Source: a virus
Lineage: Duplodnaviria; Heunggongvirae; Uroviricota; Caudoviricetes
DNA length: 64,000 bases
Strand: one strand, 5' to 3'
Virus record (IMG/VR): IMGVR_UViG_3300015214_000024
Span: 265,787 to 329,786 of that record
Numbering within the stretch: position 1 is the first letter of the stretch; every line of letters starts with the position of its first letter. The position numbers were made by a program, and so were the translations under genes. Positions 1-64,000 of this stretch are shown here, piece by piece. The notes beneath the pieces were generated by a model. It had not been told where the DNA came from, ran no database searches, and saw only the letters and a list, made by a program, of their open reading frames with translations.

Positions 1-421
1 TTTCCATACAGCCACAGATCATAATGAACTTCGTGGCGAAAAGGGCTATCTTTTTACCATTGGTGATGAAGAAGTGCCGCCAACTTTGGAAGCTGCACAA
101 CTTGCACGTATCGGAATCACTGCTCAGAAGGACTATACGACTGAAGAGCTTTATGAAATGGTTAGCGAAAAGTATCACACTTTCCACATTATTGTTGAAC
201 AGGGTAACCATATGCATTATCGTCCGACACAAGTTCGTGAAAGCTGGAAAGCTTTGATGGGCGATCACGCAATTTTGTTGAGTGATTACACTAAGCTTTC
301 AGAAGTGGTAGTTTCTGTAATTCAGATTAATGAAGGCGCGGATCGTCATACTGTTATCAATTCTTGGGATGCTGCTACTCAACCGGTAGTTGCTCGAGCA
401 GTTAATGGAATCCAGCTCTAA
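1..421 (+). CDS. 5'-truncated VWA-like protein of the type found next to purA
   Basis: Frame is open from nt 2 (FHTATDHNELRGEKGYLFTIGDEEVPP...), so the gene starts before the window; KGYLFTIGDE resembles a vWA MIDAS-distal motif. Confidence 0.5.
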   Translation, partial: FHTATDHNELRGEKGYLFTIGDEEVPPTLEAAQLARIGITAQKDYTTEELYEMVSEKYHTFHIIVEQGNHMHYRPTQVRESWKALMGDHAILLSDYTKLSEVVVSVIQINEGADRHTVINSWDAATQPVVARAVNGIQL

Positions 422-436
422 GCGGGAGATTGAAAA

Positions 437-949
437 ATGAAAGCATCAGTGGTCATTGGTTCGCCATTCAGTCATCCGATCAGTGTATATCAAGATTTAA
501 TTCATTTCCAAACCAAGTTGATCGAAACTATTCAACTTGGTTTGGATGACCAAACTTTTAACTCTTATAGAGTATTGGTTTCATCTGGAAATAATGATGA
601 TTTTTATAAACAACATCATAAAAACGTTGATTGGACTAAACTCGAGCATTATAGTAATTTATTAGTTGATTGTATATTAGATAGCTTTGCTATTGAAAAG
701 GAAATAAACGCAAATAGAAATCTAATTACAGATGAAATTTCTAAATCTATTTTGAACAAATCCTATCTCAATGTTTTAGATGCTAATTGGCTTTCAGCTC
801 AATTTGATTCTGTAATAGCTCACGCTATTATTAGATTTATGGGTAAACAAAAATATATTCAGTTAGCCGTTCATAGTAAAAGATTTCCTGAGCTTGCTAC
901 CATATTAATTGATGTTATAAAAGAAAGCAACAAAAAAGCTGGTCTATAA
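437..949 (+). CDS. hypothetical protein; first residues (MKASVVIG) mimic the PurA N-terminus
   Basis: GGAG RBS, 170-aa ORF. Confidence 0.6.
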   Translation: MKASVVIGSPFSHPISVYQDLIHFQTKLIETIQLGLDDQTFNSYRVLVSSGNNDDFYKQHHKNVDWTKLEHYSNLLVDCILDSFAIEKEINANRNLITDEISKSILNKSYLNVLDANWLSAQFDSVIAHAIIRFMGKQKYIQLAVHSKRFPELATILIDVIKESNKKAGL

Positions 950-1924
950 TTTTCTACCAATAATCCATCCGTTAGATTGATAGATATCAACCTGGTCTAA
1001 TAAAATTTGCCGAGTTTCCTTAGTACCAATACGTGTCATCCATCTAACAGATGGGCGTTTCTTTTTATTTTTTCTACCTGGAAGCCTGCCACTAACCCAT
1101 CCTAAATCAATATAATGTTGAATTTCATTTTCTGGAAGAGCTTTGGATTTACCGTCCGATGGATTATGATACCATTTCCTTCCAGATATTTTATCAGAAA
1201 TTTTCTTCCTAATTTCAGGATTTTCCATAACTTTTTTCTGTGTTTCAGACATTGCTTTTATATAGTCCGGTTTTTCCTGTATCATTTTCTTTCGACCAAT
1301 AGACATATTTTTACGAGCATTAATTGACCGTTTAACGCCAGTTTTTTTATCACGGTATTCTTGGCGTTGCCAAACTTCTTTACCTTTTTCACTTTTTTGC
1401 TTGCGTTTTTCTTCCGAACGTTCAACTTCAGCAATTTTAGCAGTTTGGCTTTCACGATATTCTGGATCTTGCCATTTCTTTCTCATTTCTTCAGAACGTT
1501 GGGTCTTTAATTCATCAGTCCAAGAATTTTTAACAATAGTTGACAGCTTTTGCTTAGTTTCTTGACTCAAGCAATCTGATTCAAATGACGATGTATAGCG
1601 TGTATTAGTTAGTGGTCCTCTTGGCAAGACATCAATTTCAACTATAGTTCCAATTTTTTTCATTATTTCAGCTTCAAGCTTTTTAGCTTCATATTCAGAA
1701 ATATTTTCTTTTATTTTTACAATTATAGGGTCAAACCCCTCACTGATAATTTTTCTGATTTTTGTAGCTTTGATGGTTTGTGTTTTATCTTTTAGATGTT
1801 TAAGATACCGATTTCCTTGACCCTTGCCAACATAGATAGGCTCAAAGTTAAAAATCAAATCTTCATACATATATGACCCAGGTTTTCTTGGATCAAAATA
1901 TATATATGTATAAAAATTTTCCAT
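944..1924 (-). mobile_element. free-standing GIY-YIG-like homing endonuclease with NUMOD3-like basic repeats
   Basis: FYTYIY...PIYVGKGQGNRY nuclease motif, K/R-rich repeats, GW..GR modules; GGAG RBS before ATG 1924; antisense to neighbours. Confidence 0.75.
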
Positions 1925-2019
1925 AAACATCTCCAAAATTTCAACCAATTACTACACTATTTAGTATTGACTGTCAATATTTGATATGTTATGAATGGGT
2001 TGTTAAAAGGAGATATATC

Positions 2020-3234
2020 GTGAAAGCAAGTGTAGTGGTGGGTGCGAATTTTGGCGACTGTGGCAAGGGGCTAGTTACTAATTGGTTATCTGATGATGAT
2101 ACTACGGTAATTAGGTTCAATGGCGGCGCACAGGCTGGTCATACAGTTCAGTCCGAAGATGGCCACCGACACGTTTTCAGTCACATTGGTGCTGGTTCGT
2201 TTAAGGGTGCTAAAACTTGGTTGGGTGAGGAATTTGTCATCAATCCAGTAATTTTTCGCAAAGAAATGGATGAATATTCAAAATTGCCCTTTGGTAAGCC
2301 TGATATTTGGTATGATTACAGATGTAGGTTTACCACCCCTTGGGATATGGTAATAAACCAAGAATTAGAAATGAAACGAGCAGATAGCCGCCACGGCTCA
2401 GTTGGCCTTGGCTTTGGAGAGACTATTGAGCGATATGAACAGCTCGGTCTAACCTTAGCTATCGACAAAGTCCAAGAATGTAAAGACGATTTCGTTAAAT
2501 TTATGGTAGACAAATGGGTACCGGCTCGGGCTAAAGATCTTGGTATTGAGAGCAGGATTGATTACATACAAGATACGTTTTCAAATAAGCGATTTGTTGA
2601 CAAATATTTTGAAGATATTGATTTCTTTTTGCAAAATGCAAAGTCATCTGGAGTTAGAAATCCAACAAACGATTTGACTTTTATGGTTGGTAAGCGATCT
2701 AAAAATATTGTTTTTGAAGGGGCACAAGGCCTTTTACTTGATCAACATTATGGCAAATTTCCACACGTCACTCGGTCAAATACTGGGTTGATGAATATTG
2801 ATAAGCTTGCCAAACTTAACCATATCACATCGCTCAATATGTATTATGTTACCCGCTGTTATTTGACTCGTCACGGTGCTGGCCCACTGGAAAATGAACT
2901 TGATCAAGCACCTGTTGAGCATTTTTCAGACAAGACTAACCGTCCTAATCCATTCCAGGGATCTTTGCGTTTTGCACCCTTGAACTTGAATAAATTACGC
3001 GAGCGTATTGATCGAGATTTGCGGTTCTCCAATTTGACAAAGCAACTTAATCTTGTTATTACTTGTATGGATCAGATTGGTGACGATAACCGAATACCAG
3101 TCATAATCAATGGAGAAATCCAGGAACTATTGAATTATGAATTGATGGGTGAACTTATGTGTTTCTTCCCAGAATTTAATTTAATGATTTGCTCAGATCC
3201 AACTGGAAAAACTATAAGGGATTGGTTTTCGTGA
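2020..3234 (+). CDS. purA: adenylosuccinate synthetase
   Basis: GANFGDCGKG, RFNGGAQAGHT, FEGAQGLLLD, PHVTRS, TRHGAGP; AGGAG RBS before GTG 2020; Asp (not the PurZ Ser) in the GDxGKG motif. Confidence 0.92.
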   Translation: MKASVVVGANFGDCGKGLVTNWLSDDDTTVIRFNGGAQAGHTVQSEDGHRHVFSHIGAGSFKGAKTWLGEEFVINPVIFRKEMDEYSKLPFGKPDIWYDYRCRFTTPWDMVINQELEMKRADSRHGSVGLGFGETIERYEQLGLTLAIDKVQECKDDFVKFMVDKWVPARAKDLGIESRIDYIQDTFSNKRFVDKYFEDIDFFLQNAKSSGVRNPTNDLTFMVGKRSKNIVFEGAQGLLLDQHYGKFPHVTRSNTGLMNIDKLAKLNHITSLNMYYVTRCYLTRHGAGPLENELDQAPVEHFSDKTNRPNPFQGSLRFAPLNLNKLRERIDRDLRFSNLTKQLNLVITCMDQIGDDNRIPVIINGEIQELLNYELMGELMCFFPEFNLMICSDPTGKTIRDWFS

Positions 3235-3509
3235 AATTTGAAATTACACCAGAGCAATATGCTCGAGCTATGAAATGGATTTCTGAAGAAATTTATCCAG
3301 AGATAGTAGCTCTTCAGAAAGAAACTATTAAGGATCCAACATCAATTCATACCGCGTGTTGGGAGGCTGGTTATCCTTATGAAGGAGCGATCGGCGGCGG
3401 AATCACTTATGAGTTCACGCCTACCAGCTTAGGGATTGTAGAAAAAGTAAAATATACTACTTATAGCAAGGTTTTTGAGTTGGATTTGACTAACTATTCT
3501 GATTGGTAA
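3231..3509 (+). CDS. conserved phage hypothetical protein
   Basis: GTG overlaps the purA stop; GAIGGGITYEFTPTSLG motif. Confidence 0.6.
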   Translation: MKFEITPEQYARAMKWISEEIYPEIVALQKETIKDPTSIHTACWEAGYPYEGAIGGGITYEFTPTSLGIVEKVKYTTYSKVFELDLTNYSDW

Positions 3510-4282
3510 TCTTTAATCCAAATCCAGCCTTGTGGGATCACATCTGAAGCTTTGAAATATTTTCTAACTAACGTTTCTGTATTGATATACAGTTTAGTGT
3601 TTTTCCGAGCTTCAGAATTCTTTTTATTCCATTCATCAGTCTTTTCGATTTTTTTCATTTTATTAATAAACTCTTTGGATCTTTTTAATCCAGTATTTGC
3701 TTTAGAGATTTTTTCACGTTGCTCTTTTGAAATGATTTTTCCTTTATGAGTTGATGATATTTTCTGTCTTGCTTCTTCTGTATGAGTTTTTCCATACATT
3801 ATATTTTTATTACCGGATCCAAAGACACCATTAGTTCTGCCAAGTTGATATCCATCAGGAATGGATTGTGGTTCTATATATAAATCTTGGATACCATTAG
3901 TAACCCATCGTTTACCTTTCTTTGTGTCAGATATTTTAATTTTCGTTTCATCTGAATGAGTTAAATTCCATTCTAAATGATGATTATAGCCATTTGATTT
4001 ATTAAGGAAATTTTTACTATTGGCAGCATCAATTCTTGATAAAAATTTATGCTCCCATAACAGAGCACTTTTAGGATCATTGAAAATTTTTCTAATGCTA
4101 ATGAAGTCGGGTTCCCCATTCAATAATCTAAATTGTTCTACTTCTTTAGATGATGTGAAATAACTGGTCCATAAATTTGACGGATGTGCTTTCTTCGTCA
4201 ATTGACCAATTTCAACACCATAATACCAAATATTATGAGCAGTCCATCCTATCATATAACAATATGGTTTATAATCGTTCAT
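3494..4282 (-). mobile_element. GIY-YIG-like/NUMOD3 homing endonuclease
   Basis: PYCYMI...WYYGV, YFTSSK, repeated HSDETKIKIS/HTEEARQKIS NUMOD3 motifs; AGGAG RBS. Confidence 0.75.
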
Positions 4283-4369
4283 TTTTATTTCTCCTTTGTA
4301 TTTATACACAGATTATAAATCCTGGTAAGGTGCTTGACAGCCGTCTCATTGTGTTATATACAGTCTGGT

Positions 4370-4786
4370 ATGACGACATCATTCATATCCATAGAACTTG
4401 GTGATAGCCACTATTATTTCATTAGTGACGTTGTGGCTATACGACTTGGTGATTATGAGTCAATGTCAGCCGATCAAAAAAATAATATTTGTACGGCTAC
4501 CACTAAATTTGGTGAACCGGTTCCAGAATGCCTAATCACAAGATTTGATAAGACGCCTAACCAAAATTATTTTTATGGAAGGCTGAAAATATTCCCCAGC
4601 CAAAATTCTCCTTATAAGCGAAGCCTTACTAGGATTGTACCAGAGCTTGAACCATTTTACAGAAAAATACGACACCTGTGTGATCTTATTGACGTTAATG
4701 GGAAGGCATATATTACTATCAATCCATCAAATATTGATAATGAAGACCTTCAAACATTCATTTCTTATGTGCAGCTTACAAAATGA
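4370..4786 (+). CDS. hypothetical protein (paralog of next gene)
   Basis: Shares LG.xH.Y and EDxQxFxxYxxLT with 4783..5235; TTGACA promoter at ~4335. Confidence 0.6.
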   Translation: MTTSFISIELGDSHYYFISDVVAIRLGDYESMSADQKNNICTATTKFGEPVPECLITRFDKTPNQNYFYGRLKIFPSQNSPYKRSLTRIVPELEPFYRKIRHLCDLIDVNGKAYITINPSNIDNEDLQTFISYVQLTK

Positions 4787-5235
4787 TGGACACTGGTGAA
4801 AAAAAGCATTTGCCATTAGGCGAAAATCACTTTTATTATTTGGATGACAAGAGTGAAATTGATCTCAATTTTTACTTAACTTGGTCTGACCAAATGAAAT
4901 CAGATGTGAAAGTGGCAAAATTTGGTGCTAAATGGGGTGCAGCCCCAACCCCTATTGATCTAATACATCATCCATCCGGGCACAAGACTTTTCAAGCAAT
5001 ACGCCGTGCTTGGCCGGATGGCAGAGAAGACGGATTTAAATTTATTGAATCTAGCTACAAGACAACTCAGTTGACTGACGATCTGGCCCAAATGATACGA
5101 GGTAAAAACTTCTTATATTACATTAAAGTTTTCGCCAATAAAAAAGATCATAGAGCATTTGTCATTTATCCGCCAGAATTGGAAGAAGACGAAGATTTTC
5201 AAGCCTTTATGACTTATATTAACTTGACGAGGTGA
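4783..5235 (+). CDS. hypothetical protein (paralog of previous gene)
   Basis: ATGA overlap, shared motifs. Confidence 0.6.
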   Translation: MMDTGEKKHLPLGENHFYYLDDKSEIDLNFYLTWSDQMKSDVKVAKFGAKWGAAPTPIDLIHHPSGHKTFQAIRRAWPDGREDGFKFIESSYKTTQLTDDLAQMIRGKNFLYYIKVFANKKDHRAFVIYPPELEEDEDFQAFMTYINLTR

Positions 5236-5238
5236 ACT

Positions 5239-5607
5239 ATGGAAAAGTTTATTGTTCTTTTGAATAACACTGGCGATGTCTGCATTTCGTGGGACAAAGA
5301 TCAAGATCTTGAGTTGCTAACATATATTCAGAAAAAAATCGACGCAGGATATATTTTCTTTGTTACTGATCGTACTTTTTTTAATTTGGTAAAACGCAAA
5401 AAAGCAATTAAATCAGTGAATGAAATCGGTAAAGATCGAAAAGTTTATCTGGATGATGCTGACGCAGAACAATTAGCAGCTGATAATAAGATCACTATTT
5501 CAAAAATTGAAACTGACCAGGTGAACACTATCAGCAAAGCAAAGACTGCACAAGATGTCGTCAGTGCTGGCGCTGCCGTGGCAGTAAGGCCTGCCAAGGG
5601 AGGATAA
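5239..5607 (+). CDS. small protein ending in di-glycine (AVRPAKGG), ubiquitin/sulfur-carrier-like C-terminus
   Basis: GAGG RBS; C-terminal hydrophobic strand followed by PAKGG. Confidence 0.5.
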   Translation: MEKFIVLLNNTGDVCISWDKDQDLELLTYIQKKIDAGYIFFVTDRTFFNLVKRKKAIKSVNEIGKDRKVYLDDADAEQLAADNKITISKIETDQVNTISKAKTAQDVVSAGAAVAVRPAKGG

Positions 5608-5608
5608 C

Positions 5609-7015
5609 TTGCCCGGTTGTGCCGAAACTCAATATATTTTTGATTCAAGTTTTGAATTAGGCTATATTACTGCTGATGTGTACGATTGGCTATACGATCT
5701 TGATTTCAATTTAGATCGATTAGTTGATTATAGTAATGGTGATATCACTATGGAAGAACTTCGAGCAGAAATTCGCGAAGCGAATATTCGAGACTTCTAT
5801 TATGACAATAATCAGCAAGTTGATTTACAGACAATCGTTACTGACCATTTCGATGAAAACTACAATCATCTTAGCTTAGTTGAACAATGCTTCTATGATC
5901 TTCAGATTATGTTTGGTAGCAATGATCAGCCTGAAAGTATGAAGCACGCTCTTGCTCGTAGAATATCAGACTGTTATTTTGGTAATAGATTTCATCCACC
6001 AATCAAACGTATCACCAATGAGAACGATTTGAGTGATCGATCTTTCCATTTGGAAATTATGCGCAACGATTTGACCATTTCAAAATGGACCAAGCGTATG
6101 AAAGATCGCCGCCATCAGTCTATCAGAAATCTATCCAAAGTTGACGTTGGTGAACTTCGCGAATTTATGATGATGAAACTACAACAGCGCGAAGAGCGTT
6201 TTCGAGCACACGCGCAAATGATGGCGAATTTACGCTTTGATGGAGATCAAGTAGTATTAGAAACTGGCGACAGTGATTATAGTCTATTCCCTGACCGCGC
6301 AGGCCAGGTAAAAAAGCAATATAGGAATAAATTTAGCAAGAAAAATAAAAAGAATGCTAGAAAGGCTATATCTAGGGCAGTTGAATTATTTGGTAAATTC
6401 TTTGATAAAAAAGATATTGAAGGATTTATTAAAGGATATGAATATATCGTAGAGGGCGATAAATTTAATTATCGTTTGACTAAAACTGATAGGACCAATT
6501 TGCTGTTGAATACTATCAATCCTTATAATGTTCATATTCCATATGATTTGGAAATTACTGATAAAAATAATATTGTCTTGGCCAAAGCTTGCTATTTGTT
6601 TGAAGACACGCCAATTATTGACCAAATCATTGCATTTACTATGATGATTAAGAGTGGTAATGAAAATGATTTTATTCAAAAGGCTAATTTGTTTTCCACA
6701 ACTGGTTCATATAAAGGATCAGAGTTACAGCAGGTTAAACAATCCCTAACTCCGACTCGGTTTGGTGATGATATGGATATCCTAAGTCTTGCAATGGAAA
6801 ATCACGCATTAACCGCATTAGGTGATACCCGAGAGCATCAAATTTGGACCAATAGAATCAATGATTCATTAGATCCTGTTTTTGCTGAGCAGATTGGGAT
6901 GAATATTGAAGAATGGAACCTTCTTTGTTATCCTAATGAAAATTTTGGAGCAATGATGGATCATCCATCATTGATAGCACCGCAGATTAGGTTATTGACA
7001 AATAAGTCATCCTAA
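5609..7015 (+). CDS. hypothetical protein, coupled to the GG-ending protein
   Basis: 468-aa ORF starting 1 nt after the previous stop; C..F.DTP..DQ...E..F...AN motif. Confidence 0.6.
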   Translation: MPGCAETQYIFDSSFELGYITADVYDWLYDLDFNLDRLVDYSNGDITMEELRAEIREANIRDFYYDNNQQVDLQTIVTDHFDENYNHLSLVEQCFYDLQIMFGSNDQPESMKHALARRISDCYFGNRFHPPIKRITNENDLSDRSFHLEIMRNDLTISKWTKRMKDRRHQSIRNLSKVDVGELREFMMMKLQQREERFRAHAQMMANLRFDGDQVVLETGDSDYSLFPDRAGQVKKQYRNKFSKKNKKNARKAISRAVELFGKFFDKKDIEGFIKGYEYIVEGDKFNYRLTKTDRTNLLLNTINPYNVHIPYDLEITDKNNIVLAKACYLFEDTPIIDQIIAFTMMIKSGNENDFIQKANLFSTTGSYKGSELQQVKQSLTPTRFGDDMDILSLAMENHALTALGDTREHQIWTNRINDSLDPVFAEQIGMNIEEWNLLCYPNENFGAMMDHPSLIAPQIRLLTNKSS

Positions 7016-7029
7016 TTTATAGTGTGATT

Positions 7030-7260
7030 ATGACAAATAAGATATATCCTTTTGAGACTACAATAACAAAAGAACAACATCCTAATTTAGCCAAGGTGAA
7101 AATCAAAGGCGACAAATGGTGCCGATACCATTGTGCTGATTTGCATTCCAGTAAGATGGTTTATGATGACCTTGATGGTACAGATTATGTCATTTTCCAA
7201 TTCCGTGAAAGTTCAGATTTAACAGCTTTCAAAATTGGGTTTGATGTTTACGATTTTTGA
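7030..7260 (+). CDS. small hypothetical protein (F.x.x.x.DLTAF paralog family)
   Basis: ORF downstream of a TTGACA promoter. Confidence 0.55.
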   Translation: MTNKIYPFETTITKEQHPNLAKVKIKGDKWCRYHCADLHSSKMVYDDLDGTDYVIFQFRESSDLTAFKIGFDVYDF

Positions 7261-7264
7261 AAGA

Positions 7265-7930
7265 ATGGAAAATATGAATTACGAAGAAATTTACTTATCA
7301 CTTGATATTGAAGCTGATGGACGAGTTCCAGGAATTAGCTCAATGTTGAGCTTTGGTTTGGCTGCCTATGATATGGACAAGAACTATTTGGGTTCGTTTG
7401 AACGCAATTTAGATCTCTTACCAAATGCAAAGCCCCATCCTGAAACTGAAAAGTTTTGGGAAGATAACCAAGAAGCATATGATATCACAAGAATTAATAT
7501 GGTTAAACCTTATGATGCTATGATGGATTGTAGCAAATGGATTAATGATATTAGACAAACGTTTAAGGGCAAACCAACTGTTGTTGGCTATCCAGCTACA
7601 TTTGATTATATGTTTTATAATTGGTATATGTGTGCTTTTCTTGGGAATAATGCAATGGGATTTGGTGCGCTAGATGTCAAATCCTATGCTATGGCGATGC
7701 TTAAGAAAACATTTAGAAACACTACTAAGCGGGCAATGCCTAGGGAGTGGTTTGATGCGTTTCCACACACTCACGTCGCTATTGAGGATAGTTTGGAACA
7801 AGGTGCATTGACCATCAATATGATTCGTGCCAATCTGGGACTAGAACGAATCATAGGTGTCAAAGCTCATTCTAAGGCTATCGAAGACATAAATCCTGGA
7901 ACTAAAATTCAACTTCCGGCACGCCGATAG
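7265..7930 (+). CDS. DEDDh 3'-5' exonuclease/exoribonuclease
   Basis: LDIEADG, PATFDY, LDVKSY, HTHVAIEDS. Confidence 0.8.
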   Translation: MENMNYEEIYLSLDIEADGRVPGISSMLSFGLAAYDMDKNYLGSFERNLDLLPNAKPHPETEKFWEDNQEAYDITRINMVKPYDAMMDCSKWINDIRQTFKGKPTVVGYPATFDYMFYNWYMCAFLGNNAMGFGALDVKSYAMAMLKKTFRNTTKRAMPREWFDAFPHTHVAIEDSLEQGALTINMIRANLGLERIIGVKAHSKAIEDINPGTKIQLPARR

Positions 7931-8809
7931 TTTAATATTATTTTTTTCTTTATCAAGAGTGAATGTATATTTTGATTTAACTTCAATTATCATATTTTCA
8001 CTTTTGATAAAGATATCAGGGTAATATCTTCTTTTCTTCCCATCAAATTCATACCAAATTTCTGGTTTCTCTATATCAGATACGATAATATCGTTTTCTT
8101 CATATCCTTGCGATAATAACCAATCAATCATTTGCGGCTCATACCCTTGGCAATATTCTATCTTGCCGGACGGAAAGACATACTCCTTTTTCTTGTATGA
8201 ATTCTTTAACGCTTTATCTCTAAATTCTGAAACTTGACTTGGGTTAGATACACCATATCGTTCTATCATAGTATTTTGAAAGTTTTGTGTTTGGATTATA
8301 TAATCGGTGTTTTCAGCCATCTTTTTCGAAAACTCTTTAACATTCATAGGATTTTCAACATTATAGCGTTTTAAATTAGTTTGACGCTTTTTCTCCTTAA
8401 TATCTTCAGATTGGCTCGGATTCGATACCCCGTAGTTTTCTAGACACGTCTCAATTTTTCTTTTCTTGATTGCCTCAGCCTGTGATATATGTTGAACCCC
8501 GTATTCTTCTAAAATAGATTGCTTTATTTTTTCACGAATTCCGTGCGACGATAGTGCATACTCAACGCCATAACGCTCTAAACAGGTTTCCTTCATTTTT
8601 TCTTTGACGTCTTCCAATTGTGCTGGATTTTCAACTCCATATTTTTCAATACAAGTCTTTTTAGCTTTTTCTAAAGATTCTTTAGTGCGTGGTTTTTGAC
8701 GTTTTTTCTTCTGAGCCGGGCACTGACTTGGAAATTGTTCACAACGCCACCTCTTTGTTCCTTTTGAATAGAATTTAGCTTCATTACCACATCCGTTGTC
8801 ACATTTCAT
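7841..8809 (-). mobile_element. homing endonuclease with CLERYGVEN repeats and a C-terminal PD-(D/E)xK domain
   Basis: N-terminal Cys cluster, five to six TCxExYGVxNP repeats, YYPDIFI...IIEVKS; 3' end overlaps the exonuclease by 90 nt. Confidence 0.7.
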
Positions 8810-8892
8810 TTTAGTGTCCTTTTATTTTATTTATGATATTCATATTGCATTTAATGATGATTTTTGTTATTTTATTTAAAAAGGAAAATCTA

Positions 8893-9312
8893 ATGACAAT
8901 AAAAGATATTTTAATCGAAATAGAATGGTTATTATTCGTAAAAAGCAATAAAAAAATATACTATGAAATACTGGTGGATGGTAATAAAATAACTACTGGT
9001 AATCCCTTCAATAAAGAATATGCTCAGGATTTTGTTGATCAAATCACACGGTTTCGTCATTCTAATAAACACATTACGTTGAAAGTTAAAAATTTAATTG
9101 CAAAAACTATCCCTAAAATTTTCGAAACCTTCAGTGAGCGAACTCCAGATCAAAATACAATGCTAAATTTAATTGACATATGCAATAATATTTTAACTGA
9201 AGATCAATTTTTAGAAATAATTGATAAAATTGATGACCTAACCTTAATATCAATTTTCAAAAAAAATATTACTAGACCAGTCGTCGTTTCAGCAATAGTG
9301 CTGAGAGAATGA
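8893..9312 (+). CDS. hypothetical protein
   Basis: AAGGA RBS before ATG 8893. Confidence 0.5.
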   Translation: MTIKDILIEIEWLLFVKSNKKIYYEILVDGNKITTGNPFNKEYAQDFVDQITRFRHSNKHITLKVKNLIAKTIPKIFETFSERTPDQNTMLNLIDICNNILTEDQFLEIIDKIDDLTLISIFKKNITRPVVVSAIVLRE

Positions 9313-9388
9313 CCAATGTAATTCATTAAGGGTTGACATTCCTGCGGAATCTGCTAAATTGCACACATAACGCAATTTAGGAGGTTTT

Positions 9389-9856
9389 ATGAAAGGGCAA
9401 GCTACTGTTGTTTACGATCCAGCTCGTCCTGGATTGAAGACTCGAAACACTGGATGGGCAGTTGCGAATGTGCGCGGTGGTGCAGAATTGCATCGTTACT
9501 TTCAGTATTGGCTTAACAAGGAAATGAATCCTTTGGCTATTGAAGTCCAAGGTTCTTTGAAAAAGTATCCTTTCGTTAAGCTTTGTCAGCCATCTTGGGG
9601 TACTCACATCTCCATCGTTCGTGGCGAGCGACTCCGTCCGGAAGTTCGTGGACTATGGAAGAAGTACCAAGGCAAGACTTTTGAGTTTGAATATGATCTT
9701 GATTCCCACCAGGTTTTCAGTGGTTATAATAAGGACGATGAAGGATGCTTTTTCATCACTGATATTAAGAGCGATGATTTACTTAATATCCGTGCTGAAC
9801 TTGGTCTTAAGACTGACTGGCCGCTTCATATGACTGTCGCTCGGGTTTATCGCTAA
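9389..9856 (+). CDS. 2H phosphoesterase-family protein
   Basis: Two Hx(S/T)h motifs: THISIV and LHMTVA; AGGAGG RBS and own promoter. Confidence 0.65.
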   Translation: MKGQATVVYDPARPGLKTRNTGWAVANVRGGAELHRYFQYWLNKEMNPLAIEVQGSLKKYPFVKLCQPSWGTHISIVRGERLRPEVRGLWKKYQGKTFEFEYDLDSHQVFSGYNKDDEGCFFITDIKSDDLLNIRAELGLKTDWPLHMTVARVYR

Positions 9857-9912
9857 CCCGGGCGATTTTTCTTGATTTTTGAAATGTTGTATGTTATATT
9901 CTGAAAAAGAAA

Positions 9913-10104
9913 GTGGATAATATGCAAATTTCAAATAAAGTAGCTGAACTGTTGGAAAGTGGTTGGGAAATACACGAATATTATGATGTTTCGTTAACTA
10001 CAAATGGTGCAGAAGTTAAGATACCAATCGGTCTCCAACCAGGGCAAATTTGTAGAGAAATTGACGGCATCTTTTTAGTCTATGTTGGAGAAAAAGATGA
10101 CTGA
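9913..10104 (+). CDS. hypothetical protein
   Basis: ORF track. Confidence 0.4.
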   Translation: MDNMQISNKVAELLESGWEIHEYYDVSLTTNGAEVKIPIGLQPGQICREIDGIFLVYVGEKDD

Positions 10105-10354
10105 TAATGTAATTAACTTTCCCAAAAATAAAAGCACAGAGCCTATGGCTGATGTTGCTCGTGAGATGATTAAAGTTTCAATCAAAGAAGCTGGTAAATA
10201 TGGTTATAATTTAACCAAACATCCAGAAGCCTTGTTGGATTTTGAAATCATTTATAAGATGCTTGTCAGTACATTGGCTAGATCCAAAGGAATTGATCAT
10301 CCGTGGCAACCAGTTATGGATGAACTTACTGGAATAAATCAGGAAACAGACTAA
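10097..10354 (+). CDS. hypothetical protein (DNVINFP motif)
   Basis: GGAG RBS; NVIxFP motif common in phage proteins. Confidence 0.6.
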   Translation: MTDNVINFPKNKSTEPMADVAREMIKVSIKEAGKYGYNLTKHPEALLDFEIIYKMLVSTLARSKGIDHPWQPVMDELTGINQETD

Positions 10355-10788
10355 TGACCATATTTCCACGATTGCCAGAATATGCTTCGTATATTACAAG
10401 CCCGACATTGATTGGTAGTTACGAGCTACTGCAAAGCCGAACTAATGTTCATCCCATTACAGTCAATGAAGGCCAAATGTGGAAACTTAGCTTTTTAGTA
10501 AACCCAAACACAGAACAACTTATTGTCAGGATGACTTTTAGCGACAAACCATTAGAATATCCACTTTTGGGATGGTATAAGTCGTTGCCGCCGGGAGGTA
10601 TTACGGTTTACTTATTTGATGAAAATGGCGACTTCCCGCCACCTCCTGAAATGATAATACAAAATAGAATGGCGGGCTCATCAAAAATCTCACCATTTCA
10701 AATACCAGTATCTCCTGGTCAATATTTCATTAATATGCAAAATTTGTCAAATGTTAAAACGACTTATACAATCAACATCAAAAATTGA
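10354..10788 (+). CDS. hypothetical protein
   Basis: TAATG coupling. Confidence 0.55.
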   Translation: MTIFPRLPEYASYITSPTLIGSYELLQSRTNVHPITVNEGQMWKLSFLVNPNTEQLIVRMTFSDKPLEYPLLGWYKSLPPGGITVYLFDENGDFPPPPEMIIQNRMAGSSKISPFQIPVSPGQYFINMQNLSNVKTTYTINIKN

Positions 10789-10999
10789 TTTAATAGAATG
10801 GGCAGGTAGTTTGCTCGCCATTATTGGCGCTCTACTGATTGCTGCAAATGTCCATCTTGAAGTATTGGCATTCTCGATTTATTTGGTTTCTAACCTTCTT
10901 TTGATTATCTTTTCGTGGCAAAAGAAACATTATGGAATATTGATTATGACTGTGGTTTTTGTTATAATCAACTTTGTAGGTATAATTAGGTGGTTTTAG
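10751..10999 (+). CDS. small membrane protein (PnuC-like three-helix type)
   Basis: Three hydrophobic segments. Confidence 0.5.
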   Translation: MLKRLIQSTSKIDLIEWAGSLLAIIGALLIAANVHLEVLAFSIYLVSNLLLIIFSWQKKHYGILIMTVVFVIINFVGIIRWF

Positions 11000-11000
11000 A

Positions 11001-11453
11001 ATGGTAACGATAAAGATGATTGAAATCCAAGAAAATAATTGGATGATTTCACGTAAAAATTCAATTGTAGGATTCGTCTTCAAGACGGACAAATTAAATG
11101 TTTTAAGTGATGATTATGCAGGTCAATACGCAGATTTTGACGATTTTTCTGCCAATCATAAAGTTAAATTAACATTTGAACAGATTGAGACTAAGGATCG
11201 AGTCCAGCAAGAACTTGAAGGTTTCCCAGTAAAGCATTCCAATGTGTTTAATGTTGAACACGACCCAGTATTATCTTATACTAAATTAGAGCATAGCCAG
11301 GATCGTTACGCTGCTGGATATTATGGCATTAAATTTAAAGAAACGTTTCAGCCATCGTTTTGTCCACGAATGTCAACAATTACTAGTTACGATTATGTAG
11401 GTCCTTTTAAAACTACATTAGAACTACAACACGCTATGAGGACAGGCGTATGA
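11001..11453 (+). CDS. conserved jumbo-phage hypothetical protein
   Basis: YAAGYY...FCP...Y.GPFKT motif. Confidence 0.6.
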   Translation: MVTIKMIEIQENNWMISRKNSIVGFVFKTDKLNVLSDDYAGQYADFDDFSANHKVKLTFEQIETKDRVQQELEGFPVKHSNVFNVEHDPVLSYTKLEHSQDRYAAGYYGIKFKETFQPSFCPRMSTITSYDYVGPFKTTLELQHAMRTGV

Positions 11454-11722
11454 ATGCAATATTGAACCAGTTTATCACGCGAGTTCAGACCGCAGCTAAA
11501 TCTAGATCCAAAAACGTTAGCTTGACTATCGATGAAGCACAATCTATTGTGGCTGAGATAACCAAGTTAGTATCAAGGGATAGTTCAATATTGGATCAAA
11601 TTAATACAATAATTAACACAAGCCAGACTGCAAGATTTGCAAAAGCTGACATTCCGACATCGGATTCAGATATAGTTATTTTAAGTGGTGGCAAATTTAC
11701 TGATGAACAAAACCAAAATTAA
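11450..11722 (+). CDS. hypothetical protein
   Basis: ATGA coupling; ends with a GGKF motif. Confidence 0.55.
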   Translation: MNAILNQFITRVQTAAKSRSKNVSLTIDEAQSIVAEITKLVSRDSSILDQINTIINTSQTARFAKADIPTSDSDIVILSGGKFTDEQNQN

Positions 11723-11981
11723 AAAATTTCGACATCAAAAAAGAATGAAAGAAGTTGCTAAAGAAAAAGAGCAGCGGATTTTGGATGAACGAAAAGCAAT
11801 ATTAGTTCTAAAGAGAAAAAAGAGAAAAGCTGAAACTAAAGAACGCGCTGCCAAGTTCTTTGATGACTGGTCTTCAAACTGGAAGAGTCAAAGATCACAG
11901 GAAAACTTAGCAATTCCAAGTCTAATAACTGATGAATGGGGTAAGTGTACTAAGAAAAAGTCACCTTTAGACGATTACTAA
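11703..11981 (+). CDS. basic hypothetical protein
   Basis: ORF track, K/R-rich. Confidence 0.45.
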   Translation: MNKTKIKKFRHQKRMKEVAKEKEQRILDERKAILVLKRKKRKAETKERAAKFFDDWSSNWKSQRSQENLAIPSLITDEWGKCTKKKSPLDDY

Positions 11982-12079
11982 ACTTTTTTCTTGACTTATA
12001 TGTTATATACGTATATAACAAGAGTGTAGTTGATTAAGTTATCAACTACTTTTTTATCTAACAAAGATGGAGTAAAAAT

Positions 12080-12589
12080 ATGAAGAAAACATTGTTCGGT
12101 GCCGTTGCTGCACTTCTTACTGTCGCTGCTGCACCAGCTATGGCTCAGGATTTCACTGGTCCACGTATTGGCGTTGTCGGCGGTTATGATAACGTCCAGG
12201 CCCGTGAAGGCTTCACCTATGGTGTGGTTGCTGGCGTTGATGCTCCAGTTGCTAATGGCGTTATTGTTGGCGTTGAAGCAACTTTTGAAGATTCGACCAC
12301 CAATGGTGCTGGTATTGACGCTTCCCGTGAACTTGGTGTAGCTGCTCGTGCAGGCGTCGTTGTTCTTCCAAAGGTTCTTGCTTTTGGTAAGGTTGGTTAT
12401 ACCAATGCTCGCGCTGACTTCGCTGGCAGCGCTGCTTCCATTACTCTTGAAGGTCTCCGTTATGGCGGCGGACTTGAGTATGCAGTATCCAAGCACACCT
12501 ACGCAACTGTTGAATATCGTCGTTCAGAATATGAAGACGGTGTTGGCGGTCGTGACGGCGTCCTCGTTGGATTGGGTATCCGTTTCTAA
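12080..12589 (+). CDS. outer-membrane beta-barrel protein (Omp25/OmpA-membrane-domain-like) with signal peptide
   Basis: MKKTLF...APAMA/QD signal peptide, alternating beta strands, C-terminal GLGIRF; GC-richer, biased codon usage. Confidence 0.85.
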   Translation: MKKTLFGAVAALLTVAAAPAMAQDFTGPRIGVVGGYDNVQAREGFTYGVVAGVDAPVANGVIVGVEATFEDSTTNGAGIDASRELGVAARAGVVVLPKVLAFGKVGYTNARADFAGSAASITLEGLRYGGGLEYAVSKHTYATVEYRRSEYEDGVGGRDGVLVGLGIRF

Positions 12590-12612
12590 TCCATATCAAA
12601 ACCAAAAGATTG

Positions 12613-12640
12613 AGTGGGCCATTGTGCCCACTTTTTCTTT
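12613..12640 (+). terminator. intrinsic terminator after the OMP gene
   Basis: AGTGGGC-CATTGT-GCCCACT followed by a T-run. Confidence 0.75.
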
Positions 12641-12657
12641 GATTACTAAATATCTTT

Positions 12658-13410
12658 ATGATACTGAATGAATTAGAATCAAAACCGGAAATAACTTTTG
12701 AATTCCATCCAGAAGCCGAACATTTAAAGGCTGGGATGGTTTGTGATCATTTGTATGCTTACGAAAATGGTAACAAAGTTGGCTATTTGAAAATTGATCG
12801 AATTGATAAAGAGTTATTCAATAAAGAGTGTCCTGATGTTTGGGCATTTATGCAAGAATACCAAGGTAAGCACCTGTTTAGCAATCCAGAAACACCTATA
12901 GCAGACAAGCCCTTCGATGAGCTTGTAAAAGCACTTCGTAGCGGTTTTATGCATCGATATACCAATTATTGGTGTAAGCAAATGAAATGGAATGAAGAGG
13001 ATTCAAAAATAATTGATTCGATTTCAAACGACTATCGCTCTTCTCCCGATGAATGGGCGAAATATAAAGATGTGGTGGTTAGATTTTTTACCGAATGGCC
13101 TAAGAAAACACAAGATGGTAGAAAAGTAGTCAAAGATATGAAAAATAAAGTTGAGTACTTTTCAAAGCCATTTGTTGCTTATATTAATACAAAAGAAAAT
13201 AAACACCAAGGTCTTGTATCTGATAATAGTAAGCGTGGTATCGGCGCTATGTTATATTTGACTGGTGCAAAATGGATCAAGGATAGGGGATTGGCCGCCG
13301 GGCTGTACGCATCATCATTACAATCAGACGACGCTAAAGCTGTTTGGAAAAAATTTGAAAGAGATGGAAGAGTAGTTCAGGATGGTGATAGGAAATACCT
13401 CAATCCTTAG
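12658..13410 (+). CDS. GNAT-like protein, probably late/virion-associated
   Basis: RGIGAMLY...LYASSLQSDDAKAVW; TAAATA just upstream; MILNEL N-terminus. Confidence 0.5.
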   Translation: MILNELESKPEITFEFHPEAEHLKAGMVCDHLYAYENGNKVGYLKIDRIDKELFNKECPDVWAFMQEYQGKHLFSNPETPIADKPFDELVKALRSGFMHRYTNYWCKQMKWNEEDSKIIDSISNDYRSSPDEWAKYKDVVVRFFTEWPKKTQDGRKVVKDMKNKVEYFSKPFVAYINTKENKHQGLVSDNSKRGIGAMLYLTGAKWIKDRGLAAGLYASSLQSDDAKAVWKKFERDGRVVQDGDRKYLNP

Positions 13411-13705
13411 ATTGATTCTCAAACATAATTCTAAATGCTGTCAAATCTGATTGTTCAGTAAAACCAATTATAGTCGATGCATAATCAGCTTTTTCAGCAA
13501 AGCCATTCTGTCTACCAAAATGATCTACATTGTGTATTGGCTTGGTATATCCTTTGATATTGATACTACTGGAATTACCACCAATAATTATCATTTGGCC
13601 AGTTAAATTTTCTCTACACCAACTCATAACTTCTTCGCGTTCTTTAGCGCTCAAATTAGAGAAGAAAATTGTATATAATGGATCTGTTGAACTAAAATAT
13701 TGCAT
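13400..13705 (-). CDS. small hypothetical protein (DLTAF family)
   Basis: AAGGA RBS; FTEQSDLTAFRI. Confidence 0.55.
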   Translation of the reverse strand: MQYFSSTDPLYTIFFSNLSAKEREEVMSWCRENLTGQMIIIGGNSSSINIKGYTKPIHNVDHFGRQNGFAEKADYASTIIGFTEQSDLTAFRIMFENQSKD

Positions 13706-13845
13706 AAATGAGTCCTTATTTGCTTCTTTCGTTTTACGCTAATAAAAAAATAAAGTCAATCAGATTTAAATTGACTAATTAGTGTAGAAATAATAGTATG
13801 ATGATACAGCAACATTTTCGTCAACAACAAACAAAGGAAAAATAA

Positions 13846-14208
13846 ATGTCTGTAGAAACATTCCTAAAAGAATGGGAACAAATTTCATCCGTTGGTACTC
13901 GTAAGGGTGGCCGTGTCTATAACAATGTCGAAGTTCGATTTGCCCGCACCGGATGGGATAATACAGTCAAGCTTCAGCTTTGCATCAGCGCGATGCCAAA
14001 GCAAGGTAACGGCACTTCACTGCTTAGGAAAGCAGTTGAAATGGCCAAGACCCACGGGGTGACCATTCGAGCAACTGCTCAGAATCTTACTCCTTGGAAG
14101 CAAGGTTCAATGAACAAGAACGATATCACCAATTGGATGAAAAAGAACGGCTTTAAGCCAATGTTCACGTGGCCAGATGGTTTTGGCGTTGAAATGGTGA
14201 CTCGATGA
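13846..14208 (+). CDS. GNAT-fold protein
   Basis: PKQGNGTSLL acetyl-CoA motif, W.KKNGF. Confidence 0.6.
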   Translation: MSVETFLKEWEQISSVGTRKGGRVYNNVEVRFARTGWDNTVKLQLCISAMPKQGNGTSLLRKAVEMAKTHGVTIRATAQNLTPWKQGSMNKNDITNWMKKNGFKPMFTWPDGFGVEMVTR

Positions 14209-14402
14209 GCTTATATAAATTTGAGCCATCGGAAGACATAACTGTTCAAGAATTGGCATTGATTGTCAAAACTTTCTTGTTGGCGATTCATCAAGAAGGC
14301 CCAACAAAAAATCTTGAAGTTATGGAAGATTTGGTTGAATTTTTCATTTCAAAAAACCCATCAATAATCAGACACTTCCAAGAAGTGTCTGATTACGATT
14401 AA
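14205..14402 (+). CDS. hypothetical protein
   Basis: ATGA coupling. Confidence 0.5.
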   Translation: MSLYKFEPSEDITVQELALIVKTFLLAIHQEGPTKNLEVMEDLVEFFISKNPSIIRHFQEVSDYD

Positions 14403-15148
14403 TCAGCTAAGCACGTAACTGTTGCTACTTCTTGCCAGCCTGGGCCCATCTTGCTTAGGCTGGCAAGCTTTTTTACCATTCTAAGACTCAATTCGTTTAG
14501 GCTATCCTGATTTGTAATCATAAAAGCCATTAGATCCTGCCGATCTTCATCAGAAAGATCATCCAAAATTGGGGTTTCGTTAATAGTTTTAACAATCCAA
14601 GCCATCATTTCCGCAGGACTACGTAAACCCAAATCAATATAATGAGATCTACTAAGCAAAGCTGATAGGTGTGGCTTTAGTGATTTAGGACCATCCTTGA
14701 AGTCAATGTTAGTCAAGAAAATCACACTTCCTTGAAAGATGAATTCATTAGGGATATGTTCTCGATTCAGAACGTGGCTTTCGGAAAAATAACCAATAGA
14801 TTTGTTGTCATTTAAATCCAATGCCGCCTTCAACAAATTTAGACTGGCTTCGTTGGAGAAGACTGAATCCATATCATCAAGGATTAGCACCGCGCCCTTA
14901 TGGCGATTGGTATAGAGCTTCTTGTATAGATTAATGGGGGTCATAGTGCCTGACAGGCTGTCATATCTAACATCTGTCCCCAAAAGTGGAGCAATGGATG
15001 ACATATAATGTTGCAGCGCCTTTAGCACTGTGAAGGTCTTTCCAACTCCAGCTGGACCTGAAATAATCAATGATGGGCAATTGCTGGCCGCAACTTCGTG
15101 GACCATTCGCTCGATCACTTCAAATTTTGACATTATGCTATTAGACAT
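14399..15148 (-). CDS. AAA+ ATPase
   Basis: Walker A GPAGVGKT, Walker B LILDD, sensor TN, ALLSR arginine finger. Confidence 0.85.
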   Translation of the reverse strand: MSNSIMSKFEVIERMVHEVAASNCPSLIISGPAGVGKTFTVLKALQHYMSSIAPLLGTDVRYDSLSGTMTPINLYKKLYTNRHKGAVLILDDMDSVFSNEASLNLLKAALDLNDNKSIGYFSESHVLNREHIPNEFIFQGSVIFLTNIDFKDGPKSLKPHLSALLSRSHYIDLGLRSPAEMMAWIVKTINETPILDDLSDEDRQDLMAFMITNQDSLNELSLRMVKKLASLSKMGPGWQEVATVTCLAD

Positions 15149-15203
15149 AAAACCTCCTTAGGTAATGTCTAATAGCACTTTTAAATTACGAAGTCAATAC
15201 CCT

Positions 15204-15383
15204 TTAGTCGAGAAGGAAATTTTGAAGATTCGATTTTAAAGCTTGACGAATGCTTCGTCTAATTTGACGATTCGCCATTCTACGCAACTCTGCTCTATCT
15301 TCTGGGTCAGCTGATTGGAAATCGATCTTTGATCTATAGTCTTTTTCAAAGTCGTGGACGTATTTCATATTAATCTGTGTCAT
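15204..15383 (-). CDS. small basic hypothetical protein
   Basis: AGGAG RBS before ATG 15383. Confidence 0.5.
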   Translation of the reverse strand: MTQINMKYVHDFEKDYRSKIDFQSADPEDRAELRRMANRQIRRSIRQALKSNLQNFLLD

Positions 15384-15510
15384 TGCTGTATCTCCTAAGA
15401 AGCAGAAAGGCTCCTGTCCTGAAACAGAAGCCTTAATCTTTTTAAAACAAAGTAGCATATTCAGTTTCCTGAAAATGAAATTAGTAGATCGTTGGATCCA
15501 CTAATATTTA

Positions 15511-15999
15511 TTATAGAACTCCAAGTTCCTCCAACATTTTGATGGAATTTTTTGCACTGGTATGGTGAACAAAACGACCACCATTATCAATCCAAACTTG
15601 GCTGTGTTTTAGTAAATCATCGATCAAAATGTCACCTGGGTTGATCATATGCTTCCATTTATCTCTGGATGGGCAAACTACAATCATTTCAGTACCTGGT
15701 AATTTTTGATCCCTCCACCCTAGCTTCTGTGGCTTGGCCCAATTACCAAACGGGGCACCAGTTAGGATCGTATGATCTAAATGTCTGACAGCATTGTAAA
15801 GTTCCATAGCATCAGCCATCAGTTCTAAATTTAAGAAAAATTGATCATCATTCCTGATTTGGCGCCAAAATTCCTTAGTGCCATACTGATCTTCAAAATC
15901 TTGACCTGGCATACCAAAAATTTCCTCGGCGCGGCGGTCAAAATCTGCTAAAACTCCATCACAATCTAAAAATATGTGTACCATACTGCCTTCTTTCAT
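15511..15999 (-). CDS. HAD-family 5'(3')-deoxyribonucleotidase
   Basis: FLDCDGVLADF, ILT, K, ILIDD. Confidence 0.85.
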   Translation of the reverse strand: MKEGSMVHIFLDCDGVLADFDRRAEEIFGMPGQDFEDQYGTKEFWRQIRNDDQFFLNLELMADAMELYNAVRHLDHTILTGAPFGNWAKPQKLGWRDQKLPGTEMIVVCPSRDKWKHMINPGDILIDDLLKHSQVWIDNGGRFVHHTSAKNSIKMLEELGVL

Positions 16000-16061
16000 T
16001 TACTAAAATCATAATAGTGTATTACTGTGTCAATGTCAACAAACTAACTTCGTACTTACTT

Positions 16062-16586
16062 TTAAATCCTAAGGTTAGACACTATCAATTTAGTTGCTTT
16101 TTCCAAATGCTTGCGCTTAATCTTGAAAGACGTGGATTCAGTACCGCCAAACATTTGTGAATTTGCGTGAATTTCACTCCAAGCAGTGAGAAGTAGATTG
16201 ATTGCTCTTGGATCTTGTATAAGTTGTTCAAGCTCGTCTATTTTTAAAATATGGAAATCCATATCGTGTAAAATATACCAAGCTGTTTCCTCATCGCCCC
16301 CTGCCTCGATCCAAACATTATAGCTCATTTGTGCGTGATTTGGGAAATGCTGCCTGCCTTGTTCATCAACCGATCGACAGCGAGGTTTACCACAATCGTG
16401 ATAAATGTGATATAGGCGTAAGTCTTCAGGCGGCGATGCTAAGCTAATGAGCTTTTTGATTAAATCACCAACCTTACCAAAATCCCATTCGCTGGTTTGA
16501 TTATTATAAAGTTGAACGTAATACTCGTGAACCATATTTCCGTGGTCCATCATATTAACATTCTCAAACTGGTAGCAATTTTTCAT
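16062..16586 (-). CDS. HD-domain phosphohydrolase
   Basis: DHG...YHDCGKP...HFPNHA...HDMDFH. Confidence 0.7.
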   Translation of the reverse strand: MKNCYQFENVNMMDHGNMVHEYYVQLYNNQTSEWDFGKVGDLIKKLISLASPPEDLRLYHIYHDCGKPRCRSVDEQGRQHFPNHAQMSYNVWIEAGGDEETAWYILHDMDFHILKIDELEQLIQDPRAINLLLTAWSEIHANSQMFGGTESTSFKIKRKHLEKATKLIVSNLRI

Positions 16587-16671
16587 TTCTTCTTCAAGCT
16601 GTTTAAAATTCTAACACATTATTATTACTCCTTCAATTGGGTGGATGTCACCATCCACCCAGTGATTAGAT

Positions 16672-17343
16672 TTAATTCAAAAGTTCAAAATTTGCAAAAA
16701 AGTTTCGCAAATATCGATTAGTTATTGGTGAAGTAGCAATAGCCGTAAAACCAATATCATTATCAGATTCAAAGAAGGTGTGATATTTGATCACTCTATT
16801 GTATCTTCTTAACGAATCTTGGACAGCTTTCAAATGATCTTCGTTCTCAACTTGTAATACTATCATATGAGTATTATTGTAAGCTTCAGGGTTCTTCATC
16901 GTGACTTCCTGGATGGCGTGGCAACTTTGCACTACCCTTTGAGCGTGACTAAGATCCTTTCTCACAAGAACATATGAATACGGCTTGCTATATTTTGGAT
17001 TAACATTTTTGCTAATTTCGTTTAGAAATTCAGTAAGCTCTTCAGAATCGTCAATGTCAAAAATTTCCTTCAATTGAGACTTTAATCGATTATGACTATA
17101 CTTCAGTGTCCATTCATATAGCGAACTGTGGCCAACTACATTTGCCAATGATGAATATGGATCTTCACCATTTAGAAGTCGGACTTTCTTTTTAATTGGG
17201 CTAAAACCAGAATGTAGCAAATAAAGTGCTTTGCTTAATGCATCGTCAGAACCGATGCTTCTGGCAATTGCGTAAGCCGCCATATCAACAGCAGTAGGCT
17301 TAGCAGTTTCAAGATACTTTTTCCATTGTGTATAAACGTTCAT
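16672..17343 (-). CDS. peptidyl-tRNA hydrolase (Pth2-like C-terminal domain)
   Basis: YVLVRKDL...VVQSCHA...IVLQV.NE..L...F.E.D...TAIA..PI...LL pattern typical of PTH2. Confidence 0.7.
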   Translation of the reverse strand: MNVYTQWKKYLETAKPTAVDMAAYAIARSIGSDDALSKALYLLHSGFSPIKKKVRLLNGEDPYSSLANVVGHSSLYEWTLKYSHNRLKSQLKEIFDIDDSEELTEFLNEISKNVNPKYSKPYSYVLVRKDLSHAQRVVQSCHAIQEVTMKNPEAYNNTHMIVLQVENEDHLKAVQDSLRRYNRVIKYHTFFESDNDIGFTAIATSPITNRYLRNFFANFELLN

Positions 17344-17344
17344 T

Positions 17345-17445
17345 TTAAATTCTCCTAAATAATCATAAATTTGTGTAAAAGTGTAAAAAGCAAATTTACA
17401 TCATTTAGGGCGGGCTATAATTCTACATCATTTTGTAAACTCCTG
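17345..17445 (-). promoter_or_regulatory. minigene/anti-SD leader of the Pth2-like gene
   Basis: AGGAG-N9-ATG ATG TAG AAT TAT AGC CCG CCC TAA ATG ATG TAA; CCTAAATGAT pairs with ATTATTTAGG over the SD; TTGACA-N17-TATATT promoter at ~17464-17492. Confidence 0.65.
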
Positions 17446-17499
17446 TTTGTTTGTTACCTTACCAATATAGTATGCCAGGCATTAATTGTCAATCATATT

Positions 17500-17715
17500 T
17501 TATAATTTATTTACCTTTTTTCGCTGGTTATAATATGCGAAAAGGCCAACAGAGACAAATGTTATTCCATATAATAGAAAATACGGCCAAATTGCAATCA
17601 CTACCAAATCTTCTTTAATCGGCTTCCGGCGGAAAATGATTAAACCAATGGTAATTAATATCGCAGTAATAGCCATACCAATTAACCATATTGTTTTAAA
17701 CATTATTTCCTCCAC
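17500..17715 (-). CDS. small membrane protein
   Basis: Two hydrophobic segments. Confidence 0.5.
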   Translation of the reverse strand: MEEIMFKTIWLIGMAITAILITIGLIIFRRKPIKEDLVVIAIWPYFLLYGITFVSVGLFAYYNQRKKVNKL

Positions 17716-17757
17716 TATTTAGAAATAGGGCGACGTTGCCGCCGCCCTATGTTCTTA

Positions 17758-18336
17758 TTACTTTGCCGGAGTAAGCTGAATTGGACCAGCTTCGCGACCA
17801 GTTGTGCGAGCACCAGCAGCGCGATCAGTAACGATAACTTTGTAATCATCTGGACCGCCGTGGTAACCAACCTTAATTGTTGGATAACCAGCAATGCTCA
17901 TCATCCATCCCCCAGGGAGAGTGTCGAGAGCAGTAAGATATACGCGCTTAGAATCAATCAAGCGAGTCTGCGCAGCAGTAAAGTCATTTCGTCCAGCTTC
18001 GATAATTTGCTGGATCTGACGGTAAAGCTGCGGATCAACTTGACCTGGATAATTTTCTTGAATCCATTGGAAAGTAGCCTGGCTGCCATCTGGGCCATAT
18101 CGTCCTTCAAAGGCAGCCTTCATTACCTTTTCAAGTGCCTCGGTTTGCATATTTGGGACTTGTGCAGCCTCCTGAACCTTCTGACCATAATTAGACAGAA
18201 TATTATCAACATTGCTGGCCTGTGCAACAATGTCATTTTGCATTCGGTTAGCTGAGTTATTGGCGCTAAAATACATACCAACAAAAATAAGAATTGGTGC
18301 GCCAAGTGCCACCAACGCGATAATCAAACCTTTCAC
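17758..18336 (-). CDS. LemA-like membrane-anchored protein
   Basis: N-terminal TM, helical body, ENYP...LYRQIQQIIEAGRNDF. Confidence 0.65.
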   Translation of the reverse strand: MKGLIIALVALGAPILIFVGMYFSANNSANRMQNDIVAQASNVDNILSNYGQKVQEAAQVPNMQTEALEKVMKAAFEGRYGPDGSQATFQWIQENYPGQVDPQLYRQIQQIIEAGRNDFTAAQTRLIDSKRVYLTALDTLPGGWMMSIAGYPTIKVGYHGGPDDYKVIVTDRAAGARTTGREAGPIQLTPAK

Positions 18337-18402
18337 GTCACGTACTCCTTCTAAAGTTAATACCGATTAACTGACTAGTTATATACTGAATGATATGTAT
18401 TG

Positions 18403-19488
18403 TCAATATCGATAGCGATATGAACCATTGTTCTCAAGTTGGCGGATAATAATGATCATACCGCCAATATTAATAACGAGCATAAAAATAGCAATTATTA
18501 CACCAGCAACTGGTGTAATGGTCTGTACTTCATTACTAAGATATTCAAATTCTTTCATCGGCTTGCGTTCAAATTTTGAGTAGGAGATCGAAACTGATGT
18601 ATCAATTACTTTCTTCATATCAAAGGTCTTTAAATCGAGCAAAGCATCGCGAAGTGTTACTTGAAAAATATCAAATTTTGACCAAGCTTTGACTGATGCC
18701 CATTTAATTTCACCATTTTGTGCTACACCAAGGAATACTACAATATCATTCTTTTCAGCACCATTCCAGCTCGCATATACTGCGTCAGCATAAGTTGGAT
18801 TAAGATTCTTTGTGATAACAAAAATCATATTAGCTTGACGCTTTGGTCCCAACGTTTCAAGCTGCTCACTTAAATAATGTTCATATGAATCGATATTTGG
18901 GATTTTATAATCCGAAACGATTCGATCAATTTTATAATAATCATAAATTCGACCAGGATATTTTGGAAGTTTATCCTTATATTGGGTTAGGTCAATGTGA
19001 CTTACATTAAACAACGAACTACCAGCTGGCTTGATCCAATTAGTGTAGGTATGGGTTGTAGATACTGGATCCCCATTGCGCACGATTGACCAACGCTGCG
19101 GCTCATCTACGCCTTGACGGTCGACGCGGTCAATAGTAAATGTGCCAACGGTAGTATAAACGTCCCAATCATAATCGTGCGAATGCTCATAACAAGTATC
19201 GCATACGGTTGTGGTAGTTTGATTTTGTCCAGATCCAGTCGTAACTGTTCGGCAGTTGCACTGATATGAATGCGAACAGGATACTGTATTTTGTTCCTTA
19301 CCAGTCACCTGGCCGTTCAAAATTTCAGTGCTTGAAGTGCTGACATACATAGCTGCCTGGCAGGCTAAAAATACAGCCAATAAACTACCAATCCCCAATC
19401 CGCCAGATGCAAGTAGGGTTGGTGGCTTGAACCAAAAATGACAAGCAAGTGTAACAACTACACTTAGAATCAAAAATAAACCAGTCAA
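18403..19488 (-). CDS. membrane protein (TPM-like periplasmic domain, Cys-rich insert), partner of the LemA-like gene
   Basis: N- and C-terminal TMs, CSHSYQCNC...CDTC, W.G.EKNDIVV; GGAGG RBS before TTG. Confidence 0.6.
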   Translation of the reverse strand: MTGLFLILSVVVTLACHFWFKPPTLLASGGLGIGSLLAVFLACQAAMYVSTSSTEILNGQVTGKEQNTVSCSHSYQCNCRTVTTGSGQNQTTTTVCDTCYEHSHDYDWDVYTTVGTFTIDRVDRQGVDEPQRWSIVRNGDPVSTTHTYTNWIKPAGSSLFNVSHIDLTQYKDKLPKYPGRIYDYYKIDRIVSDYKIPNIDSYEHYLSEQLETLGPKRQANMIFVITKNLNPTYADAVYASWNGAEKNDIVVFLGVAQNGEIKWASVKAWSKFDIFQVTLRDALLDLKTFDMKKVIDTSVSISYSKFERKPMKEFEYLSNEVQTITPVAGVIIAIFMLVINIGGMIIIIRQLENNGSYRYRY

Positions 19489-19571
19489 ATCGACCTCCTG
19501 TTCGAACTTTCAACTGGTTTATATGAAACAGTAGTAAATGTCAATCAATAGATAAACTATTTGGGATCACA

Positions 19572-19603
19572 AAAATGCCAGGGATTGAGCCCTGGCATTT
19601 AAT
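19572..19603. terminator. intrinsic terminator hairpin
   Basis: AAAAATGCCAGGG-ATTGAG-CCCTGGCATTT. Confidence 0.7.
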
Positions 19604-19615
19604 TTCTAATGATAT

Positions 19616-19873
19616 TTAGATGTTTGCCCGCCAATGAGCCCCTGGCACAATCTTTTCCAAAGTAGTATTTTCTTTAGCCATAGTAGTTTCTAGAAAAATC
19701 TGTAACATAGTTACAACAAAATCCGATCCCAAGGATGAATATATGACTTTGTCCAAAACTTCCAAAATTTGCAAACTTGTTGGTTCGTCATCCCATACCA
19801 TAATTAACTCTCTCATTGATTGGTCAAGTTGACTATCTGGTGCGGAAAGGAGCATATCCTTAAATGGCGGCAT
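19616..19873 (-). CDS. hypothetical protein
   Basis: AAGGA RBS. Confidence 0.55.
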   Translation of the reverse strand: MPPFKDMLLSAPDSQLDQSMRELIMVWDDEPTSLQILEVLDKVIYSSLGSDFVVTMLQIFLETTMAKENTTLEKIVPGAHWRANI

Positions 19874-19886
19874 TCATAATATCCTT

Positions 19887-20384
19887 TTAGTTAAGTAAGT
19901 CTTCATTCCATTCACGATGACCTTCTCTGAAGGCCATATTTGCTTGAGTTTCTCGAACCTCGACTCTATAGCACCAAAGACGCTCAGCTTCGCCTTGACC
20001 CCAATAGTCTGGAATATAAACTCCGTTAACAAATTTATAAAGCATATCTGATAATCCTTCACAACCAAGCTTAGGAAGGATTGTTAATTGTGCCAATTTT
20101 CGAGCTTCCATTTCTTTATAAAACTCAAGTTCTGGATCATCTTCTGCCACAAGCAATGTGTGATCAAATTGATCTTCAAGAATCTTCTTTAAGTCTTTAA
20201 GGCCGCCGTAATCTGCTGCCCAATTTCGAACATCAAGATCATCAGTTCCAAAATAAAACTTCATAGAAAAACTGTAACCGTGAATCAGATTACAATGTGA
20301 ATCAGCCCGCCATTGGCGATAGGCACAAGGAAATGCATCAATATATTCTTTTGTACTAGTATATTTGTAAACTCTAGGTTCCAT
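19887..20384 (-). CDS. queD: 6-carboxy-tetrahydropterin synthase (QueD/PTPS family)
   Basis: C..IHGYS, D(Y)GGLK, FDHTLL, VEVRET..N.A. Confidence 0.85.
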   Translation of the reverse strand: MEPRVYKYTSTKEYIDAFPCAYRQWRADSHCNLIHGYSFSMKFYFGTDDLDVRNWAADYGGLKDLKKILEDQFDHTLLVAEDDPELEFYKEMEARKLAQLTILPKLGCEGLSDMLYKFVNGVYIPDYWGQGEAERLWCYRVEVRETQANMAFREGHREWNEDLLN

Positions 20385-20395
20385 TTTTATTATTT

Positions 20396-20443
20396 TCCTG
20401 CTTGAGCCAGAATATTTTAAGAGGGATGAGCAGGCGGCCTCTG
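20396..20443 (-). promoter_or_regulatory. preQ1-I-like riboswitch/pseudoknot candidate
   Basis: AGAGG-CCGCCTGCTCATC-CCTCT stem-loop, A-rich tail, loop CCTGCT complementary to AGCAGG overlapping the queD SD. Confidence 0.55.
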
Positions 20444-20455
20444 ATAGTAATTTAT

Positions 20456-20737
20456 TTAGTCAACCAACCGTGCTATTACTGAATCTGAATCGATCACCAT
20501 ATAGCTATCAGTAGGAGTTTTAAGTTCGTCGTGCTTGACCCATTTTGTTAATAAAACTCGATCACCGATGGACAATGGTGACAGATCTTCCTTAAAGCCA
20601 GTGCCAATATTTGTCACAATAGCTTCATATACGTCTTGATTTTGTTTTGTAGTAATAATTAAGCCACCAACAGATTTTTCTGGTGCTTTAATTTGTTTAA
20701 CAAGAAATCTTTTGCCTACTGGCGTAAAGTTAATCAT
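20456..20737 (-). CDS. groES: co-chaperonin GroES
   Basis: P.GKRFLVK...GGLII...IGDRVL...SVIA. Confidence 0.8.
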   Translation of the reverse strand: MINFTPVGKRFLVKQIKAPEKSVGGLIITTKQNQDVYEAIVTNIGTGFKEDLSPLSIGDRVLLTKWVKHDELKTPTDSYMVIDSDSVIARLVD

Positions 20738-20806
20738 TCTTCCTACCTATTATTGTTTTGTTTATCTTTTATCAATATAATAATAGGCAGGAAGAATGTC
20801 AATATT

Positions 20807-22066
20807 TTAAACGCTTGCTCTAAGACGTTTGACCACTTCATCCTTACCAAGGATGATCATAATTTCACCAATACCTGGAGAAATTGTGGAACCTGTCAGC
20901 GCAATTCTAACTGGCTGGACAATATTTGCAAATTTATCTTCACGGGCAACTGCCAGGCCGAGCAAATATCCGTGAATTCCATCAATCGTCCAATCAACTG
21001 AATCAATGTTTGCCAAAACATCGTTAATCACATCTGGATTAAATTTGTTTTTGGCTTTATCATTCCATTCAATATCATCTTTGAATAAGAAGATTGCCCC
21101 GTCGATCATTTCATTCAGAGTTTTGGAGCGCGGCTGTAGCTCAGGAATCAAAGCCTGAAGTTGATTGATCTGAACATCATCCAGCATAAAGCCATATTTC
21201 TTTTCAATAGGCAAATACACCATATTAAAAAGTGTTTTAGTATCAAGTGCCATCATAGTTTGGAAATTGACATTATACAGTTTTTTCATATCAAGACGGG
21301 CAGGATTGCGATTAACATCCTTTATATCAAACCACTGAAGAGCTTGATCTTTTGAAATGATATCAACATCACCGTGACCCCAACCTAATTTAGTCAAATA
21401 ACTGAATAGCCCATCCGGAACAATACCAAGATTTTGATAGAAATCAATACCTGCTGCCCCGTGGCGCTTGGAAAGTTTCTTACCATCCTCACCGTGAATC
21501 AATGGAATATGCGCGTATGTTGGAACTTTCCAGCCCATAGCTTTGTAAATTGTCATTTGACGGAATGCGTTATTCAAATGATCATCACCACGAATGACGT
21601 GAGTCACACCCATATCATAATCATCCACAACCACAGCCAGCATATAAGTTGGTGACCCATCGGAACGTAGGATCACGAAATCGTCAATATCCTGTGGCCA
21701 AGTTACTGTGCCTTGGACAAGATCATCAATGGTTTGTCCACCTTTAATGCCTTTGATTCGAATTGCTCCATTATCATAATATGCATCTTGCGAATGAAGC
21801 AACTCCATAGCGACTTCAATATGACGATCTGATCGATTACTTTGATAAACAGCATCACCATCATAATCCAATCCAATCCATTTCATACTATCGAAAATGT
21901 GATTGATTGAATCGGAAGTTGAGCGTTGCTTATCAGTATCCTCAATTCTAAGCTTAAATTGACCGCCATTACGGCGAGCATAAAGCCAATTGAAAATTGC
22001 TGTGCGAACACCTCCAATATGGAGGTCCCCAGTCGGGCTTGGCGCGAACCTGGTTACGACGCTCAT
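20807..22066 (-). CDS. gltX: glutamyl-tRNA synthetase (compact)
   Basis: TRFAPSPTGDLHIGG, LRIEDTD, VIRGDDH, KLSKR. Confidence 0.95.
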   Translation of the reverse strand: MSVVTRFAPSPTGDLHIGGVRTAIFNWLYARRNGGQFKLRIEDTDKQRSTSDSINHIFDSMKWIGLDYDGDAVYQSNRSDRHIEVAMELLHSQDAYYDNGAIRIKGIKGGQTIDDLVQGTVTWPQDIDDFVILRSDGSPTYMLAVVVDDYDMGVTHVIRGDDHLNNAFRQMTIYKAMGWKVPTYAHIPLIHGEDGKKLSKRHGAAGIDFYQNLGIVPDGLFSYLTKLGWGHGDVDIISKDQALQWFDIKDVNRNPARLDMKKLYNVNFQTMMALDTKTLFNMVYLPIEKKYGFMLDDVQINQLQALIPELQPRSKTLNEMIDGAIFLFKDDIEWNDKAKNKFNPDVINDVLANIDSVDWTIDGIHGYLLGLAVAREDKFANIVQPVRIALTGSTISPGIGEIMIILGKDEVVKRLRASV

Positions 22067-22077
22067 TTTAAACTCCC

Positions 22078-22554
22078 TTATTCGTAAATAATTTCCAAAA
22101 TAGTAAAATATTTGTCAGACTTTGGTGTGATTACTGTTACTGAATCACCAACCTTTCGATTTATCAATGATCTACCAACAGGACTCACAACACTGATCAA
22201 ACCGTTCTTTACATCAGACTCGTATTCACTCACTAATTGATAAGTCAATTCTTGTTCAGTGTCTTCATCAATCATTTTGACTTTAGCGCCAAACACAATT
22301 CTGTCAAGTCCAGCCAACGATTCCGGATCGACAATTTTTAAATCAGACAAAATACCTTCCAAGTTTTGAATTTTGCCTTCTATAAAAGCTTGCTGATTTT
22401 GCGCATCAGTAAATTCAGCATTTTCAAGCAATTCTTCACCACCATTAGTCCTGATGTGTTCAATTCTCGATATTATTTCCTGCCTATCGACAGACTTCAA
22501 TTTTTTCAACTCTGAAACTAATTTTTCATATCCATTTCTGGTTACTGTAATCAT
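22078..22554 (-). CDS. greA: transcription elongation factor GreA
   Basis: T..GY.KL..EL..LK, ENAEF, FGAKV, ISVVSPVGRSL. Confidence 0.9.
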   Translation of the reverse strand: MITVTRNGYEKLVSELKKLKSVDRQEIISRIEHIRTNGGEELLENAEFTDAQNQQAFIEGKIQNLEGILSDLKIVDPESLAGLDRIVFGAKVKMIDEDTEQELTYQLVSEYESDVKNGLISVVSPVGRSLINRKVGDSVTVITPKSDKYFTILEIIYE

Positions 22555-22570
22555 TTGCGACCTTTTATTC

Positions 22571-22601
22571 AAAAGATAGCCAGACACAAGTGCCTGGCTA
22601 C
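22571..22601 (-). terminator. terminator hairpin directly upstream of greA (leader attenuator candidate)
   Basis: GTAGCCAGGCAC-TT-GTGTCTGGCTATCTTTT, a few nt before the greA SD. Confidence 0.65.
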
Positions 22602-22925
22602 CGTGTTTAAACCATTTAAAAACTAATCAAAATATTTAGGTTATTGGGACTTGAGTCTTTTATTCCTAATTACCATTCAACTTGGTTGATGGAGCGATTT
22701 AACTCTTTAAAGGGCAAAACCGCCGTACAATACTATAATAATTTACTTACTTTAATTTAATATAAACTACCAGATTTTACGACATTAGTCCTTTGTATTC
22801 TGATAAGGAAATGGATTAATCCATCCCGCCGGTAATAAAATTTTAAAATCTTATTTCCGACATAGTTTCTTTATTAGCATCAACAATGTAGGTTATTTAT
22901 AATATATCGCGTGTTCGATGTCAAT

Positions 22926-23795
22926 TTATAATTGTGTAGGTGTTAGGGAAATCTTAACAGGTTGGGCTAATTTTTCCCATCCTTGTGCTATTAAATTGTT
23001 AGAATTGACTGGTTTATATTTCTCAGGATCTAATGACCAAGTTATATGATAAGTTCCACCATCTGGTCTTTCTGTTGATCCATCAATAGCCACAACAGCG
23101 GCTTCAAGTCCATCACCAGAATCAGCCCATCCAACAATTTCTGCAGAATTGATATCTGGCGGCGGCATCTTATCCTTATTCTTCATACTATAAGTTACGT
23201 GATGTGCGTAAATTTTAGGATATTTTGGTTTAAACATTTGCAATAATTCCTTTCGTTCCATTGCATCTGGAACGTAGGCCTTATATGCTTCGTGGACAGT
23301 GTTGCGAGGTATTGCACCATTCTTTAAAAACATCTCTAAGCGGCGGCCGGAAAGAGTATAATGCGCGCCAGCGACATCTAAAACGACAGTTTTATGATCA
23401 TCACCGAGAATTCGCAATGCTTTAACTGCTTGGCGTAAAGTTTCGGCAGCAACCGATGTTTCATCATAATTACCATTCTGGCGTGAATCGTGATAAATTA
23501 CGCGAACCCATCCTCGGTCATTCATAAATTGAATAGGCCCTGGTTCACCATCAACAAGATCAGTTATTTCATCATTATCATCTGTTATGTGATCCATCTG
23601 ATCAATTTTATCAGCATATTCTTCAGTTCTCGGATCATTCAATAAATCTTTAAAAGAAACACCAAACAAATCTGGATGAAGAAATAATAATGAACTGTGT
23701 GAAGAATGAATGTCAACAGGAATAATTTCCTTAGTATTCACATTTACCCAAGCCGGTCCACGAACATCAGATGCTAAGAATTCATTTAAGCGCAT
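22926..23795 (-). CDS. two-domain protein with C-terminal 2H phosphoesterase-like domain
   Basis: AHHVTY and YHITWS HxT motifs; MRLNEF N-terminus. Confidence 0.55.
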   Translation of the reverse strand: MRLNEFLASDVRGPAWVNVNTKEIIPVDIHSSHSSLLFLHPDLFGVSFKDLLNDPRTEEYADKIDQMDHITDDNDEITDLVDGEPGPIQFMNDRGWVRVIYHDSRQNGNYDETSVAAETLRQAVKALRILGDDHKTVVLDVAGAHYTLSGRRLEMFLKNGAIPRNTVHEAYKAYVPDAMERKELLQMFKPKYPKIYAHHVTYSMKNKDKMPPPDINSAEIVGWADSGDGLEAAVVAIDGSTERPDGGTYHITWSLDPEKYKPVNSNNLIAQGWEKLAQPVKISLTPTQL

Positions 23796-23803
23796 TTTAC
23801 TTC

Positions 23804-24343
23804 CTATGTATTAATTGAGCCAGCAGTCATCAATAAACGAACGTATTTTTCAACTGGCGGCCAGGCCTTCTCTAATTCAGAATCTGAATCAATTTTAGTC
23901 CATTCTTGCTCTTCTCGTTCATTCCAAAACAGACCATAACAGTTATATTTCTTAAATAAACTTCTCCAGATTCTTTTTGAATCTTCTGTTTGCTCAAAAT
24001 CACTGACGATTGCACCATATTTTTTAATGAACATTTCATACATCGCTTTGGCCAATCCCTTGCCACGATGGGAAGGGGCCACCCAAACATATGCAGCCAC
24101 CCAATAATTTTTGTCAATTAGTTTACGATTTAGAAATTTGAAGAGGCCAACGACTTTGTCGTCTTCAACAATAAACCATCTTTTTGTATCGTTTAGACTA
24201 TCATCTTCATAAATGGTATAACCACTACTTTGAGCAATAATGGATGAAGAGTCTTTTACTTTATCGAAATTGAATTGGTTACGATTTACGACAATATCAT
24301 CATCCGGAAGAGCATCCAAAGTCCTCAATTCAAACATTCTCAT
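23804..24343 (-). CDS. GNAT acetyltransferase
   Basis: VWVAPSHRGKGLAKAMY...SD..QT.DS.RIW. Confidence 0.75.
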   Translation of the reverse strand: MRMFELRTLDALPDDDIVVNRNQFNFDKVKDSSSIIAQSSGYTIYEDDSLNDTKRWFIVEDDKVVGLFKFLNRKLIDKNYWVAAYVWVAPSHRGKGLAKAMYEMFIKKYGAIVSDFEQTEDSKRIWRSLFKKYNCYGLFWNEREEQEWTKIDSDSELEKAWPPVEKYVRLLMTAGSINT

Positions 24344-24364
24344 ACTTGATTATTCCGAAAAAAG

Positions 24365-24480
24365 TGGTGCGGCCGGTAGGGATCGAACCTACAAACCGGG
24401 GAACATTACACGAAATGTATCAACCCGGGGCTGTTCAAACAAGTTTGACAGTCGTGTCTGCCTTATTTCACCACGGCCGC
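24365..24480 (-). ncRNA. tRNA-Leu-like RNA with 13-nt anticodon loop and hyper-extended variable arm
   Basis: GCGGCCG/CGGCCGC-A-CCA acceptor, Leu-type D arm, GTAGG-TTCGATC-CCTAC T arm; own TTGACT-N17-TATATT promoter. Confidence 0.75.
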
Positions 24481-24534
24481 ATAGTTAATTAATATATGAT
24501 ATTTATTTTTCTAAGTCAAGTATGAAAAGTAGTT

Positions 24535-24786
24535 TTAGGTTTCAGTGATGATGAAGGCGCTATGCATATGGTCTTCCATTTTCATTATGAATGAAGCAGG
24601 CACGGAACGATTTTCAGCATAGTCATAGACCCACTGGATTTCAAAATCACAATTATATTTCTTAGCTAAATCATTAAGTTCATCTACCGTCAGTAAACGA
24701 TTGGTATATTTACAAATACCGTACCGGGTTTTATCCATAGTTACGATATCAGTATAATCTTTTATTTCAAAAGAAAGTTCTTTCAC
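24535..24786 (-). CDS. small hypothetical protein (paralog pair)
   Basis: E.HM..AF.I.ET shared with the next ORF. Confidence 0.55.
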   Translation of the reverse strand: MKELSFEIKDYTDIVTMDKTRYGICKYTNRLLTVDELNDLAKKYNCDFEIQWVYDYAENRSVPASFIMKMEDHMHSAFIITET

Positions 24787-25025
24787 GTTTCTGCTATCAT
24801 AAAAGCTGTGTACATATGTTCTTCAAATTCCAATTCAAAATGACTGACCATTGGACGCTCATCTGAAGTAAAATTTGGCTCACATTTCACAGTATAGGTT
24901 TCTACTATATGATTTAATTCCTTCATAGAATATTGCTTACCATCAGGTGAACATATCGCTATCGATTGATAAGGTCCGCCAACTATTTCTTTTCTAAAAA
25001 TGTAAAAATTTAATTTTACGTTCAT
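24783..25025 (-). CDS. small hypothetical protein (paralog pair)
   Basis: Coupled to map. Confidence 0.55.
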   Translation of the reverse strand: MNVKLNFYIFRKEIVGGPYQSIAICSPDGKQYSMKELNHIVETYTVKCEPNFTSDERPMVSHFELEFEEHMYTAFMIAET

Positions 25026-25777
25026 AGAGTCATAATCTCAAAACCATTATTAGTTACAGCTATAGTGTGTTCCCATTGGGCTGCTGGTTCACGATCACAA
25101 GTAACAATAGTCCAACCATCCGGCATTAGTTTAACACGGCCTTTTCCAGTGGTTAAAATTGGTTCAATGGTTAAAAAATCGCCTTCTTGGAAAACGTGAT
25201 TCCAGTCAGGTAACGTTTCATCTATGAAATTTACAACAGAAGGTGCTTGATGGAAAATAGTTCCGATACCGTGCCCGCAAAATTGATCCAAAACTTTCAA
25301 ATTGTATTTCTTGGAAATTTCGTAACCTAAACGGCCAATATCAGCAACAGTAGTACCTGGCTTCAAAATCTCAATCGACCGCATCATTATCTCATAAGTA
25401 ACATCGCTGAGTCGTTTATGCTTAATTGAAGGTTTATCAACAAAGAACATTCTACTCGTATCACCGTGATGACCATCAACGATAACTGTTACGTCGATAT
25501 TCAAACTGTCACCTTTCTTTAACACCTTATCACCAGGTATTCCGTGGCAAACTACGTGATTCACACTTATGCAAGTATGCTTTGGATAAGGCGGCATAGT
25601 ACCCTTACTTGTATATTGATAACAGGCGCTTATTGCACCATTATCGTGTATAAAGTCGTATGCTTTCTGATCTAAAAAGTCAGTGGTTACTCCAGCCTGG
25701 ATGAAATTGGATAAATGATCCAATGTTCGAGCGGCCAAATGTCCTGCAATTCGCATTTTCTCCAATGATGGAGCCAT
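25022..25777 (-). CDS. map: methionine aminopeptidase type I
   Basis: CISVNHVVCHGIP, NIDVT, GDTSRMF, GHGIG..FH, TIEP, AQWEHT. Confidence 0.95.
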   Translation of the reverse strand: MAPSLEKMRIAGHLAARTLDHLSNFIQAGVTTDFLDQKAYDFIHDNGAISACYQYTSKGTMPPYPKHTCISVNHVVCHGIPGDKVLKKGDSLNIDVTVIVDGHHGDTSRMFFVDKPSIKHKRLSDVTYEIMMRSIEILKPGTTVADIGRLGYEISKKYNLKVLDQFCGHGIGTIFHQAPSVVNFIDETLPDWNHVFQEGDFLTIEPILTTGKGRVKLMPDGWTIVTCDREPAAQWEHTIAVTNNGFEIMTL

Positions 25778-25879
25778 ATTCAATATCCCACATAATGTTA
25801 CGATTAACATTATTAACATACCGCAACAAATAAGTCAATGCAAAAGTGTAGATCTGCACACTTCTGCCAATCTAATATT

Positions 25880-26896
25880 TTAAATTGATTTATTTTGAAT
25901 ATCATATAGTTGTTGGCTGGCTAAATTTTTGTTTTTAGCTTCAACCATAATATCAGCCATTGGTGAAAAAGAAAGAGCCCATTCATTAAGCGCATTGTTC
26001 CAGCATAAATCAGAATGCTTGCGCAATTTGGTTTTTGTGAAACCATTCTCAAATAACATTTTCATATCAGGAAGATCAGTTGCACCAACGTGTTCAATTA
26101 ACATATCGATACTTGAACTAAAGTGTATCTTTGGACGTTGACCTCGCCAAGAACCAAAAATGATATCTAACCGCTTATCGTCAGGCATTATATAATCGCC
26201 ACTATTAATTAGATGGTGATGTATGTCTAATACGATTGAAAATTTGTCGGCTATTTTGATCACATCATCAACACCAAAAGAAAATTCATCATTTTCGACA
26301 GTTAGGAAATTTTTACAAGCCTGACTTAATCGACGGCTATTATTAACGAAACCATCAGTTCCGCCCTCCTTACCACCAACGTGTATATTAATAGCAAAAT
26401 TGTGATCGTGGAATTTACTTCCATCATAGCCCATCATTTCAGCACAATAAGTATGATATTCAAGTTCAATAATAGTCTTATCAACTACATCACTTTTAAT
26501 TGAATTCAAAATACAAAACTGGCCTGGGTGAAAAGAAAGACGGATATTGTGATTTCGAGCGAACGTCCCGCATTCGCCAAGCTTTAAATCAATCATCTTT
26601 TTGATTGATGGCAAGTTGTAAAACCACATAAACTCAGGATGCGTATAAAGTGGTAATAAGTCTGATCCAATTCTCATCATTCTCATACCAACAGGCATCT
26701 GGCTGACGAACAGTAGCATATTACCAAAAGTTCGCAAGTTGTGCTTAAGAAGAGAAATGAGTTTCTTTTCCTGATCAGCGCGACTGTTCCTATTCATAAA
26801 AGCAACAGTTGTGGATTTTAGATTATGATCTTCAATCCATTCTTTTGTTTTAGTAGGATTCATAATTTTACAAGCAAAGCCAATTTTGGCAATCAT
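25880..26896 (-). CDS. uvsE: UV-damage endonuclease
   Basis: IGFACK, RIGSDLLP, RLSFHPGQF, TVENDE, LDIHHH, PKIHFS, MVEAK.K. Confidence 0.9.
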   Translation of the reverse strand: MIAKIGFACKIMNPTKTKEWIEDHNLKSTTVAFMNRNSRADQEKKLISLLKHNLRTFGNMLLFVSQMPVGMRMMRIGSDLLPLYTHPEFMWFYNLPSIKKMIDLKLGECGTFARNHNIRLSFHPGQFCILNSIKSDVVDKTIIELEYHTYCAEMMGYDGSKFHDHNFAINIHVGGKEGGTDGFVNNSRRLSQACKNFLTVENDEFSFGVDDVIKIADKFSIVLDIHHHLINSGDYIMPDDKRLDIIFGSWRGQRPKIHFSSSIDMLIEHVGATDLPDMKMLFENGFTKTKLRKHSDLCWNNALNEWALSFSPMADIMVEAKNKNLASQQLYDIQNKSI

Positions 26897-27600
26897 AATT
26901 TAAATTTGCTCCAAGTGTTTTTATGTTCTAAACATCGATTTAATATAATCCTTAAGGATTCTGGATCATATACAAAACCAAAATGGGTAGTGTCAACCTC
27001 AATATTCTCACTTATGTCAGTTTCAGTCTCTAAGCAATCCTGATATGGTGCAATAATATCAGCTTTGGAATAGAGAGACGAGAATGGGACCACTGGAATT
27101 TCACCCATATAGTTAGTATATTGATCACAAATTGGATGATCATCGATATCAATACCAATTTTTGTATATTTCTTTCGCATTTCTTCAATGTCAATTTTTT
27201 GCTTGAACGGCGTGCCGAGGGTGATAACTGAATTGACTAGTTCTGGCGACATTTTAGCCAGGCAGCGAGCATAAAAGCCTCCCATACTCCATCCAATTAT
27301 AGTAACGGGGGTTTTATGCTCATCATAAATCCTTACTAATTCTTTATGAATAGTATTAATTAATGAATCACTTGCAATAATATTGGTTCCCTGATTCCAA
27401 GTATAGGGCTTGAATCCACAGGAAAGTAAAGCCGATCTTAGCAATAATGTGGCGTGATCATTAGTTAAAAAGCCAGGAATTACTAAAACTGGCCGGCCGT
27501 CAGCCTCTTCCTTGTATGAGAATGATTCTGCCGAGTCGAGCAAAAAATCAGCTATAAAATTAGGAGTCCTCTTTTTCAATAGATTAAAGAATTCGTCCAT
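26893..27600 (-). CDS. alpha/beta-hydrolase (lipase/esterase)
   Basis: PGFL oxyanion motif, GWSMGG nucleophile elbow, D and H triad. Confidence 0.85.
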   Translation of the reverse strand: MDEFFNLLKKRTPNFIADFLLDSAESFSYKEEADGRPVLVIPGFLTNDHATLLLRSALLSCGFKPYTWNQGTNIIASDSLINTIHKELVRIYDEHKTPVTIIGWSMGGFYARCLAKMSPELVNSVITLGTPFKQKIDIEEMRKKYTKIGIDIDDHPICDQYTNYMGEIPVVPFSSLYSKADIIAPYQDCLETETDISENIEVDTTHFGFVYDPESLRIILNRCLEHKNTWSKFKL

Positions 27601-29210
27601 TAAACTTGTATCCTTTCTTCAACCATCTGAATAAATTGGTCTAAACCAACCATTTCAGCAAATGTACCTACTCTGGGCCCTTGTTCTGAACCAAACACGA
27701 TTTCGTAGATGGCCTTGAACCATTCTTGAAGCTTCTCATAATTAGCTGACTTCCCAATTTCGTAAACAATACTTTGAATTGATTCAGCTGTTGGATTATC
27801 CAACGTCCTAAATTCATCGAGCATTGACGATAGTAGGCCATATTCATATTCAGTTGGTGACCGAAATGAAATCGATCCCGAAAGATGATCATTAAAATAA
27901 TTACCAGCTAACGGAATAATTGAACTGACTTGGTTATTGCCACAATATTGCTCAACAATCTTTCCTACTACTTCTGAATCCGTAATACCTGTTGATCCAA
28001 TCAAGTTCAGCAATAGGCTATAAGATACCTCATTATGTGAAGAATTTACATCGCCATTATGCACGTGGTAAACTGGATTACCAAGCTGTTGGCTGGCCGT
28101 CTGAGTCGCATATAGCTTTAAACTGTTATTATAATCATCCATAGCAATAGGAACAACACCAGCGTGAAGATTCTTCGCTCTAGTTGGCTCGCGATACAAA
28201 TAATATGCGAGACTTTCTTGAGTTCCATATTGAAGCCATTCTTCAATAGTGAAACCATTGCCCTTTGACTTTGAAATCTTTGCTCCATTCTTGTCAAGAA
28301 ATAGTTCATAAGTCAAATTAATTGGTGGGATGCCACCAAGAACTCGACAGATTTGTCCTGAAAGACGGACACTGTCAGTCAAATCCTTACCAGACATTTC
28401 ATAATCAACATCAAAATAGACCCAGCGCATTGCCCAGTCGACCTTCCACTGAAGCTTAGTACGGCCGTTGTGGATATCGACAACGCACGGAGTAGATCCG
28501 AGATTGAACTCCAAAAACCTCTTCCCATTTTCTGTTGAGAGAACAACCGGCACTTGGTTAACGTGTGGGGTCTTGTTTAAACTGACCGAATCGTGGAAAA
28601 CTGGCATAAACGGACTATATGTTTGGCGGCGGTCCTCTCCTAAGGTAGGAAGGATGATATCCAAAATAGCCTGATTGCTATCGAATACTCTGTCCAGCAT
28701 ATTGTTAAACTTGCCAAAACTATAATAATCTGAAGAGCTTACAAAACTCACTCGGCTCCGATTCGGCGAAGAGCCAACAACACTATTATTATAAGTAGCC
28801 AGGATGGCATCAACAAATTCTACCAATCGAGTGTTATTTGCATCAGCAAAGCTGCCGTCTTCTGTTCCATAAGGATTTGGGACCATCGATAGAGGCTCAC
28901 CCAAATGGTCATTCATCCATTCAGGCATTCCATCAGGCACCTTGCGGAAACCATCATAATCGTCACTAAACATAATAAGGCGAGTCTGGTAGGCATTCTG
29001 AGTTAGATCATCAAATGCCTTCATTACCCAAAGTGTACGAACTACTTCAGCAAATGTACCAATGTGGGGAGCGCCAGACGGGCCGTAACCTGATTCGAAG
29101 GTCACAACATCACCTGGCTTCTTGCCCTTACGCTCAATGTGCTTTAGAAGCCTCTTGGCCTCGACGAATGGCCAGGCCTTTGACTCTTCATACACTTGAA
29201 CCATATTCAT
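27600..29210 (-). CDS. lysS: class I lysyl-tRNA synthetase
   Basis: SGYGPSGAPHIGT, DDYDGFRKVP, KLQWKVDWAMRW, KISKSKGN, GPRVG. Confidence 0.95.
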   Translation of the reverse strand: MNMVQVYEESKAWPFVEAKRLLKHIERKGKKPGDVVTFESGYGPSGAPHIGTFAEVVRTLWVMKAFDDLTQNAYQTRLIMFSDDYDGFRKVPDGMPEWMNDHLGEPLSMVPNPYGTEDGSFADANNTRLVEFVDAILATYNNSVVGSSPNRSRVSFVSSSDYYSFGKFNNMLDRVFDSNQAILDIILPTLGEDRRQTYSPFMPVFHDSVSLNKTPHVNQVPVVLSTENGKRFLEFNLGSTPCVVDIHNGRTKLQWKVDWAMRWVYFDVDYEMSGKDLTDSVRLSGQICRVLGGIPPINLTYELFLDKNGAKISKSKGNGFTIEEWLQYGTQESLAYYLYREPTRAKNLHAGVVPIAMDDYNNSLKLYATQTASQQLGNPVYHVHNGDVNSSHNEVSYSLLLNLIGSTGITDSEVVGKIVEQYCGNNQVSSIIPLAGNYFNDHLSGSISFRSPTEYEYGLLSSMLDEFRTLDNPTAESIQSIVYEIGKSANYEKLQEWFKAIYEIVFGSEQGPRVGTFAEMVGLDQFIQMVEERIQV

Positions 29211-31743
29211 TTTCTACGTCCTCGCATCGTTGACACATATCTTTGTCGTTCACCTTAGCATAGTATGTCCTACAACGCAAGCACTTTTCACCATTATAAA
29301 CTTCAAAATGAACCGTTCGGGTTCCGACTTGCTCATTTTTATATTGAGCACAACCTAAAACTTCTTTCCAATCAACAGGGAGCGGAGATTTGAAACATAC
29401 TACCATCTGCTCCATCTGCCATTTTTGTTCGCTACGTTGATCTTCGAAAGCTTTCAATACTTCATCGCGTTCATTTTCGACGAATTCCCAGTACCCTAAA
29501 TTTTCACAGTCTAAATCATTCAAGCAATAGCTTGGATCAAATCCATATTGTGAAACTTCTGCCACCAAAAATGGTGTAGTTGGTTCCATTACATAAAGTA
29601 ACGTTCTGACTAGGCGATCCAACGTGTATAATACTGCCTGCCTGCGATTGCTTCCCTTTGAATCACAATACAAAGAATCTTTGACTTGAGTGAAATAAAA
29701 TTCACTGACCCAGCGCACATATGCCAATGCCTTTCTTACTGTCGGGAAAGTACCACCACATTGACTCTGTACCAATTCTTTAGCTTTATATAATACATAA
29801 CGGTCAACTGGAAGCAGTTCTGCACTTTGATTAACCACTTCGCCATTGAGGTTTGCTAAGCAGAACCTCACCGTGTTACGGACTTTGTCATAATTTGCCT
29901 GTGTTTGCTTGAGCTTTTCTTCATCAAACTCAACATCTGAATCAGCAAACCCGCTCAACAGCCACAGTCTCATAACATCGGCGCCATATTTTTCAAGAAG
30001 ATCTGGTAGCCCGCCACCATTACCAACACTCTTTGACATTTTCTGGCGGCGCTGGAGCACAAATCCGTGAGTGAACACGTTTTTAAAAGGTAATTTGCCA
30101 TAAAGAGCATAATGGACAAGTGCGCTGGACTGGAACCAACCCCGATGCTGATCAGTACCTTCTAAGTACATATCGGCCCGATCTACGTCAGGATATACAG
30201 CTTTTAAACTTGATCCAGAATCAAACCACACATCAAGAACATCCATCACTTTTTGGTATTGGCCGTGATATTTTTCAGGCAAGAAAAAGTCAGCGTCGTG
30301 TTCATACCAAACATCACTACTATGTTCTTTAAACATTTTTACAACATTAGTATTGACCTCAGGATCAACGAGCATTTCTCCAGTTTCATTGTGGAGAAAC
30401 AGGGCCATAGGCACACCCCAAAGACGTTGACGACTTAAACACCATTCAGATCGGTCGCCAAACATAAATTTGAATCGATTAGCATAGCCAGTAGAATTCC
30501 AATTGACTTCGTCAACTTCTTCGAGCAATTTATCCTTGAAAGAATCAAAATTGAAGAACCAATTTTTCTTGGTTTTCACAACTACTGGTTTTTTAGATCG
30601 CCAGGAGACTTGACGTTCCGACACTCGGTGCAACTCATAATAATAAACTAAATCTGGTCGACTTTCGAGGTATTCCTTTACGGCCTGATTTGCTTTATAG
30701 ACGTGGACTTTTACGCCATTGACTTCCATCATAGCGTCATCATCAACCAGCCCTTCAAGATTTAGGTTATACTTTACACCAAGCTTAAAATCGTCAAATC
30801 CGTGTCCAGGTACAACGTGTAAAAAGCCAGACCCAGCGTGTTCATTAACCGAATCATTTTCTTCCAACAGCGGTGACCTACCCCCAAAAGGAGGATTGAC
30901 AAATTTACCTTTTAGTTCATTTGGATCAAAATTTCTAACAAATTCCAAACCAAGCTCTTGGTTGAGCATAAAGCCAGCACTTTCATTCATCACAACATAC
31001 TTGCCAGATGGTGTTTTGCCCATTTTATAGGTTGCATCAGAATTATAAGCTACCGCTTTATTACCAGGCAATGTCCAAGGTGTAGTGGTCCACACTAAAA
31101 CGCTATAATTTTCACCTTCAACTGGAAATTCAACAAATAATGAATCGAGCGGTAAACTTACAGATTCAAGTTCAGCTTCAGCCAATGTAGTCTTTTCTAC
31201 TGGTGACCAATGAACCGGGCGGAATCGCTGTTCCAAAAGGCCACGCTCTTGAAGTCCATAAAGATTCTTCAAAGTTTCAGCTTCGTATTCATAGTCGTGA
31301 GTTTTATAGCATTTATCCCATTCGGCTCTTACACCAAATGATTTAAATTCTTCTTTTTGAACGTCTACCCACGAATCAGCATATGCTCGGCAATCCTTTC
31401 GGAACTGCACCACGTCAGCATCTTTACTCTTTCCAGCTTTAGTGTATTGTTCTTCAACTTTAACTTCGATCGGTAAGCCGTGACAATCCCATCCTGGACG
31501 GAACGATACGGTTTTTCCATTAAAGCGTTCTTGATGACGATTTACAGAATCTTTCAACACTTTGTTCAAAAAGTGTCCAAGGTGTAAATTACCATTTGCA
31601 TAAGGGGGGCCGTCGTGCAACAAAAAATCAAATCCATCAGATTGTGGATGAGTAGTTACTACTTTAGTGAATGTTGTGTCTGACCCAGCCTGCCGTTTAA
31701 GTGGGAAAGAAGTTGATGGTAGAAAAAGATTAAATTTAGACAT
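29188..31743 (-). CDS. ileS: isoleucyl-tRNA synthetase (IleRS1-like, C-terminal Zn finger)
   Basis: HDGPPYANG.LHLGH, WTTTPWTLP, WCLSRQRLWG, EGTDQHRGWF, KMSKS, CxxC..CxxC. Confidence 0.95.
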   Translation of the reverse strand: MSKFNLFLPSTSFPLKRQAGSDTTFTKVVTTHPQSDGFDFLLHDGPPYANGNLHLGHFLNKVLKDSVNRHQERFNGKTVSFRPGWDCHGLPIEVKVEEQYTKAGKSKDADVVQFRKDCRAYADSWVDVQKEEFKSFGVRAEWDKCYKTHDYEYEAETLKNLYGLQERGLLEQRFRPVHWSPVEKTTLAEAELESVSLPLDSLFVEFPVEGENYSVLVWTTTPWTLPGNKAVAYNSDATYKMGKTPSGKYVVMNESAGFMLNQELGLEFVRNFDPNELKGKFVNPPFGGRSPLLEENDSVNEHAGSGFLHVVPGHGFDDFKLGVKYNLNLEGLVDDDAMMEVNGVKVHVYKANQAVKEYLESRPDLVYYYELHRVSERQVSWRSKKPVVVKTKKNWFFNFDSFKDKLLEEVDEVNWNSTGYANRFKFMFGDRSEWCLSRQRLWGVPMALFLHNETGEMLVDPEVNTNVVKMFKEHSSDVWYEHDADFFLPEKYHGQYQKVMDVLDVWFDSGSSLKAVYPDVDRADMYLEGTDQHRGWFQSSALVHYALYGKLPFKNVFTHGFVLQRRQKMSKSVGNGGGLPDLLEKYGADVMRLWLLSGFADSDVEFDEEKLKQTQANYDKVRNTVRFCLANLNGEVVNQSAELLPVDRYVLYKAKELVQSQCGGTFPTVRKALAYVRWVSEFYFTQVKDSLYCDSKGSNRRQAVLYTLDRLVRTLLYVMEPTTPFLVAEVSQYGFDPSYCLNDLDCENLGYWEFVENERDEVLKAFEDQRSEQKWQMEQMVVCFKSPLPVDWKEVLGCAQYKNEQVGTRTVHFEVYNGEKCLRCRTYYAKVNDKDMCQRCEDVENEYGSSV

Positions 31744-31797
31744 TTTAAAAACTCCTATTGAATAAAAATCACAAATTAACTTGGACCAGATAACGTA

Positions 31798-31848
31798 TTA
31801 CCTGGCCTTTATAATTCGTATATTTTTAATCAAATTAAGAGTTTTCAT
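31798..31848 (-). promoter_or_regulatory. Ile-rich leader peptide MKTLNLIKNIRIIKAR (translational attenuator of ileS-lysS)
   Basis: Four Ile codons (ATT, ATA, ATT, ATA); leader nt AAAACTCTTA..TTGATTAAAAAT complementary to ATTTTTATTCAA-TAGGAGTTTT over the ileS SD. Confidence 0.75.
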
Positions 31849-32351
31849 TCCTGTTCTTCTTTAATAACTTCTTTCAAAGCGAGTTCTACAAATTGATCGA
31901 TTGAAATTCCACGAAGTGCAGCAGCAGCTTCGAGCATTTCCTTAACATCGTCATCAAGTTCCAAAGTTAAAACAACCCTCGGGTCATATTCTTCACCTTT
32001 AGGTATTTTCGTAACTTTGTCAATAATGTCGTCAAAATCATCAGTCATATGCCAATTGAGATCTTCACTAAATTCATCCCATTTGATATTACGCTGTTTT
32101 GCTTCTTCCTTATAAGCATCTAAATAGTCCAAGTCAATCCACCTGTAGCGGAGTTCACCTTCATAAGTTTCGCTGATTGAAATTTCATATATTTGCTGTG
32201 TTTGAGTATCAAAAACTGCGCTAATATGAAAATTATCATCTGAACTATCAAGGAATCGTGCATTTGGACCAAAACATTTCCAAAGGAATTCACTTCCGTC
32301 AGTAATTTTGAAATCAATTGCTTTTGTGAAAGCTTCCATTTGTTTTGACAT
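31845..32351 (-). CDS. hypothetical protein with C-terminal ribbon-helix-helix-like segment
   Basis: GGAGG RBS; LELDDDV...AA.RGISIDQFV. Confidence 0.6.
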   Translation of the reverse strand: MSKQMEAFTKAIDFKITDGSEFLWKCFGPNARFLDSSDDNFHISAVFDTQTQQIYEISISETYEGELRYRWIDLDYLDAYKEEAKQRNIKWDEFSEDLNWHMTDDFDDIIDKVTKIPKGEEYDPRVVLTLELDDDVKEMLEAAAALRGISIDQFVELALKEVIKEEQE

Positions 32352-32554
32352 TAGATTGCCTCCAAACAATGCTCAGTGATTGAAACAGCCTTCCAGCCAT
32401 CGCCATATCCATTGTTATATGGCGTATCCAGTTCTACGATGAACACTGTCATACCAGGAGCGTCAAATGCCACTCCGATTGTGGAACCTTTAATACCATC
32501 CATGTCACCGCCAGTACGAACAAGCTTAACACGCTGATTAGGTGAGAATTTCAT
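32351..32554 (-). CDS. small SH3/KOW-like hypothetical protein
   Basis: AAGGA RBS; F.PNQRVK...G..G. Confidence 0.5.
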   Translation of the reverse strand: MKFSPNQRVKLVRTGGDMDGIKGSTIGVAFDAPGMTVFIVELDTPYNNGYGDGWKAVSITEHCLEAI

Positions 32555-32577
32555 TTTCAGTCCTTTCGATTATGTTG

Positions 32578-32661
32578 CGGAGTAGTGGGGATTCGAACCC
32601 CATACCTTGCGGTACCCTCTGTTTTCGAGGCAGTGTTAGAACCTATCTAATTACGTACTCC
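32578..32661 (-). tRNA. tRNA-Ser(CGA), 8/4-type with bulged acceptor stem
   Basis: GGAGTA(C)GT/ACTACTCC-G, 5-bp D stem TTAGA/TCTAA, loop CT-CGA-AA, long V arm, 4-bp T stem GGGG/CCCC; CCA not encoded. Confidence 0.7.
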
Positions 32662-32892
32662 AAAATTGTCAACCAGTTTTACTAATTCTTTTTCAGCCAA
32701 ATACATTTCAACTTTAGTATTGTAAAACCTTAATATTTCTTTATTAAAATTATCAATTCCATATTTTTCAATAGCATATCTTATTCTTTTACCAGAACCC
32801 ATATAACCATCATCGAGATTTTTAGTCGAATGGGCACCAATGTAAAACTTACCATTTATTTGGTTTGTTATTTTATAAACATAGTAAAACAT
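32647..32892 (-). pseudogene. truncated Seg-like GIY-YIG homing endonuclease
   Basis: YYVYKITN..NGKFYIG.H...DDGYMGSG; only 81 aa, runs into the tRNA. Confidence 0.7.
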
Positions 32893-32930
32893 ATTTTCAA
32901 ATCCGGCGCGCTTGTCCGGTCAATCTTCCA

Positions 32931-33122
32931 TTAGTGTGAATATCTACATTCACTTATGCTATCACATTCAAATCCTGGAGCACCACAAATTGAACAGTCA
33001 AGCTTGGTTTGTCTAAACCATTCCTTTTTGCCGTTATGTGGATTGATTTCACAATAAAGTTCATTAATCCTGCCTGGTGACTTGAATGATCCAAACAACC
33101 AACTTAGCACTTTACCAAACAT
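32931..33122 (-). CDS. small Cys-containing hypothetical protein
   Basis: AAGGAG RBS, own promoter. Confidence 0.45.
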   Translation of the reverse strand: MFGKVLSWLFGSFKSPGRINELYCEINPHNGKKEWFRQTKLDCSICGAPGFECDSISECRYSH

Positions 33123-33171
33123 AGCATCTCCTTTCCTTTCTGTCTATAAAGGAAGAAATGAAATATGTCAA

Positions 33172-33263
33172 TGGCGGACAGTGAGGGATTTGAACCCTCG
33201 GAACCCCTTACGAGGTTCGGCACATTAGCAGTGTGCTGGTTTTAGCCACTCACCCAACTGTCC
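33172..33263 (-). tRNA. tRNA-Ser(GCT), canonical 7/5
   Basis: GGACAGT/ACTGTCC-G-CCA; GCACA-CTGCTAA-TGTGC; long V arm. Confidence 0.95.
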
Positions 33264-33271
33264 ATAAAATT

Positions 33272-33361
33272 TGGAGGAAGACGGGATAATCGAAATCCAC
33301 ACCATATTTCAGGTGCCCACTCCTTAGCAGGGAGGTCCAGAACCTTTCTGGTTCATCTTCC
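33272..33361 (-). tRNA. tRNA-Ser(GCT), 8/4-type, U73
   Basis: 8-bp GGAAGATG/CGTCTTCC, T-CCA, D stem CCAGA/TCTGG, CTCC-CTGCTAA-GGAG, 4-bp T stem GGAT/ATCC. Confidence 0.85.
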
Positions 33362-33368
33362 ATATATA

Positions 33369-33484
33369 CAACAAAGACAGGATTCGAACCTACGTGGTCC
33401 CAGGGCGTCAAATTAATTTGTCCGGATCCTAAGACCATCCCGCTTCTGGGCGGGCTACCTTAAACCTATCTCAGCCACTTCATT
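33369..33484 (-). ncRNA. tRNA-Ser-like RNA with 6-nt anticodon loop and hyper-extended variable arm
   Basis: AATGAAG/CTTTGTT-G, Ser-type D loop, CCCGC-CCAGAA-GCGGG, 10-bp TGGTCTTAGG/CCTGGGACCA V stem, GGTTCGAATCC. Confidence 0.6.
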
Positions 33485-33488
33485 GTAT

Positions 33489-33579
33489 TGGAGGAGCCGT
33501 GGGTACTCGAAACCCATACCGTTTTTTAGGTATCAACCGCTTTCCAGGCGGTGGTTGCGCCCTGGCAACTAACGACTCC
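33489..33579 (-). tRNA. tRNA-Ser(GGA), 8/4-type, U73
   Basis: GGAGTCGT/ACGGCTCC-T-CCA, D stem GTTGC/GCAAC, ACCGC-CTGGAAA-GCGGT, T stem GGGT/ACCC. Confidence 0.85.
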
Positions 33580-33585
33580 GCAAAT

Positions 33586-34257
33586 TTAAACTACTGTTCT
33601 TCCTTTATACCATCCTATTGGAATTACCATATCCTTTTTAATTTTCTGGTTTTTAGATCCGTCAGTAATCCACATAGTTCCGAATTGTGAATTTTTCCTT
33701 CCAGTTTGGAAGCCATCATTTTTTTCTTTCCATTTTTTAATAGCACTATCAGATTTAGATAATTTACTAAATTCTTTAGCTTTTTCTGGATTCAAGCTAT
33801 GGAATTCTTTCATAGCTTCAGAACCTTTAACCCATCCTTTACATTCCACAAACCGCAATCTTGCTTTTTCAAGTATCCATTCATAACCTGGTTTACCAAA
33901 TGGTGAAATAAATTTATTCCATTCTGCCTTAGTTTCAAATCCTCGATCTTTGTAATAAGAGCCTTCTAAGTTGTATATTGTAAAGCCACCAGTTCCGCCA
34001 AGCATTAAATTATAAGTATTGTTATCTTTTACAAAATCTTCGTTAACTATTTCACGTTCTTTATTATTCATATCATTTTCATTATCAAAAATATATAATG
34101 TTTCTTTATCAAAGTTTTTTATTCCATATTTTTCTATAGCAGATTTTATTAATTTTCCTGAACCCATATAGCCATCATCTAAATCATCAGTAATATGCTT
34201 GCCAATATAGATCTTACCATTTAGTTTGTTTGTTATTTTGTAAATTATATTAAACAT
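33586..34257 (-). mobile_element. Seg-like GIY-YIG homing endonuclease inside the tRNA array
   Basis: IIYKITNKLNGKIYIGKH...DDGYMGSG...YNL..GG; true start ATG 34257 (the upstream in-frame part is tRNA). Confidence 0.85.
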
Positions 34258-34277
34258 AAAAATCCATTCAATTTTTG

Positions 34278-34364
34278 AGGACAGTGTGGGATTCGAACCC
34301 ACGGGACCCTCGCAGGTCCTCCGGTTTTCAAGACCAGTGCAATCGGCCACTCTGCCAACTGTCC
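34278..34364 (-). tRNA. tRNA-Ser(TGA), canonical 7/5, U73
   Basis: GGACAGT/ACTGTCC-T; CTGGT-CTTGAAA-ACCGG; long V arm. Confidence 0.92.
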
Positions 34365-34372
34365 ATATATTT

Positions 34373-34461
34373 TGGCGGAGGGTAGGCGGAATCGAACCCC
34401 TGACCTTACGGTTCCACTAGTTTTCAAAACTAGGTGTGCATCCCCGGCACAATTACTCTCC
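34373..34461 (-). tRNA. tRNA-Ser(TGA), 8/4-like
   Basis: GGAGAGTA/TACCCTCC-G-CCA (one mismatch), D stem TGTGC/GCACA, CTAGT-TTTGAAA-ACTAG, bulged T stem. Confidence 0.8.
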
Positions 34462-34464
34462 AAT

Positions 34465-34490
34465 AAAAAACCCCCTAGTTTCCTAGGGGG
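34465..34490 (-). terminator. attenuator terminator immediately 5' of the tRNA-Ser array
   Basis: CCCCCTAG-GAAA-CTAGGGGG-TTTTTT ending 3 nt before the first tRNA. Confidence 0.9.
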
Positions 34491-34524
34491 TGTAACAGCA
34501 AACCTATCATTCAATAGATACTGT

Positions 34525-34572
34525 TCACCCCATTGGGATGGACGAACTACTGGATGATGAAATAATGAACAT
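34525..34572 (-). promoter_or_regulatory. serine leader peptide MFIISSSSSSSIPMG (transcription attenuator)
   Basis: AGGA RBS; TCA TCA TCC AGT AGT TCG TCC; alternative 1:2, 2:3 and 3:4 helices; TTGACA promoter at 34631-34636. Confidence 0.9.
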
Positions 34573-34665
34573 TCGTTTAATCTTTCCTGTTTGCTTTAAC
34601 TTTGTTCAGCTTATATTCTATTTAGTATTCTGTCAATAGTAAAATAATAAAAATTCTGATTTATT

Positions 34666-35304
34666 TTATGACCAATATTCATATAAACCAGACTGCATAG
34701 TATCCAGATATTCATCCCGGACACCGAAAAACTTAGCCAAATATCTTACCAACAAAGGTGTTGGAGGGGCGAATCGATCGATCAAATCCTCTTTGGAAAA
34801 ATCAATTATATCACCATTTTCCATTGTGATTGATTGCTTAACGTCACGAAACAGCCTAATTGCTTCTGATTTAACCTTTTGTCCATTTGGTATGTATGTC
34901 ATTTTACCGTGCTCATATGGATAAATCCCATATGGAATATATTTGAATGACGGTTCCATACCATAATCATTATTCAAAACTGAATTATAGTAATCCATTG
35001 AATCATTATATCGGTGCCAATCAGGCATACCAATATGGGTAAAAAGCATTATATTAGATAAGCCAGTTTCAGTTTGGTAACTCACAAACTGACTCATATA
35101 TGCTGATAAATTTTGTTTGTGCCCATCGCGCCAATAAAGTCTCATTTCAATATCTGAATCATCTTCAATCAGACGCAGAAAGGTATTAAAGTCAGAAATT
35201 TGGGTTTCAAGAGCATATTCGTACTGGTCCCAATCAACTCTCGGGTCGCGATCCACGATATTATGAAAACCGTAACCTAATACTTTATGAATCTTAAAGC
35301 CCAC
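34666..35304 (-). CDS. hypothetical protein
   Basis: GGGGGA RBS before GTG; 212 aa. Confidence 0.6.
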   Translation of the reverse strand: MGFKIHKVLGYGFHNIVDRDPRVDWDQYEYALETQISDFNTFLRLIEDDSDIEMRLYWRDGHKQNLSAYMSQFVSYQTETGLSNIMLFTHIGMPDWHRYNDSMDYYNSVLNNDYGMEPSFKYIPYGIYPYEHGKMTYIPNGQKVKSEAIRLFRDVKQSITMENGDIIDFSKEDLIDRFAPPTPLLVRYLAKFFGVRDEYLDTMQSGLYEYWS

Positions 35305-35353
35305 AAACTTCCCCCATTTTCTTATCCTCTAATAGCAGCTTTGTATTTTAATG

Positions 35354-36598
35354 TCAAAGGATAATTCGATCTGGAAAATATGGTTGAAGTATTTCAGGTA
35401 TTGCCACCCAGCCATCTGGCTGTTGATAATTTTCCAAAATAGCTACAAGAGTCCGACCAACAGCCAATCCGCTACCATTTAATGTATGGACCAAAGTAGT
35501 CTTTTTATCTCCTGGCAGCTTTACTCGTGCGGCCATACGTCGGGCCTGAAAATCGCCACAATTGCTGATCGAGCTAATTTCACGCCAAGCCTTTTGGCCC
35601 GGAAGCCAAACTTCCAAATCGTAAGTTTTTCTGGCGCCAAATCCCATATCACCCGCTGCTAATAAAACTCGCCTAAATGGTAAATCAAGTTTCTTAAGAA
35701 TCATTTCCGCAGCATTCAGCATATGCTGATGTTCATATCCGCTTTGGTCTGGAGTAGAAATGGTTACCATTTCTACTTTATGGAATTGATGTTGGCGTAT
35801 GAGCCCGTGAGTGTCTCTACCAGCACTGCCTGCTTCGGCCCTAAAGCACGGTGTTAGTCCAACCATACGCAATGGTAAATCACCATAATCCAAAATTTGA
35901 TTGGCAACCAAATTTGTCATTGGCACTTCGCCAGTTGGGATCAAATATCGACCATCTACGGTTTTAAACAAGTCCTCTTCAAATTTTGGAAGCTGACCGG
36001 TACCAAACATCGTTTGCTGATTCACCAAATAAGGAACATCTACTTCAGTAAAACCATATTCCTCAACGTGATGGTCAATCATAAACTGACCAATCACTCG
36101 GTGCAATTTAGCCAATGTGCCAGTCATCACATTAAAGCGAGTCCCTGCGATTTTTGTTGCTTGTTCAAAGTTAAATCCTGGAAGAAGGTGATGCTCTTTG
36201 ATTTCAAAATCAAATTCAGGAATGTCATCCTGATGTACTACAAGATTATTTTCCTCACCACCTTCTGGAACATCGTAGTGTGGAATATTTGGTACCTTAG
36301 CCCAAATGCTATCACGAACATCTTTCAACAAATCAACATTTTTCTTATAATGATCAATTTGCTCATTAGTTGCTTTTGCTTGTTCTTTCAGATCTTCAGC
36401 AGGTAATTTAAGCCTGTATGCATCACCAATTGCTTTATTAAGGTTGTTTCGTTCATTTTCAGCAGCTTGCAACTTTGTTGTATAAAGACGAAATTGCTCA
36501 TCAGCCCAAAACAAATCGTCAATTGCTCCTCCGCCGCGCCCCTTTAATGCACGTTTTACGGCTTCGCGATCAGTTCTGACATCATCAATATTAATCAT
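35354..36598 (-). CDS. serS: seryl-tRNA synthetase
   Basis: N-terminal coiled coil, GTGQLPKFEEDLF, LIPTGEVP, FRAEAGSAGRDT.GLIRQHQF.KVE, EISS.SNC.DFQARR, TLNGSGLAVGR. Confidence 0.97.
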   Translation of the reverse strand: MINIDDVRTDREAVKRALKGRGGGAIDDLFWADEQFRLYTTKLQAAENERNNLNKAIGDAYRLKLPAEDLKEQAKATNEQIDHYKKNVDLLKDVRDSIWAKVPNIPHYDVPEGGEENNLVVHQDDIPEFDFEIKEHHLLPGFNFEQATKIAGTRFNVMTGTLAKLHRVIGQFMIDHHVEEYGFTEVDVPYLVNQQTMFGTGQLPKFEEDLFKTVDGRYLIPTGEVPMTNLVANQILDYGDLPLRMVGLTPCFRAEAGSAGRDTHGLIRQHQFHKVEMVTISTPDQSGYEHQHMLNAAEMILKKLDLPFRRVLLAAGDMGFGARKTYDLEVWLPGQKAWREISSISNCGDFQARRMAARVKLPGDKKTTLVHTLNGSGLAVGRTLVAILENYQQPDGWVAIPEILQPYFPDRIIL

Positions 36599-37244
36599 TC
36601 CAAAAATCCTTCATTCCACCGTTCATATACGACTTGGCTGTAATAATTTTTCCCGTTCTTTCATCCCAAGCCTGATTATCCTGAAAACGAATTGTGCGAA
36701 TTTTATCACCACGCTGGCCAGAGCCACTTTCCTTATACTGTTCAGTCTTTAGACTAGAAAGAACAGCATTATCCATTGATTGTAACTTATTTGCTAGGGC
36801 CTGTCGAGCCTCTTGGTAATTAGATTCTCTAGAACGGCTTTGGCGTACTTCCACCAAACCTGTTGGAATATGGATCAATCTGCAGGAACATTGGTGCTTA
36901 TTTCGGTGTTGGCCGCCTTTACCTGTCCCAGAAAACCATTCTACCCGTAAATCGCTATCGCGTATTTCAGTTTTTTCCATTTTGGCGTCAATTAAAGCGA
37001 CCTTTACTGACGAAGTATGGACTCTGCCCCTGCGCTCAGTTGGAGGTACACGCTGGAAACGATGGCCGCCAACTTCTTTCTTAAGATTGTCGTTTGGTTT
37101 TTTTAGCTCAATAAAATAGCCTTGACCCTCTGGGCCGTGGCGGTGCAGTCAGCCATCAAGAGCTTTGAGGTATGAGTGATACAAATCTTTCGCTAATAAT
37201 TGAGCGTCTTTTCCGCCTTCACCAGGCATAATAACTAATTTCAT
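36591..37244 (-). CDS. RF1-like class I peptide chain release factor (lacks domain 1) with in-frame UGA at codon 32
   Basis: AAGGA RBS and ATG 37244; PGEGG.DA.L, then TGA (37149-37151), then E.GGHRFQRVPPTERRGRVHTS (PxT motif), GKGGQH.NK, R.DKIRT; 218 codons in one frame. Confidence 0.85.
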
Positions 37245-37319
37245 ATTTTTATTCCTTTTTAAAACAATAGAGTATTATCGTGTGAAATGTTAAATCACAA
37301 CGTCAATTTTCTTTAAGTT

Positions 37320-37340
37320 CTAAAAAAGAGTAAAACACAT
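37320..37340 (-). promoter_or_regulatory. UAG-terminated leader MCFTLF* occluding the release-factor SD
   Basis: AAGGA RBS; TTTTACTCTTTTTTAGAAC pairs with GTTTTAAAAAGGAATAAAA (RF SD); next in-frame stop TAA at 37290. Confidence 0.7.
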
Positions 37341-37374
37341 TAATCAGTCCTTTTTGATTTCTACCAATATTTAG

Positions 37375-37815
37375 TCAATTCTGTTCCCAGTTTTTTAAAA
37401 TATCTGAACTTGAATTTGCTTTGTTTTCACCACCAACACCAAAAACTAACTGAACATCATACCGGAGAGCAGTTTCTGATTCTGGAATATTATCTTTAGT
37501 CCTATCGCCCCCATTCATAAATAAAATTTCATCACGTGGAAACATAGTTCGTGCCTTAACAATTGCCCAATCAGCAGATCCAGTAAGATCATCCTGTTCA
37601 GTCATCGGAACAACTAAATTAACACTTCGCATATTGCTTAAAATAGCACATCGAGTGGCCTGTGTCATAAATGGCTTGCCTTTCTTTCGAGTGAGCCAAG
37701 CATCAGAATTCGGAAACACTAACAGTATATCGCACATAGCTTTTGCAGCATTAATGTAGTCAATGTGACCTTCGTGTAAAGGATCAAAGCCACCAGTTAC
37801 TATGCCAATTTTCAT
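37375..37815 (-). CDS. HxGH-family cytidylyl/adenylyltransferase
   Basis: TGGFDPLHEGH, NSD.WL.RKKG.PF, NGGDR, K.NSSS. Confidence 0.85.
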   Translation of the reverse strand: MKIGIVTGGFDPLHEGHIDYINAAKAMCDILLVFPNSDAWLTRKKGKPFMTQATRCAILSNMRSVNLVVPMTEQDDLTGSADWAIVKARTMFPRDEILFMNGGDRTKDNIPESETALRYDVQLVFGVGGENKANSSSDILKNWEQN

Positions 37816-37933
37816 TTGTTATTCCTCTAAAAATTTCTTCAACCTTAACAGGTTTTTACTAATTTGTCAAATCATATTAACAGCTATTGACGAGCAAGTC
37901 ATTATATTATATAAGATCATCATAACTTAGGAG

Positions 37934-38605
37934 ATGTTTATGACGGCTTGGCGATCAATTCGAAACGAAATTGAAGAAATGGATGCTACATTCGTTCTAG
38001 CCATTTCGGGCGGTGTTGATAGTATGGTCCTGTTGGATTTCTTCACGCGAACTGACGCTAATTTCGTTGTAGCACATTTTAACCACAATTTGCAACCTAT
38101 CAATGTAGAAATGCAAAAGCACGTTATTGATTATTGTATTAAGAACAATATCGAACATTACGTCGGCCAGGGGGTGAGTATTAAACTCAATTCTAAGCTT
38201 AATCATACATCAATTGAGGCTGAGGCACGTAAACAACGATATGATTTTCTTGAAGCTGTTGCTAAATCAGTCTCTAACGGTCGCCAGGCGGTTATTGTAA
38301 CTGGCCATCACCAAGATGATCAAGTCGAAACTGTTATGCTTAACTTATTCCGTGGCGTCGGGCTTCAGTCAGTGTTTATGGAAAAGAATAATGGTAGGCA
38401 ATATAGACCATTTTTAGACATTCCAAAATCGGAATTGTTAGAATGTGCTAGAAAGCGTGGCCTTGCTTGGATTGACGATCCAACCAATGCTGAAAACGAT
38501 GCAGAACGTAACTGGCTCCGCAACGAAATTATTCCACAAATTATGGAACGTAGAAACATCAGTAAAACGATTCCACTTTCTATTGAGAAATACCTCAAGA
38601 GTTGA
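37934..38605 (+). CDS. tilS: tRNA(Ile)-lysidine synthetase (catalytic domain only)
   Basis: AISGGVDS, HFNH, EAEARKQRY, TGHHQDDQVET, RPFL, DPTN...RNWLR. Confidence 0.9.
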   Translation: MFMTAWRSIRNEIEEMDATFVLAISGGVDSMVLLDFFTRTDANFVVAHFNHNLQPINVEMQKHVIDYCIKNNIEHYVGQGVSIKLNSKLNHTSIEAEARKQRYDFLEAVAKSVSNGRQAVIVTGHHQDDQVETVMLNLFRGVGLQSVFMEKNNGRQYRPFLDIPKSELLECARKRGLAWIDDPTNAENDAERNWLRNEIIPQIMERRNISKTIPLSIEKYLKS

Positions 38606-38636
38606 CTTGTCCTGTTTCTTCTGCTAAGATGGATCT

Positions 38637-39773
38637 ATGAAAAACAAATTCAATCCTGATATGGACCTGATCCGAATTGCATTCGAGAATGCCAACGTTC
38701 CTGTGCGACTAGTTGGCGGCTGTGTCCGGGATATGCTGTTGGGCATTAATCCTAAGGATTGGGATATGACCACGCCGGCATTGCCTGATGATATTATCAG
38801 CATCTTGAGAGCAGCTAATATCGAATGCTTTGATATGAGCAACGGTCACGGCACTATTACTGCGGTGATTAACAGTGAGCCTTATGAAATCACTACATTA
38901 CGGCAGGATTTGGAAACTGATGGCCGTCACGCGGTTGTGGGTTTTACTGATGATTGGAAAGTTGACGCTGAACGTCGAGATTTCACGTTTAACGCAATGA
39001 GTATGGATTTTGACGGAGTCATTTATGACTACTTTGGTGGTATTGCTGATCTAAAAGCTGGCCTGGTACGTTTTGTTGGTGATGCTGAAAAGCGCATCCA
39101 AGAAGACTATTTGCGTATTCTGCGTTATTTTAGGTTTTTGGGCCGAATGCCCAAGCCAGAAGCAGACGTAGAAACACTGGCTATTATTTCAGCAAATCGC
39201 CAAGGACTGGCTAATATTTCTGGCGAACGTATTTGGTCTGAAATGAAGAAAATCTTCTCTGGTGAACACGTTGATTTCATTATGGATTTGATGGATCATT
39301 CAAAAATCACCGGTGCTATTGATTTGATGATTAATAAGCCGGCGGTTCCAGCATCTAGGGATCCAGTGACAATTTTGGCAGCGTATATTGATTTTGCGTT
39401 CGTTGAAATTGTGTGCGATCGTTGGAAGCTGTCCAGTAAAGAAGAAAGCCAGTTGGTGTATTTGACCAATTTTCGAAACATAATTGACGATGTCAAGGTA
39501 CTGAAAGAAGCTATTTTTGAAGGTACTGATCGTTATTATGTTTTGGAGTTGATGAAAATTCAACATCGAAAAGACGATTACGAGATTTTGAAAAATTGGA
39601 TCATTCCAACTTTTCCAGTATCTGGTAAGGATTTGATCGAAATTGGTGTAAAGCCAGGCCCAAATATGGGCTTCATCATTAAAGTATTGCGTAAATCATT
39701 TGTAGAATCAAACTATCAAATGACTAAAGAACAATTTCTTTCAATGGTTGATATAGATAAAAGCCCGGAGTAA
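38637..39773 (+). CDS. cca: CCA-adding tRNA nucleotidyltransferase
   Basis: VGGCVRD, DWD, EITTLR, RRDFTFNAM, EDYLRILRYFRF, SGERIW.E. Confidence 0.92.
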   Translation: MKNKFNPDMDLIRIAFENANVPVRLVGGCVRDMLLGINPKDWDMTTPALPDDIISILRAANIECFDMSNGHGTITAVINSEPYEITTLRQDLETDGRHAVVGFTDDWKVDAERRDFTFNAMSMDFDGVIYDYFGGIADLKAGLVRFVGDAEKRIQEDYLRILRYFRFLGRMPKPEADVETLAIISANRQGLANISGERIWSEMKKIFSGEHVDFIMDLMDHSKITGAIDLMINKPAVPASRDPVTILAAYIDFAFVEIVCDRWKLSSKEESQLVYLTNFRNIIDDVKVLKEAIFEGTDRYYVLELMKIQHRKDDYEILKNWIIPTFPVSGKDLIEIGVKPGPNMGFIIKVLRKSFVESNYQMTKEQFLSMVDIDKSPE

Positions 39774-39785
39774 TCCGGGCTTTTT
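39761..39785. terminator. bidirectional terminator
   Basis: AAGCCCGGA-GTAA-TCCGGGCTTTTT between convergent genes. Confidence 0.8.
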
Positions 39786-40015
39786 CATTTCTTCCAAAAC
39801 ATTAAGCTTGATAGAGAAAATGTCTTCTCGACTACTTTTGGGTACTTTTTATTCAAGCGGTTAATTACAAAGCGCTCAAACAAGACTGGCGTCGCCAAAA
39901 TAGTCCTAGCATTCGCTACCATCTTAGCATCTTTATTGTGAATGATCACATTCTTCAAAATAAGCTTTGAGAATTGAACTTCTTTTTCAAATTGTTCACG
40001 AGTATAATTTGCCAT
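39785..40015 (-). CDS. small hypothetical protein with structured leader
   Basis: AGGAG RBS. Confidence 0.6.
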   Translation of the reverse strand: MANYTREQFEKEVQFSKLILKNVIIHNKDAKMVANARTILATPVLFERFVINRLNKKYPKVVEKTFSLSSLMFWKK

Positions 40016-40239
40016 TTTAAAATCTCCTAAATAAGATTCTAAAATAACTTTTAGAATCCAGTGTCAGTTAAACCTTAGTCCTAACACCGGTTAATAATGG
40101 TGTTAGGACACAATTTTCGGAGGTTCACTACTTCGAGTAGGTTCCATTTGTGCTTGCATCCTTTTATGATTTAATGTATCGTAAATATATAACAAATGAC
40201 AGCAGTGTGTCAACGGTATTTATAGGTTGTGAGTAGTTT

Positions 40240-40617
40240 ATGCGAAAATTGACTGAGAGTGAACAAAAATTATGGAATGCAGTATGCCAATCTGTAATCA
40301 ATAGCCCACGAGTTCGCGTCAAGACATTAGTAAATGATAATATCATCCGCGCTTGCCCTTCGAAATATCTCGATCTCCACGGAATGACACAGGACCAGGC
40401 TTACCACAATATATCCTGCTTCATCCAACAGAACTATGATGCTAATCAGCGCGAAATTGTTATCATAACTGGCAAAGGTTCTAATGGAACTGGAAGCTTG
40501 AAAAGACTAGTTCCATATTGGTTGTCATCTACACTCAGTGATAAAGTTAGGTCTCATCGAATCGATCCTAAAAATACAGGCCAAGTATTAATATCTCTTA
40601 ATAAAAAAGTCGGTTAA
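40240..40617 (+). CDS. Smr-domain endonuclease
   Basis: LDLHGMT..QA, IITGKG...G.LK..VP.WL. Confidence 0.85.
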   Translation: MRKLTESEQKLWNAVCQSVINSPRVRVKTLVNDNIIRACPSKYLDLHGMTQDQAYHNISCFIQQNYDANQREIVIITGKGSNGTGSLKRLVPYWLSSTLSDKVRSHRIDPKNTGQVLISLNKKVG

Positions 40618-41501
40618 AGCAAAGCTCTAACCGACTCTTCAATTTCATCCTTGTTCTTAGTACTCTTTAAACCACTTCGCTGTAAAGCTTCAATTAGTCG
40701 AGTAGTCATTTGTTCTTTTTGATCGCTATAGATTTCCATAGCAACCTTAAAGCCAACTTCAAAGCTCACTAAATCATCCTTAGTGAGCTTTCCTTTGAAC
40801 AGGATATCAACAACTGTTTCTGGGTCATCAATGTAACCAACTCTTGAAAATCTAGGAGTTGGACCAGCAGGAATTACACCCCTGTCCATCAAATAACCCA
40901 ATTGGCTTTCCCACCTATCAGCATCAACTTCGCAATAGATGTCACGATCATCTAAAATCATCCACCTACGTCGAAGACCGCGCTCAAGGTCGTATGCCCA
41001 AGAAACTTTAGCAATAGCGTTAATTGAATCTTCGCCAGCCAAATAACCAATATCCATCTTAGCCATCACGCCCAAAAGTGTTGACAAATAAACACCCTTG
41101 AATGCTGATGCAGCACCTGGAGAATAATGAGTAAATTTGAGCCATTCAGGGTTACCAGTGATTAAATCAATCTGGCAATAACCATTTTCCGGCTTCCCTT
41201 GAATTGGGATGGCAAAGTTTACCTGCAATGTATTCTTACCATTACCAGCCCGTTGAGCTTCAGGAAATGATAACAATGCGTGACTTTTAAATTTCTTCCA
41301 AGGAAATTTAATATCATCGACTGCGATATCAATGTCGCCACTGTCAGGTTGTTTACCCACAGACCCTAAAAGATTATCGTAGATATAATCTAGGTCGAAA
41401 CCAGGATATTGAATTGTCGATTGGAAATAATCAAGAGTGTCACGAATTTCTTCAAGCTTGATTCGTCTCACAGGGATATTTTTAAAAGCTGTACCACCCA
41501 T
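40614..41501 (-). CDS. Pol-beta-type nucleotidyltransferase-like protein
   Basis: LGSVGK...SGDIDIAVD ... QIDLI. Confidence 0.6.
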   Translation of the reverse strand: MGGTAFKNIPVRRIKLEEIRDTLDYFQSTIQYPGFDLDYIYDNLLGSVGKQPDSGDIDIAVDDIKFPWKKFKSHALLSFPEAQRAGNGKNTLQVNFAIPIQGKPENGYCQIDLITGNPEWLKFTHYSPGAASAFKGVYLSTLLGVMAKMDIGYLAGEDSINAIAKVSWAYDLERGLRRRWMILDDRDIYCEVDADRWESQLGYLMDRGVIPAGPTPRFSRVGYIDDPETVVDILFKGKLTKDDLVSFEVGFKVAMEIYSDQKEQMTTRLIEALQRSGLKSTKNKDEIEESVRALL

Positions 41502-41561
41502 CGATTTTCTCCTTTCAAGTAGAGAATACGATATTAGTGATTAAATGTCAATACTGGGCGA

Positions 41562-42077
41562 TCATTCTCCGCCACCGTCTCCGCCTACATCACCATTTAC
41601 TAAATCTAATTCACCAGTACCCAAATCATTATCTGAATCTTGATCAAGATTGTCATTATCAGTGCCACCATACCACCATCTGCCATAAAAAGGAACTACA
41701 GGCGTGTGAGTTGATGAATTGCTACTTTTCTTTTTCTTTTTAGCTTCAGTCAATTCTTCATTATCGCCATCAGCTACAAATAGTAAAGTTTTGCTGAATC
41801 CTTCATTGATTGCATCCATAATGTGACCGTGGCCATCTAATAAATGATAATAGCCATCCAACAATACTGCGAAAGGTAAAGCATCGTGACGGCTGAATTC
41901 TCTATCATCGTGTGCTTTTTCGATCGGATGGGTGAAAAGAATTTTGGATATTGGAACTTGGCGCACGTCGACCACGTCACTATCAACTGAATCCCTGGCT
42001 TCGTTCACCAATAATGGCATATTATTTAAATATGGCGACATCTTTGGCTGATATGATGTAAAGTCGGCTGATTTCAT
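41562..42077 (-). CDS. ParB/Srx-like protein with acidic tail
   Basis: P.AV...YHLLDGHGH. Confidence 0.4.
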   Translation of the reverse strand: MKSADFTSYQPKMSPYLNNMPLLVNEARDSVDSDVVDVRQVPISKILFTHPIEKAHDDREFSRHDALPFAVLLDGYYHLLDGHGHIMDAINEGFSKTLLFVADGDNEELTEAKKKKKSSNSSTHTPVVPFYGRWWYGGTDNDNLDQDSDNDLGTGELDLVNGDVGGDGGGE

Positions 42078-42119
42078 TTTATTAACCCTAGCTTATAAAC
42101 TATAGGGTATTTATTTGAT

Positions 42120-42665
42120 TTAACCATTAAACAGATAATCGATAGCCAACTTACCATTTAAATTTATATCCCGGGTCCCAATTCCAGTCCAAACTCCTAT
42201 TTCTGGCTTTGGTGGTAACCGAATTTCACGACAAAGACCTGAAATATCCATTTCATACCATTTATTTCGATCTTGATGGAAAAAATAGAAAGGCTTATTA
42301 TGGATCAAGCAATACATAGCGGTAGCCCAAGCAGTACCACCATCCACTACCATTGTGCTTGGATTGAAAGTGCCGATAGCATACACTGCATCAGTTTCCT
42401 TCACTTGATAATAGTTCCGTCTTAGCAAATTATTAACATATTTGCTCTTAGAAGGATAATGCCTGTTAAGATATGATTTAGCTTTTTTGAGCCACGGATC
42501 AGCAATAACTAAATTATTATATGGCAGTCGAACTATCTGCCCATTTGGGCAAGTGGTTTTATGTTCGTCAAATGAAAAATGAATAACCTCGTGGCCGTGA
42601 AGTGAAGCAACTTCACCCCATTCTGTATCCGCTCCTTCAGCGCCGCCAGATAACATTGTAACCAT
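42120..42665 (-). CDS. SLOG-like (YspA/DprA-type) nucleotide-binding protein
   Basis: SGGAEGAD, RRN, GGTAWA. Confidence 0.6.
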   Translation of the reverse strand: MVTMLSGGAEGADTEWGEVASLHGHEVIHFSFDEHKTTCPNGQIVRLPYNNLVIADPWLKKAKSYLNRHYPSKSKYVNNLLRRNYYQVKETDAVYAIGTFNPSTMVVDGGTAWATAMYCLIHNKPFYFFHQDRNKWYEMDISGLCREIRLPPKPEIGVWTGIGTRDINLNGKLAIDYLFNG

Positions 42666-42701
42666 AAAACAATTATAAAAAATATCAGTCTTCCAGTCAA
42701 G

Positions 42702-42734
42702 AAAATACCGGTGATTTTCATCACCGGTATTTTG
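42702..42734. terminator. intrinsic terminator
   Basis: AAAATACCGGTGA-TTTTCA-TCACCGGTATTTT. Confidence 0.75.
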
Positions 42735-42736
42735 TA

Positions 42737-43576
42737 TTACTTACGCCATCCTGGGGGCGGTGCAGCATAAGTTGTAGTGTTTGAATAGCTTGGGAAAGCC
42801 TGTGGTGACGAATTCCTGTAAGGAAGAATAATACCACGAGCTTCAAGACCATTTGCATCATCATAATAAATGCAAACTAGCGCATCAGGGTAATTTGGAT
42901 CGCGCTTTTCAAAAGTAGTCGTAGTGGTTTGAAAAGTTTGCGCATCGCCATATTCAGTACCAAGATTTTGGCTGCTGAATGATTTCATCACGGCGTTATT
43001 ACCAGATGTTAATGTAGTATTCAAAGTGGCAGCACTTCTCGTTCCTCCTGAAGGAGCAGCCATAGCCACACTATCCAAGCCTGATCCTACTACATTGTTA
43101 CATACACTTGATCCTAATGGAGTATTCCAAAGTGGATCACTTGCGGTGCTTGTAAAAGTATAGCTAGGAAATGTATTAATCGGCGGAACATATTTTGGTC
43201 TAAATACCATCATACCTATGACACCAACGTTTTTCTTACCGCGTCCTGTTCGATTAGAATATGATCCTGAGGATGAACCAAATTGAAATTTCGCAGCAGT
43301 GTCTGCATCAACTTTCCAACCAGGAATGTTAAGTGTTTGCCAAGGTTCCAAAACATATCCTTGACTGTCAGCACCGGCAGGCTTTCCATCAATAACGCTC
43401 AAACCATCAACACTTGGAATGGCTAAAATGCGCTCTGGTGAATTGTTTTTAATTCTCAATTCATAATTTGAATTTGTTCGGCCTTCAACAAAGACCAAAC
43501 CCTGATGCTGATATTCAGTCAACGGCTGACCGTTAATAACTAGACTTAGTTCATATTGATTAGTATTATCAAACAT
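42737..43576 (-). CDS. conserved hypothetical protein
   Basis: SVDGLSVIDGKPA...GYVL.P...IPGW; AGGAGG RBS. Confidence 0.65.
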   Translation of the reverse strand: MFDNTNQYELSLVINGQPLTEYQHQGLVFVEGRTNSNYELRIKNNSPERILAIPSVDGLSVIDGKPAGADSQGYVLEPWQTLNIPGWKVDADTAAKFQFGSSSGSYSNRTGRGKKNVGVIGMMVFRPKYVPPINTFPSYTFTSTASDPLWNTPLGSSVCNNVVGSGLDSVAMAAPSGGTRSAATLNTTLTSGNNAVMKSFSSQNLGTEYGDAQTFQTTTTTFEKRDPNYPDALVCIYYDDANGLEARGIILPYRNSSPQAFPSYSNTTTYAAPPPGWRK

Positions 43577-43593
43577 TGTCGTGTCCTCCTTTA

Positions 43594-44364
43594 TTACAAA
43601 GATTGATCGCGCTCTGCTTGGGTATATGTTGCCGAAGCACGAAGTGCGTCGCCAGCAAACCCTTTCGCATAAGCGGTTCTAGTTCTTGTTGTAATAGAGG
43701 ACAATGCTGCCATTGAGCCAGCCATATTTGAAGTATTGTATTGAACTGTATTATTGGTACCAAAGCCCATTGCACTACCTTCGTGGAAAGCGTCAATGTT
43801 TGCACCCATAAACAAGAACGTCCAATCCTTGCCTTCTGCCTTTTCAACTAAAGCCTTAATAGCTGTTTTATTGAAACGATTAGAGCAATTTTCTTCACCA
43901 TCAGTTAAGATAACGACGATAACGCCAGGACGTTCCGCTTTTTTCTTTGATGAAATTACTGCATTAGCTTTAGTGATATTATCACCAATCGCATCTAGAA
44001 GATTGGTTGATCCGCTTGGTCGATAAGTGCTTGTGGTTAGCGGTTCTACGGTTTTGATGTCTTTGTTTTCGAAAATGTACTTGACTTGTGAGCCGTTAAA
44101 TTTACTTAACGTGAGTAAGCATTCACCATCACCAATTTGCTGTTCTTTTAGCCAAGAATTGAATGAATCGATAGTTTGCTGAGTTACACTAGACATACTT
44201 GAAGATTCGTCCAAAACAACGTGTATCAAAACACCATTTGAACCGGCTTTTTTAATTTTTTCATTGGTGGAAACATTTACTGTTGAAGTAGCAATTGTTT
44301 GTGCTTTTGGAGTGAATTGTGGGAAAGCGTTAGGCATCCCAGATGGAGTACGAATATTTCGCAT
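43594..44364 (-). CDS. von Willebrand factor A domain protein
   Basis: VLDESSSM MIDAS, T.LLDAIG, ILTDGEEN. Confidence 0.85.
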   Translation of the reverse strand: MRNIRTPSGMPNAFPQFTPKAQTIATSTVNVSTNEKIKKAGSNGVLIHVVLDESSSMSSVTQQTIDSFNSWLKEQQIGDGECLLTLSKFNGSQVKYIFENKDIKTVEPLTTSTYRPSGSTNLLDAIGDNITKANAVISSKKKAERPGVIVVILTDGEENCSNRFNKTAIKALVEKAEGKDWTFLFMGANIDAFHEGSAMGFGTNNTVQYNTSNMAGSMAALSSITTRTRTAYAKGFAGDALRASATYTQAERDQSL

Positions 44365-44471
44365 TATTTGTTTTCCTTTACGTTGGGTCTTACGGTATCC
44401 TTAACGTGGATAATAACTTGCCCGATTAAATGAAGCATTTACTAGCTTCATTTCTATTTATACTAAAATGA

Positions 44472-44993
44472 TCACTTTTTGTCAATATTTCTTAGAATTA
44501 TTTCAGAAGCTTGATTAATATCCTCAATAATAGTAAATGGAATGTTATGGCGATCCAATAATTCCATTAATCGCATATCAATATCAATTGCACCTTGTTC
44601 GTCTTGATAGCGGCCAACAGGATCATATTTTGTCATACGCTTTAAGAAATAATTTTCGTTGTTATATGTTTTAAAGATCTCAACTACTAAAGGCTCGAAC
44701 CCAGTGAAATATTCGTGTGGTTTATACATTAGTCCTTGAACTAGTGGCGCATCAGTGATCACAAAATCAACCTTATCAGCAATACGATGCAGTTTACGAG
44801 CCTGCTTTGCTAAAATATAAAGTTGATCCTCTAGAAGTACATTCATACGATCTTCCCAAACAAGATCCTTTGCATATTCTGTAACTAACTCAACGTTTAA
44901 ATTTTTCTTTTTTAAATCAGCAAAAACTTGTGCAGTTGTGGTTGATTTGCCCGCGCCTGGGCCAGCAAAAAAATTTAAAATTGTGGCTTTCAT
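44472..44993 (-). CDS. NadR/Ttd14-like P-loop kinase
   Basis: GPGAGKST, ELVTEYAK, ITDAP, GR.Q. Confidence 0.75.
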   Translation of the reverse strand: MKATILNFFAGPGAGKSTTTAQVFADLKKKNLNVELVTEYAKDLVWEDRMNVLLEDQLYILAKQARKLHRIADKVDFVITDAPLVQGLMYKPHEYFTGFEPLVVEIFKTYNNENYFLKRMTKYDPVGRYQDEQGAIDIDMRLMELLDRHNIPFTIIEDINQASEIILRNIDKK

Positions 44994-45502
44994 TTCAAAA
45001 TCCTATCCATTACGATGTTCATTGACACTACATTAGTGCCACTCATTGGGTAATATGGTATTCCGTGCTTTTCTAATATAGAAATGATGTTAATGTCGAT
45101 ATTCTTCGACGTTGCTTCATCGTGTGCTCGACCACTTTCTTCAAAGCCATAATTTCGAGTTAGCATAAAATTGATATTATTATATGAATTGAATACATCA
45201 ACTACGAGTGGTTCAAAGGTTGGATAATAATTTGGGATTTGGTATGCAAGTGCTAATATTCCTGGTGAATCAGTTACGACATAATCTACCTTTCCACGAA
45301 GACGTTCCATTCTTCGATTTTGCTTAGCAAATACGTACAATTGGTCTTTTAGAATTTTTAACTGTTCTTCATAAACAATGTCCTTAGCAACTTCTGTCAC
45401 CAATTCGACATTCAGGCCGCGTTCTTTTAATGTATAGAAAACCTTGGCGGCGGCGGTACTTTTACCAATACCTGGGCCACCCAAAATGTTTATAACTTTC
45501 AT
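44990..45502 (-). CDS. NadR/Ttd14-like P-loop kinase (tandem paralog)
   Basis: GPGIGKST, ELVTEVAK, VTDSP. Confidence 0.75.
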   Translation of the reverse strand: MKVINILGGPGIGKSTAAAKVFYTLKERGLNVELVTEVAKDIVYEEQLKILKDQLYVFAKQNRRMERLRGKVDYVVTDSPGILALAYQIPNYYPTFEPLVVDVFNSYNNINFMLTRNYGFEESGRAHDEATSKNIDINIISILEKHGIPYYPMSGTNVVSMNIVMDRILK

Positions 45503-45572
45503 TATTATCTACCTCTTGAATTTCATTCAAATTAGCAGATATTGGAATAAAAATCAAATTAATAATAAAGCT

Positions 45573-46352
45573 TTAAGCCAGGACGGTAATCATTTCTATC
45601 ATAGTTAAAACTTGACCCCGTTGCGGACCACCACGTTTAAATGAAACGTGAATCCAAATTGATCTACCGTGTTCCATAATTAGTTGATCAAACGGTAAAT
45701 GATCTCGGATCCATTGCGCCCGTGTTAAATATTCACTATTGGCTAACCCTGCCCATTGGATATCGGCGGCCATTCCTCGATAATGTTGGGACCTACCACT
45801 ACCTCTCCTAAATCCACTGTTAATTCTGAATCCATTTGGATATCGTGCCTTTAATGGTTCTAATACATTGGTGCATAATGCTTTCAAATTACAGACGACC
45901 TCTGGCAATGAAAGTCCACACTGCGATGCAACTCGGTAAGGAAAAATGCATTTTGACGAAAGTTGGCCTAAATTGAAATTAGGAGAAAGTTGATAATTGT
46001 CAGCAGGATATGATGGAACATTTCCGCAAATTACATTACTGCCTTGGCCACCGGATCCTTGTGTAGTATCTGATGGAGCACCAGTATCTACGCCGCCAGC
46101 AGCAGCAAATTCTGCATCAACCTGCGCTTGTTGTTCTGGTGATAAAGTTGGCTTATCATCAACATCATCACTATCTGCTAATATACCATTGAAAGATGCA
46201 TTTGCTGAACCAATCCCGCCACTATCACCAACATACACATTAATTCCTTGTGCAATAACTTTATTCTTTTGAGTGTGTGCTGATAGATTTGACGTAGACC
46301 TTTGATCGTGATCGTCATTGTCTTGATCTTTAACAACCATCCATTTACCCAT
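45573..46352 (-). CDS. peptidase M15 (Zn D,D-peptidase) endolysin/tail-associated lysin
   Basis: LSPNF.L, INSGFR, SQH..G.AAD, WIHVS. Confidence 0.8.
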   Translation of the reverse strand: MGKWMVVKDQDNDDHDQRSTSNLSAHTQKNKVIAQGINVYVGDSGGIGSANASFNGILADSDDVDDKPTLSPEQQAQVDAEFAAAGGVDTGAPSDTTQGSGGQGSNVICGNVPSYPADNYQLSPNFNLGQLSSKCIFPYRVASQCGLSLPEVVCNLKALCTNVLEPLKARYPNGFRINSGFRRGSGRSQHYRGMAADIQWAGLANSEYLTRAQWIRDHLPFDQLIMEHGRSIWIHVSFKRGGPQRGQVLTMIEMITVLA

Positions 46353-46393
46353 AGTGAATTTTCCTATTATATTGTCAGGTATTTATTCAAGAC

Positions 46394-46416
46394 AAAAGGC
46401 GCACTAGGCGCCTTTT
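46394..46416 (-). terminator. intrinsic terminator closing the ncRNA/tRNA-Ala unit
   Basis: AAAAGGCGC-CTAGT-GCGCCTTTT. Confidence 0.75.
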
Positions 46417-46419
46417 GGT

Positions 46420-46750
46420 ACCCTTTAAGAGAGAAGGACTAGAGATGATAAATCATTTCTAGAGTTATACTCCGGAGCGCTCGTCGCATCCGCCCCCCTG
46501 TGTGTGATTTATAGAGCCCTTCAGGTCTGACTCTTTTTGAAGGCTCAAATTTGACTTCCCGGACCATTAATGGTGCCAAGTGGAAGGTAATTCCAGTGTC
46601 GGCTTTCAGTGACTCGAGCCGTATTTCAAAAGCAACTTAACATACCTGCCCGGTGGTATGATCTCTCCAGTTTGTAAAATATTTACAGTGACCGTCTACT
46701 CGTTTGAAACAAGTGTGTGAGGAGGCTGTTCTCACCTTTAAGTTGCGAGC
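46420..46750 (-). ncRNA. unclassified structured ncRNA candidate
   Basis: GC-elevated, no credible ORF, many stems (GAGCCTTCA/TGAAGGGCTC, CGGCTC/AAGCCG, CATACC/GGTATG, CTAGA/TCTAG). Confidence 0.5.
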
Positions 46751-46780
46751 ATCCAATATTATATAATAATATTGTATGTG

Positions 46781-46853
46781 TGGAGAATATCGGGCTCGAA
46801 CCGATCACCTCTTGAATGCAAATCAAGTGCTCTCCCAGATGAGCTAATTCCCC
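46781..46853 (-). tRNA. tRNA-Ala(TGC)
   Basis: GGGGAAT/ATTCTCC-A with G3:U70; CTTGA-TTTGCAT-TCAAG. Confidence 0.95.
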
Positions 46854-46859
46854 ATAAAG

Positions 46860-47250
46860 GTCCGCTTCAACAATAAACGAGACCAATACCATTATATTTA
46901 ATATAATGTAACATTAATACAAATGAATTTGTATTAATGGCTGTACAGGTTTGGTAAGCCTGTATGAATGTTTGGCAGATCAAGTTCTTACCTAACTTTT
47001 GCGCCGATCTGCTTCACAGTAAGTATCTCTCTTAGTTTATCACCAACTTTTTCCGGCTTCTAGCTAAGTAAGCATTTAAATGCTTGGATACTATAAATTT
47101 CGAAATTTATATAACGCTTGTAAGAATTACGATTGCATTGTACACTGCAACCAACTTGCTTTCACATTAAGCTTTTCGGCCATCTCCATATCTCATTTCA
47201 TTAGATGGGCCTATGATTAATCCAGGCTTAATGCTTCCACGCATTAATAT
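46860..47250 (-). ncRNA. hairpin-dense ncRNA candidate
   Basis: At least 8 inverted repeats; TTGACA-N17-TATATT promoter at ~47255-47283. Confidence 0.5.
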
Positions 47251-47292
47251 ATTCAATATAGTAAACATCTATTACAATGTCAACTATAATTG

Positions 47293-47388
47293 TGCAGGAA
47301 AGGTGGAATCGAACCACCTTTTATTACGCGCACTGTTAACCTGACGCCTACCCAATAAAAGGTCTGGCGCTACCACCGAGGCCCTGCA
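47293..47388 (-). ncRNA. tRNA-like element (acceptor and T arm, no canonical anticodon arm)
   Basis: GCAGGG/TCCTGC-A, AGGTGG-TTCGATT-CCACCT. Confidence 0.4.
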
Positions 47389-47395
47389 AGTTAAA

Positions 47396-47779
47396 TTATG
47401 GCTTCCTTGAAGAAATAATTTTAACTATGTCATTAGCACCTTTGGAAACACCAATAGATCCTAATATAATAAAAATAACAGTCCAAAATGATTCCGGAAA
47501 CGCTGCCAATGCTTGGGCAAAGGCCAACAACGTTGCTGGATGAAACCACCCAACACAGAACATAATGACTATCATAAAAAATGCAACCGGACGCGGCCAG
47601 CGCATTATACCATCAGCAGCTTTTTCATTACTTATCACGTCACTAATTCCAGAAGTCAAATTCCCAAATTTAGTTTTGACAGATCTGAACCAGCCCCGAA
47701 TTTTTCCTACTTTTTTTGTAGTTTCAGTTACCACAGTTTCTGCGGTAGCTTCAATACTGGTTTCTTGTTCTTTATCCAT
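47396..47779 (-). CDS. holin-like membrane protein
   Basis: Two TMs, RWPRP, P..FW..I...G..G; GGAGG RBS. Confidence 0.6.
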   Translation of the reverse strand: MDKEQETSIEATAETVVTETTKKVGKIRGWFRSVKTKFGNLTSGISDVISNEKAADGIMRWPRPVAFFMIVIMFCVGWFHPATLLAFAQALAAFPESFWTVIFIILGSIGVSKGANDIVKIISSRKP

Positions 47780-47834
47780 TCTTGGATACCTCCATCTGCA
47801 CCATTATTTATGGTTTTGGAGATATCTGGCAAGA

Positions 47835-48416
47835 TTACTTATAAAGAGTTATGATTGATTCAGGCTGATCTAAAAGTGCTGCCACCAATCTAAGTAGTTC
47901 AGATGGATTATATGACAATCCAAGCTGATATGCATTCTCCACGTAGCCTTGTTGCGATGACATAACTGACATAATTTCAGCCTTATCACGCTCATCCATT
48001 TGATTGAGGTGTAATCTAAATATTTCCATCATTGCAACTAACGATGTAGTGAGGCGGCCATCATTGAGACGATCAAAATGATCTTTCATCCTCCTAACAA
48101 CGTCTGATAGTTTTTCAGACGATCGTCCACCCCAGGATTCTTTCAAATATACATCATCTTCCAGCATATTAATTCTAGTGTCAAAATTAGTTTGCTTTGA
48201 CTCCAATCTATATTTTTCATTTATTAGCATTTGGACATCATTTGATAATCTTTGAACTTCTTTTGTTAAATTTTCATTAGCTTCAACTTGTTTATTCATT
48301 AAACTAACCATTTGAAATATTTGGTCGTGCAATTGGAGCACTGATTCACCAAATAAGCTAAGCTGTTCTTCCGTAGAAGGAAGAAGGGGATGAGCATTAT
48401 TATCAACTAAATCCAT
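47835..48416 (-). CDS. coiled-coil hypothetical protein
   Basis: Heptad pattern. Confidence 0.55.
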   Translation of the reverse strand: MDLVDNNAHPLLPSTEEQLSLFGESVLQLHDQIFQMVSLMNKQVEANENLTKEVQRLSNDVQMLINEKYRLESKQTNFDTRINMLEDDVYLKESWGGRSSEKLSDVVRRMKDHFDRLNDGRLTTSLVAMMEIFRLHLNQMDERDKAEIMSVMSSQQGYVENAYQLGLSYNPSELLRLVAALLDQPESIITLYK

Positions 48417-48419
48417 ATT

Positions 48420-48710
48420 TTACCACTCCATCAAATCTGCTGGAGATTTATTAAGGGCAGTATCTATGACTTCATCATATCCAATCTGACGTCTTATACC
48501 GCGGATATTTTTACTTTTATCTTTAGCTTGTTTAAGGGCAGATTTGATGGACTCAGGATCATTATCGATAGTTTTCATCCTGATACCAAACATAATAGCT
48601 TGAAGCTCAGCCAGGGCATCCAGTTTGCCTGACAGATAATTTATATCACCATCGCCTACCATAGTTATCTCCTTATATGCCAAGCTAACATAGAAAAGTT
48701 TTTCAGTCAA
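48420..48710 (-). CDS. hypothetical protein
   Basis: ORF track; start uncertain. Confidence 0.45.
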   Translation of the reverse strand: MTEKLFYVSLAYKEITMVGDGDINYLSGKLDALAELQAIMFGIRMKTIDNDPESIKSALKQAKDKSKNIRGIRRQIGYDEVIDTALNKSPADLMEW

Positions 48711-48739
48711 AGAAAAAGCAGCCTAAGCCGCCTTTTCTG

Positions 48740-48965
48740 TTAAATTCTGTTGCTAGGTTTTAACTACCCCGGCAGGCTGCTTACGCAGCAAGAGCCATAA
48801 CTGTATTATCATTGTCAGTTATTTTATTTAGTAACTTGTCTCGAGATTCTTACTTCTTGCACGTCGATCCTGGTTCAGGCCCTAAAAAGGTTTCCAGTAT
48901 TGCCACCGGTTGGTGGACCTGCCGGGTTCCGCCCCCGGGTCCGCTACAGCGTTCATTCACTGTCA
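48740..48965 (-). ncRNA. ssrA: two-piece (permuted) tmRNA, tag (A)DNDNTVMALAA
   Basis: Acceptor piece ...CCGGGGGCGGAACCCGGCAGGTCCACCA (ends 48911), intervening segment, coding piece GGGCCTGAACCAGGATCGAC from 48882 (G3:U), tag ORF 48816-48781, terminator 48712-48737. Confidence 0.93.
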
Positions 48966-49126
48966 TCAACTTGTTACAACATATTTATACAACATATCTA
49001 AATATGCTGTCAAGAACTATCTTCACATTAAGCTTACCTCGCCGGCAAGATTAATCTCAGCAAACAAAGGATTGTCACCCAATGCTAATGTATAAAAATA
49101 GTTCTTGACAGAATATTTAATATGAT

Positions 49127-49332
49127 TGGGCTATAAAGGGATCGTTCGAGGATCCGAATACTAAATGCCCAACCATAATGGTTTATGATAAGCTTACGTT
49201 TCGCCAGTATTTCTACTAACAGTGGCTGAAAGAACACAATTCTCCATACCTAACCTGCTATCAATAAACTGTTAATTTTAGATCCGAAAACATATTAAAG
49301 CCAGGGTTCCGGAAAATAGCTTTATATGCCCA
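49127..49332. ncRNA. ~205-nt closed-stem ncRNA candidate (6S-like rod)
   Basis: TGGGCTATAAAG/CTTTATATGCCCA closing stem; TAATGGTTTATGATAAGC/GCTATCAATAAACTGTTA inner stem. Confidence 0.4.
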
Positions 49333-49450
49333 CACATTATGAATAATAGATTTACCGTAGGACGGAATCACACCCAACAAAATCGCTTGCAAGCCGATTT
49401 TTGTCCCCTACTCGGTGACGCTTCTGAGGCGCACGATCTAAAATTAGCAT

Positions 49451-50134
49451 TTAATTAATATAAACATCCTTACTAGGAATGTCAACCGGTATTATCTCAT
49501 TGACTATTCCATATTTGGCTGCAAGTGGGGCAGGTACAAAATAGTCAATAGCCATATCATTTGTGCGAAGCAGTAAACGATCGTCAATACCGTACAGCAT
49601 CAAATAGGCCCAATATACTGCCGTAGCTGCTTGATCTGGTTTTTCTTCACCAGTTTTCTCATTTACAAATTTGGCCGAATGATACATAAACATAGAATCT
49701 GAATATGCCATCCGATATATTCCGGCTTGGAATATCATAGTACACGCTGAATAGCACATTGCACGTTTGGGCACTAACGTGGCCATCTGGCGCGTCGCCA
49801 CCAAATTTGCGATTTTGGCAGATGGTTCAAGCTCGCCTCCGGGTGACGCAATAATAACCACTTCAGTTTGCGGCTTCAACGCTGCTTTAAATTTCACATA
49901 AGTGTCTTCACTTATTGGCCCAGAAACAACTATAGCGTGATCGCCATCAACCAATTTAATAATGCTTTGTTCTGTAGAAACGTAATCAAAAGGATTGTAG
50001 TTAACTAACTTCTGTCCACTTTCAGTCAATTCTACTCTACTGGTTTTAAAAAATGGATGGGTTAATCGAAGTTCTCGAATATACATCGTAACAACTGATA
50101 TACACAATAAAGTAATTACGATGTTTTTAAACAT
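49451..50134 (-). CDS. ClpP/crotonase-like periplasmic protein
   Basis: N-terminal TM, SGPI, SPGG, CYSAC, MYH, A.KYGIV. Confidence 0.65.
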   Translation of the reverse strand: MFKNIVITLLCISVVTMYIRELRLTHPFFKTSRVELTESGQKLVNYNPFDYVSTEQSIIKLVDGDHAIVVSGPISEDTYVKFKAALKPQTEVVIIASPGGELEPSAKIANLVATRQMATLVPKRAMCYSACTMIFQAGIYRMAYSDSMFMYHSAKFVNEKTGEEKPDQAATAVYWAYLMLYGIDDRLLLRTNDMAIDYFVPAPLAAKYGIVNEIIPVDIPSKDVYIN

Positions 50135-50138
50135 AACC

Positions 50139-50300
50139 CTACCATTTCCTCATTGGGCAGCCTGCGGCTTTAATTTTAACTTTGAATGGCATTAAACAAC
50201 CGCAGTGTCTACACATTTTTGGTAGCTTTAAATACCATTCACACTTCTCACAAATAGCCAGCCGATCGGCAGCCATCTGAATATCTTTTTTAGTCACCAT
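50139..50300 (-). CDS. 53-aa Cys-rich (Zn-binding) protein missing from the ORF track
   Basis: MVTKKDIQMAADRLAICEKCEWYLKLPKMCRHCGCLMPFKVKIKAAGCPMRKW. Confidence 0.7.
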   Translation of the reverse strand: MVTKKDIQMAADRLAICEKCEWYLKLPKMCRHCGCLMPFKVKIKAAGCPMRKW

Positions 50301-50309
50301 CAGATATTA

Positions 50310-50645
50310 TTATCCTTTGGTGAACATTCCGCCTGCTGGTGCTGCGGATGCAGGAACAATTCCTGTAGTGATTTGCGTATAAGCATCTGATATTTCTTTG
50401 CGTGGAGTGGTGCGTGAAATAATTGCAGATCCTGAAAACGTAATAGTCGGCTTATCGTCAGCAGTAACCATAAATGGTGCAGGCATTACACCTTGCTGAG
50501 TCAACATCCAACCAACCGGTGATTTCAATGTAAGACTACCAGCATCGGATGATTGATTGTCTTCAATACGGCCAACAATTTCTTCACCAGTCACAAGCTT
50601 GATGGCTATAAGGTCGCCAGCGCTAGGTTGTTTTTGAATAAGCAT
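50310..50645 (-). CDS. Sm-like-fold conserved myophage protein
   Basis: IKLVTGEEIVG...L.LK.P...Y.Q.TTGIV. Confidence 0.6.
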   Translation of the reverse strand: MLIQKQPSAGDLIAIKLVTGEEIVGRIEDNQSSDAGSLTLKSPVGWMLTQQGVMPAPFMVTADDKPTITFSGSAIISRTTPRKEISDAYTQITTGIVPASAAPAGGMFTKG

Positions 50646-50656
50646 ACATTTTTCCT

Positions 50657-51586
50657 TCAAATAGCTAAGGTTAGGTCTAATGGCCTAAATATGGTTTTAG
50701 TATCGTCAATCGATGATTTAATCCAATACTGGCCTTTTTCATTCTTTATAGTTAACACATCCGATCCAATTTGTAAATCAGTTTGTTGTGAATCGGCCAA
50801 TTTATTAGCTGTTCTTTTGATTGTTCGATTCCAACAAGTCTTAGACAAAATGATGCACGTATTTCCTGCTGACAAATGAGGGCGAGTGTCTATCGTACCA
50901 CCTTTATTGTAATATAAACTTTTCTGGTCAGCAGGCAATCCTAAATATTTCCTAAAGTCAAATCCAAATATTTGGTTAAATTCTTCATCTTTAGATAAAA
51001 GCTCATTCGCAAATGCAGTAGTGGCATATTTTGTAACTAAAGGTCTGTTAATATAAAGGAGTTTAAAATTGGATCCAAACGATCCCCACGTTTTATTAAC
51101 TTTTGCTCCTGAATATTTCTCGCGTGAATCAAGTATGGTAGTGTTATTAACGTCCTCAACCATCAAAATATAAGCAATTTTACCATCAACCATACCACTC
51201 ATAATTAATGACATATCATCTTTAATTAAATTGAGTCGGCCTTTATCACTGTTAATGCTCCAGAGCATATTCGCACATAGGTTATGAACTTCTGGTCGTT
51301 CACGTTTGAATTCAATATTTCGCATTCTACCAAGAATTTTTCCAATTGCGTCTTGGCGCTTTCTTCCTCGGTTATATTCCCAACCTACTATTTCACAAAA
51401 AATATGCTCAAAGCTTTCACCATTTTCATTGCTGGCCCGAAAGTGTGACTGATTTGGTTTATTTCTTGGCCGATATTTTGAACATTGTAGACTTTCATCA
51501 ATCCAGCCCAGCATCTGTTCTTTTAAATATTTCTTTGAAGGTTTAAATGTCGTCTTCTTCATTCTCTTTTTTATTTTTTGTTTCAT
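50657..51586 (-). CDS. hypothetical protein, possible PD-(D/E)xK nuclease
   Basis: GESFE...DA...IEFK. Confidence 0.45.
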   Translation of the reverse strand: MKQKIKKRMKKTTFKPSKKYLKEQMLGWIDESLQCSKYRPRNKPNQSHFRASNENGESFEHIFCEIVGWEYNRGRKRQDAIGKILGRMRNIEFKRERPEVHNLCANMLWSINSDKGRLNLIKDDMSLIMSGMVDGKIAYILMVEDVNNTTILDSREKYSGAKVNKTWGSFGSNFKLLYINRPLVTKYATTAFANELLSKDEEFNQIFGFDFRKYLGLPADQKSLYYNKGGTIDTRPHLSAGNTCIILSKTCWNRTIKRTANKLADSQQTDLQIGSDVLTIKNEKGQYWIKSSIDDTKTIFRPLDLTLAI

Positions 51587-52154
51587 CGTAATTTACTTTA
51601 CATATTGGGCAGAGTAGTTTACGCGAATCGTCGTGGTGGCTATCTCTGAGTTTCTTTATTCTATCAACTTCCAACTCATCCATAAACCGATACTGTCCAT
51701 CGTTTATAAGTTGCAGTTGTGTCTTATCCACTTCGTTTCTAAAGCGGATTGAAACGTAACTTATGACACATTTCACAGGAAGTCGAATTAATTTTCCATC
51801 TTCATCTTTTTTAAAGAAATCTTCCCACTTTGGATCCCACGATTTTCTGTAATCCCCCTCGGGAAAATAATATTCTACTCTATTTTGGGTGATAAAAATA
51901 TCATCAACCATATTGGTGCGAAGATATTCGCCCAAAGATGGAAAATCCTTAAAATAGTCCTCAGACCTGTTATTAGAATACTCAGCACAATAGTGAAACC
52001 ATTCACTTTCGTGCTTTGTCAAAATATGAAGCTGTTCTGGGAAACTTTCCTCCAAACTGTTACCAAAAATCAACCTATGCATAAACGATGCACTTTGATA
52101 CCGCCCATCACCTGGACTATAATATGGATGTGATTCATTATAAATTTCTGGCAT
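51543..52154 (-). CDS. hypothetical protein
   Basis: ORF track. Confidence 0.55.
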   Translation of the reverse strand: MPEIYNESHPYYSPGDGRYQSASFMHRLIFGNSLEESFPEQLHILTKHESEWFHYCAEYSNNRSEDYFKDFPSLGEYLRTNMVDDIFITQNRVEYYFPEGDYRKSWDPKWEDFFKKDEDGKLIRLPVKCVISYVSIRFRNEVDKTQLQLINDGQYRFMDELEVDRIKKLRDSHHDDSRKLLCPICKVNYDETKNKKENEEDDI

Positions 52155-52160
52155 ATTTCC

Positions 52161-52418
52161 TCACTTCATAAGTGTTGTAAGCGTTTGTGCGTGTTCACGA
52201 ACAGTTTTGGATCTAAATCTAATTGTAAAATCCTTATTGTGACCGAGGTGAACAAACGAATAGTCATCAAAATCAGTATGTTCAACAAAACAGTCAATTT
52301 GATTATCCATCAATACTGACCAAAGATTTTCCCATTGGTCACAAGTTATATTTTTAACTGACCAGCAAATAGCATATTGGGTTAAGCTATCGTGATTTAT
52401 GCGGTTTTCAGTAGCCAT
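52161..52418 (-). CDS. small hypothetical protein (paralog pair)
   Basis: W..LMD..(I/V)DC shared with the next ORF. Confidence 0.55.
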   Translation of the reverse strand: MATENRINHDSLTQYAICWSVKNITCDQWENLWSVLMDNQIDCFVEHTDFDDYSFVHLGHNKDFTIRFRSKTVREHAQTLTTLMK

Positions 52419-52427
52419 CCGGATTCT

Positions 52428-52649
52428 TTACTTGACTATGTTGATCATTGTTTTAACCAACTCTCGTTCGTGGGTAGTTTTAAAAAATATTGAATGGATG
52501 CCATATTGGGTATCAGATAATGATTGAACATAATCCAAATCAGTCACACAGTCAACATTGGCATCCATTAGCATTGTCCAAAAATCTTCAAAAGAAGCCT
52601 TCGGTTGCTGTTGGAGTTGAAGTTCAACAATGTAAGGTGTCAAATTCAT
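52428..52649 (-). CDS. small hypothetical protein (paralog pair)
   Basis: See previous entry. Confidence 0.55.
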   Translation of the reverse strand: MNLTPYIVELQLQQQPKASFEDFWTMLMDANVDCVTDLDYVQSLSDTQYGIHSIFFKTTHERELVKTMINIVK

Positions 52650-52702
52650 ATAAGATTAATCCCGATACAAGAAAAACTTGTACCGAGATTAGCTTAAATG
52701 AA

Positions 52703-52975
52703 TTATAAAGTCAAGCCGCCGAGATCGCGTCGAATCAAGGATTTTGCAAAATCACTAGCAATCAAATCAGTATATCCACCAATTAATTCACCGTCAATGA
52801 AAATTTGTGGCACCGTCTTTGGCTTATGACCAAGTCGATTTTCAAGATCTTCTAAGACGCCATCAGTGTTAATGTCATAATTTGTATAAAGTAAATTGTT
52901 TGCTTGGAGCCATTTTTTTGCATTTACGCAATACGGGCAGAATGGCTGCTCTCTTGTAAAAATTTCTATTTTCAT
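52703..52975 (-). CDS. glutaredoxin
   Basis: CPYC, TVPQIFIDG..IGGY. Confidence 0.92.
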   Translation of the reverse strand: MKIEIFTREQPFCPYCVNAKKWLQANNLLYTNYDINTDGVLEDLENRLGHKPKTVPQIFIDGELIGGYTDLIASDFAKSLIRRDLGGLTL

Positions 52976-52983
52976 ATCTAACC

Positions 52984-53205
52984 TCATTGGTAAAATTTAT
53001 GTAAATGTTCGTGGTGTATAATTTCACATTCAATCGATTTTAAGTATTCTTCAGAAAATTTACACCATTTATCAAAATCAGTCTTGTTTAAATCATAAAA
53101 AACGTGTTCTCTTGTAGCATCGTCATATCCACGATATTCAAACAGCAAAGAATTATTTTCATTGAAACATACTGGTATTTCATAAATGTGTTTATGAATA
53201 AACAT
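52984..53205 (-). CDS. hypothetical protein
   Basis: ORF in the nrd operon. Confidence 0.5.
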   Translation of the reverse strand: MFIHKHIYEIPVCFNENNSLLFEYRGYDDATREHVFYDLNKTDFDKWCKFSEEYLKSIECEIIHHEHLHKFYQ

Positions 53206-53206
53206 T

Positions 53207-53725
53207 CTAATACCTACTACTTAGGTAATCTATATTATAATAATTAAAATATTCCTGCTTTGTCATTTCCTTGAATACATTACTATTATTTAAAACCCGA
53301 GTCATTTCGGAAATAGTCAAATTTAGGAAATCTCCAGACAAAACAATTGTTTGACTATCTTGTATCAAGAATGGCTCACCGTGCTTAATTTCAATATAAG
53401 ATTTAATTGTGGTCCCAGGATATTGTGCAAATATTTGATCATTTTGGTTGTTCCAAGTTCTGACCGTAAACCGATCACTGCGAATTCGGTCTTCAGCAGC
53501 CACTTGTTCGTTGGCTTGCACAATCAAATCATTCAAATATTCTTTTTGATCCTTACCGCCACGGATCTTCAAAATCCCCAATGCTTGTTTAATCCAAGGC
53601 TGTACGCTTAGTGAATTAATATCTTCGTCACTCATTTCAGGCAACTTATCAATTAATTCTTGCAAACGTGGTTTTTTCTTAGCAGTTGCCAAAAGTAAAA
53701 CATCAGGAGTATATTTCGATCTCAT
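53207..53725 (-). CDS. hypothetical protein
   Basis: ORF in the nrd operon. Confidence 0.55.
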   Translation of the reverse strand: MRSKYTPDVLLLATAKKKPRLQELIDKLPEMSDEDINSLSVQPWIKQALGILKIRGGKDQKEYLNDLIVQANEQVAAEDRIRSDRFTVRTWNNQNDQIFAQYPGTTIKSYIEIKHGEPFLIQDSQTIVLSGDFLNLTISEMTRVLNNSNVFKEMTKQEYFNYYNIDYLSSRY

Positions 53726-53726
53726 A

Positions 53727-53930
53727 TCAAGCCATCATCGCATTTAAAACCTGATCGTCAATGATCTTATATAAACCACTATCGATTAAATCCTGTGTAA
53801 TGATGATCGTTTCCTTATCTCCATCCAGAAATTCAAATTTTGAAGTGCCCCAGGATGCTTGAACACATAAGGCATTCTCCATTTTTCCATTTCTAAATAT
53901 TTTATAGTAACGATCTTTATCACAATTCAC
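53727..53930 (-). CDS. hypothetical protein
   Basis: GTGA coupling to nrdB. Confidence 0.5.
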   Translation of the reverse strand: MNCDKDRYYKIFRNGKMENALCVQASWGTSKFEFLDGDKETIIITQDLIDSGLYKIIDDQVLNAMMA

Positions 53931-55057
53931 AAGCTAAGACCTTTAAACGTGTCGTCAGTGACATCCTTTTTAATAGCACCAGTTAGGTAGCTGGAGATTT
54001 CAGTTTCCTGCGGAGCAACCTGAACTTCCACATTTCCGCCACCAATCCATTTTACAGTCCATCCTAATGGGTTGTCCACCACATCTTTAAACATTTTCTG
54101 ATATCCAATATTGATCAATCGACGGTTAGTGATATATTCCACATATTCGCAAAGAATTTCATAAGTCAAACCAATCATTGATCCATCTTTAAACAGATAT
54201 TTGGCCCAATTCTTTTCTTGATCAGCTACTTGTCTGAATATCTCAATAACAAGTGGTTCACATTCCTTTTGTATCTTGGCAAAATCTGGATCTTCCTTTG
54301 GGAGCAATTTTAATATTTGCTGAGTAGAAGCTAAGTGAACATTTTCATCGCGAGCAATGAATTTAATTATCTTAGCATTGCCCTCCATTTTCTTTAATTC
54401 AGCAAACGCCCAAGAGCAAGCAAAACTTACATAAAATCGAACACCTTCTAATGCATTGACTGAATTTAAGCACATCCAAAGAGCTTTCTTTAAGTCATAC
54501 ATATTAATATCAATTTCCTGGCCATTAATCATATGCTTACCACAACCAAGCAAATTGTAATAACCAGATAGCCGATTTAATTCATCATAATATTTGGTGA
54601 TGTCTTTAGCGCAGTCGACAATTTCCTGAATATCCAAAATACCATCAAATACTTCACTTGGATTCGGATATAAATTGCGAATAATGTGAGTATATGACCT
54701 TGAATGGATTGATTCAAAGAAACTCCAAACCAAAAACCAATTCTCTAATTCAGGTAGACTGGTTATTGGTAAAAATGACAATACTGGTGCGCGGCCCTGA
54801 ACCGAATCGAGTAAAATTTGTCGACGGATGTTTGAGATGAAAATATGCTTTTCGTGCTCGGAAAGCAGCTTGAAATCTTTTGAGTCTTTGGAGAGATCAA
54901 TTTCGGTCTCTCTCCAAAAGAACCCCATTTGTTTTTCAACCAGCTTCTCAATTTGTGAATATTTTTGAATATCGTAACGAGCAATATTAACTGGCTCTCC
55001 GAAAAAAGAGCTTGAATTCAAATAATTAATCGTTTCAGTCCCAAATGTATGACTCAT
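53927..55057 (-). CDS. nrdB: ribonucleotide reductase class Ia beta subunit
   Basis: FFW...EIDL, LDSVQGR, ESIHSRSY, LEGVRFYVSFACS, RDENVH, APQETE. Confidence 0.97.
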   Translation of the reverse strand: MSHTFGTETINYLNSSSFFGEPVNIARYDIQKYSQIEKLVEKQMGFFWRETEIDLSKDSKDFKLLSEHEKHIFISNIRRQILLDSVQGRAPVLSFLPITSLPELENWFLVWSFFESIHSRSYTHIIRNLYPNPSEVFDGILDIQEIVDCAKDITKYYDELNRLSGYYNLLGCGKHMINGQEIDINMYDLKKALWMCLNSVNALEGVRFYVSFACSWAFAELKKMEGNAKIIKFIARDENVHLASTQQILKLLPKEDPDFAKIQKECEPLVIEIFRQVADQEKNWAKYLFKDGSMIGLTYEILCEYVEYITNRRLINIGYQKMFKDVVDNPLGWTVKWIGGGNVEVQVAPQETEISSYLTGAIKKDVTDDTFKGLSL

Positions 55058-55117
55058 TTAATATACCTTATTACTTAAAAAAACATTATAATACAAAATT
55101 ATTTCACAAATCAATTT

Positions 55118-57412
55118 TTAAATTGCACACGCTTCACAATCCTCAGAATCATCTACATCAGATTGCAGCAATTCCGGAAGTGATTCATCATCTTCAATCT
55201 CACCAGCCATATCATTAGTATTATTATAATAGAAAGTCTTAATACCCCATTTATAAGCATTGACCATCATTTTCAAATGCTCACTCATTGGTACTTTATG
55301 CTCTGGATAGAATTTTGGATTGTAGCTTGTATTTGCAGAAATGGTTTGGTCAATATAACGCTGCAAAATAGCAACAATCTTCAAATATCCTTCTGGTGAC
55401 TTTTGATCCCAAAGCAAATCGTATTTGTTCTTCAAACGTTTGATTTCCGGAACCACTTGCTTCAAAACACCGTCCTTGGACTGTTTAATTGAAACCAATG
55501 ATCGTGGTGGCTCGATGCCATTTGTAGCATTGGAGATCTGGCTCGAACTTTCACTTGGCATAAGTGCCATCAAAGTTGAATTGCGAATGCCAACATTTAC
55601 CAAACGATCACGAAGTTCTTCCCAATCCATTTTATTTGAAGGAGCGACAAGTTCGTCGACTTCCTTCTTATAAGTATCAATTGGTAAAATTCCCTTTGAA
55701 TATTTGGTGTCTTTGTATTTGTCACACGGACCAAATTCTTCAGCCAAATCAACAGAAGCCTTAATCAAGTAATATGACCAAGCTTCTACATATTCATCAA
55801 TCAAAGCCAAGCCAGTAGCATCAATGTCTTGATAGTTCAAGTCGTGCTTTGCAAGCCAATATGCAAAGTTGATAATACCAACACCAAGGTTTCTACGGGC
55901 CTTTGTTGCAATCTCAGCAGCCAATACTGGATAATTTTGATATGAGATCAAGGCATCAAGACCTCTTACAGCCAAATTACAAACTGATTCAAAATCACTC
56001 GGCTTTCTAATGTTACCCCAGTTGATTGCGCTCAAAATACAAGTTGATATTTCACCAGCAGCATCATTCAAGTCATTGAGTGGATTGGTTGGCAATGTGA
56101 TCTCTGTGCAAAGGTTGGACATATAAACCGTAGCTTTTTCAGGAATGAAAGAACTATGAGTATTGCAGTGATCAACATTCATCAAATATATACGACCAGT
56201 ATCCTGGCGTTCCTGAACAAATGCACTGAACAAATCAATTGCCTTAATTTTATCCTTCTTAATCTTTGGATTGCGCTCTGCCCTCTCATAAAGAGTCTTG
56301 AAATGGTCTTGATCATTGAAGAATGCTTCATAGAGTCCAGGAACATCGTGTGGCGAGAATAATGTAATATCACCGCCGGTTAACAAACGCTCATACATAA
56401 GCTTATTAAATTGAACACCATAATCTACGTGACGTGCTCGACTTTCTTCCGTTCCCTTATTGTTCTTCAAAACAAGCAAGTTTTCAACTTCCAAATGCCA
56501 AATTGGATAGTAGAAGGTCGCCGCGCCGCCGCGAATGCCACCCTGTGAGCAACTTTTAACGGCCGCTTGAAACATCTTAATAAAAGGAATCAATCCAGTA
56601 TGCTTGGCTTCGCCGCCGCGAATTGGACTACCTTCGGCGCGGAGGCGACCAACGTTCAAACCAATACCCGCTTTCTGGCTGATATATTTTACGATTGCAG
56701 ATGTTGATGCATTGATAGAATCAAGTGAGTCATCACAATCAATCAAGACACACGATGCATATTGGCGGCTCGGTGTTCTGACGCCAGCCATAATCGGTGT
56801 TGGCAAGCTAATATCAAACTTACTAATCGCATCATAATATTTTTTAACATATTTCATACGAGTTTCTTTTGGATAATTAGCAAACAACGTTGCTGAAACC
56901 AAAATGTAACACATTTGCGGTGTTTCATAAATTTCGCCAGAAACTCTGTTCTTAACCAAATACTTACCACGAAATTGTTCCATTGCGGCAAAAGTTAGCA
57001 AGTCATCACGAGTGTGATCAATCATTGCATTAAGTTCGTCAAACTCTTCCTTAGTGTAAAGCTCTAGGATTTGCTTATCATAATATTTTTTATCAATAAC
57101 ATTCTTGACGTGGTCATAAAGATGAATTGGTGTATATTGACCATATACTTCTTTACGCAAGTGGTAGTTGATTAGACGACCCGCAACATATTGATAATTT
57201 GGTGTGTCTTGTGTGATTAATTCTGCGGCTGCTTTGATTAAAATTTCTTGTATTTCGCTCGTCTTCATTTTATTTTTGAATTGAATTTGAGATTTGATTT
57301 CAATGTCGGAGGCCGAGACTCCGGTAATTCCTTCACAGGAATTTAAAACAACTCTGTGAAATTTGGATAAATCCAATGGTGCGGTTGTGCCATCACGCTT
57401 AGTTACGAGCAT
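55118..57412 (-). CDS. nrdA: ribonucleotide reductase class Ia alpha subunit with ATP cone
   Basis: VTKRDG, SCVLI, SQGG.RGG, SNLCTEI, PSESSSQI, KTFYY, CEAC. Confidence 0.97.
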   Translation of the reverse strand: MLVTKRDGTTAPLDLSKFHRVVLNSCEGITGVSASDIEIKSQIQFKNKMKTSEIQEILIKAAAELITQDTPNYQYVAGRLINYHLRKEVYGQYTPIHLYDHVKNVIDKKYYDKQILELYTKEEFDELNAMIDHTRDDLLTFAAMEQFRGKYLVKNRVSGEIYETPQMCYILVSATLFANYPKETRMKYVKKYYDAISKFDISLPTPIMAGVRTPSRQYASCVLIDCDDSLDSINASTSAIVKYISQKAGIGLNVGRLRAEGSPIRGGEAKHTGLIPFIKMFQAAVKSCSQGGIRGGAATFYYPIWHLEVENLLVLKNNKGTEESRARHVDYGVQFNKLMYERLLTGGDITLFSPHDVPGLYEAFFNDQDHFKTLYERAERNPKIKKDKIKAIDLFSAFVQERQDTGRIYLMNVDHCNTHSSFIPEKATVYMSNLCTEITLPTNPLNDLNDAAGEISTCILSAINWGNIRKPSDFESVCNLAVRGLDALISYQNYPVLAAEIATKARRNLGVGIINFAYWLAKHDLNYQDIDATGLALIDEYVEAWSYYLIKASVDLAEEFGPCDKYKDTKYSKGILPIDTYKKEVDELVAPSNKMDWEELRDRLVNVGIRNSTLMALMPSESSSQISNATNGIEPPRSLVSIKQSKDGVLKQVVPEIKRLKNKYDLLWDQKSPEGYLKIVAILQRYIDQTISANTSYNPKFYPEHKVPMSEHLKMMVNAYKWGIKTFYYNNTNDMAGEIEDDESLPELLQSDVDDSEDCEACAI

Positions 57413-57517
57413 AATTACTATAATCCTTATTTTTATCTTTTCGTTGGGTTCTATATTTAACTAATCGTGAACCGATATTTTCTACAAATTTAATTAAAAA
57501 TCGCAGAAAAGTCTATA

Positions 57518-57955
57518 TTATAAGATTGTATATGAACCTTTTTTATTTGATTTGAATTTGTTTTGAATATTCAATGATGGTAGAACTTCATCAAAGTCTA
57601 CAATATCCATTCCGTAGTTCAATGCCTTGCCATTGATCACCGCAATCATTACATCGCGTTGTTTTTCTGAATCAATAGCATATACTAGATATGAATCGTC
57701 AATACCATCAATCATCATTAATGCCGTTTGATGCATCATAATGCCTCTTGAATATTCACAAATTTCATCGTGATAAACCATATCCCAAGGATTCATCCAA
57801 TTTTCCGGATTGTCTGGATCAACGGTTCTTTTAGAAAATGGATAGAGCATCCAAAATTTATTGATAGAATCTAATTTCTGATCAGTGTCTAAATCAGCAA
57901 TACTATCTCTAAATTGTCTCCAGGAACGGAGACGTAATTCTTTTCCTCTAGACAT
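57518..57955 (-). CDS. hypothetical protein
   Basis: W..FR...DPD.PE.W.NPW. Confidence 0.55.
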   Translation of the reverse strand: MSRGKELRLRSWRQFRDSIADLDTDQKLDSINKFWMLYPFSKRTVDPDNPENWMNPWDMVYHDEICEYSRGIMMHQTALMMIDGIDDSYLVYAIDSEKQRDVMIAVINGKALNYGMDIVDFDEVLPSLNIQNKFKSNKKGSYTIL

Positions 57956-57970
57956 TAATTGCCTTTCTTT

Positions 57971-59815
57971 TTATATAATCATAGAACTTATAATAGTTTT
58001 GGTAGTCGGTGTCCCAAGTGAAGAGACTGCATTAATTTTAATGTTTTGGGCTGAATTATCAGGTACTACAGTTAAAACTAAGCCAGAACCTGATCCACCG
58101 ATTTCAACAAAATCGTCTGAAAAACTAATGTTCGCAGCGCTTACATTGTTTGGCGTAGTTTCAAAATATATAATTTTAATAGTTCCTGTTCTTAAAATAT
58201 TAGTCCCACCATTTGGTATTCTCATAGCGTAATTTACAATTACTGAGTTGCCTTTATATGCATTTGGCTGTGCCACGGTTGCACTAGGATATGCAATAGT
58301 AGCCAAGGTCAAATTTGTCGACGAGGCTGGATTGTACAAGACTGAACCAATTACAGTTAAATCTCCACAAACAGTCAAATCTTTAATACCTAAGGATATT
58401 ACGGTGAAATCTTGAGCATTAAGAATAGTTGTAGTAGCAGAAAAATTATCTATTCTTGGGTTTGCGGTACCACATACTGCCGATGTCTGATTAGCAAACC
58501 AATCAGACATTGAACTACAAAATGTAGTTGAGGCGCCAAACCTTATTGATTTTCCAGTTGTATTATTGTACCTATTGCGGAAACTTATTACTGATGTAGC
58601 ATTTCCGAATACATCCAATGCATAAGCAGTATAGTTATTAAAAATTGAATTTGAAATGGTAATATTGCTTATTTTATAAGATGATGCAGTGTGGCGGTAT
58701 TGGGTGTCAAAATCATATGTTACATCAGTACCGATTTTTACATTCAATAAGCCACCATTGAATTGGTGGCGATCAATTATAACATCATTCGCCCCATCAA
58801 TAATATTAAAATCGTGGGCAGCGCCTGAAGTTGAACACTGTATAAATTTAATTCTACCAACTTCCGCTGTAGCATTATTAAAAGATGATATTAGGACCGA
58901 GCTGGAAGCATCGATTATACTATCACCCGTCTGCCAGTTGTTATCACTAACGAAATCAAAAGTGCATTTTTCAAAAATAGTATCAGTGAGTCTATTAAGT
59001 CTCACTACCTGACGTTTTTTAACACTCGATACATCACTGACTTGATTTGATTGGAACGATATACCATAAAAGTACATTTTATTACAATCAACTACAGAAG
59101 GCGTTAAGTTTCCATCACCAAAATCAGTACCCATATCAAAATCGACTTGACCATATGAGTCACCTGATATTAAAACAGCATCGTCATTGTCATCAATTGA
59201 CAGTTCAACATCGAGATAAATTATCGTTTTTCCTGGATCACCAATCAAGGTCATACCTGGATAACCAACCAAATTTTGTCTAATTCTATATACGCCAGCT
59301 GGTAAATACAACGCCACATTTCGTCTTACTGCGGCCGTCGATGACCCAACCTCACCAAATTCTTCACTGAAAAGGTTCTTAGTAGCTCTAATTAAAGCAC
59401 CAGTGTCGTCAGTATTAAAATCACCGACGGCTTTATAATCTTTAACACTAACAAATTCATCAAATTTTTCTTGATAGCTTCGGATAGTAGCGTTAAATGT
59501 CGTCGGATCTAGATCCGTATTATTGGCATCTTCCACATAACCAGTGCTGGCAGTAAAATAATCCAAGCCCAATGGAGCACCTTTCTGCATCAACTGCTGG
59601 TATGCCATCGGACTCTTGTATGAATAGTTGAAACTGCTGGCCGGTGTATATTGGGTAATGATTTCAGTATTGCCCGGATGAATAGGACCGTTACCGATAA
59701 AAAGCTGGCGAGAATCTAAAGCCCATCCTAATTCTGCTTCATTCAATGCAGACGGAAGTTCACGATACAAACCTGTTCTATGTTGTATTCTACTGATTTG
59801 TGTAATCGCAGCCAT
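57971..59815 (-). CDS. virion structural protein (tail/baseplate) with beta-helix, pectate-lyase-like region
   Basis: ISRIQHR.G...ELGWALD.RQLFIGNG, VSVKDY.AVGD..TDDT, LYLPAGVY. Confidence 0.7.
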   Translation of the reverse strand: MAAITQISRIQHRTGLYRELPSALNEAELGWALDSRQLFIGNGPIHPGNTEIITQYTPASSFNYSYKSPMAYQQLMQKGAPLGLDYFTASTGYVEDANNTDLDPTTFNATIRSYQEKFDEFVSVKDYKAVGDFNTDDTGALIRATKNLFSEEFGEVGSSTAAVRRNVALYLPAGVYRIRQNLVGYPGMTLIGDPGKTIIYLDVELSIDDNDDAVLISGDSYGQVDFDMGTDFGDGNLTPSVVDCNKMYFYGISFQSNQVSDVSSVKKRQVVRLNRLTDTIFEKCTFDFVSDNNWQTGDSIIDASSSVLISSFNNATAEVGRIKFIQCSTSGAAHDFNIIDGANDVIIDRHQFNGGLLNVKIGTDVTYDFDTQYRHTASSYKISNITISNSIFNNYTAYALDVFGNATSVISFRNRYNNTTGKSIRFGASTTFCSSMSDWFANQTSAVCGTANPRIDNFSATTTILNAQDFTVISLGIKDLTVCGDLTVIGSVLYNPASSTNLTLATIAYPSATVAQPNAYKGNSVIVNYAMRIPNGGTNILRTGTIKIIYFETTPNNVSAANISFSDDFVEIGGSGSGLVLTVVPDNSAQNIKINAVSSLGTPTTKTIISSMII

Positions 59816-59853
59816 TTGTTTTAACTCACTTTATCCCTATCCATATTGTATAT

Positions 59854-60537
59854 TTATTGTCCTGCTTGGTTATAGAATTTTTGCACCATCTCCAGCCATC
59901 GATCAGTGTATTCTTCAAATTCGCGGCCTTCGAGATAGAATTCTTTATAATCGTCATCCCTCGATGCCATAAAGATTACACCAAATTGAATATCAGTATT
60001 GAACATATGATTATGAGCCATAGCATATGCTACTAGCTGAAAGAAATAACTTTCAATCCATTCACGCTTCTTTATCTTTTTGGCATTTTTATGGTCCATT
60101 ATCGCAGGGGTCCCATTAAATTCCCCAACTAAATCAGTCGTGCCAGCATAAAGTGATGGATAAAATAGCTTTACTTCATATCCATATACTTCATTTACTT
60201 TAGTCAACCCCCTACCAATGATAGTATCTGCCATTTTTCGGGCTTGCTTATATATAAAATTGGATTTTTCTACTCTAGGCTTGCCAGCAATGTGGTCTTC
60301 CACATATCCGTGCATTATGGTACCGACATCAGTGGCGTGCTTGACTTGACGATGGGCTTCTTCTTCACCGATGCGCTGTTTCCAAGCCTCAATGGCTGAT
60401 TTGTCTGTCATCGCTGACAAGATAGTAGTAACACTTGGTAATTTATTACCATTTTCAGGTTCTAAATAATGGCGGCGGCCATCGTCATAAGTCACAGATT
60501 CTAATATAGGATAATCATATTTTTGTCGTATAAACAT
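59854..60537 (-). CDS. PD-(D/E)xK (Cas4/RecB-like) exonuclease
   Basis: LPSVTTIL, GT.MH, YAGTTD, IMDHK, QLVAYA. Confidence 0.8.
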   Translation of the reverse strand: MFIRQKYDYPILESVTYDDGRRHYLEPENGNKLPSVTTILSAMTDKSAIEAWKQRIGEEEAHRQVKHATDVGTIMHGYVEDHIAGKPRVEKSNFIYKQARKMADTIIGRGLTKVNEVYGYEVKLFYPSLYAGTTDLVGEFNGTPAIMDHKNAKKIKKREWIESYFFQLVAYAMAHNHMFNTDIQFGVIFMASRDDDYKEFYLEGREFEEYTDRWLEMVQKFYNQAGQ

Positions 60538-60545
60538 TAATTATT

Positions 60546-61448
60546 TCATTTCTTATAAATTATTGATTCAATTAATGCAATATTCTTTTCAGTTAATGGC
60601 ATACCAAGCTGTTCAATTACATATCCAACCATAATACCATTATCTAAAATATTAGAATTTGCACTAATATCCATAACTTTATTATACAACGTTTGCTTAT
60701 CTTTATCAATATTTTCAGAAACTATATGACTTCCGAGATCGGTTTCACTTTCTGAAACTTTTGATGTTACTTGGGCTACGAACTGCTGTGGATCAATATC
60801 AGGAAATGGTGAAAATCCCATTGATTCGATCACATCTTGATGGGATTGTGCCCATTTAGCAAAGTTCAAAGCATATGCTTTTTCATAAACTGGGCCAAGT
60901 TTTAATTCGTCATTATAGCTATATTCATAGTCTCGGCCGTCATTCCATTCAAAGTTGAAATGGATACCACCAGCTTCACCCAAAAGCTCATCCTCAAAAC
61001 TTTCCCATCCGGATTGGAAATTTAAAACCCAATCTTCTAAAGTTTCAGTTTCTTTCTTTGCATCTACCATACCATCGTGCATATGTTGTAATAATTTTGG
61101 AAATATTTCATTTGCACCTTTTTCAGTCTTAATATAATCTGGAGCAAAATATTCGTCAAAATGATCAACGGCATATTGCCAACGTGCATCTTCAGCAGCT
61201 TCGTCGTACCACTCATCGCCAGCTTCATCAATTGGTTTTTTTCTTAAAGATTTCAAAAAACTAAAACCTTCGCCACCAGAATCTTTTAGACTGCTTGATA
61301 AAAGACCATTAAAATCTGGAGATTCCTCATTTTCAGTAGTGCGCTCAAGCTCAGCCTTTTTAAGTTCTGCGCCTAACGTGTCACTTTCAGTTAATCCTGC
61401 TAATCGTTTAAGTCTTTCAAATTCCATTTTAGTATCCTCAGGAAACAT
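60546..61448 (-). CDS. acidic probable head/virion protein
   Basis: RLKRLAGL.E motif. Confidence 0.5.
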   Translation of the reverse strand: MFPEDTKMEFERLKRLAGLTESDTLGAELKKAELERTTENEESPDFNGLLSSSLKDSGGEGFSFLKSLRKKPIDEAGDEWYDEAAEDARWQYAVDHFDEYFAPDYIKTEKGANEIFPKLLQHMHDGMVDAKKETETLEDWVLNFQSGWESFEDELLGEAGGIHFNFEWNDGRDYEYSYNDELKLGPVYEKAYALNFAKWAQSHQDVIESMGFSPFPDIDPQQFVAQVTSKVSESETDLGSHIVSENIDKDKQTLYNKVMDISANSNILDNGIMVGYVIEQLGMPLTEKNIALIESIIYKK

Positions 61449-61776
61449 TATCTTTTACATTTTTCATAGCAATTTTCTGGGTGTGAGTTTCACCCGGGCC
61501 TTCAGGCGCTTGATAATCCATAATTACATATTCGCCCTTAATATCTGCTTTTCCAGTATTTGAAATTAACTGTTTAATATTATTGACTTCTTCAGTATTA
61601 TCTTTATCAATCATATTGTTAGACATATTGTTTAATTCGTCAATAAATCTATCAATTTTAATCTGTTTAATCTGACTAGCATCAAGTCTGAGTAAGAGCG
61701 ACTCAACGTCAGATGACAACGGCGTCTCAATTTCTTGTTCTTGGCCTTGTTGTTCGTCAAACTCAAATAGTCTCAT
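61438..61776 (-). CDS. probable virion protein
   Basis: MRLFEF N-terminus. Confidence 0.5.
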   Translation of the reverse strand: MRLFEFDEQQGQEQEIETPLSSDVESLLLRLDASQIKQIKIDRFIDELNNMSNNMIDKDNTEEVNNIKQLISNTGKADIKGEYVIMDYQAPEGPGETHTQKIAMKNVKDNVS

Positions 61777-63149
61777 TACTTGCCACCTTTTAAAATTTTA
61801 GCAGCAATCTTTAACTGCTTCTTTTCTGATTCACTTAAAAGATACATTGGCATTGGTGATTCATTGTATTTTTTAGCAAACTTAATTGCTGCCATCTGTG
61901 ATTCATCCAATTTAACAGTCTTACCACCAATAACGATTGATTCTCCCATCAAAGCTTCTTCAGGATCCTTCTTTTCGTAATCTTCTGCTTCAGCTGATTC
62001 TTCGCCATCTGGTGCAATTGGGGCAATCGGCGCTGGGACTTCATCGTCAAGTGATAAATCGTTTGGTGTTGATCCGTCACCAATATGCTTTTCCAAAGCA
62101 CGAGCATAACTGTCAAATAAGTCACGCAATTCTTGCACACTATCTGATGCTTTTTGTAGTGCATCTTCAGCTTTACGTGCAAACCCGTTAGCTGTTGGAG
62201 CACCAAAGTTTTCTTTCATTCCGTCCACAAGAGGCAAAACGTCATCAGTGGCCATACTTGAAATGTCTTCAATTTGCTTTTGCAATCTTGAGACAATATC
62301 TTTGGTTGCTAAGACGATTTCTGCTCGTTGTAGCTCGGCTTCTTCAAGCATAACGCTTTCAGTGAGTTTAGTCATTTTTTCAATCTTACTCATTTCGCCT
62401 TCCTTTAAATTACCAATGTTAAAATTTATATTAACTCCTGGGATATTTAATATTTCTTGTTCTTCTTCTTGATCATCACCAATAGTGTATATTGATGTAT
62501 CAGATGGTTCAATTTCTTGTTCTGCTGGTGCAGGCACTGGCATAGCGCCTGGCTTTGAAGCGGCATTAACTGGTGCGATACTTTCTTGATCAGATGGATT
62601 TGAAATCTTTAATACGTCACCATCTAACCCATTGATCTTGTCTGGGTTCAATACCGATACGTAAATATTATTTTCGTTTGATGGGGCATCAATTGGATTT
62701 GCGTCCCTTGGATCAAATTTAATATAATCTTCAGGTGTAGAATTTGGATTTTGCAATCGTTGAGTTAACATTTTTTCTAAATTATATTGGTCTTCCCTCC
62801 AATATAAATCCGGTCTATTTGTGCCATCCCCGGATATAGCAGCCCCGTTATTTGGGTCAATTTTATATTCCAAATCTTCTTTAAACTTTACCTTTTTTTG
62901 TGGGTAAATTTCTTTCAAATATACTCTAAGTGCTTCATTTAACAAAGATATTGGCGATGAGATATTACCAATAACTAATGATTCGAGAAATATTTTCGAA
63001 CGCATTTCACCAGTTCTAATTAATAATTTTTCTAGTAATGGGATAGGTAACGATTCGAAAAATGTCATATCAACGAAATATGACTCTTTCAGATCTTTCT
63101 TAAGCATAGAATAATGCTTGTCTGAAAAATTTATATCATCAAGATTCAT
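61776..63149 (-). CDS. probable head/scaffold-associated structural protein
   Basis: Acidic; AEIVLA.KDIV..LQ..IEDI; TAAATA upstream. Confidence 0.55.
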   Translation of the reverse strand: MNLDDINFSDKHYSMLKKDLKESYFVDMTFFESLPIPLLEKLLIRTGEMRSKIFLESLVIGNISSPISLLNEALRVYLKEIYPQKKVKFKEDLEYKIDPNNGAAISGDGTNRPDLYWREDQYNLEKMLTQRLQNPNSTPEDYIKFDPRDANPIDAPSNENNIYVSVLNPDKINGLDGDVLKISNPSDQESIAPVNAASKPGAMPVPAPAEQEIEPSDTSIYTIGDDQEEEQEILNIPGVNINFNIGNLKEGEMSKIEKMTKLTESVMLEEAELQRAEIVLATKDIVSRLQKQIEDISSMATDDVLPLVDGMKENFGAPTANGFARKAEDALQKASDSVQELRDLFDSYARALEKHIGDGSTPNDLSLDDEVPAPIAPIAPDGEESAEAEDYEKKDPEEALMGESIVIGGKTVKLDESQMAAIKFAKKYNESPMPMYLLSESEKKQLKIAAKILKGGK

Positions 63150-63214
63150 ACATTGAGCCCAAAGTAAGTGAATTCACCTGATATTTATTAAATATGGCTT
63201 CTTAAAATACAAAT

Positions 63215-63838
63215 TTAATGAACAGTTGGATTCGACAAATATTCCACTTCAAGTCCAGAATTTTCATTAATTGCTTTGAAATATTCAATATAACGTTCTA
63301 ATTGTTCAATATGTTCTTCAATCTCATCTAATGAACTCGAGGATTGCATATCCCACAACATAACAAAAGACGCGACCACTTCTGAGGGATAATGATCATA
63401 TCCCTCACTTATCACATCGTGAACATTTAAAGTCATCTCATCAACAATTCTTGTTAATGCATTTACCTTACCAAATAATTCACCAATTTGACCACTGTAT
63501 TTTATCATTAAGTCTTGATCATACTGCAAATAATTATGAATTACATTAATATCCACAATTCTAGCTTGCAGATCATCAACTTTATCATTAATATGATCAA
63601 TTACAGCTTTGGCACTTTCTTTTAATTCTTCCAAAGTTAAAAATAGAAATTCAGGTACATCCTCATTTGAGGAGGTAGTTTTTGATTCTTTCCTTAATAT
63701 AAAGTGCTTGATATTGCGAAGAATTGAATTTGCTTTCATATAGTTGCTGCTTCCACTCAATGTTATTATTTTTGGCTCGTTGCCAAACTGCCTTTTCCTG
63801 CAGAGCTTTGTCTCGTAGACGTTGATACTCTTCATCAA
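63215..63838 (-). CDS. hypothetical protein (true start probably near 63635-63660)
   Basis: ORF track; 5' part overlaps the next gene. Confidence 0.45.
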   Translation of the reverse strand: MMKSINVYETKLCRKRQFGNEPKIITLSGSSNYMKANSILRNIKHFILRKESKTTSSNEDVPEFLFLTLEELKESAKAVIDHINDKVDDLQARIVDINVIHNYLQYDQDLMIKYSGQIGELFGKVNALTRIVDEMTLNVHDVISEGYDHYPSEVVASFVMLWDMQSSSSLDEIEEHIEQLERYIEYFKAINENSGLEVEYLSNPTVH

Positions 63839-64000
63839 GTTCCATTATAGCATCAATTTCCTTGTCGTGCAAATTATGACCTTGATTTAAAATCTTAAGA
63901 ATGGCTTGAGCAGCTTCATACACAAACACTGGTTCAAGTTTTTGCTTTGTTACAACATTTGAAATATGATAATTTGGTTCTTTTTTACCATTAACTGATT
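63663..64000 (-). CDS. 5'-truncated hypothetical protein
   Basis: Frame continues to the window edge. Confidence 0.5.
   Translation of the reverse strand, partial: SVNGKKEPNYHISNVVTKQKLEPVFVYEAAQAILKILNQGHNLHDKEIDAIMELDEEYQRLRDKALQEKAVWQRAKNNNIEWKQQLYESKFNSSQYQALYIKERIKNYLLK

What the first reader, a model, noticed from the sequence alone, without database searches (positions are those of the whole stretch)
17345..37345. Candidate new system: ribosome-sensing leader ORFs, each gating the phage's backup copy of the translation component it senses
Four tiny leader ORFs, none in the ORF track, sit directly upstream of translation genes, and their content matches the downstream function. Seven Ser codons precede the tRNA-Ser array (34525-34572). 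Four Ile codons precede ileS-lysS (31798-31848). A UAG stop precedes an RF1-type factor plus serS (37320-37340). An ATG-ATG-TAG minigene precedes peptidyl-tRNA hydrolase (17405-17431). Each overlaps a helix that either competes with a terminator or pairs with the downstream SD. These elements are seen in the sequence. Established: stalling-controlled attenuation is known for bacterial amino-acid and pheST operons, and host toxins or defences cleave or modify tRNAs and inactivate synthetases (PrrC, PARIS AriB, HipA-family kinases, GNAT tRNA acetylases). Inference: the phage monitors which part of translation has failed and induces only the matching replacement, an inducible counter-defence. I do not know of this being described as a phage regulon.
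Basis: partly seen in the sequence, partly recalled or inferred. Interest (0 to 1): 0.95.

Follow-up and report, generated by a model that had tools for sequence, protein, structure and literature searches.

The report
Ribosome-sensing leaders gate phage translation genes
A giant phage places tiny translated "test" genes and RNA switches in front of its own tRNA, synthetase, release-factor and tRNA-hydrolase-like genes, so it probably makes these spare translation parts only when ribosomes stall on the matching codons or read through stop codons; I found no published account of this control for tRNA genes or for phages.

Summary
All four leaders exist, but they do not share one logic.

(1) The seven-Ser leader is a complete transcription attenuator for six tRNA-Ser genes and is conserved in three relatives. 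Three more codon-matched attenuators head this genome's other tRNA blocks. Similar units occur in several distant phages, including cultured Ralstonia phage RsoM2USA. The leader-to-cluster match beat all 20,000 permutations.

(2) The ileS-lysS leader lies in the genome's strongest start-site-hiding hairpin. It is kept in one sequenced relative, probably in a second, and absent in two.

(3) The release-factor leader's UAG frame is kept in 3 of 4 relatives. The gene itself carries an in-frame UGA, not mentioned in the finding, that is kept in all 73 distinct phage homologs.

(4) The "Pth minigene" is misread: the conserved unit is M-x-UAG-N-Y-x-P-P-stop, an amber-readthrough sensor, not a sensor of Pth shortage.

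"Senses the part it replaces" therefore holds for the tRNAs, probably for IleRS, partly for the release factor, and not for Pth2. serS and gltX have no cognate leader. Translation and induction are untested, and counter-defence is inference. This scan noted tRNA attenuators, UGA-gated release factors and amber-gated Pth2 genes before on other genomes.

The parts
34608..34636 (-). sigma70-like promoter (TTGACA-17-TAAGCT) of the Ser attenuator
   Evidence: read from the sequence; TTGAC plus an A-rich spacer motif recurs before the other three attenuators; consensus scan finds promoter-like sites only at chance level, so weak on its own
34525..34572 (-). Ser leader peptide, 15 aa, seven consecutive Ser codons
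   Evidence: conserved with synonymous Ser codon swaps in L002, L003, L006
34487..34531 (-). antiterminator: the strand across the leader stop codon pairs with the 5' terminator arm
   Evidence: forms with a ribosome on Ser codons, lost at the stop; capture 8.7 vs 2.5 kcal/mol shuffled, 0.2 at the stop
34464..34491 (-). intrinsic terminator (9-bp stem plus U-tract) just before the first tRNA-Ser
   Evidence: stem sequence differs but hairpin and U-tract are kept in three relatives
32577..34461 (-). array of six tRNA-Ser genes (UGA x2, GGA, GCU x2, CGA) with interspersed ORFs
31798..31848 (-). Ile/Lys-rich leader (16 aa) whose start overlaps the stop codon of an Arc-like gene
   Evidence: homolog with four Ile in L002; no indel inside the ORF in two further runs
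31741..31847 (-). long hairpin pairing leader codons 1-5 with the ileS SD and start region
   Evidence: z=-10.2, rank 1 of 226; 2 compensatory and 4 one-sided changes, none broken, versus L002
29188..31743 (-). isoleucyl-tRNA synthetase gene
   Evidence: TIGR00392 E=3e-180, just under the cut-off
27600..29210 (-). class I lysyl-tRNA synthetase gene overlapping the ileS end
   Evidence: PF01921, PRK00750
37320..37340 (-). RF leader, ATG frame: 6 codons then UAG on the anti-SD arm
   Evidence: same 6-codon UAG frame in L003 and L006, TAG kept in L010, lost in L002
37303..37338 (-). RF leader, GTG frame: 11 codons then UGA-C
   Evidence: an ORF ending in UGA-C in this hairpin is present in all four relatives and is the only leader in L002
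37236..37345 (-). hairpin hiding the SD and start of the release-factor gene
   Evidence: z=-4.3; 8 of 27 consensus pairs with compensatory change among three sequences, many also broken in one sequence
36591..37244 (-). RF1-type release factor lacking domain 1 (217 codons) with in-frame UGA at codon 32 (37151-37149)
   Evidence: UGA in 73 of 73 distinct IMG/VR homologs whose 147 other Trp codons are TGG
35354..36598 (-). seryl-tRNA synthetase gene overlapping the RF stop; no leader of its own
   Evidence: TIGR00414 over cut-off; no start hairpin
17405..17431 (-). amber-readthrough leader M-x-UAG-N-Y-x-P-P-UAA with AGGAG SD
   Evidence: conserved in L011, L014, L100, L099 with synonymous changes after the amber
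17352..17409 (-). 19-bp hairpin starting on the last Pro codon and hiding the SD of the PTH2-fold gene
   Evidence: 5 compensatory pairs of 19, all from L099; opened only by a ribosome past the amber
16672..17343 (-). PTH2-fold protein with a 120-aa helical N-terminal extension
   Evidence: PF01981 E=1.5e-5; Foldseek to archaeal Pth2 and human Bit1

Best explanation
The phage (455 kb, probably of an alphaproteobacterium) uses translating ribosomes as sensors. It has three kinds of switch. (A) Transcription attenuators. Its tRNA genes are sorted into blocks by amino acid (Ser; His/Tyr/Glu; Leu/Asn/Pro; twelve others). Each block sits behind a leader written in those amino acids. Slow decoding parks the ribosome on the cognate codons, the antiterminator forms, and the block (with leuS or a hisS-like gene where embedded) is transcribed. 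Normal decoding takes the ribosome to the stop, breaks the antiterminator and terminates transcription. The tRNAs made would relieve the stall, giving negative feedback. (B) Translational attenuators. A ribosome dwelling on the early Ile/Lys codons, or on the UAG of the RF leader, holds open the hairpin over the ileS or RF start. (C) Readthrough gates. Full-length RF needs readthrough of an internal UGA (probably as Trp). The PTH2-fold gene needs amber readthrough into Pro-Pro-stop, which places the ribosome on the anti-SD arm; the phage's own CUA tRNAs or low RF1 are the likely triggers. Shown here: sequence, conservation, codon match and folding geometry. Inferred: translation, stalling, regulation in vivo, and the stress being sensed (amino-acid or charged-tRNA shortage, tRNA-destroying defences, or release-factor loss).
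For: Four of four leaders in the genome match only their own tRNA block (diagonal P 1e-5 to 3e-5, off-diagonal 0.18 or more), with the stop 54-57 nt before the U-tract in all four. Homologs are kept in L002, L003, L006 (Ser) and L133 (His/Tyr/Glu). An SD-free scan found such units in LR745206.1 (7), G001, G003, G004 and several IMG/VR loci. Over 30 uncurated units the excess of cognate codons was 171.5 against 10.7 +/- 15.6 in 20,000 permutations, none reaching it. Antiterminator capture with the ribosome on the median cognate codon was 7.7 kcal/mol against 2.8 shuffled and 0.75 at the stop (34 of 37 units above shuffle); other terminators of the genome did not show it. Cultured RsoM2USA has such a unit (33 of 36 cognate codons, P=1.4e-4). 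RBS-opening energies. UGA kept in 73 of 73 RF homologs in genomes that use UGA as a normal stop (237 of 692 long ORFs). Amber at codon 3 of the PTH2-fold gene in XacN1, RAS14 and RsoM2USA, each with a CUA tRNA; this genome has two CUA tRNAs.
Against: No expression data. Folding models are equilibrium estimates that depend on the assumed footprint, and a first, cruder switch test did not separate real from shuffled sequence. The Ile leader is absent in L003 and L006, and Ile12, Ile13 and Lys14 lie outside the modelled ON window. The UAG of the RF leader is lost in L002 and may partly be a by-product of pairing with the SD region. Units from related phages are not fully independent. Three of four cultured tRNA-rich phages tested (XacN1, RAS14, Phosso) showed no attenuator in the tRNA regions scanned. 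Hydrolase activity of the PTH2-fold protein is unproven.
Confidence: 0.78

Rival explanations
1. One reading: every leader senses failure of exactly the component downstream, and the set is an inducible counter-defence against host tRNA nucleases and synthetase-inactivating toxins.
For: The cognate rule holds for tRNA blocks. Phage tRNAs are shown to rescue infection from retron-Eco7 and PrrC (PMC11555353). Any lesion that slows decoding of a codon would trigger such an attenuator (established knowledge of trp/his attenuation).
Against: The Pth leader responds to amber readthrough, not to a stall on the minigene. serS and gltX lack cognate leaders. The RF needs UGA readthrough though it is RF1-type. 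Nothing here separates defence from plain nutrient limitation.
Confidence: 0.3
2. Nutrient and homeostasis model: the attenuators only tune phage tRNA and synthetase supply to demand in slow-growing or starved hosts and avoid the cost of constitutive expression; defence is incidental.
For: The design is that of amino-acid starvation attenuators. Blocks are sorted by amino acid, not by single isoacceptor, and several phages use one omnibus leader for all tRNAs (L017, L043, L063, L077, L087).
Against: More tRNA does not cure lack of an amino acid, but does cure loss of the tRNA (inference). Stop-codon gates on RF and PTH2 are not explained by nutrients.
Confidence: 0.4
3. Only the tRNA attenuators are regulatory; the three hairpins over ileS, RF and PTH2 starts merely dampen or translationally couple expression, and their small ORFs are incidental.
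For: The Ile leader overlaps the upstream stop codon and is missing in two relatives, where an ordinary gene runs through a similar hairpin. Four Ile in 15 codons is common. RF leader frames differ among relatives.
Against: The PTH2 leader keeps SD, amber, Asn-Tyr-x-Pro-Pro and stop with synonymous changes down to 51% protein identity while flanks diverge. The internal UGA of RF is invariant. L002 keeps four Ile despite a one-codon deletion and other changes.
Confidence: 0.2
4. The RF UGA and the PTH2 amber reflect a phage genetic-code switch (code 4 or 15) or pseudogenes.
For: Two CUA tRNAs and rare TAG stops (21 of 353) in this genome.
Against: UGA ends 117 of 353 long ORFs here. Homologs use TGG for all other Trp codons of the same gene. 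One fixed stop at one position across 73 genes of about 42-53% identity to the query is not decay.
Confidence: 0.05

Closest known systems
Ribosome-mediated transcription attenuators of Proteobacteria (trpL, hisL, pheL, leuL; multivalent thrL and ilvL; pheM of pheST)
   Same: Short leader rich in cognate codons, antiterminator that spans the leader's end, intrinsic terminator, and the same stall-versus-stop logic. Family description from my own knowledge.
   Different: They control tRNA genes (sorted into blocks by amino acid) in a phage, not biosynthetic or synthetase operons of a cell; up to 12 amino acids per leader; no Rfam leader family matches.
T-box riboswitches (synthetase operons and some tRNA genes in Firmicutes; own knowledge)
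   Same: Terminator/antiterminator control by the supply of charged tRNA.
   Different: Sensing here is by a translated leader, not by direct binding of uncharged tRNA; no T-box match.
Translational attenuation by leader peptides (ermCL-ermC, cat86; SecM/MifM-type unmasking; own knowledge)
   Same: A stalled ribosome frees a hidden ribosome-binding site.
   Different: The proposed inducers are Ile/Lys shortage, slow UAG termination or amber readthrough into Pro-Pro-stop, not an antibiotic or a secretion defect.
prfB (RF2) autoregulation by +1 frameshift at CUU UGA C
   Same: A release-factor gene with an early UGA that lets through full-length product only when termination at UGA is poor.
   Different: In-frame readthrough at a Trp position, not a frameshift; the factor is RF1-type (PxT motif) and lacks domain 1, so feedback on UGA is not evident; an upstream UAG/UGA leader adds a second gate.
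Lambda bar minigenes and Pth
   Same: SD-led two-codon ORF next to a peptidyl-tRNA-hydrolase-related function.
   Different: The conserved element extends six codons past the amber; the protein is PTH2-fold, not bacterial Pth1 (no PF01195 match in the genome); a stall on the minigene does not open the hairpin.
Phage tRNAs as counter-defence (T5/SP15 tRNA-Tyr against retron-Eco7, tRNA-Lys against PrrC; PMC11555353)
   Same: Phage supplies replacement tRNAs.
   Different: That work attributes rescue to a strong promoter and does not mention attenuation; here supply appears demand-gated. Al-Shayeb et al. (PMC7162821) list the parts in huge phages but mention no leader or attenuator.

Membership tests
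Leader-peptide transcription attenuator (trp/his/thr/ilv type) - Ser unit | SD-led short ORF enriched in cognate codons | tested here: met
   7 of 14 Ser, P=2.5e-5; kept in three relatives
Leader-peptide transcription attenuator (trp/his/thr/ilv type) - Ser unit | intrinsic terminator before the controlled genes | tested here: met
   9-bp stem plus U-tract just before the first tRNA
Leader-peptide transcription attenuator (trp/his/thr/ilv type) - Ser unit | mutually exclusive antiterminator that forms with a ribosome on sensor codons and not at the stop | tested here: met
   computational only: 8.7 vs 2.5 (shuffled) vs 0.2 kcal/mol; a cruder metric was not discriminating
Leader-peptide transcription attenuator (trp/his/thr/ilv type) - Ser unit | controls an amino-acid biosynthetic or synthetase operon / belongs to a described leader family | tested here: not met
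   controls tRNA genes; no Rfam leader match
Leader-peptide transcription attenuator (trp/his/thr/ilv type) - Ser unit | leader translated in vivo and readthrough induced by cognate starvation | not testable with these tools
   needs reporter, Ribo-seq or Term-seq data
Translational attenuator (ermC type) - ileS, RF and PTH2 units | hairpin that hides the downstream SD, with covariation | tested here: met
   few sequences each
Translational attenuator (ermC type) - ileS, RF and PTH2 units | stall site positioned so that the ribosome frees the SD | tested here: inconclusive
   met for RF UAG, PTH2 Pro-Pro-stop and ileS codons 2-9; not for Ile12/Ile13/Lys14, the PTH2 amber, or the UGA of L002/L003/L006
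Translational attenuator (ermC type) - ileS, RF and PTH2 units | inducer-dependent stalling shown | not testable with these tools
   needs toeprinting or reporters
Release factor 1 (PrfA) | PxT recognition loop and GGQ motif | tested here: met
   PPT and GGQ present; best models prfA; best structures RF1 and mtRF1a
Release factor 1 (PrfA) | full length with domain 1; curated score cut-off | tested here: not met
   matches profile positions 110-337 only; 126-134 bits against cut-offs of 400-423
PrfH | closer to the prfH model than to prfA | tested here: not met
   55 bits (cut-off 167) against 134 for prfA
prfB-type autoregulation | +1 frameshift at CUU UGA C | tested here: not met
   frame continues in phase after Gly-UGA
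prfB-type autoregulation | the encoded factor terminates at the gating codon | not testable with these tools
   motifs predict UAA/UAG; needs a release assay
Pth2 peptidyl-tRNA hydrolase | PTH2 fold | tested here: met
   PF01981 above cut-off; Foldseek E=4e-5 to archaeal Pth2
Pth2 peptidyl-tRNA hydrolase | catalytic Lys/Asp/Thr set (from my own knowledge of archaeal Pth2) | tested here: inconclusive
   Asp, Gly and Thr align and are conserved; the Lys region has a two-residue gap and no invariant Lys
Lambda bar-type minigene sensor of Pth | function resides in the two-codon ORF alone | tested here: not met
   codon 2 varies (Met/Arg) while amber and Asn-Tyr-x-Pro-Pro-stop are kept; the second Met-Met-stop is not conserved

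The most novel reading that the evidence does not exclude
Many large phages run a demand-driven repair regulon for translation. Ribosome sensors detect which tRNA set, synthetase or termination step has been knocked out by host defences and induce only the needed spare part, including a minimal release factor that can stand in when termination fails at UAG or UGA.
Probability: 0.3. Interest if true: 0.95.

Novelty: new variant of a known kind. Interest (0 to 1): 0.85.

Why it matters
Why large phages carry dozens of tRNAs and synthetases is a long-standing question. The leaders give a readable statement of when these genes are needed: each leader's codons name the shortage that turns its block on. 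That makes starvation versus tRNA-destroying defence directly testable with short reporter constructs, and in a cultured phage (RsoM2USA, MG752970.1, leader starting at 87361 on the minus strand). It would extend attenuation from bacterial amino-acid operons to tRNA genes and viruses. It also shows that genes annotated as broken (RF with an internal UGA, PTH2-fold genes with an early amber) are probably gated, not dead. The leaders could serve as compact natural sensors of codon-specific translation stress.

Tried and rejected
Single-protein scans of IMG/VR with RF, IleRS and the PTH2 protein found no close relatives; relatives came from Logan/ENA contigs. A metagenome scan with a neighbouring gene gave only distant, uninformative loci. 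My first scan for leaders required an SD and a terminator within 70 nt and wrongly suggested that other phages lack them; the SD-free scan corrected this. A switch test by pairing probability at a fixed ribosome position did not beat shuffles and was replaced by an energy test at the median cognate codon. I first took the UGA frame as the only true RF leader; L003, L006 and the footprint model showed that the UAG frame is also kept, so both are reported. Short ORFs upstream of distant RF homologs end in UAG in 21 of 69 loci (UAA 31, UGA 14): not decisive. The ATP-grasp relative L132 was not syntenic; the representative search gave no close relative. No RNA holder listed. Laying DNA contigs showed no indel inside the Ile leader ORF but did not list its substitutions. 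No attenuator found in the scanned tRNA regions of XacN1, RAS14 or Sinorhizobium phage Phosso. Nine literature searches on the system found no description; the library lacks most subscription papers. Genetic-code switch and pseudogene readings were rejected.

Full report
Source. The window lies at 265787-329786 of a 455,147-bp IMG/VR virus record with 39% G+C and at least 69 tRNA genes. A permuted alphaproteobacterial tmRNA and a class I LysRS point to an alphaproteobacterial host (inference). The code is standard: long ORFs end in TAA 215, TGA 117 and TAG 21 times. Two tRNAs have a CUA anticodon.

Observation. All four leaders are present at the stated places on the minus strand, and the downstream genes are as named. 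They fall into different classes and differ in strength of support.

Ser unit. A 15-codon ORF with seven consecutive Ser codons (P=2.5e-5; the only such run among 305 SD-led short ORFs) ends 54 nt before the U-tract of a 9-bp terminator that lies just before six tRNA-Ser genes. The codons cover all four Ser anticodon classes in the array. The strand that spans the stop codon can pair with the 5' arm of the terminator. With a ribosome on the Ser codons this antiterminator forms before the 3' arm is made; with the ribosome at the stop it cannot. Three relatives whose RF proteins are 63-74% identical keep seven Ser with different codons, the same antiterminator strand and a terminator of different sequence.

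The rule is genome-wide. Following earlier notes I checked the other tRNA blocks. Leaders at genome positions 180103, 191195 and 209727 precede the His/Tyr/Glu, Leu/Asn/Pro and twelve-amino-acid blocks. Each of the four leaders matches only its own block (P 1e-5 to 3e-5 on the diagonal, 0.18 or more off it), and the stop-to-U-tract distance is 54-57 nt in all. leuS and a hisS-like gene lie inside the Leu and His blocks. The His leader is conserved in L133.

It is also widespread. A scan without an SD requirement found units in LR745206.1 (seven), in IMG/VR genomes G001, G003 and G004, and omnibus leaders before mixed clusters in L017, L043, L063, L077 and L087. Over 30 uncurated units with blocks of at most eight amino acids, cognate codons exceeded expectation by 171.5, against 10.7 +/- 15.6 in 20,000 permutations (maximum 83.6). 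Some units come from related phages, so they are not fully independent. With the ribosome on the median cognate codon, upstream RNA captured the terminator arm by 7.7 kcal/mol on average, against 2.8 after shuffling and 0.75 at the stop; 34 of 37 units beat their shuffles, and ordinary terminators of the genome did not. A cruder test had failed. One of four cultured tRNA-rich phages, RsoM2USA, has a complete unit: 33 of 36 cognate codons, stop 51 nt before the U-tract, capture 10-12 kcal/mol on sensor codons and under 2 near the stop.

ileS-lysS unit. The leader start overlaps the stop of an Arc-like gene. Its first codons pair with the ileS SD in the strongest start hairpin of 226 genes (z=-10.2). 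Opening the ileS start costs 16.9 kcal/mol with no ribosome, 4-5 with one on codons 2-9, 9-12 on codons 10-16 and 14 at the stop. Ile7, Lys8 and marginally Ile10 are thus in the ON window; Ile12, Ile13 and Lys14 are not, unless a queued ribosome covers the anti-SD. L002 keeps the hairpin with compensatory changes and four Ile codons, three in the ON window; it lacks lysS after ileS and has no Lys among the sensor codons. That is one suggestive case. L003 and L006 have a hairpin but no such leader. Four Ile alone is weak evidence. I rate this unit probable (about 0.6).

Release-factor unit. The protein is RF1-type (PxT, GGQ), lacks domain 1 and is not PrfH. The finding omits that codon 32 is UGA. 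It replaces a Trp found in uninterrupted homologs and is present in all close relatives and in 73 of 73 distinct IMG/VR homologs, whose other Trp codons are TGG and whose neighbours use UGA as a stop. The leader has two frames: ATG to UAG (6 codons) and GTG to UGA-C (11 codons). The UAG frame is kept in L003 and L006 and the TAG in L010, but L002 has only a UGA leader, through a compensatory change in the helix. A ribosome at the UAG opens the start (15.9 to about 4 kcal/mol here; 9 to 3 in L003 and L006); one at the UGA does so partly here and poorly in relatives. The best reading is a two-step gate on poor termination: slow UAG release allows initiation, and UGA readthrough allows completion or simply caps the level. 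Whether the factor reads UGA is open. serS is coupled to the RF stop and lies upstream of the Ser sensor, so it is not Ser-gated.

PTH2 unit. Across relatives of 84, 68, 64 and 51% protein identity, the conserved element is SD, Met, Met or Arg, UAG, Asn, Tyr, Ser or Asn, Pro, Pro, UAA, with synonymous changes in four codons after the amber; the second Met-Met-stop is not conserved. The hairpin starts on the last Pro codon and covaries. A ribosome on the amber leaves it closed in the window and three relatives; one at Pro-Pro-stop opens it (from 7-11 to 2-4 kcal/mol). In cultured XacN1, RAS14 and RsoM2USA the PTH2-fold gene itself begins Met-x-UAG, and each phage has a CUA tRNA. So the input is amber readthrough, by the phage's suppressor tRNA or low RF1, and not Pth shortage. 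That Pro-Pro-stop slows termination is from my own knowledge. The fold is Pth2, but the catalytic Lys is not clearly kept.

Comparison and novelty. The mechanisms are known (trp/thr/ilv-type attenuation, ermC-type unmasking, prfB-type stop-codon gating). The targets and the setting are not described in the papers I could search. This scan has noted tRNA attenuators in at least 60 genomes, and UGA-gated release factors and amber-gated Pth2 genes in others; those notes are not independent evidence. What this window adds is the set of switches side by side in one genome, an Ile/Lys translational switch on a synthetase pair, and a cultured test case.

Verdict. Observation confirmed; interpretation partly supported. 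Confidence by unit: tRNA attenuators about 0.9, amber-readthrough gate 0.8, RF UGA gate 0.85 and its UAG leader 0.55, ileS switch 0.6, counter-defence as the main purpose 0.3-0.4. New variant of a known kind; interest 0.85.

Noticed in passing
window:37149-37151 (-): In-frame UGA at a conserved Trp position of the release-factor gene; the LR745206.1 homolog (L156) has two in-frame stops.
   Followed up: yes
G000:C1:180103, 191195, 209727 (+) (L110, L111): Three more codon-matched attenuators before the His/Tyr/Glu, Leu/Asn/Pro and twelve-amino-acid tRNA blocks.
   Followed up: yes
L169 (MG752970.1:87361-87170, -): Cultured Ralstonia phage RsoM2USA has a complete 37-codon leader attenuator before a tRNA block.
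   Followed up: yes
L158:950-976, L160:975-1054, L159:1480-1820: PTH2-fold genes of cultured XacN1, RAS14 and RsoM2USA start Met-x-UAG; annotated from a later start or not annotated. In XacN1 and RAS14 the PTH2 domain is fused to a homolog of the gene that follows it in the window (16062-16586).
   Followed up: partly
G000:C1:15281-15358 and 165512-165586 (L112, L113); 183179-183254: Two tRNAs with CUA anticodon and one with an 8-base loop containing UUA; charging identity unknown.
   Followed up: partly
   Followed up: no
window:48736-49017 (-): Permuted (two-piece) alphaproteobacterial-type tmRNA.
   Followed up: no
G000:C1:191364-191460 (L110:15365-15460): tRNA-like element right after the Leu/Asn/Pro terminator that ARAGORN does not call.
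   Followed up: no
L111:1112-2377 and L110:10690-11172: Short 421-aa LeuRS (no gap-free match to the long bacterial enzymes) and a short HisRS-like ORF inside their cognate tRNA blocks; thrS and infC lie just upstream of the His block.
   Followed up: partly
L003:18024-18200 and L006:7872-8050: Where the Ile leader is absent, a strong hairpin inside the upstream gene still pairs with the region just before the ileS start.
   Followed up: no
window:47779 (-) and genome 119187, 388272 (-): Other genes with strong start-hiding hairpins (z -4 to -5.5) in the genome-wide scan; leaders not examined.
   Followed up: no
L154:2372 (G002): Ile/Cys/Leu/Val-rich leader with attenuator geometry whose following tRNAs (Lys, Leu, Tyr, Arg) match poorly.
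   Followed up: no

What the first reader, a model, noticed from the sequence alone, without database searches (positions are those of the whole stretch)
17345..17492. Minigene leader (ATG ATG TAG ... CCG CCC TAA ATG ATG TAA) in front of peptidyl-tRNA hydrolase
A promoter and a strong AGGAG RBS lead into a two-codon minigene, and a second ATG ATG TAA follows in frame. CCTAAATGAT pairs (10 bp) with ATTATTTAGG over the Pth SD. Established: two-codon minigenes (lambda bar) provoke peptidyl-tRNA drop-off that Pth must clear, and Pro-Pro-stop stalls termination. Inference: the leader senses drop-off or slow recycling, or UAG read-through carries the ribosome to PP-TAA on the anti-SD and opens Pth translation. 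Caveat: the Pro codons may simply reflect the C-rich anti-SD.
Basis: partly seen in the sequence, partly recalled or inferred. Interest (0 to 1): 0.75.

Follow-up and report, generated by a model that had tools for sequence, protein, structure and literature searches.

The report
Amber-gated leader switch before phage Pth2
A giant phage puts a tiny leader gene with a built-in UAG stop in front of a tRNA-hydrolase-like gene, so the enzyme is probably made only when the phage's own UAG-reading tRNA overrides that stop, which would give these puzzling phage suppressor tRNAs a concrete target.

Summary
A promoter and an AGGAG ribosome-binding site lead into ATG ATG TAG. Then come AAT TAT AGC CCG CCC TAA in frame, and a 19-bp hairpin that buries the ribosome-binding site of a Pth2-fold gene.

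All 12 relatives found (51-88% protein identity) keep the design. TAG is invariant, and the two Pro codons vary only at third positions. The hairpin is kept through compensatory changes.

Folding calculations say a ribosome at UAG leaves the site closed, while one at Pro-Pro-UAA opens it.

The genome (455 kb, standard code) carries two tRNA(CUA) genes. The next gene, HD-like, starts ATG TGT TAG in frame. Pth2-like genes of at least 11 other large phages also carry an early in-frame TAG, and each genome checked has a tRNA(CUA).

The second ATG ATG TAA is not conserved as an ORF; it is part of the hairpin arm.

This scan has noted the same class on other DNA. I found no published description, and nothing here is experimental.

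The parts
17464..17492 (-). Sigma-70-type promoter: TTGACA, 17 nt, TATATT
   Evidence: It matches 11 of 12 consensus positions. The TTGAC of the -35 hexamer is invariant in all 11 aligned relatives and its last A nearly so. Function as a promoter is inferred.
17440..17444 (-). Shine-Dalgarno AGGAG of the leader ORF, 8 nt before its ATG
   Evidence: Read directly. AGGA(G/A) is kept in 13 of 13 sequences.
17405..17431 (-). Leader ORF: ATG ATG TAG AAT TAT AGC CCG CCC TAA (M-M-amber-N-Y-S-P-P-stop). The TAG is at 17425-17423.
   Evidence: Kept in 13 of 13 sequences as ATG-(ATG|CGT)-TAG-AAY-xxx-xxx-CCN-CCN-TAA. The Pro codons vary only at the third position, and Ser switches between AGC and TCA. 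It is the only such pattern in the genome.
17396..17404 (-). Second ATG ATG TAA. It is part of the 5' arm of the hairpin and is not a conserved ORF.
   Evidence: It is ATG-ATR-TAA in 9 of 13 sequences. It is replaced by ATT GTA TAA in L008, by a 1-nt longer variant in L009, by TTG ATA TAG in L011 and by a different sequence in L095.
17391..17409 (-). 5' arm of the hairpin (anti-SD). It starts on the last Pro codon and the leader's UAA.
   Evidence: Minimum-free-energy fold. The same architecture appears in the 11 sequences folded, with different sequences in L005, L008 and L011. The stem has two G-U pairs, which argues for pairing at the RNA level.
17374..17390 (-). 17-nt U-rich loop (CUUUUUACACUUUUACA)
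   Evidence: It is nearly invariant in 9 of 11 aligned relatives. Its role is unexplained.
17354..17373 (-). 3' arm of the hairpin. It includes the first three bases of the Pth2 gene's AGGAG (17356-17352).
   Evidence: Opening the ribosome-binding site costs 7.8 kcal/mol in the free leader, 8.1 with a ribosome at UAG and 2.5 with a ribosome at UAA.
16672..17343 (-). Pth2-fold gene, 223 aa: a helical N-terminal domain (1-120) plus a Pth2-like C-terminal domain (121-223)
   Evidence: Pfam PTH2 scores 25.6 bits against a cut-off of 23, over residues 124-222. The AlphaFold model has mean pLDDT 82. Foldseek matches archaeal and human Pth2 with TM-score by target up to 0.76. A PDB profile search hits a peptidyl-tRNA hydrolase at E 2.8e-4.
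16636..16663 (-). GC-rich hairpin between the Pth2 stop codon and the next gene's SD
   Evidence: One search reports it as terminator-like on the + strand. On the - strand no T-run follows it. Relatives carry a GC-rich hairpin of different sequence at the same place.
16062..16633 (-). HD-like gene with its own amber gate: AAGGAG 16633-16628, then ATG TGT TAG 16619-16611 in frame with the body. ORF callers start it at 16586.
   Evidence: SD-ATG-(NNN)-TAG in frame is kept in 13 of 13 sequences. The 8 codons after TAG are conserved at the amino-acid level, with Leu switching among CTT, TTA, TTG and CTG. The fold resembles the HD domain of CCA-adding enzymes, with TM-score about 0.75.

Best explanation
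This is a leader-peptide translational switch whose input is read-through of a UAG stop codon.

1. Transcription starts at the TTGACA/TATATT promoter.
2. Ribosomes load on the strong AGGAG and translate AUG-AUG, meeting UAG at codon 3.
3. If release factor 1 wins, a dipeptide is released. The ribosome's front edge stops about 3 nt short of the hairpin. The ribosome-binding site of the Pth2-fold gene stays paired, and the gene is off.
4. If a UAG-reading tRNA wins, the ribosome reads Asn-Tyr-Ser-Pro-Pro and sits on UAA. The phage encodes two such tRNA(CUA) genes elsewhere in its genome.
5. At UAA the ribosome's footprint covers the anti-SD arm. The AGGAG is freed and a second ribosome starts the Pth2-fold gene.
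6. Pro-Pro before a stop codon is known to slow termination, which would lengthen the open state.

The next gene, HD-like, is gated directly by a UAG at its own codon 3. The pair of tRNA-3'-end-type enzymes would therefore be made only while amber suppression is active.

Shown here: the sequence layout, its conservation, the compensatory hairpin changes, the energetics and the presence of tRNA(CUA) genes.

Inferred: that the tRNAs are made and charged, that UAG is read, that Pro-Pro-stop stalls the ribosome, and that the protein is a hydrolase.
For: Evidence in this clade:
- The layout is kept in 13 of 13 clade members at 51-88% protein identity.
- TAG is never replaced by TAA or TGA.
- There are exactly five sense codons between TAG and TAA in every sequence.
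- In the Asn codon and both Pro codons only the third position varies. The Tyr codon also varies at its first position in 2 of 13, and codon 6 varies at all three. Ser switches between AGC and TCA. This pattern is expected only if the stretch after UAG is translated.
- The hairpin is kept through compensatory changes: CCUAAAU/AUUUAGG, CCUCCG.../...GGAG in L005, and CCUUAAUU/AAUUAAGG in L011.
- The cost of opening the ribosome-binding site is 5.8-9.3 kcal/mol in the free leader, about the same with a ribosome at UAG, and 1.5-2.8 with a ribosome at the leader's UAA. This holds in all 13.
- The genome has two tRNA(CUA) genes. One scores 39.9 bits on Rfam tRNA against a cut-off of 29, and both lie between ORFs.
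- The code is otherwise standard. TAG ends 26 of 472 long ORFs, and recoding TAG gains little coverage.
- The neighbouring HD-like gene starts SD-ATG-NNN-TAG in frame in 13 of 13 sequences, and no SD precedes its internal ATG.

Evidence from other large phages:
- Pth2-like genes of XacN1, RAS14, GAP32, CBB, Kaldavass, RsoM2USA, Arash, ME3, LR756511 and three metagenomic loci all have an in-frame TAG at codon 3-8. It lies before the core beta-strand (...VFVRTDL), so a restart downstream would lose that strand.
- A tRNA(CUA) is present in every genome checked: Arash, GAP32, RsoM2USA and RAS14, ME3 at 450 bp from the gene, XacN1 (PMC5852040) and L093.
- A genome-wide scan for an SD-led ATG, one to three codons, TAG and then a long open frame finds almost only the Pth2-like and HD-like genes.
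- The base after the gate TAG is A in all 26 clade cases and a purine in all 12 other lineages. Among ordinary TAG stops of this genome it is A in 9 of 26. A purine after UAG favours suppression (established: Bossi 1983; Miller and Albertini 1983, from my own knowledge).
Against: - Nothing is experimental. There is no evidence that the tRNA(CUA) genes are expressed or charged, or with which amino acid.
- One of the two tRNAs scores below the Rfam threshold (30.8 bits, on the tRNA-Sec model).
- In this genome the tRNA(CUA) genes lie more than 100 kb from the leader.
- I could not check whether the 12 relatives carry a tRNA(CUA), because only short stretches of their contigs were reachable.
- TAG still ends 26 long ORFs of the phage and, presumably, many host genes, so strong suppression should be costly.
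- The leader lacks the Arg of RxPP arrest motifs, so the strength of any stall is unknown.
- CCNCC is also the natural complement of GGAGG, so part of the Pro-Pro conservation may be an RNA constraint. It is the anti-SD itself in L005 and L095.
- The hairpin z-scores are modest, -1.6 to -3.4 against mononucleotide shuffles. The whole 136-nt leader folds no better than shuffles, with z = 0.01.
Confidence: 0.6

Rival explanations
1. A sensor of release-factor-1 capacity that needs no dedicated suppressor. When termination at UAG is slow, because RF1 is scarce or inhibited, near-cognate tRNAs read UAG and the same hairpin opens. This resembles the way prfB senses RF2 at an in-frame UGA.
For: It uses the same geometry and energetics as the main model. 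TAG invariance fits an RF1-specific signal. The phage itself encodes a short RF1-type factor with PPT and GGQ motifs 19 kb away, so UAG termination capacity may change during infection. This rival is not exclusive of the main model, because the gate would read the ratio of suppressor to RF1.
Against: A tRNA(CUA) is present in every genome checked that has an amber-gated Pth2-like gene. In ME3, Arash, GAP32 and L093 it lies within 3 kb of the gene. Near-cognate read-through alone is usually well below 1% (my own knowledge), which is poor for making proteins whose body lies after the UAG.
Confidence: 0.15
2. Termination followed by reinitiation. Ribosomes always terminate at UAG, stay on the mRNA, scan 18 nt and restart at the second AUG AUG UAA inside the 5' arm. 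That melts the hairpin, so the leader merely delivers ribosomes and no UAG decoding is needed.
For: UAA and AUG are adjacent, and the second mini-ORF is present in 9 of 13 sequences. L011 has TTG ATA TAG and L008 has ATT GTA TAA at the same place.
Against: L009 and L095 have no equivalent ORF. The model does not explain why the first stop is always TAG. It also does not explain why the five codons after TAG keep frame and change synonymously. It cannot explain the Pth2-like and HD-like genes whose conserved body follows the TAG directly.
Confidence: 0.08
3. A bar-type two-codon minigene that senses peptidyl-tRNA drop-off. fMet-Met-tRNA or fMet-Arg-tRNA falls off at UAG, and Pth shortage feeds back on Pth2 synthesis.
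For: A strong SD, AUG, one sense codon and a stop form the bar layout, and the gene downstream has a Pth2 fold.
Against: Lambda bar minigenes work with UAA or UGA (my own knowledge), whereas here TAG is invariant in 13 of 13. The downstream in-frame codons are under coding-type constraint. A ribosome held at UAG does not lower the cost of opening the ribosome-binding site: 8.1 against 7.8 kcal/mol. No step links drop-off to hairpin opening. In other phages the same TAG lies inside the Pth2-like ORF itself.
Confidence: 0.06
4. The inverted repeat is a DNA operator for a phage repressor, placed downstream of the promoter. The mini-ORFs would then be incidental.
For: It is a long imperfect palindrome just after a strong promoter, and the loop is nearly invariant.
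Against: Two positions of the stem are G-U pairs, which are mismatches in DNA. Arm sequences differ between relatives while pairing is kept, and the arm always ends on the SD. This reading does not explain the conserved TAG, the reading frame or the codon-like changes.
Confidence: 0.03

Closest known systems
Leader-peptide translational attenuation (ermC, ermB, cat leaders)
   Same: A short ORF with its own SD lies ahead of a hairpin that hides the SD of the next gene. A ribosome held at the end of the leader melts the 5' arm and turns the gene on.
   Different: In those systems the trigger is an antibiotic-bound ribosome. Here the ribosome can reach the stalling end only after reading through an in-frame UAG, so the input would be amber suppression. 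No published leader with that input turned up in my searches.
prfB (release factor 2) autoregulation through an early in-frame UGA
   Same: An early in-frame stop codon makes expression depend on the race between a release factor and an alternative decoding event.
   Different: prfB escapes by a +1 frameshift and controls the factor that reads the stop. Here the escape is in-frame read-through, the controlled genes are hydrolase-like, and the competitor is probably a phage tRNA.
Stop-codon recoding in phages with suppressor tRNAs (TAG read as Gln, code 15; Borges et al., bioRxiv 10.1101/2021.08.26.457843)
   Same: A phage-encoded tRNA(CUA) acts in a host with the standard code. The recoded codon is proposed to time gene expression.
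   Different: In those phages 26-71% of genes carry in-frame stops. Here the code is standard, and I found only two gated sites in 455 kb. The preprint does not mention Pth or leaders.
Lambda bar minigenes (AUG AUA UAA/UGA) and Pth
   Same: A strong SD, AUG, one sense codon and a stop, with a link to peptidyl-tRNA hydrolase.
   Different: Bar minigenes are toxic tRNA sinks in Pth-deficient cells, not regulators. Their stop codon is not UAG-specific, and nothing downstream is in frame. All three points differ here.
Arrest peptides ending in Pro (RAPP/RGPP peptides ApdA, ApdP and ApcA; SecM RAGP; TnaC Pro-stop)
   Same: The leader ends in Pro-Pro directly before the site where the ribosome must dwell.
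   Different: There is no Arg at position -3; the leader ends S/N/Y-P-P, and the next codon is a stop. Any stall would therefore be at termination, as with TnaC or C-terminal Pro-Pro, and it is untested.
Amber-gated Pth2-like genes and UAG-gated arrest leaders noted earlier by this scan on other phage DNA
   Same: A tRNA(CUA), an early in-frame UAG, a Pth2-fold gene and, in some cases, a leader ending in Pro-Pro that unmasks an SD.
   Different: In this genome the tRNA genes are far from the cassette. The leader is only 8 codons long and lacks the Arg. The Pth2-fold gene has gained a 120-residue N-terminal domain, and a separate HD-like gene carries its own gate. The earlier notes are unpublished AI notes, not evidence.

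Membership tests
Leader-peptide translational attenuator (erm type) | Short ORF with its own ribosome-binding site upstream of the regulated gene | tested here: met
   AGGAG plus an 8-nt spacer plus ATG. It is kept in 13 of 13 sequences.
Leader-peptide translational attenuator (erm type) | Hairpin that sequesters the SD of the downstream gene and is conserved as a structure | tested here: met
   A stem covering the SD is present in all 11 sequences folded, with compensatory changes in L005 and L011. In L095 and L096 the ribosome-binding site is likewise costly to open.
Leader-peptide translational attenuator (erm type) | A ribosome at the end of the leader opens the SD, and one earlier in the leader does not | tested here: met
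   By calculation only. The opening cost falls from 5.8-9.3 to 1.5-2.8 kcal/mol with a ribosome at UAA, and stays about the same (5.4-9.2) with a ribosome at UAG.
Leader-peptide translational attenuator (erm type) | Regulated ribosome stalling in the leader | not testable with these tools
   This needs toeprinting or ribosome profiling.
Lambda bar-type drop-off minigene | SD, AUG, one sense codon and a stop, acting as a stand-alone unit | tested here: not met
   The layout is present. However, the stop is always TAG, and the five in-frame codons after it are under coding-type constraint, so it is not a stand-alone unit.
Lambda bar-type drop-off minigene | Toxicity or tRNA sequestration in Pth-deficient cells | not testable with these tools
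   This needs a pth(ts) host.
RAPP/RGPP arrest peptides | An Arg-(Ala/Gly)-Pro-Pro motif at the arrest site | tested here: not met
   The leader ends S-P-P, N-P-P or Y-P-P in all 13 sequences, with no Arg.
Pth2 (PF01981) peptidyl-tRNA hydrolase | Sequence match above the family threshold | tested here: met
   25.6 bits against a cut-off of 23, over residues 124-222 only. 25.2 bits in the genome search.
Pth2 (PF01981) peptidyl-tRNA hydrolase | Pth2 fold | tested here: met
   The model has mean pLDDT 82. It matches MJ0051, Bit1, AF2095 and the Sulfolobus Pth2 with TM-score by target of 0.68-0.76 and probability 1.00.
Pth2 (PF01981) peptidyl-tRNA hydrolase | Catalytic Lys and Asp of archaeal Pth2 (recalled from the Sulfolobus enzyme literature) | tested here: inconclusive
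   The Lys position aligns with R/K/Q in this clade and with Q or I in other phages. An acidic E-x-D motif is conserved. The conserved motifs VQSxHA and EPD define a divergent subfamily.
Pth2 (PF01981) peptidyl-tRNA hydrolase | Hydrolysis of peptidyl-tRNA | not testable with these tools
   This needs an enzyme assay.
Phage stop-codon recoding (code 15) | In-frame TAG in a large share of genes, with low coding density under the standard code | tested here: not met
   Coverage by long ORFs is 80.5% under code 11 and 82.2% with TAG read as sense. Only three in-frame TAG junctions between long frames were found.
Phage stop-codon recoding (code 15) | Phage-encoded suppressor tRNA(CUA) | tested here: met
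   There are two genes, at genome positions 15281-15358 and 165512-165586.

The most novel reading that the evidence does not exclude
The tRNA(CUA) is a dedicated regulatory tRNA rather than a decoding tRNA. It forms a charge-sensing feedback loop with two enzymes that act on tRNA 3' ends: the Pth2-fold hydrolase and the HD domain of CCA-enzyme type. These enzymes are fused in XacN1, RAS14 and L091. UAG is the one codon at which an uncharged or damaged tRNA gives clean termination instead of a stalled ribosome. The gates would therefore report the state of the tRNA 3'-end pool, for example under host toxins that acetylate, pyrophosphorylate or trim tRNA ends, and would set the dose of the repair enzymes. 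In this clade the gate has been moved into a separate leader that amplifies the signal.
Probability: 0.15. Interest if true: 0.9.

Novelty: new variant of a known kind. Interest (0 to 1): 0.78.

Why it matters
Suppressor tRNAs are common in large phages that otherwise use the standard code, and published genome papers say their targets could not be found. XacN1 is one example (PMC5852040) and the siphophage Summit is another (PMC9022506, abstract). Those searches looked past terminal stop codons.

The targets seen here are UAG codons at positions 2-8 of two small genes and of a leader ORF. Gene callers skip such codons:
- GAP32_397 and Arash gp84c are truncated in GenBank.
- The RsoM2USA gene is not annotated.
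- XacN1 ORF364 and the RAS14 gene start too late.

If the switch works as proposed, it would be a natural sensor of whether stop-codon suppression is on. That is a new input for leader-peptide attenuation. It may also be a step on the evolutionary route from the standard code to a recoded phage. It would link suppressor tRNAs to enzymes that act on tRNA 3' ends, and it offers a compact part for synthetic circuits that use amber suppression. The claim can be tested with simple reporters in laboratory strains.

Tried and rejected
- Megablast of 3 kb against GenBank phages found no match.
- The search for related loci with the single protein in viral contigs found nothing. With the alignment it found only distant C-terminal-domain relatives in viral and metagenome contigs.
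- An exact-pattern scan of viral contigs for the leader gave 0 hits.
- RNAalifold on the MAFFT alignment gave a weak consensus of -7.8 kcal/mol, because L005, L008 and L011 are misaligned. I relied on single-sequence folds and constrained ensembles instead.
- Genome-wide TAG recoding is rejected.
- A wider regulon of early-TAG genes in this genome is rejected. The other SD-ATG-NNN-TAG hits lie inside genes or tRNAs, or are followed by short frames.
- The amino-acid identity of the tRNA(CUA) genes could not be settled. One has U1-A72 and G73, which is Gln-like. The other has G1-C72 and A73, like those of Arash, GAP32 and RAS14, with no clear parent among the phage's 67 other tRNAs.
- The two other Pth2 paralogues of the genome have ordinary starts, so the gate is specific to this divergent subfamily.
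- The HD-like protein has no Pfam or PDB sequence match. Only the structural look-alike search names it.
Full report
**What is there**

The window is part of a 455,147-bp virus record with 39% G+C. The finding lies on the minus strand. Reading 5' to 3':
- TTGACA (17492-17487), 17 nt, TATATT (17469-17464). This is the best promoter-like site in the 5-kb neighbourhood, matching 11 of 12 positions.
- AGGAG (17444-17440), 8 nt, then ATG ATG TAG (17431-17423).
- In frame, AAT TAT AGC CCG CCC TAA (to 17405).
- ATG ATG TAA (17404-17396).
- A U-rich stretch.
- AGGAG (17356-17352) and the ATG (17343) of a 223-codon ORF.

The predicted RNA fold pairs 17409-17391 with 17373-17354. That makes 19 pairs, two of them G-U, with one bulge. 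The stem begins on the second base of the last Pro codon and covers the first three bases of the downstream AGGAG.

**The downstream gene**

- Pfam PTH2 matches residues 124-222 just above threshold, 25.6 against 23 bits.
- A model built from 14 homologues has mean pLDDT 82.
- Its C-terminal half matches archaeal and human Pth2 structures, with TM-score by target of 0.68-0.76.
- A profile search of PDB sequences finds a peptidyl-tRNA hydrolase at E 2.8e-4.
- Residues 1-120 form a helical domain with no match.
- The catalytic Lys of archaeal Pth2 is not strictly kept.

I therefore call it a Pth2-fold protein, not a proven Pth.

**Conservation**

A protein search found 13 homologues of 51-88% identity, all metagenomic. 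I fetched 12 of their loci. Gene order is the same in nearly all of them (L011 differs). Every one has a TTGACA promoter, an SD and a leader of the same form:
- The leader reads ATG-(ATG or CGT)-TAG-AAY-xxx-xxx-CCN-CCN-TAA.
- TAG is invariant in 13 of 13, and so is the TAA.
- The distance between TAG and TAA is always five codons.
- In the Asn codon and the two Pro codons only the third position varies: T/C, then G/A/T, then C/G/T.
- The Tyr codon varies at third position, and at first position in two sequences.
- Ser appears as AGC, AGT and TCA.

This pattern is expected of translated sequence, and it lies after the UAG.

The second ATG ATG TAA is ATG-ATR-TAA in 9 of 13 sequences and is lost in L008, L009, L011 and L095. 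I read it as part of the hairpin arm, or at most as an optional helper.

**The hairpin**

All 11 sequences folded singly form a stem whose 5' base is the last Pro codon plus UAA and whose 3' base is the SD. The sequences differ: CCUAAAU/AUUUAGG in most, CCUCCG.../...GGAG in L005 and CCUUAAUU/AAUUAAGG in L011. L095 reads the same way by eye. Z-scores range from -1.6 to -3.4. The G-U pairs argue for RNA pairing rather than a DNA operator.

I computed the free energy needed to make the ribosome-binding site (-13 to +3) single-stranded. I masked the nucleotides a ribosome would cover, -15 to +15 around the first base of the P site.
- The cost is 5.8-9.3 kcal/mol for the free leader.
- It is about the same (5.4-9.2) with a ribosome whose A site holds UAG.
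- It is 1.5-2.8 with a ribosome whose A site holds the leader's UAA.

This holds in all 13 sequences. A ribosome parked on the two-codon minigene therefore cannot open the switch, while one that has read through to Pro-Pro-UAA can.

**Who reads UAG**

ARAGORN finds 69 tRNA genes in the genome, two of them with anticodon CUA. Both lie between ORFs, are G+C-rich and encode CCA. One passes the Rfam tRNA threshold at 39.9 bits. The other matches only the tRNA-Sec model, below threshold.

The genome otherwise uses the standard code. TAG ends 26 of 472 long ORFs, and treating TAG as sense adds less coverage than doing the same with TGA or TAA.

**A second gate next door**

After the Pth2-fold gene and a GC-rich hairpin comes AAGGAG, 8 nt, then ATG TGT TAG AAT TTT .... 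This is in frame with the 174-codon ORF that callers start at 16586.
- All 13 clade members keep SD-ATG-(NNN)-TAG there.
- In two of them TAG is codon 2.
- No SD precedes the internal ATG.
- The eight codons between TAG and that ATG are conserved at the amino-acid level, with Leu encoded by CTT, CTG, TTA or TTG.

The protein has no Pfam match. Its Atlas model resembles the HD domain of CCA-adding enzymes, with TM-score about 0.75.

**Beyond the clade**

tblastn found the Pth2-like domain in 15 GenBank phage records, all large phages. I examined nine of them and, before consulting earlier notes, found the same feature in each. An SD-led ATG is followed by one to two codons, then TAG, then the conserved core strand:
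- XacN1: MK*T...
- RAS14: MK*T...
- GAP32: MAQ*NEKTWIYVFVRTDL
- CBB and Kaldavass: the same type as GAP32
- RsoM2USA: ML*I...
- Arash: ML*N...
- ME3: MT*I...
- LR756511: MTH*V...

Three further metagenomic loci behave alike.

A restart after the TAG would lose conserved residues or the first beta-strand, so these proteins need read-through. GenBank annotations truncate, split or miss these genes.

In XacN1, RAS14 and L091 the HD-like and Pth2-like domains are fused in one amber-gated ORF. In RsoM2USA they are neighbouring genes, each with its own early TAG. The two proteins therefore belong together.

Every genome I could scan whole has a tRNA(CUA):
- Arash has one 1 kb from the gene and GAP32 has one 2.8 kb away. 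RsoM2USA and RAS14 also have one.
- ME3 has one 450 bp upstream, according to its annotation.
- L093 has one about 560 bp upstream.
- XacN1 has two, according to its paper, which states that their targets could not be found.

A scan of five genomes for an SD-led ATG, one to three codons, TAG and at least 60 open codons returns almost only these two gene families. There are 0-2 hits per genome for the TAA and TGA controls.

The base after the gate TAG is A in all 26 clade cases and a purine in all 12 other lineages. Among ordinary TAG stops of this genome it is A in 9 of 26. From my own knowledge, a purine after UAG favours suppression.

**Mechanism and rivals**

The best reading is a read-through-gated attenuator.
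- RF1 at UAG releases a dipeptide and leaves the site closed.
- tRNA(CUA) carries the ribosome five codons on to Pro-Pro-UAA, where its footprint frees the SD.
- Slow termination after Pro-Pro is established for E. coli (from my own knowledge). It is inferred here to lengthen the open state.

An RF1-capacity sensor without a suppressor remains possible and is compatible with the main model, because the gate would read the ratio of suppressor to RF1. The phage encodes a short RF1-type factor of its own. Reinitiation at the second mini-ORF and a DNA operator are less likely, for the reasons given under rival explanations.

What the switch is for is open. It could be a timer tied to tRNA expression. 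It could also be a dose control for enzymes that act on tRNA 3' ends.

**Prior notes and literature**

After my own analysis I queried the scan's notebook. It holds many notes on other phage DNA, both of amber-gated Pth2-like genes beside suppressor tRNAs and of UAG-gated leaders ending in RxPP that unmask an SD. It also holds first-reader notes on this same locus and genome. A later check of one such report kept the observation but priced the bold reading at 20 in 100 for lack of experiments. I took that as a caution.

My literature searches found no description of such a switch. The preprint on phage recoding mentions neither Pth nor leaders.

**Verdict**

This is a new variant of leader-peptide attenuation with stop-codon suppression as its input. 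This scan has seen it before on other DNA. It is unpublished as far as I could find, and untested.

Noticed in passing
window 36591-37274 (-), in-frame TGA at 37151-37149: A short RF1-type release-factor homologue. The RF-1 domain scores 70.6 bits, the codon-recognition motif is PPT (the PxT type) and GGQ is present. It lacks domain 1 and is interrupted by one in-frame TGA about 31 codons after its ATG. Homology continues in the same frame after the TGA. ARAGORN found no tRNA(UCA).
   Followed up: partly
window 16636-16663: A GC-rich hairpin between the Pth2-fold stop codon and the HD-like gene's SD, with no T-run on the coding strand. All relatives have a hairpin of different sequence at the same place, so the structure itself is conserved. 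Its role (processing, stability or terminator) is unknown.
   Followed up: partly
window 17423-17439 (-): A small 5' hairpin pairs the SD-to-AUG spacer with codon 2 plus UAG. The spacer covaries with codon 2: UUUACA with UGUAGA in the Met-Met leaders, and UAACG with CGUUA in the Met-Arg leaders. It is seen in about 9 of 13 sequences. Codon 2 may therefore be set by RNA structure rather than by the amino acid.
   Followed up: partly
window 17374-17390 (-): The 17-nt loop of the switch hairpin, with tandem UUUUACAC, is almost invariant across relatives whose proteins are only 65-70% identical. This is stronger conservation than a loop needs. It could be a site for a protein or for ribosomal protein S1.
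   Followed up: no
window 20807-39773: A dense run of translation genes: GluRS/GlnRS-like (20807-22066), GreA/B-like (22078-22587), GNAT acetyltransferase (23804-24343), methionine aminopeptidase (25022-25819), class I LysRS (27600-29210), IleRS (29188-31743), SerRS (35354-36598), TilS-like PP-loop protein (37934-38605) and CCA-adding enzyme (38637-39773).
   Followed up: partly
genome G000:C1:253797-254156 (+) and 27516-27779 (+), outside the window: Two further Pth2-family paralogues (51.2 and 18.4 bits) with ordinary starts and no early TAG. Only the divergent VQSxHA/EPD subfamily is amber-gated.
   Followed up: partly
L014 (XacN1), L015 (RAS14), L016 (GAP32), L017 (RsoM2USA), L019 (CBB), L020 (Arash), L021 (ME3): GenBank annotations of cultured jumbo phages truncate, split or omit the Pth2-like gene because of the early in-frame TAG. 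GAP32_397, CBB_406 and Arash gp84c are too short. The RsoM2USA gene is unannotated. XacN1 ORF364 and RAS14 WAX21615 start downstream of the SD-led ATG.
   Followed up: yes
L014, L015, L091 against window 16062-17343: The HD-like and Pth2-like domains are fused, in the order HD then Pth2, in XacN1, RAS14 and an IMG/VR contig. Here and in RsoM2USA they are separate neighbouring genes in the order Pth2 then HD. This Rosetta-stone type link suggests the two act together.
   Followed up: partly
genome G000:C1:183179-183491, outside the window: ARAGORN reports two tRNA-like genes with odd anticodon loops, a 4-base 'ctta' and a 2-base 'cc', within the main tRNA cluster.
   Followed up: no

Follow-up and report, generated by a model that had tools for sequence, protein, structure and literature searches.

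A conserved tRNA-Leu-like RNA without an anticodon, encoded ahead of an acetyltransferase gene in an uncultured huge phage

The tRNA genes carried by phages are usually explained either by codon supply or as spares against defences that cut tRNAs. The tRNA-like domain of tmRNA and YrlA (RF02553) mimic the acceptor stem, T arm and D arm of a tRNA, do without an anticodon and serve outside normal decoding; tmRNA is charged by an aminoacyl-tRNA synthetase that ignores the anticodon, and YrlA genes sit in RNA-repair operons. Non-proteinogenic tRNA-Gly species of Staphylococcus feed FemXAB cell-wall synthesis. Among phages, T4 encodes RNAC and RNAD, small stable RNAs of its tRNA region whose roles are not known (PMC3014915, PMC9697503), and the Lak megaphages have tRNA genes with “enigmatic introns” (Devoto et al. 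2019, PMC6784885). In the literature we came across no account of a tRNA-Leu-like phage RNA devoid of an anticodon, and it is an RNA of this kind that we describe here.

Its gene lies on the minus strand of a 64,000-nt stretch of DNA (hereafter the window, always meant at its full length) from a 455-kb uncultured phage, with G1 at position 24480 and the final A of the terminal ACCA at 24365, i.e. 116 nt in all (24365..24480). The Rfam tRNA model RF00005 scores it at 32.5 bits (cut-off 29, E 3.5e-5) in an alignment that takes in the acceptor, D and T parts only and skips the middle, and default ARAGORN called no tRNA at this gene, also when its thresholds were lowered. The initial annotation had proposed a perfect 7-bp acceptor stem, A73-CCA, a Leu-type D arm and an intact T arm, all of which are borne out. 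The acceptor stem GCGGCCG/CGGCCGC (RNA positions 1-7 at 24474..24480, pairing with 24369-24375) consists of seven Watson-Crick pairs out of seven and is followed by A73 at 24368 and CCA at 24365-24367; U8 is also present. The D arm (RNA 10-27, 24454..24471, minus strand) has a 3-bp stem, GUG/CAC, and the loop AAAUAAGGCAGA, in which A14, A15, G18, G19 and the class II Leu-type GGCAGAC can be recognized, and in which at least one extra nucleotide (more in variants L048 and L014) precedes G18G19. The T arm (RNA 89-105, 24376..24392, minus strand) reads GUAGG, UUCGAUC, CCUAC. A 7-bp acceptor with its discriminator, a D arm with G18G19 and a T arm with a UUCRANY loop belong to any canonical tRNA, and the RNA possesses all three.

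What it does not possess is an anticodon. Hairpin 1 (RNA 30-50, 24431..24451, minus strand), which aligns with the anticodon arm of tRNA-Leu(CAA), is built of CUGU/ACAG, an invariant bulged A, CAAA/UUUG and a CUUG cap, such that the anticodon loop is replaced by a helix extension of 4-5 bp with a small variable cap. A self-pairing 13-nt anticodon loop had been proposed for this region; the stretch in question, CAAACUUGUUUGA, is indeed there and does pair, but it is better read as the CAAA/UUUG helix under the CUUG cap together with the bulged A. Across the 11 distinct variants known to us (see below) the cap measures 4-7 nt and differs in sequence (CUUG, UUUGAU, AAUUGA, CUUUA, CAUUAU, CUUUGUA and others), while 98.9% of the helix cells pair and two of the pairs show compensatory changes (U-A to C-G in L043, A-U to U-A in L014). 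A 7-nt loop with a conserved triplet was sought in all 11 and found in none; a canonical anticodon arm, i.e. a 5-bp stem and a 7-nt loop with U33, a conserved anticodon and purine 37, is likewise missing, as is a leucine anticodon (NAG or YAA), there being no anticodon loop in any variant to hold one. The suspicion that this RNA has no usable anticodon was thus correct, and it therefore cannot read codons.

The second peculiarity is an over-long variable arm. Hairpin 2 (RNA 53-85, 24396..24428, minus strand) rises from the base CCGGG/CCCGG through bulges of UU and U into an upper stem, forming a helix of about 12 bp, in which six of the 12 modelled pairs are altered on both sides among the variants. 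Of an arm of about 37 nt closed by a UUUCG pentaloop, as originally drawn, the CCGGG...CCCGG base stands, but the arm is 33 nt long in the window (29-37 nt across variants) and its apex is the hexaloop UCGUGU (24408-24413), which is identical in 11 of 11 variants; the end loop has 6 or at most 8 nt. No conserved site for the complementary ACACGA was found in the local operon. The sole conserved ACACGA is the 3' strand of the RNA's own D stem, and since both elements are invariant, covariation is uninformative about their pairing. A search of the genome for further families of hairpins capped by UCGUGU returned none. We also considered hairpin 2 as a second anticodon arm with the anticodon CGU and rejected it: a loop of 7 nt could form only with a purine bulged out and would have G37, and the stem has about 12 bp.

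The same architecture recurs at 13 loci (11 distinct sequences) from other, independent metagenomes. Compensatory changes affect 11 of 35 pairs in five of the six helices. In the acceptor stem, for example, all seven pairs form in every variant, with both sides altered at 2:71 (C-G to A-U in L048) and at 6:67 (C-G, U.G, U-A); in the T arm every cell pairs, 50:64 is swapped from U-A to A-U in seven variants, and the loop is UUCGAKC throughout except for one UUCAAUC. Over all proposed helices 96.8% of cells pair, as opposed to 35-43% when the partners are slid, and none of 500 shuffles reaches these values. The helix cells contain 14 G.U and one A.C, an excess which indicates that the fold belongs to the minus-strand RNA. 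Identity of the RNA among relatives amounts to 86%, whereas synonymous third positions in the GNAT acetyltransferase gene next to it reach 61%. The RNA is thus intact and under selection rather than decaying, as had been surmised, and the conserved architecture and covariation in relatives contradict a recent, insertion-damaged tRNA-Leu. The 11 variants represent one phage lineage with a common gene order, for which reason the linkage of the RNA to its downstream genes is not independent evidence of joint function.

Several lines of comparison connect the RNA with tRNA-Leu. A covariance model built on it (R1), which gives the window's copy 132.9 bits and its homologs 100.7-134.1 bits, finds as its next-best matches in the phage the five tRNA-Leu genes, at 49-37 bits, in keeping with the original description of the RNA as tRNA-Leu-like. 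In the alignment with tRNA-Leu(CAA) (genome 199282-199368), hairpin 2 takes the place of the variable arm, and the D-arm segment GGCAGACACGACUG, invariant among the variants, lines up with the phage's tRNA-Leu(CAA) genes. Both the RNA and such class II tRNA-Leu species have a 7-bp acceptor stem with A73, a 3-bp D stem with a GGYAGAC loop, A15:U48, a canonical T arm and a long variable arm in the same place. However, tRNA-Leu has a 7-nt anticodon loop where the RNA has a closed helix of about 9 bp that cannot decode, and a variable arm of about 13 nt as compared to 29-37 nt ending in the invariant UCGUGU. Judged by its sequence, the RNA descends from a class II tRNA-Leu, is conserved and functional, and does not decode. 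The LeuRS identity set, comprising A73, A15:U48, G18G19, A20a and U54/U55/C56/A58, is invariant in 11 of 11 variants. LeuRS is one of a few synthetases that do not read the anticodon of their tRNA; where G18G19 sits is important to the E. coli enzyme. In E. coli this identity set suffices, and leucylation requires neither the anticodon arm nor the variable arm (PMC9976931, citing Larkin 2002, Asahara 1993, 1998). It is plausible from these elements that the RNA is charged by LeuRS. The phage encodes no LeuRS (PF13603 is absent), so any leucylation would need the host enzyme.

Compared to the described systems, the RNA resembles the Lak tRNAs in being a huge-phage gene rendered over-long by short conserved inserts that are too small for group I or group II introns, and in being missed by bacterial tRNA finders. 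In Lak, however, a normal tRNA whose anticodon can be assigned results once the insert is taken out, and alleles lacking the insert occur, whereas here there are two separate expansions and no consistent excision. T4 RNAC and RNAD, to which we liken the RNA by description, are likewise phage-encoded small RNAs linked to tRNA genes, but they lie inside a tRNA cluster, while the RNA described here heads what appears to be a protein-coding operon. With the tRNA-like domain of tmRNA and with YrlA it shares the mimicry of acceptor, T arm and D arm without an anticodon, and it probably also acts outside normal decoding. It is itself neither of the two. The mRNA-like part, the pseudoknots and G3:U70 of a tmRNA are missing (3:70 is G-C), the tmRNA mode of ARAGORN and Rfam find no tmRNA here, and the phage's tmRNA lies elsewhere (48736-49017). 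As to YrlA, the ends of the RNA lie at the acceptor stem instead of a Ro-binding stem, and RF02553 has no match at E up to 10 in 24250-24600; a separate YrlA-like match is found at L042:276-383.

Upstream of the RNA we predict a sigma70-type promoter (24491..24519, minus strand), with the -35 element TTGACT at 24519-24514, a 17-nt spacer containing the conserved AATAAATATC and the -10 element TATATT at 24496-24491, from which transcription would likely start 2-5 nt ahead of G1. A promoter of its own had been claimed for the RNA, and this holds: 10 of the 12 consensus positions are matched, and TTGAC[AT]-N17-TATA[TAC]T recurs in eight of nine homologous loci examined, L006 having TCGACA. About 29 sites as close to consensus as this one exist in the genome, this one included. 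The 3' end of the RNA is separated by 21 nt from the start of the GNAT gene (17-25 nt in all relatives), a gap in which no terminator was found and which has no room for another promoter, and the GNAT gene is probably on the same transcript. Their adjacency is kept where the upstream neighbours differ (L043) and where a gene has been inserted further downstream (L048). The arrangement of promoter, RNA, GNAT gene and the following gene for a 2H-like protein fits a single operon in which the RNA would be the first cistron.

The initial annotation had named the products of these two downstream genes as GNAT and 2H proteins. For the former (179 aa, 23804..24343, minus strand) this is well founded, given PF00583 at 34.2 bits (cut-off 20.7), the acetyl-CoA motif RGKGLA and a predicted model (pLDDT 82.8) that matches known structures at Z 7-9.4 and rmsd 3-4 A over 110-128 residues, as expected of a generic GNAT fold. 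Its subfamily is not separated by the fold search, in which protein N-acetyltransferases, AAC(2') and the AtaT/TacT toxins come out level; the toxins that acetylate aminoacyl-tRNA (AtaT Z 8.1, TacT3 Z 7.4) thus do not stand apart from protein N-acetyltransferases. The acetyl-CoA motif and the generic acetyltransferase fold do not favour an aminoacyl-transferase. The second assignment fares less well and is based on two HxT motifs and a weak Atlas lead. The protein (289 aa, 22926..23795, minus strand) has 165 N-terminal residues of no assigned kind and a C-terminal part of about 120 aa that contains the motifs and may, weakly, be called 2H/CPDase-like. HHVT and HITW are invariant in the 289-aa proteins; the C-terminal domain also occurs alone in the jumbo phages SCTP-2, Phosso, RsoM2USA and Atu_ph07, and in such stand-alone relatives the first motif is DHVT (or HHxT). 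Look-alike clusters in the Atlas contain PF08302 (tRNA_lig_CPD) in 19-36% of their members; Pfam PF08302 itself reaches only E 0.096 in two of 16 relatives, and the window's protein has no Pfam match at E up to 10. Its fold model (pLDDT 45) is unusable. Searches of PDB sequences with the GNAT, the 289-aa protein and a profile of the C-terminal domain gave nothing significant, and PADLOC had no match among the four neighbouring proteins. Three genes downstream lies a gene for GluRS. Elsewhere the phage has genes for a CCA-adding enzyme, at about 38706-39071 of the window, for three to five Rnl-type ligases and for a Ro/TROVE protein, it has many tRNA genes, including two normal ones for tRNA-Glu(UUC), and no Leu/Phe-transferase was found in it.

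Codon supply and protection from tRNA-cutting defences both need an anticodon; selection on this RNA after its loss, and the gain of a new invariant loop, point to a different use. The initial annotation had offered a decoy, an aminoacyl donor or a ligand of the downstream proteins, and these are guesses. The reading we tentatively prefer, which we judge nearly as likely to be right as wrong, is that of a tRNA mimic, processed, given a CCA tail and possibly leucylated, which works away from the ribosome and whose UCGUGU arm is a handle for a partner. RNase P and 3' tRNA-processing enzymes would excise the RNA from the transcript, the same cut also making the 5' end of the GNAT mRNA. The CCA end would then be added or repaired by the phage's own CCA-adding enzyme, as suggested by the presence of this enzyme and by the fact that the window's own lineage alone encodes CCA, the 10 other distinct variants having ACUA or ACAA. 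The mature RNA would fold into the normal L-shape and work in trans, its acceptor end and elbow engaging a protein that reads tRNA-Leu without the anticodon. Host LeuRS would be the prime candidate for such a protein, in which case the RNA may be leucylated. The UCGUGU-tipped arm could finally be held by a specific partner, for which the two co-transcribed proteins are the nearest candidates. It counts against this proposal that the Leu identity elements may simply be inherited, the tRNA body having been kept for folding, processing and stability; extra nucleotides precede G18G19 in the D loop, a distant GNAT relative (L016) lacks the RNA in the 143 nt available upstream, and the GNAT has the look of a common acetyl-CoA enzyme. 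Several other insert-bearing tRNA bodies in the genome are, moreover, not Leu-like, which favours a general use of the tRNA body as a scaffold over a leucine-specific one.

A bolder version, quite unlikely in our opinion, makes the RNA a dedicated off-ribosome aminoacyl carrier, onto which host LeuRS would load leucine, which the loss of the anticodon would bar from translation, and which the UCGUGU arm would hand over to phage enzymes. The co-transcribed GNAT, for instance, might acetylate the leucine on the RNA to give a look-alike of peptidyl-tRNA. A chargeable tRNA that is withheld from translation and reserved for a different enzyme has its parallel in the tRNA-Gly species of Staphylococcus; these are, however, ordinary cloverleaves with a normal anticodon arm, and here no aminoacyl-transferase was found, as the phage has no Leu/Phe-transferase and the neighbouring GNAT carries an acetyl-CoA motif. 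If true, this would be the first example of a phage encoding a chargeable tRNA without an anticodon for work outside the ribosome, and perhaps one case of a wider use of the tRNA body as a scaffold in this phage. Charging would not be needed if the RNA were a decoy or sponge, whose likeness to class II tRNAs in acceptor end, elbow and long variable arm would absorb a host toxin or defence enzyme directed at tRNA parts other than the anticodon (for example a nucleotidyltransferase, a pyrophosphokinase or a nuclease with the 3' end or the variable arm as its target), the 2H-like enzyme healing the damaged ends. The intact acceptor end and elbow, the emphasis on the variable arm, the large RNA-repair kit of the phage, the CPDase-like domain downstream and the strong sigma70-like promoter, predicted to suit early and abundant expression, all agree with this. 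Yet neither a defence system nor a toxin was identified as target (the PADLOC result on the four neighbouring proteins being null), the free variation of the hairpin 1 cap excludes anticodon nucleases, and the invariant UCGUGU is not a feature of real tRNAs that would need copying; we regard a decoy as unlikely. The short and conserved distance to the GNAT start codon with no separate promoter raises the question of whether the tRNA body acts mainly in cis, as a processing and stability module heading the GNAT/2H mRNA, the released RNA having no job of its own. Bacteria do co-transcribe tRNA genes ahead of mRNAs, as in the thrU-tyrU-glyT-thrT-tufB operon of E. coli. For this purpose, however, any foldable tRNA body would suffice and an ordinary tRNA would serve equally, leaving the helix in place of the anticodon loop, the covarying long arm and the invariant hexaloop unexplained, so that we find this account distinctly unlikely.

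The two remaining explanations keep the RNA within translation or deny it a function. When introns are allowed (-i), ARAGORN calls a tRNA-Glu(UUC) in seven of nine variants, from which 31-34 nt reaching from the top of hairpin 1 into the 5' half of hairpin 2 would be removed in the manner of the Lak “enigmatic introns”; the GluRS gene downstream would suit this, and the literature records phage tRNA genes that contain short, unexplained inserts (PMC6784885), of which several occur in this very genome. The predicted anticodon stem is poor in the window, though, with two Watson-Crick pairs, two G.U and a mismatch; the same program finds nothing in L006 and calls Asn in L014; and UUC is not conserved, L043 having AAUCGUGU and L014 ACUUCGUGU. 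In three variants the intron reading thus breaks down. Furthermore, the supposed exon-intron boundary falls inside a helix with four covarying pairs, the body is Leu-like and not Glu-like, both expansions occur in 11 of 11 variants of the one lineage with no insert-free allele seen, and the phage is already provided with its two normal tRNA-Glu(UUC) genes. An intron-bearing tRNA-Glu is for these reasons very improbable. A decaying or insertion-damaged tRNA-Leu pseudogene, finally, might be missed by default tRNA finders just as this RNA is, and its loss would be tolerable among the many tRNA genes of the genome, but it is hardly credible in view of 86% identity where synonymous sites are near saturation at 61%, compensatory changes in five helices, a conserved promoter and the expanded architecture in 11 of 11 variants.

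With respect to its wider meaning, the RNA is a clean natural case in which to ask whether tRNA mimics, charged or chargeable, serve phages away from the ribosome. Taking into account the insert-bearing tRNA bodies, the Y-RNA-like gene with the Ro protein and the many RNA ligases, it may belong to a larger tRNA-scaffold toolkit of huge phages that standard annotation misses.

The related loci, including the JGI contigs L013 and L014, were reached via protein look-up only. Megablast with the surrounding 3 kb and blastn with the RNA against 50,697 phage records gave no match, exact and gapped pattern scans of a viral contig collection gave none, and neither did a gapped scan of a metagenome contig collection, outside which the known relatives, L013 and L014 among them, evidently lie. 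A search for related loci with the GNAT or the 289-aa protein was negative in the viral contigs and found, in the metagenome contigs, the distant GNAT relative L016 (27% identity), upstream of which no tRNA-like RNA occurs within the 143 nt available. R1 run on the whole genomes of Salicola phage SCTP-2 and Sinorhizobium phage Phosso returned ordinary tRNAs and no homolog. The scan of SCTP-2 also brought to light one different insert-bearing tRNA body, 122 nt in length.

The tRNA-Leu-like RNA is encoded on the minus strand from G1 at window position 24480 to A76 at 24365 (116 nt), and the initial annotation described it rightly, three refinements apart. As read from the sequence, all on the minus strand, the acceptor stem pairs GCGGCCG (then UG) with CGGCCGC; the D arm has stem strands GUG and CAC around the loop AAAUAAGGCAGA and is followed by GA; hairpin 1, the former anticodon arm, reads CUGU-CAAA-CUUG-UUUG-A-ACAG, then CC; hairpin 2, the long variable arm, reads CCGGG-UU-GA-U-ACAUU-UCGUGU-AAUGU-UC-CCCGG, then UUU; the T arm reads GUAGG-UUCGAUC-CCUAC, and the 3' end is A73, then CCA. 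The 13-nt anticodon loop originally described is present but better regarded as the anticodon stem lengthened by 4 bp, with a single bulged A and CUUG as its cap; the long variable arm is also there, but its apex had been drawn wrongly and is the hexaloop UCGUGU; and the A73-CCA end is encoded here, but encoded CCA is limited to the window's own lineage, and the other 10 of the 11 variants would depend on a CCA-adding enzyme. The Rfam tRNA model scores 32.5 bits (cut-off 29), its alignment being confined to the acceptor, D and T parts with the middle passed over, and default ARAGORN makes no call. Unaided, RNAalifold predicted the helices of the acceptor, D arm, hairpin 1, upper hairpin 2 and T arm. 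The hexaloop (24408-24413, minus strand) is exactly complementary to ACACGA (24452-24457, minus strand), which runs from the final base of the D loop through the 3' strand of its stem to the second base beyond; both are invariant, and their pairing lies outside the reach of covariation. This complementarity could have arisen by chance, at odds of about 3 in 100 in an RNA of 116 nt, or could point to an alternative fold or to contact within a dimer.

DNA searches of phage, viral and metagenome collections returned no match. Protein look-ups yielded relatives of the GNAT encoded downstream (58-98% identity) and full-length relatives of the 289-aa protein that follows it (71-99%), whose contigs supplied the loci analyzed here (L002-L015 and L043-L048). 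Wherever a locus extends far enough upstream, the RNA lies directly before GNAT, giving 13 loci with 11 distinct sequences. When all variants were realigned on R1, a covariance model built on the RNA with its full structure, 96.8% of helix cells paired, as opposed to 35-43% with the 3' partners slid by 1-3 columns; 11 of the 35 pairs were changed on both sides, and none of 500 shuffles reached the observed pairing or covariation values. Compensatory changes fall in the acceptor (2:71 and 6:67), in hairpin 1 (two pairs), in hairpin 2 (six pairs) and in the T stem (50:64), so that the homologs with covariation that the initial annotation had proposed seeking do exist. Since the helix cells contain 14 G.U and only one A.C, the helices belong to the RNA of this strand rather than to DNA or to a transcript of the other strand. 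Mean identity of the RNA across relatives is 86%, with variable sites concentrated at D-loop 16-17, the hairpin 1 cap, the hairpin 2 stem and position 75, whereas third codon positions of the adjacent GNAT are 54% identical overall and 61% in codons that keep the same amino acid. A dead gene would be expected to have diverged far more, and together with the compensatory changes this upholds the view that the RNA is intact and not decaying.

The absence of a usable anticodon is likewise confirmed, as both the sequence and the length of the hairpin 1 cap change from one variant to another (CUUG, UUUGAU, AAUUGA, UUUGAA, CUUUA, CAUUAU, AUAUA, CUUUGUA) and the invariant hairpin 2 loop comprises six nucleotides on a stem of ~12 bp. 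With introns allowed, ARAGORN does report a tRNA-Glu(UUC) with a 31-34 nt intron in seven of nine variants; however, the proposed Glu anticodon stem is weak, the model gives no call in L006 and another identity in L014, UUC is missing from L043, the presumed splice junction cuts a helix bearing four covarying pairs, the body resembles tRNA-Leu, and two ordinary tRNA-Glu genes are already available to the phage. On these grounds we rejected this reading; the tests run in this analysis leave it very improbable, and a pseudogene even more so. That the gene is at once real, conserved, structured and non-decoding we consider highly probable. When R1 was run on the phage's own genome, the next-best matches were five tRNA-Leu genes (49 to 37 bits), and an alignment with the phage tRNA-Leu(CAA) at 199282 reveals a common ...GACUG(A/U)C..CAAA... 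core, with hairpin 1 falling on the anticodon arm and hairpin 2 on the variable arm. These matches indicate that the RNA is a tRNA-Leu descendant with two changes, namely a capped helix in place of the five nucleotides that separated C32 from A38, and lengthening of the variable arm from ~13 nt to 29-37 nt.

The sigma70-like promoter claimed for this RNA (TTGACT-N17-TATATT, 24519-24491, minus strand) is indeed present, and each of the nine loci checked retains both it and the element AATAAATATC in its spacer. The genome holds about 29 such near-consensus sites in all, and the predicted start of this one leaves a 2-5 nt leader. Only 17-25 nt, usually U-rich with GGA, separate the RNA from the GNAT start codon, leaving no room for a second promoter, no terminator was detected there, and the gap from GNAT to the next gene is a few bases. 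We thus infer a single transcript with the tRNA-like RNA as first cistron, and its excision would make the 5' end of the mRNA. The surrounding genes, all encoded on the minus strand and many of them related to translation, are in order IleRS, class I LysRS, alpha/beta hydrolase, UvdE, methionine aminopeptidase, two small ORFs, the RNA, GNAT, the 289-aa protein, GreA and GluRS. Gene content varies around the conserved RNA-GNAT pair: an additional 149-aa ORF separates GNAT from the 289-aa gene in one relative (L048:2551-3000), 175-aa and 193-aa ORFs replace the latter in another (L010:2678-3801), and upstream genes, a DUF3841 protein among them, differ in a third (L043:96-2238).

As for the downstream genes, originally named GNAT and 2H, the former assignment (23804-24343, minus strand) stands on a Pfam match above cut-off and an RGKGLA acetyl-CoA motif. 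Its predicted structure (pLDDT 82.8) has fold matches of Z 7-9.4 in which protein N-acetyltransferases, AAC(2'), AtaT/TacT toxins and Rim enzymes are tied. The latter (22926-23795, minus strand) survives only as "2H-like", a fair but not established label for its C-terminal ~120 aa, which carry two invariant HxT motifs; the N-terminal part has no family label. This domain stands alone, in unrelated contexts, in the cultured jumbo phages SCTP-2, Phosso, RsoM2USA and Atu_ph07, and its ESM Atlas look-alikes are viral clusters with PF08302, the cyclic phosphodiesterase domain of fungal tRNA ligase, in 19-36% of members. Pfam matched it weakly (E 0.096 at best, in two relatives), and no usable fold model of the 289-aa protein was obtained. 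The whole phage encodes three to five Rnl-type RNA ligases, a Ro/TROVE protein and a CCA-adding enzyme; neither RtcB nor Leu/Phe-transferase was found across it.

In E. coli, leucine identity requires A73, A15:U48, G18G19, A20a and D-loop/T-loop tertiary pairs, and neither anticodon nor variable arm is needed, a truncated tRNA-Leu without both arms still being charged (PMC9976931). All these elements are present and invariant in all 11 variants, which makes leucylation plausible, but one or more additional D-loop nucleotides precede G18G19, and the elements may be kept by descent alone; no LeuRS gene was found in the phage. The CCA-adding enzyme is represented by a head domain (PF01743, 110.9 bits) in a 381-aa frame at about 38706-39071 (plus strand), and CCA is likewise not encoded in about 21 of the 69 ordinary tRNA genes. 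We favor, with a little less than even confidence, a trans-acting tRNA mimic that would be matured as tRNAs are and would engage a tRNA-Leu reader that ignores the anticodon, such as LeuRS, the UCGUGU arm serving as a handle for a partner. Next comes the unlikely case of an uncharged decoy for host toxins directed at tRNA ends, followed by the somewhat less likely one of a processing module that acts mainly in cis. In the literature searched, no account of an RNA like this one was found; its closest known kinds are class II tRNA-Leu, the insert-bearing tRNAs of Lak phages (PMC6784885), the tRNA-like domains of tmRNA and YrlA, and T4 RNAs C and D, whose role is unknown (PMC3014915, PMC9697503).

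Scanning the phage genome for a T arm plus acceptor pairing uncovered at least seven further tRNA bodies outside the window, each with its acceptor and T arms intact and additional RNA in the middle (L036:160-280, L037:140-260, L038:171-273, L039:268-368, L040:146-301, L041:117-203 and L042:142-241). Default ARAGORN misses all seven and, with introns allowed, calls four; in L040, a folded 71-nt insert interrupts a tRNA-Leu(UAA) between U34 and A35. This phage may thus put tRNA bodies to wider use, the tRNA-Leu-like RNA being one example, which weakens the leucine-specific reading and strengthens that of the tRNA body as a scaffold for processing and stability that carries a new functional arm. 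Adjoining the body in L042 is a YrlA-like (RF02553) match (L042:276-383; E 5.8e-6, 37.6 bits against a gathering score of 69), and a 526-aa TROVE/Ro-domain ORF lies at a distance (genome 174838-175542); the phage may carry its own Ro/Y-RNA pair. The 455,147-bp record, complete per CheckV, of which the window covers bases 265787-329786, has 69 tRNA genes (ARAGORN), including two with CUA anticodons outside the window (genome 15281-15358 and 165512-165586, labelled "Pyl" by ARAGORN), which would be amber suppressors, the phage genes otherwise being in the standard code. Within the window lie a permuted, alpha-type tmRNA gene (48736-49017, minus strand, 91.1 bits) and four clustered tRNA-Ser genes (33172-34461, minus strand). 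Salicola phage SCTP-2 contains a 122-nt tRNA body, not homologous to the tRNA-Leu-like RNA and unannotated in its record (MF360958.1 298729-298850; L032:1501-1622), in which a GCGCG/CGCGC anticodon stem surrounds a ~50-nt insert and the CCA end is followed by a terminator hairpin.
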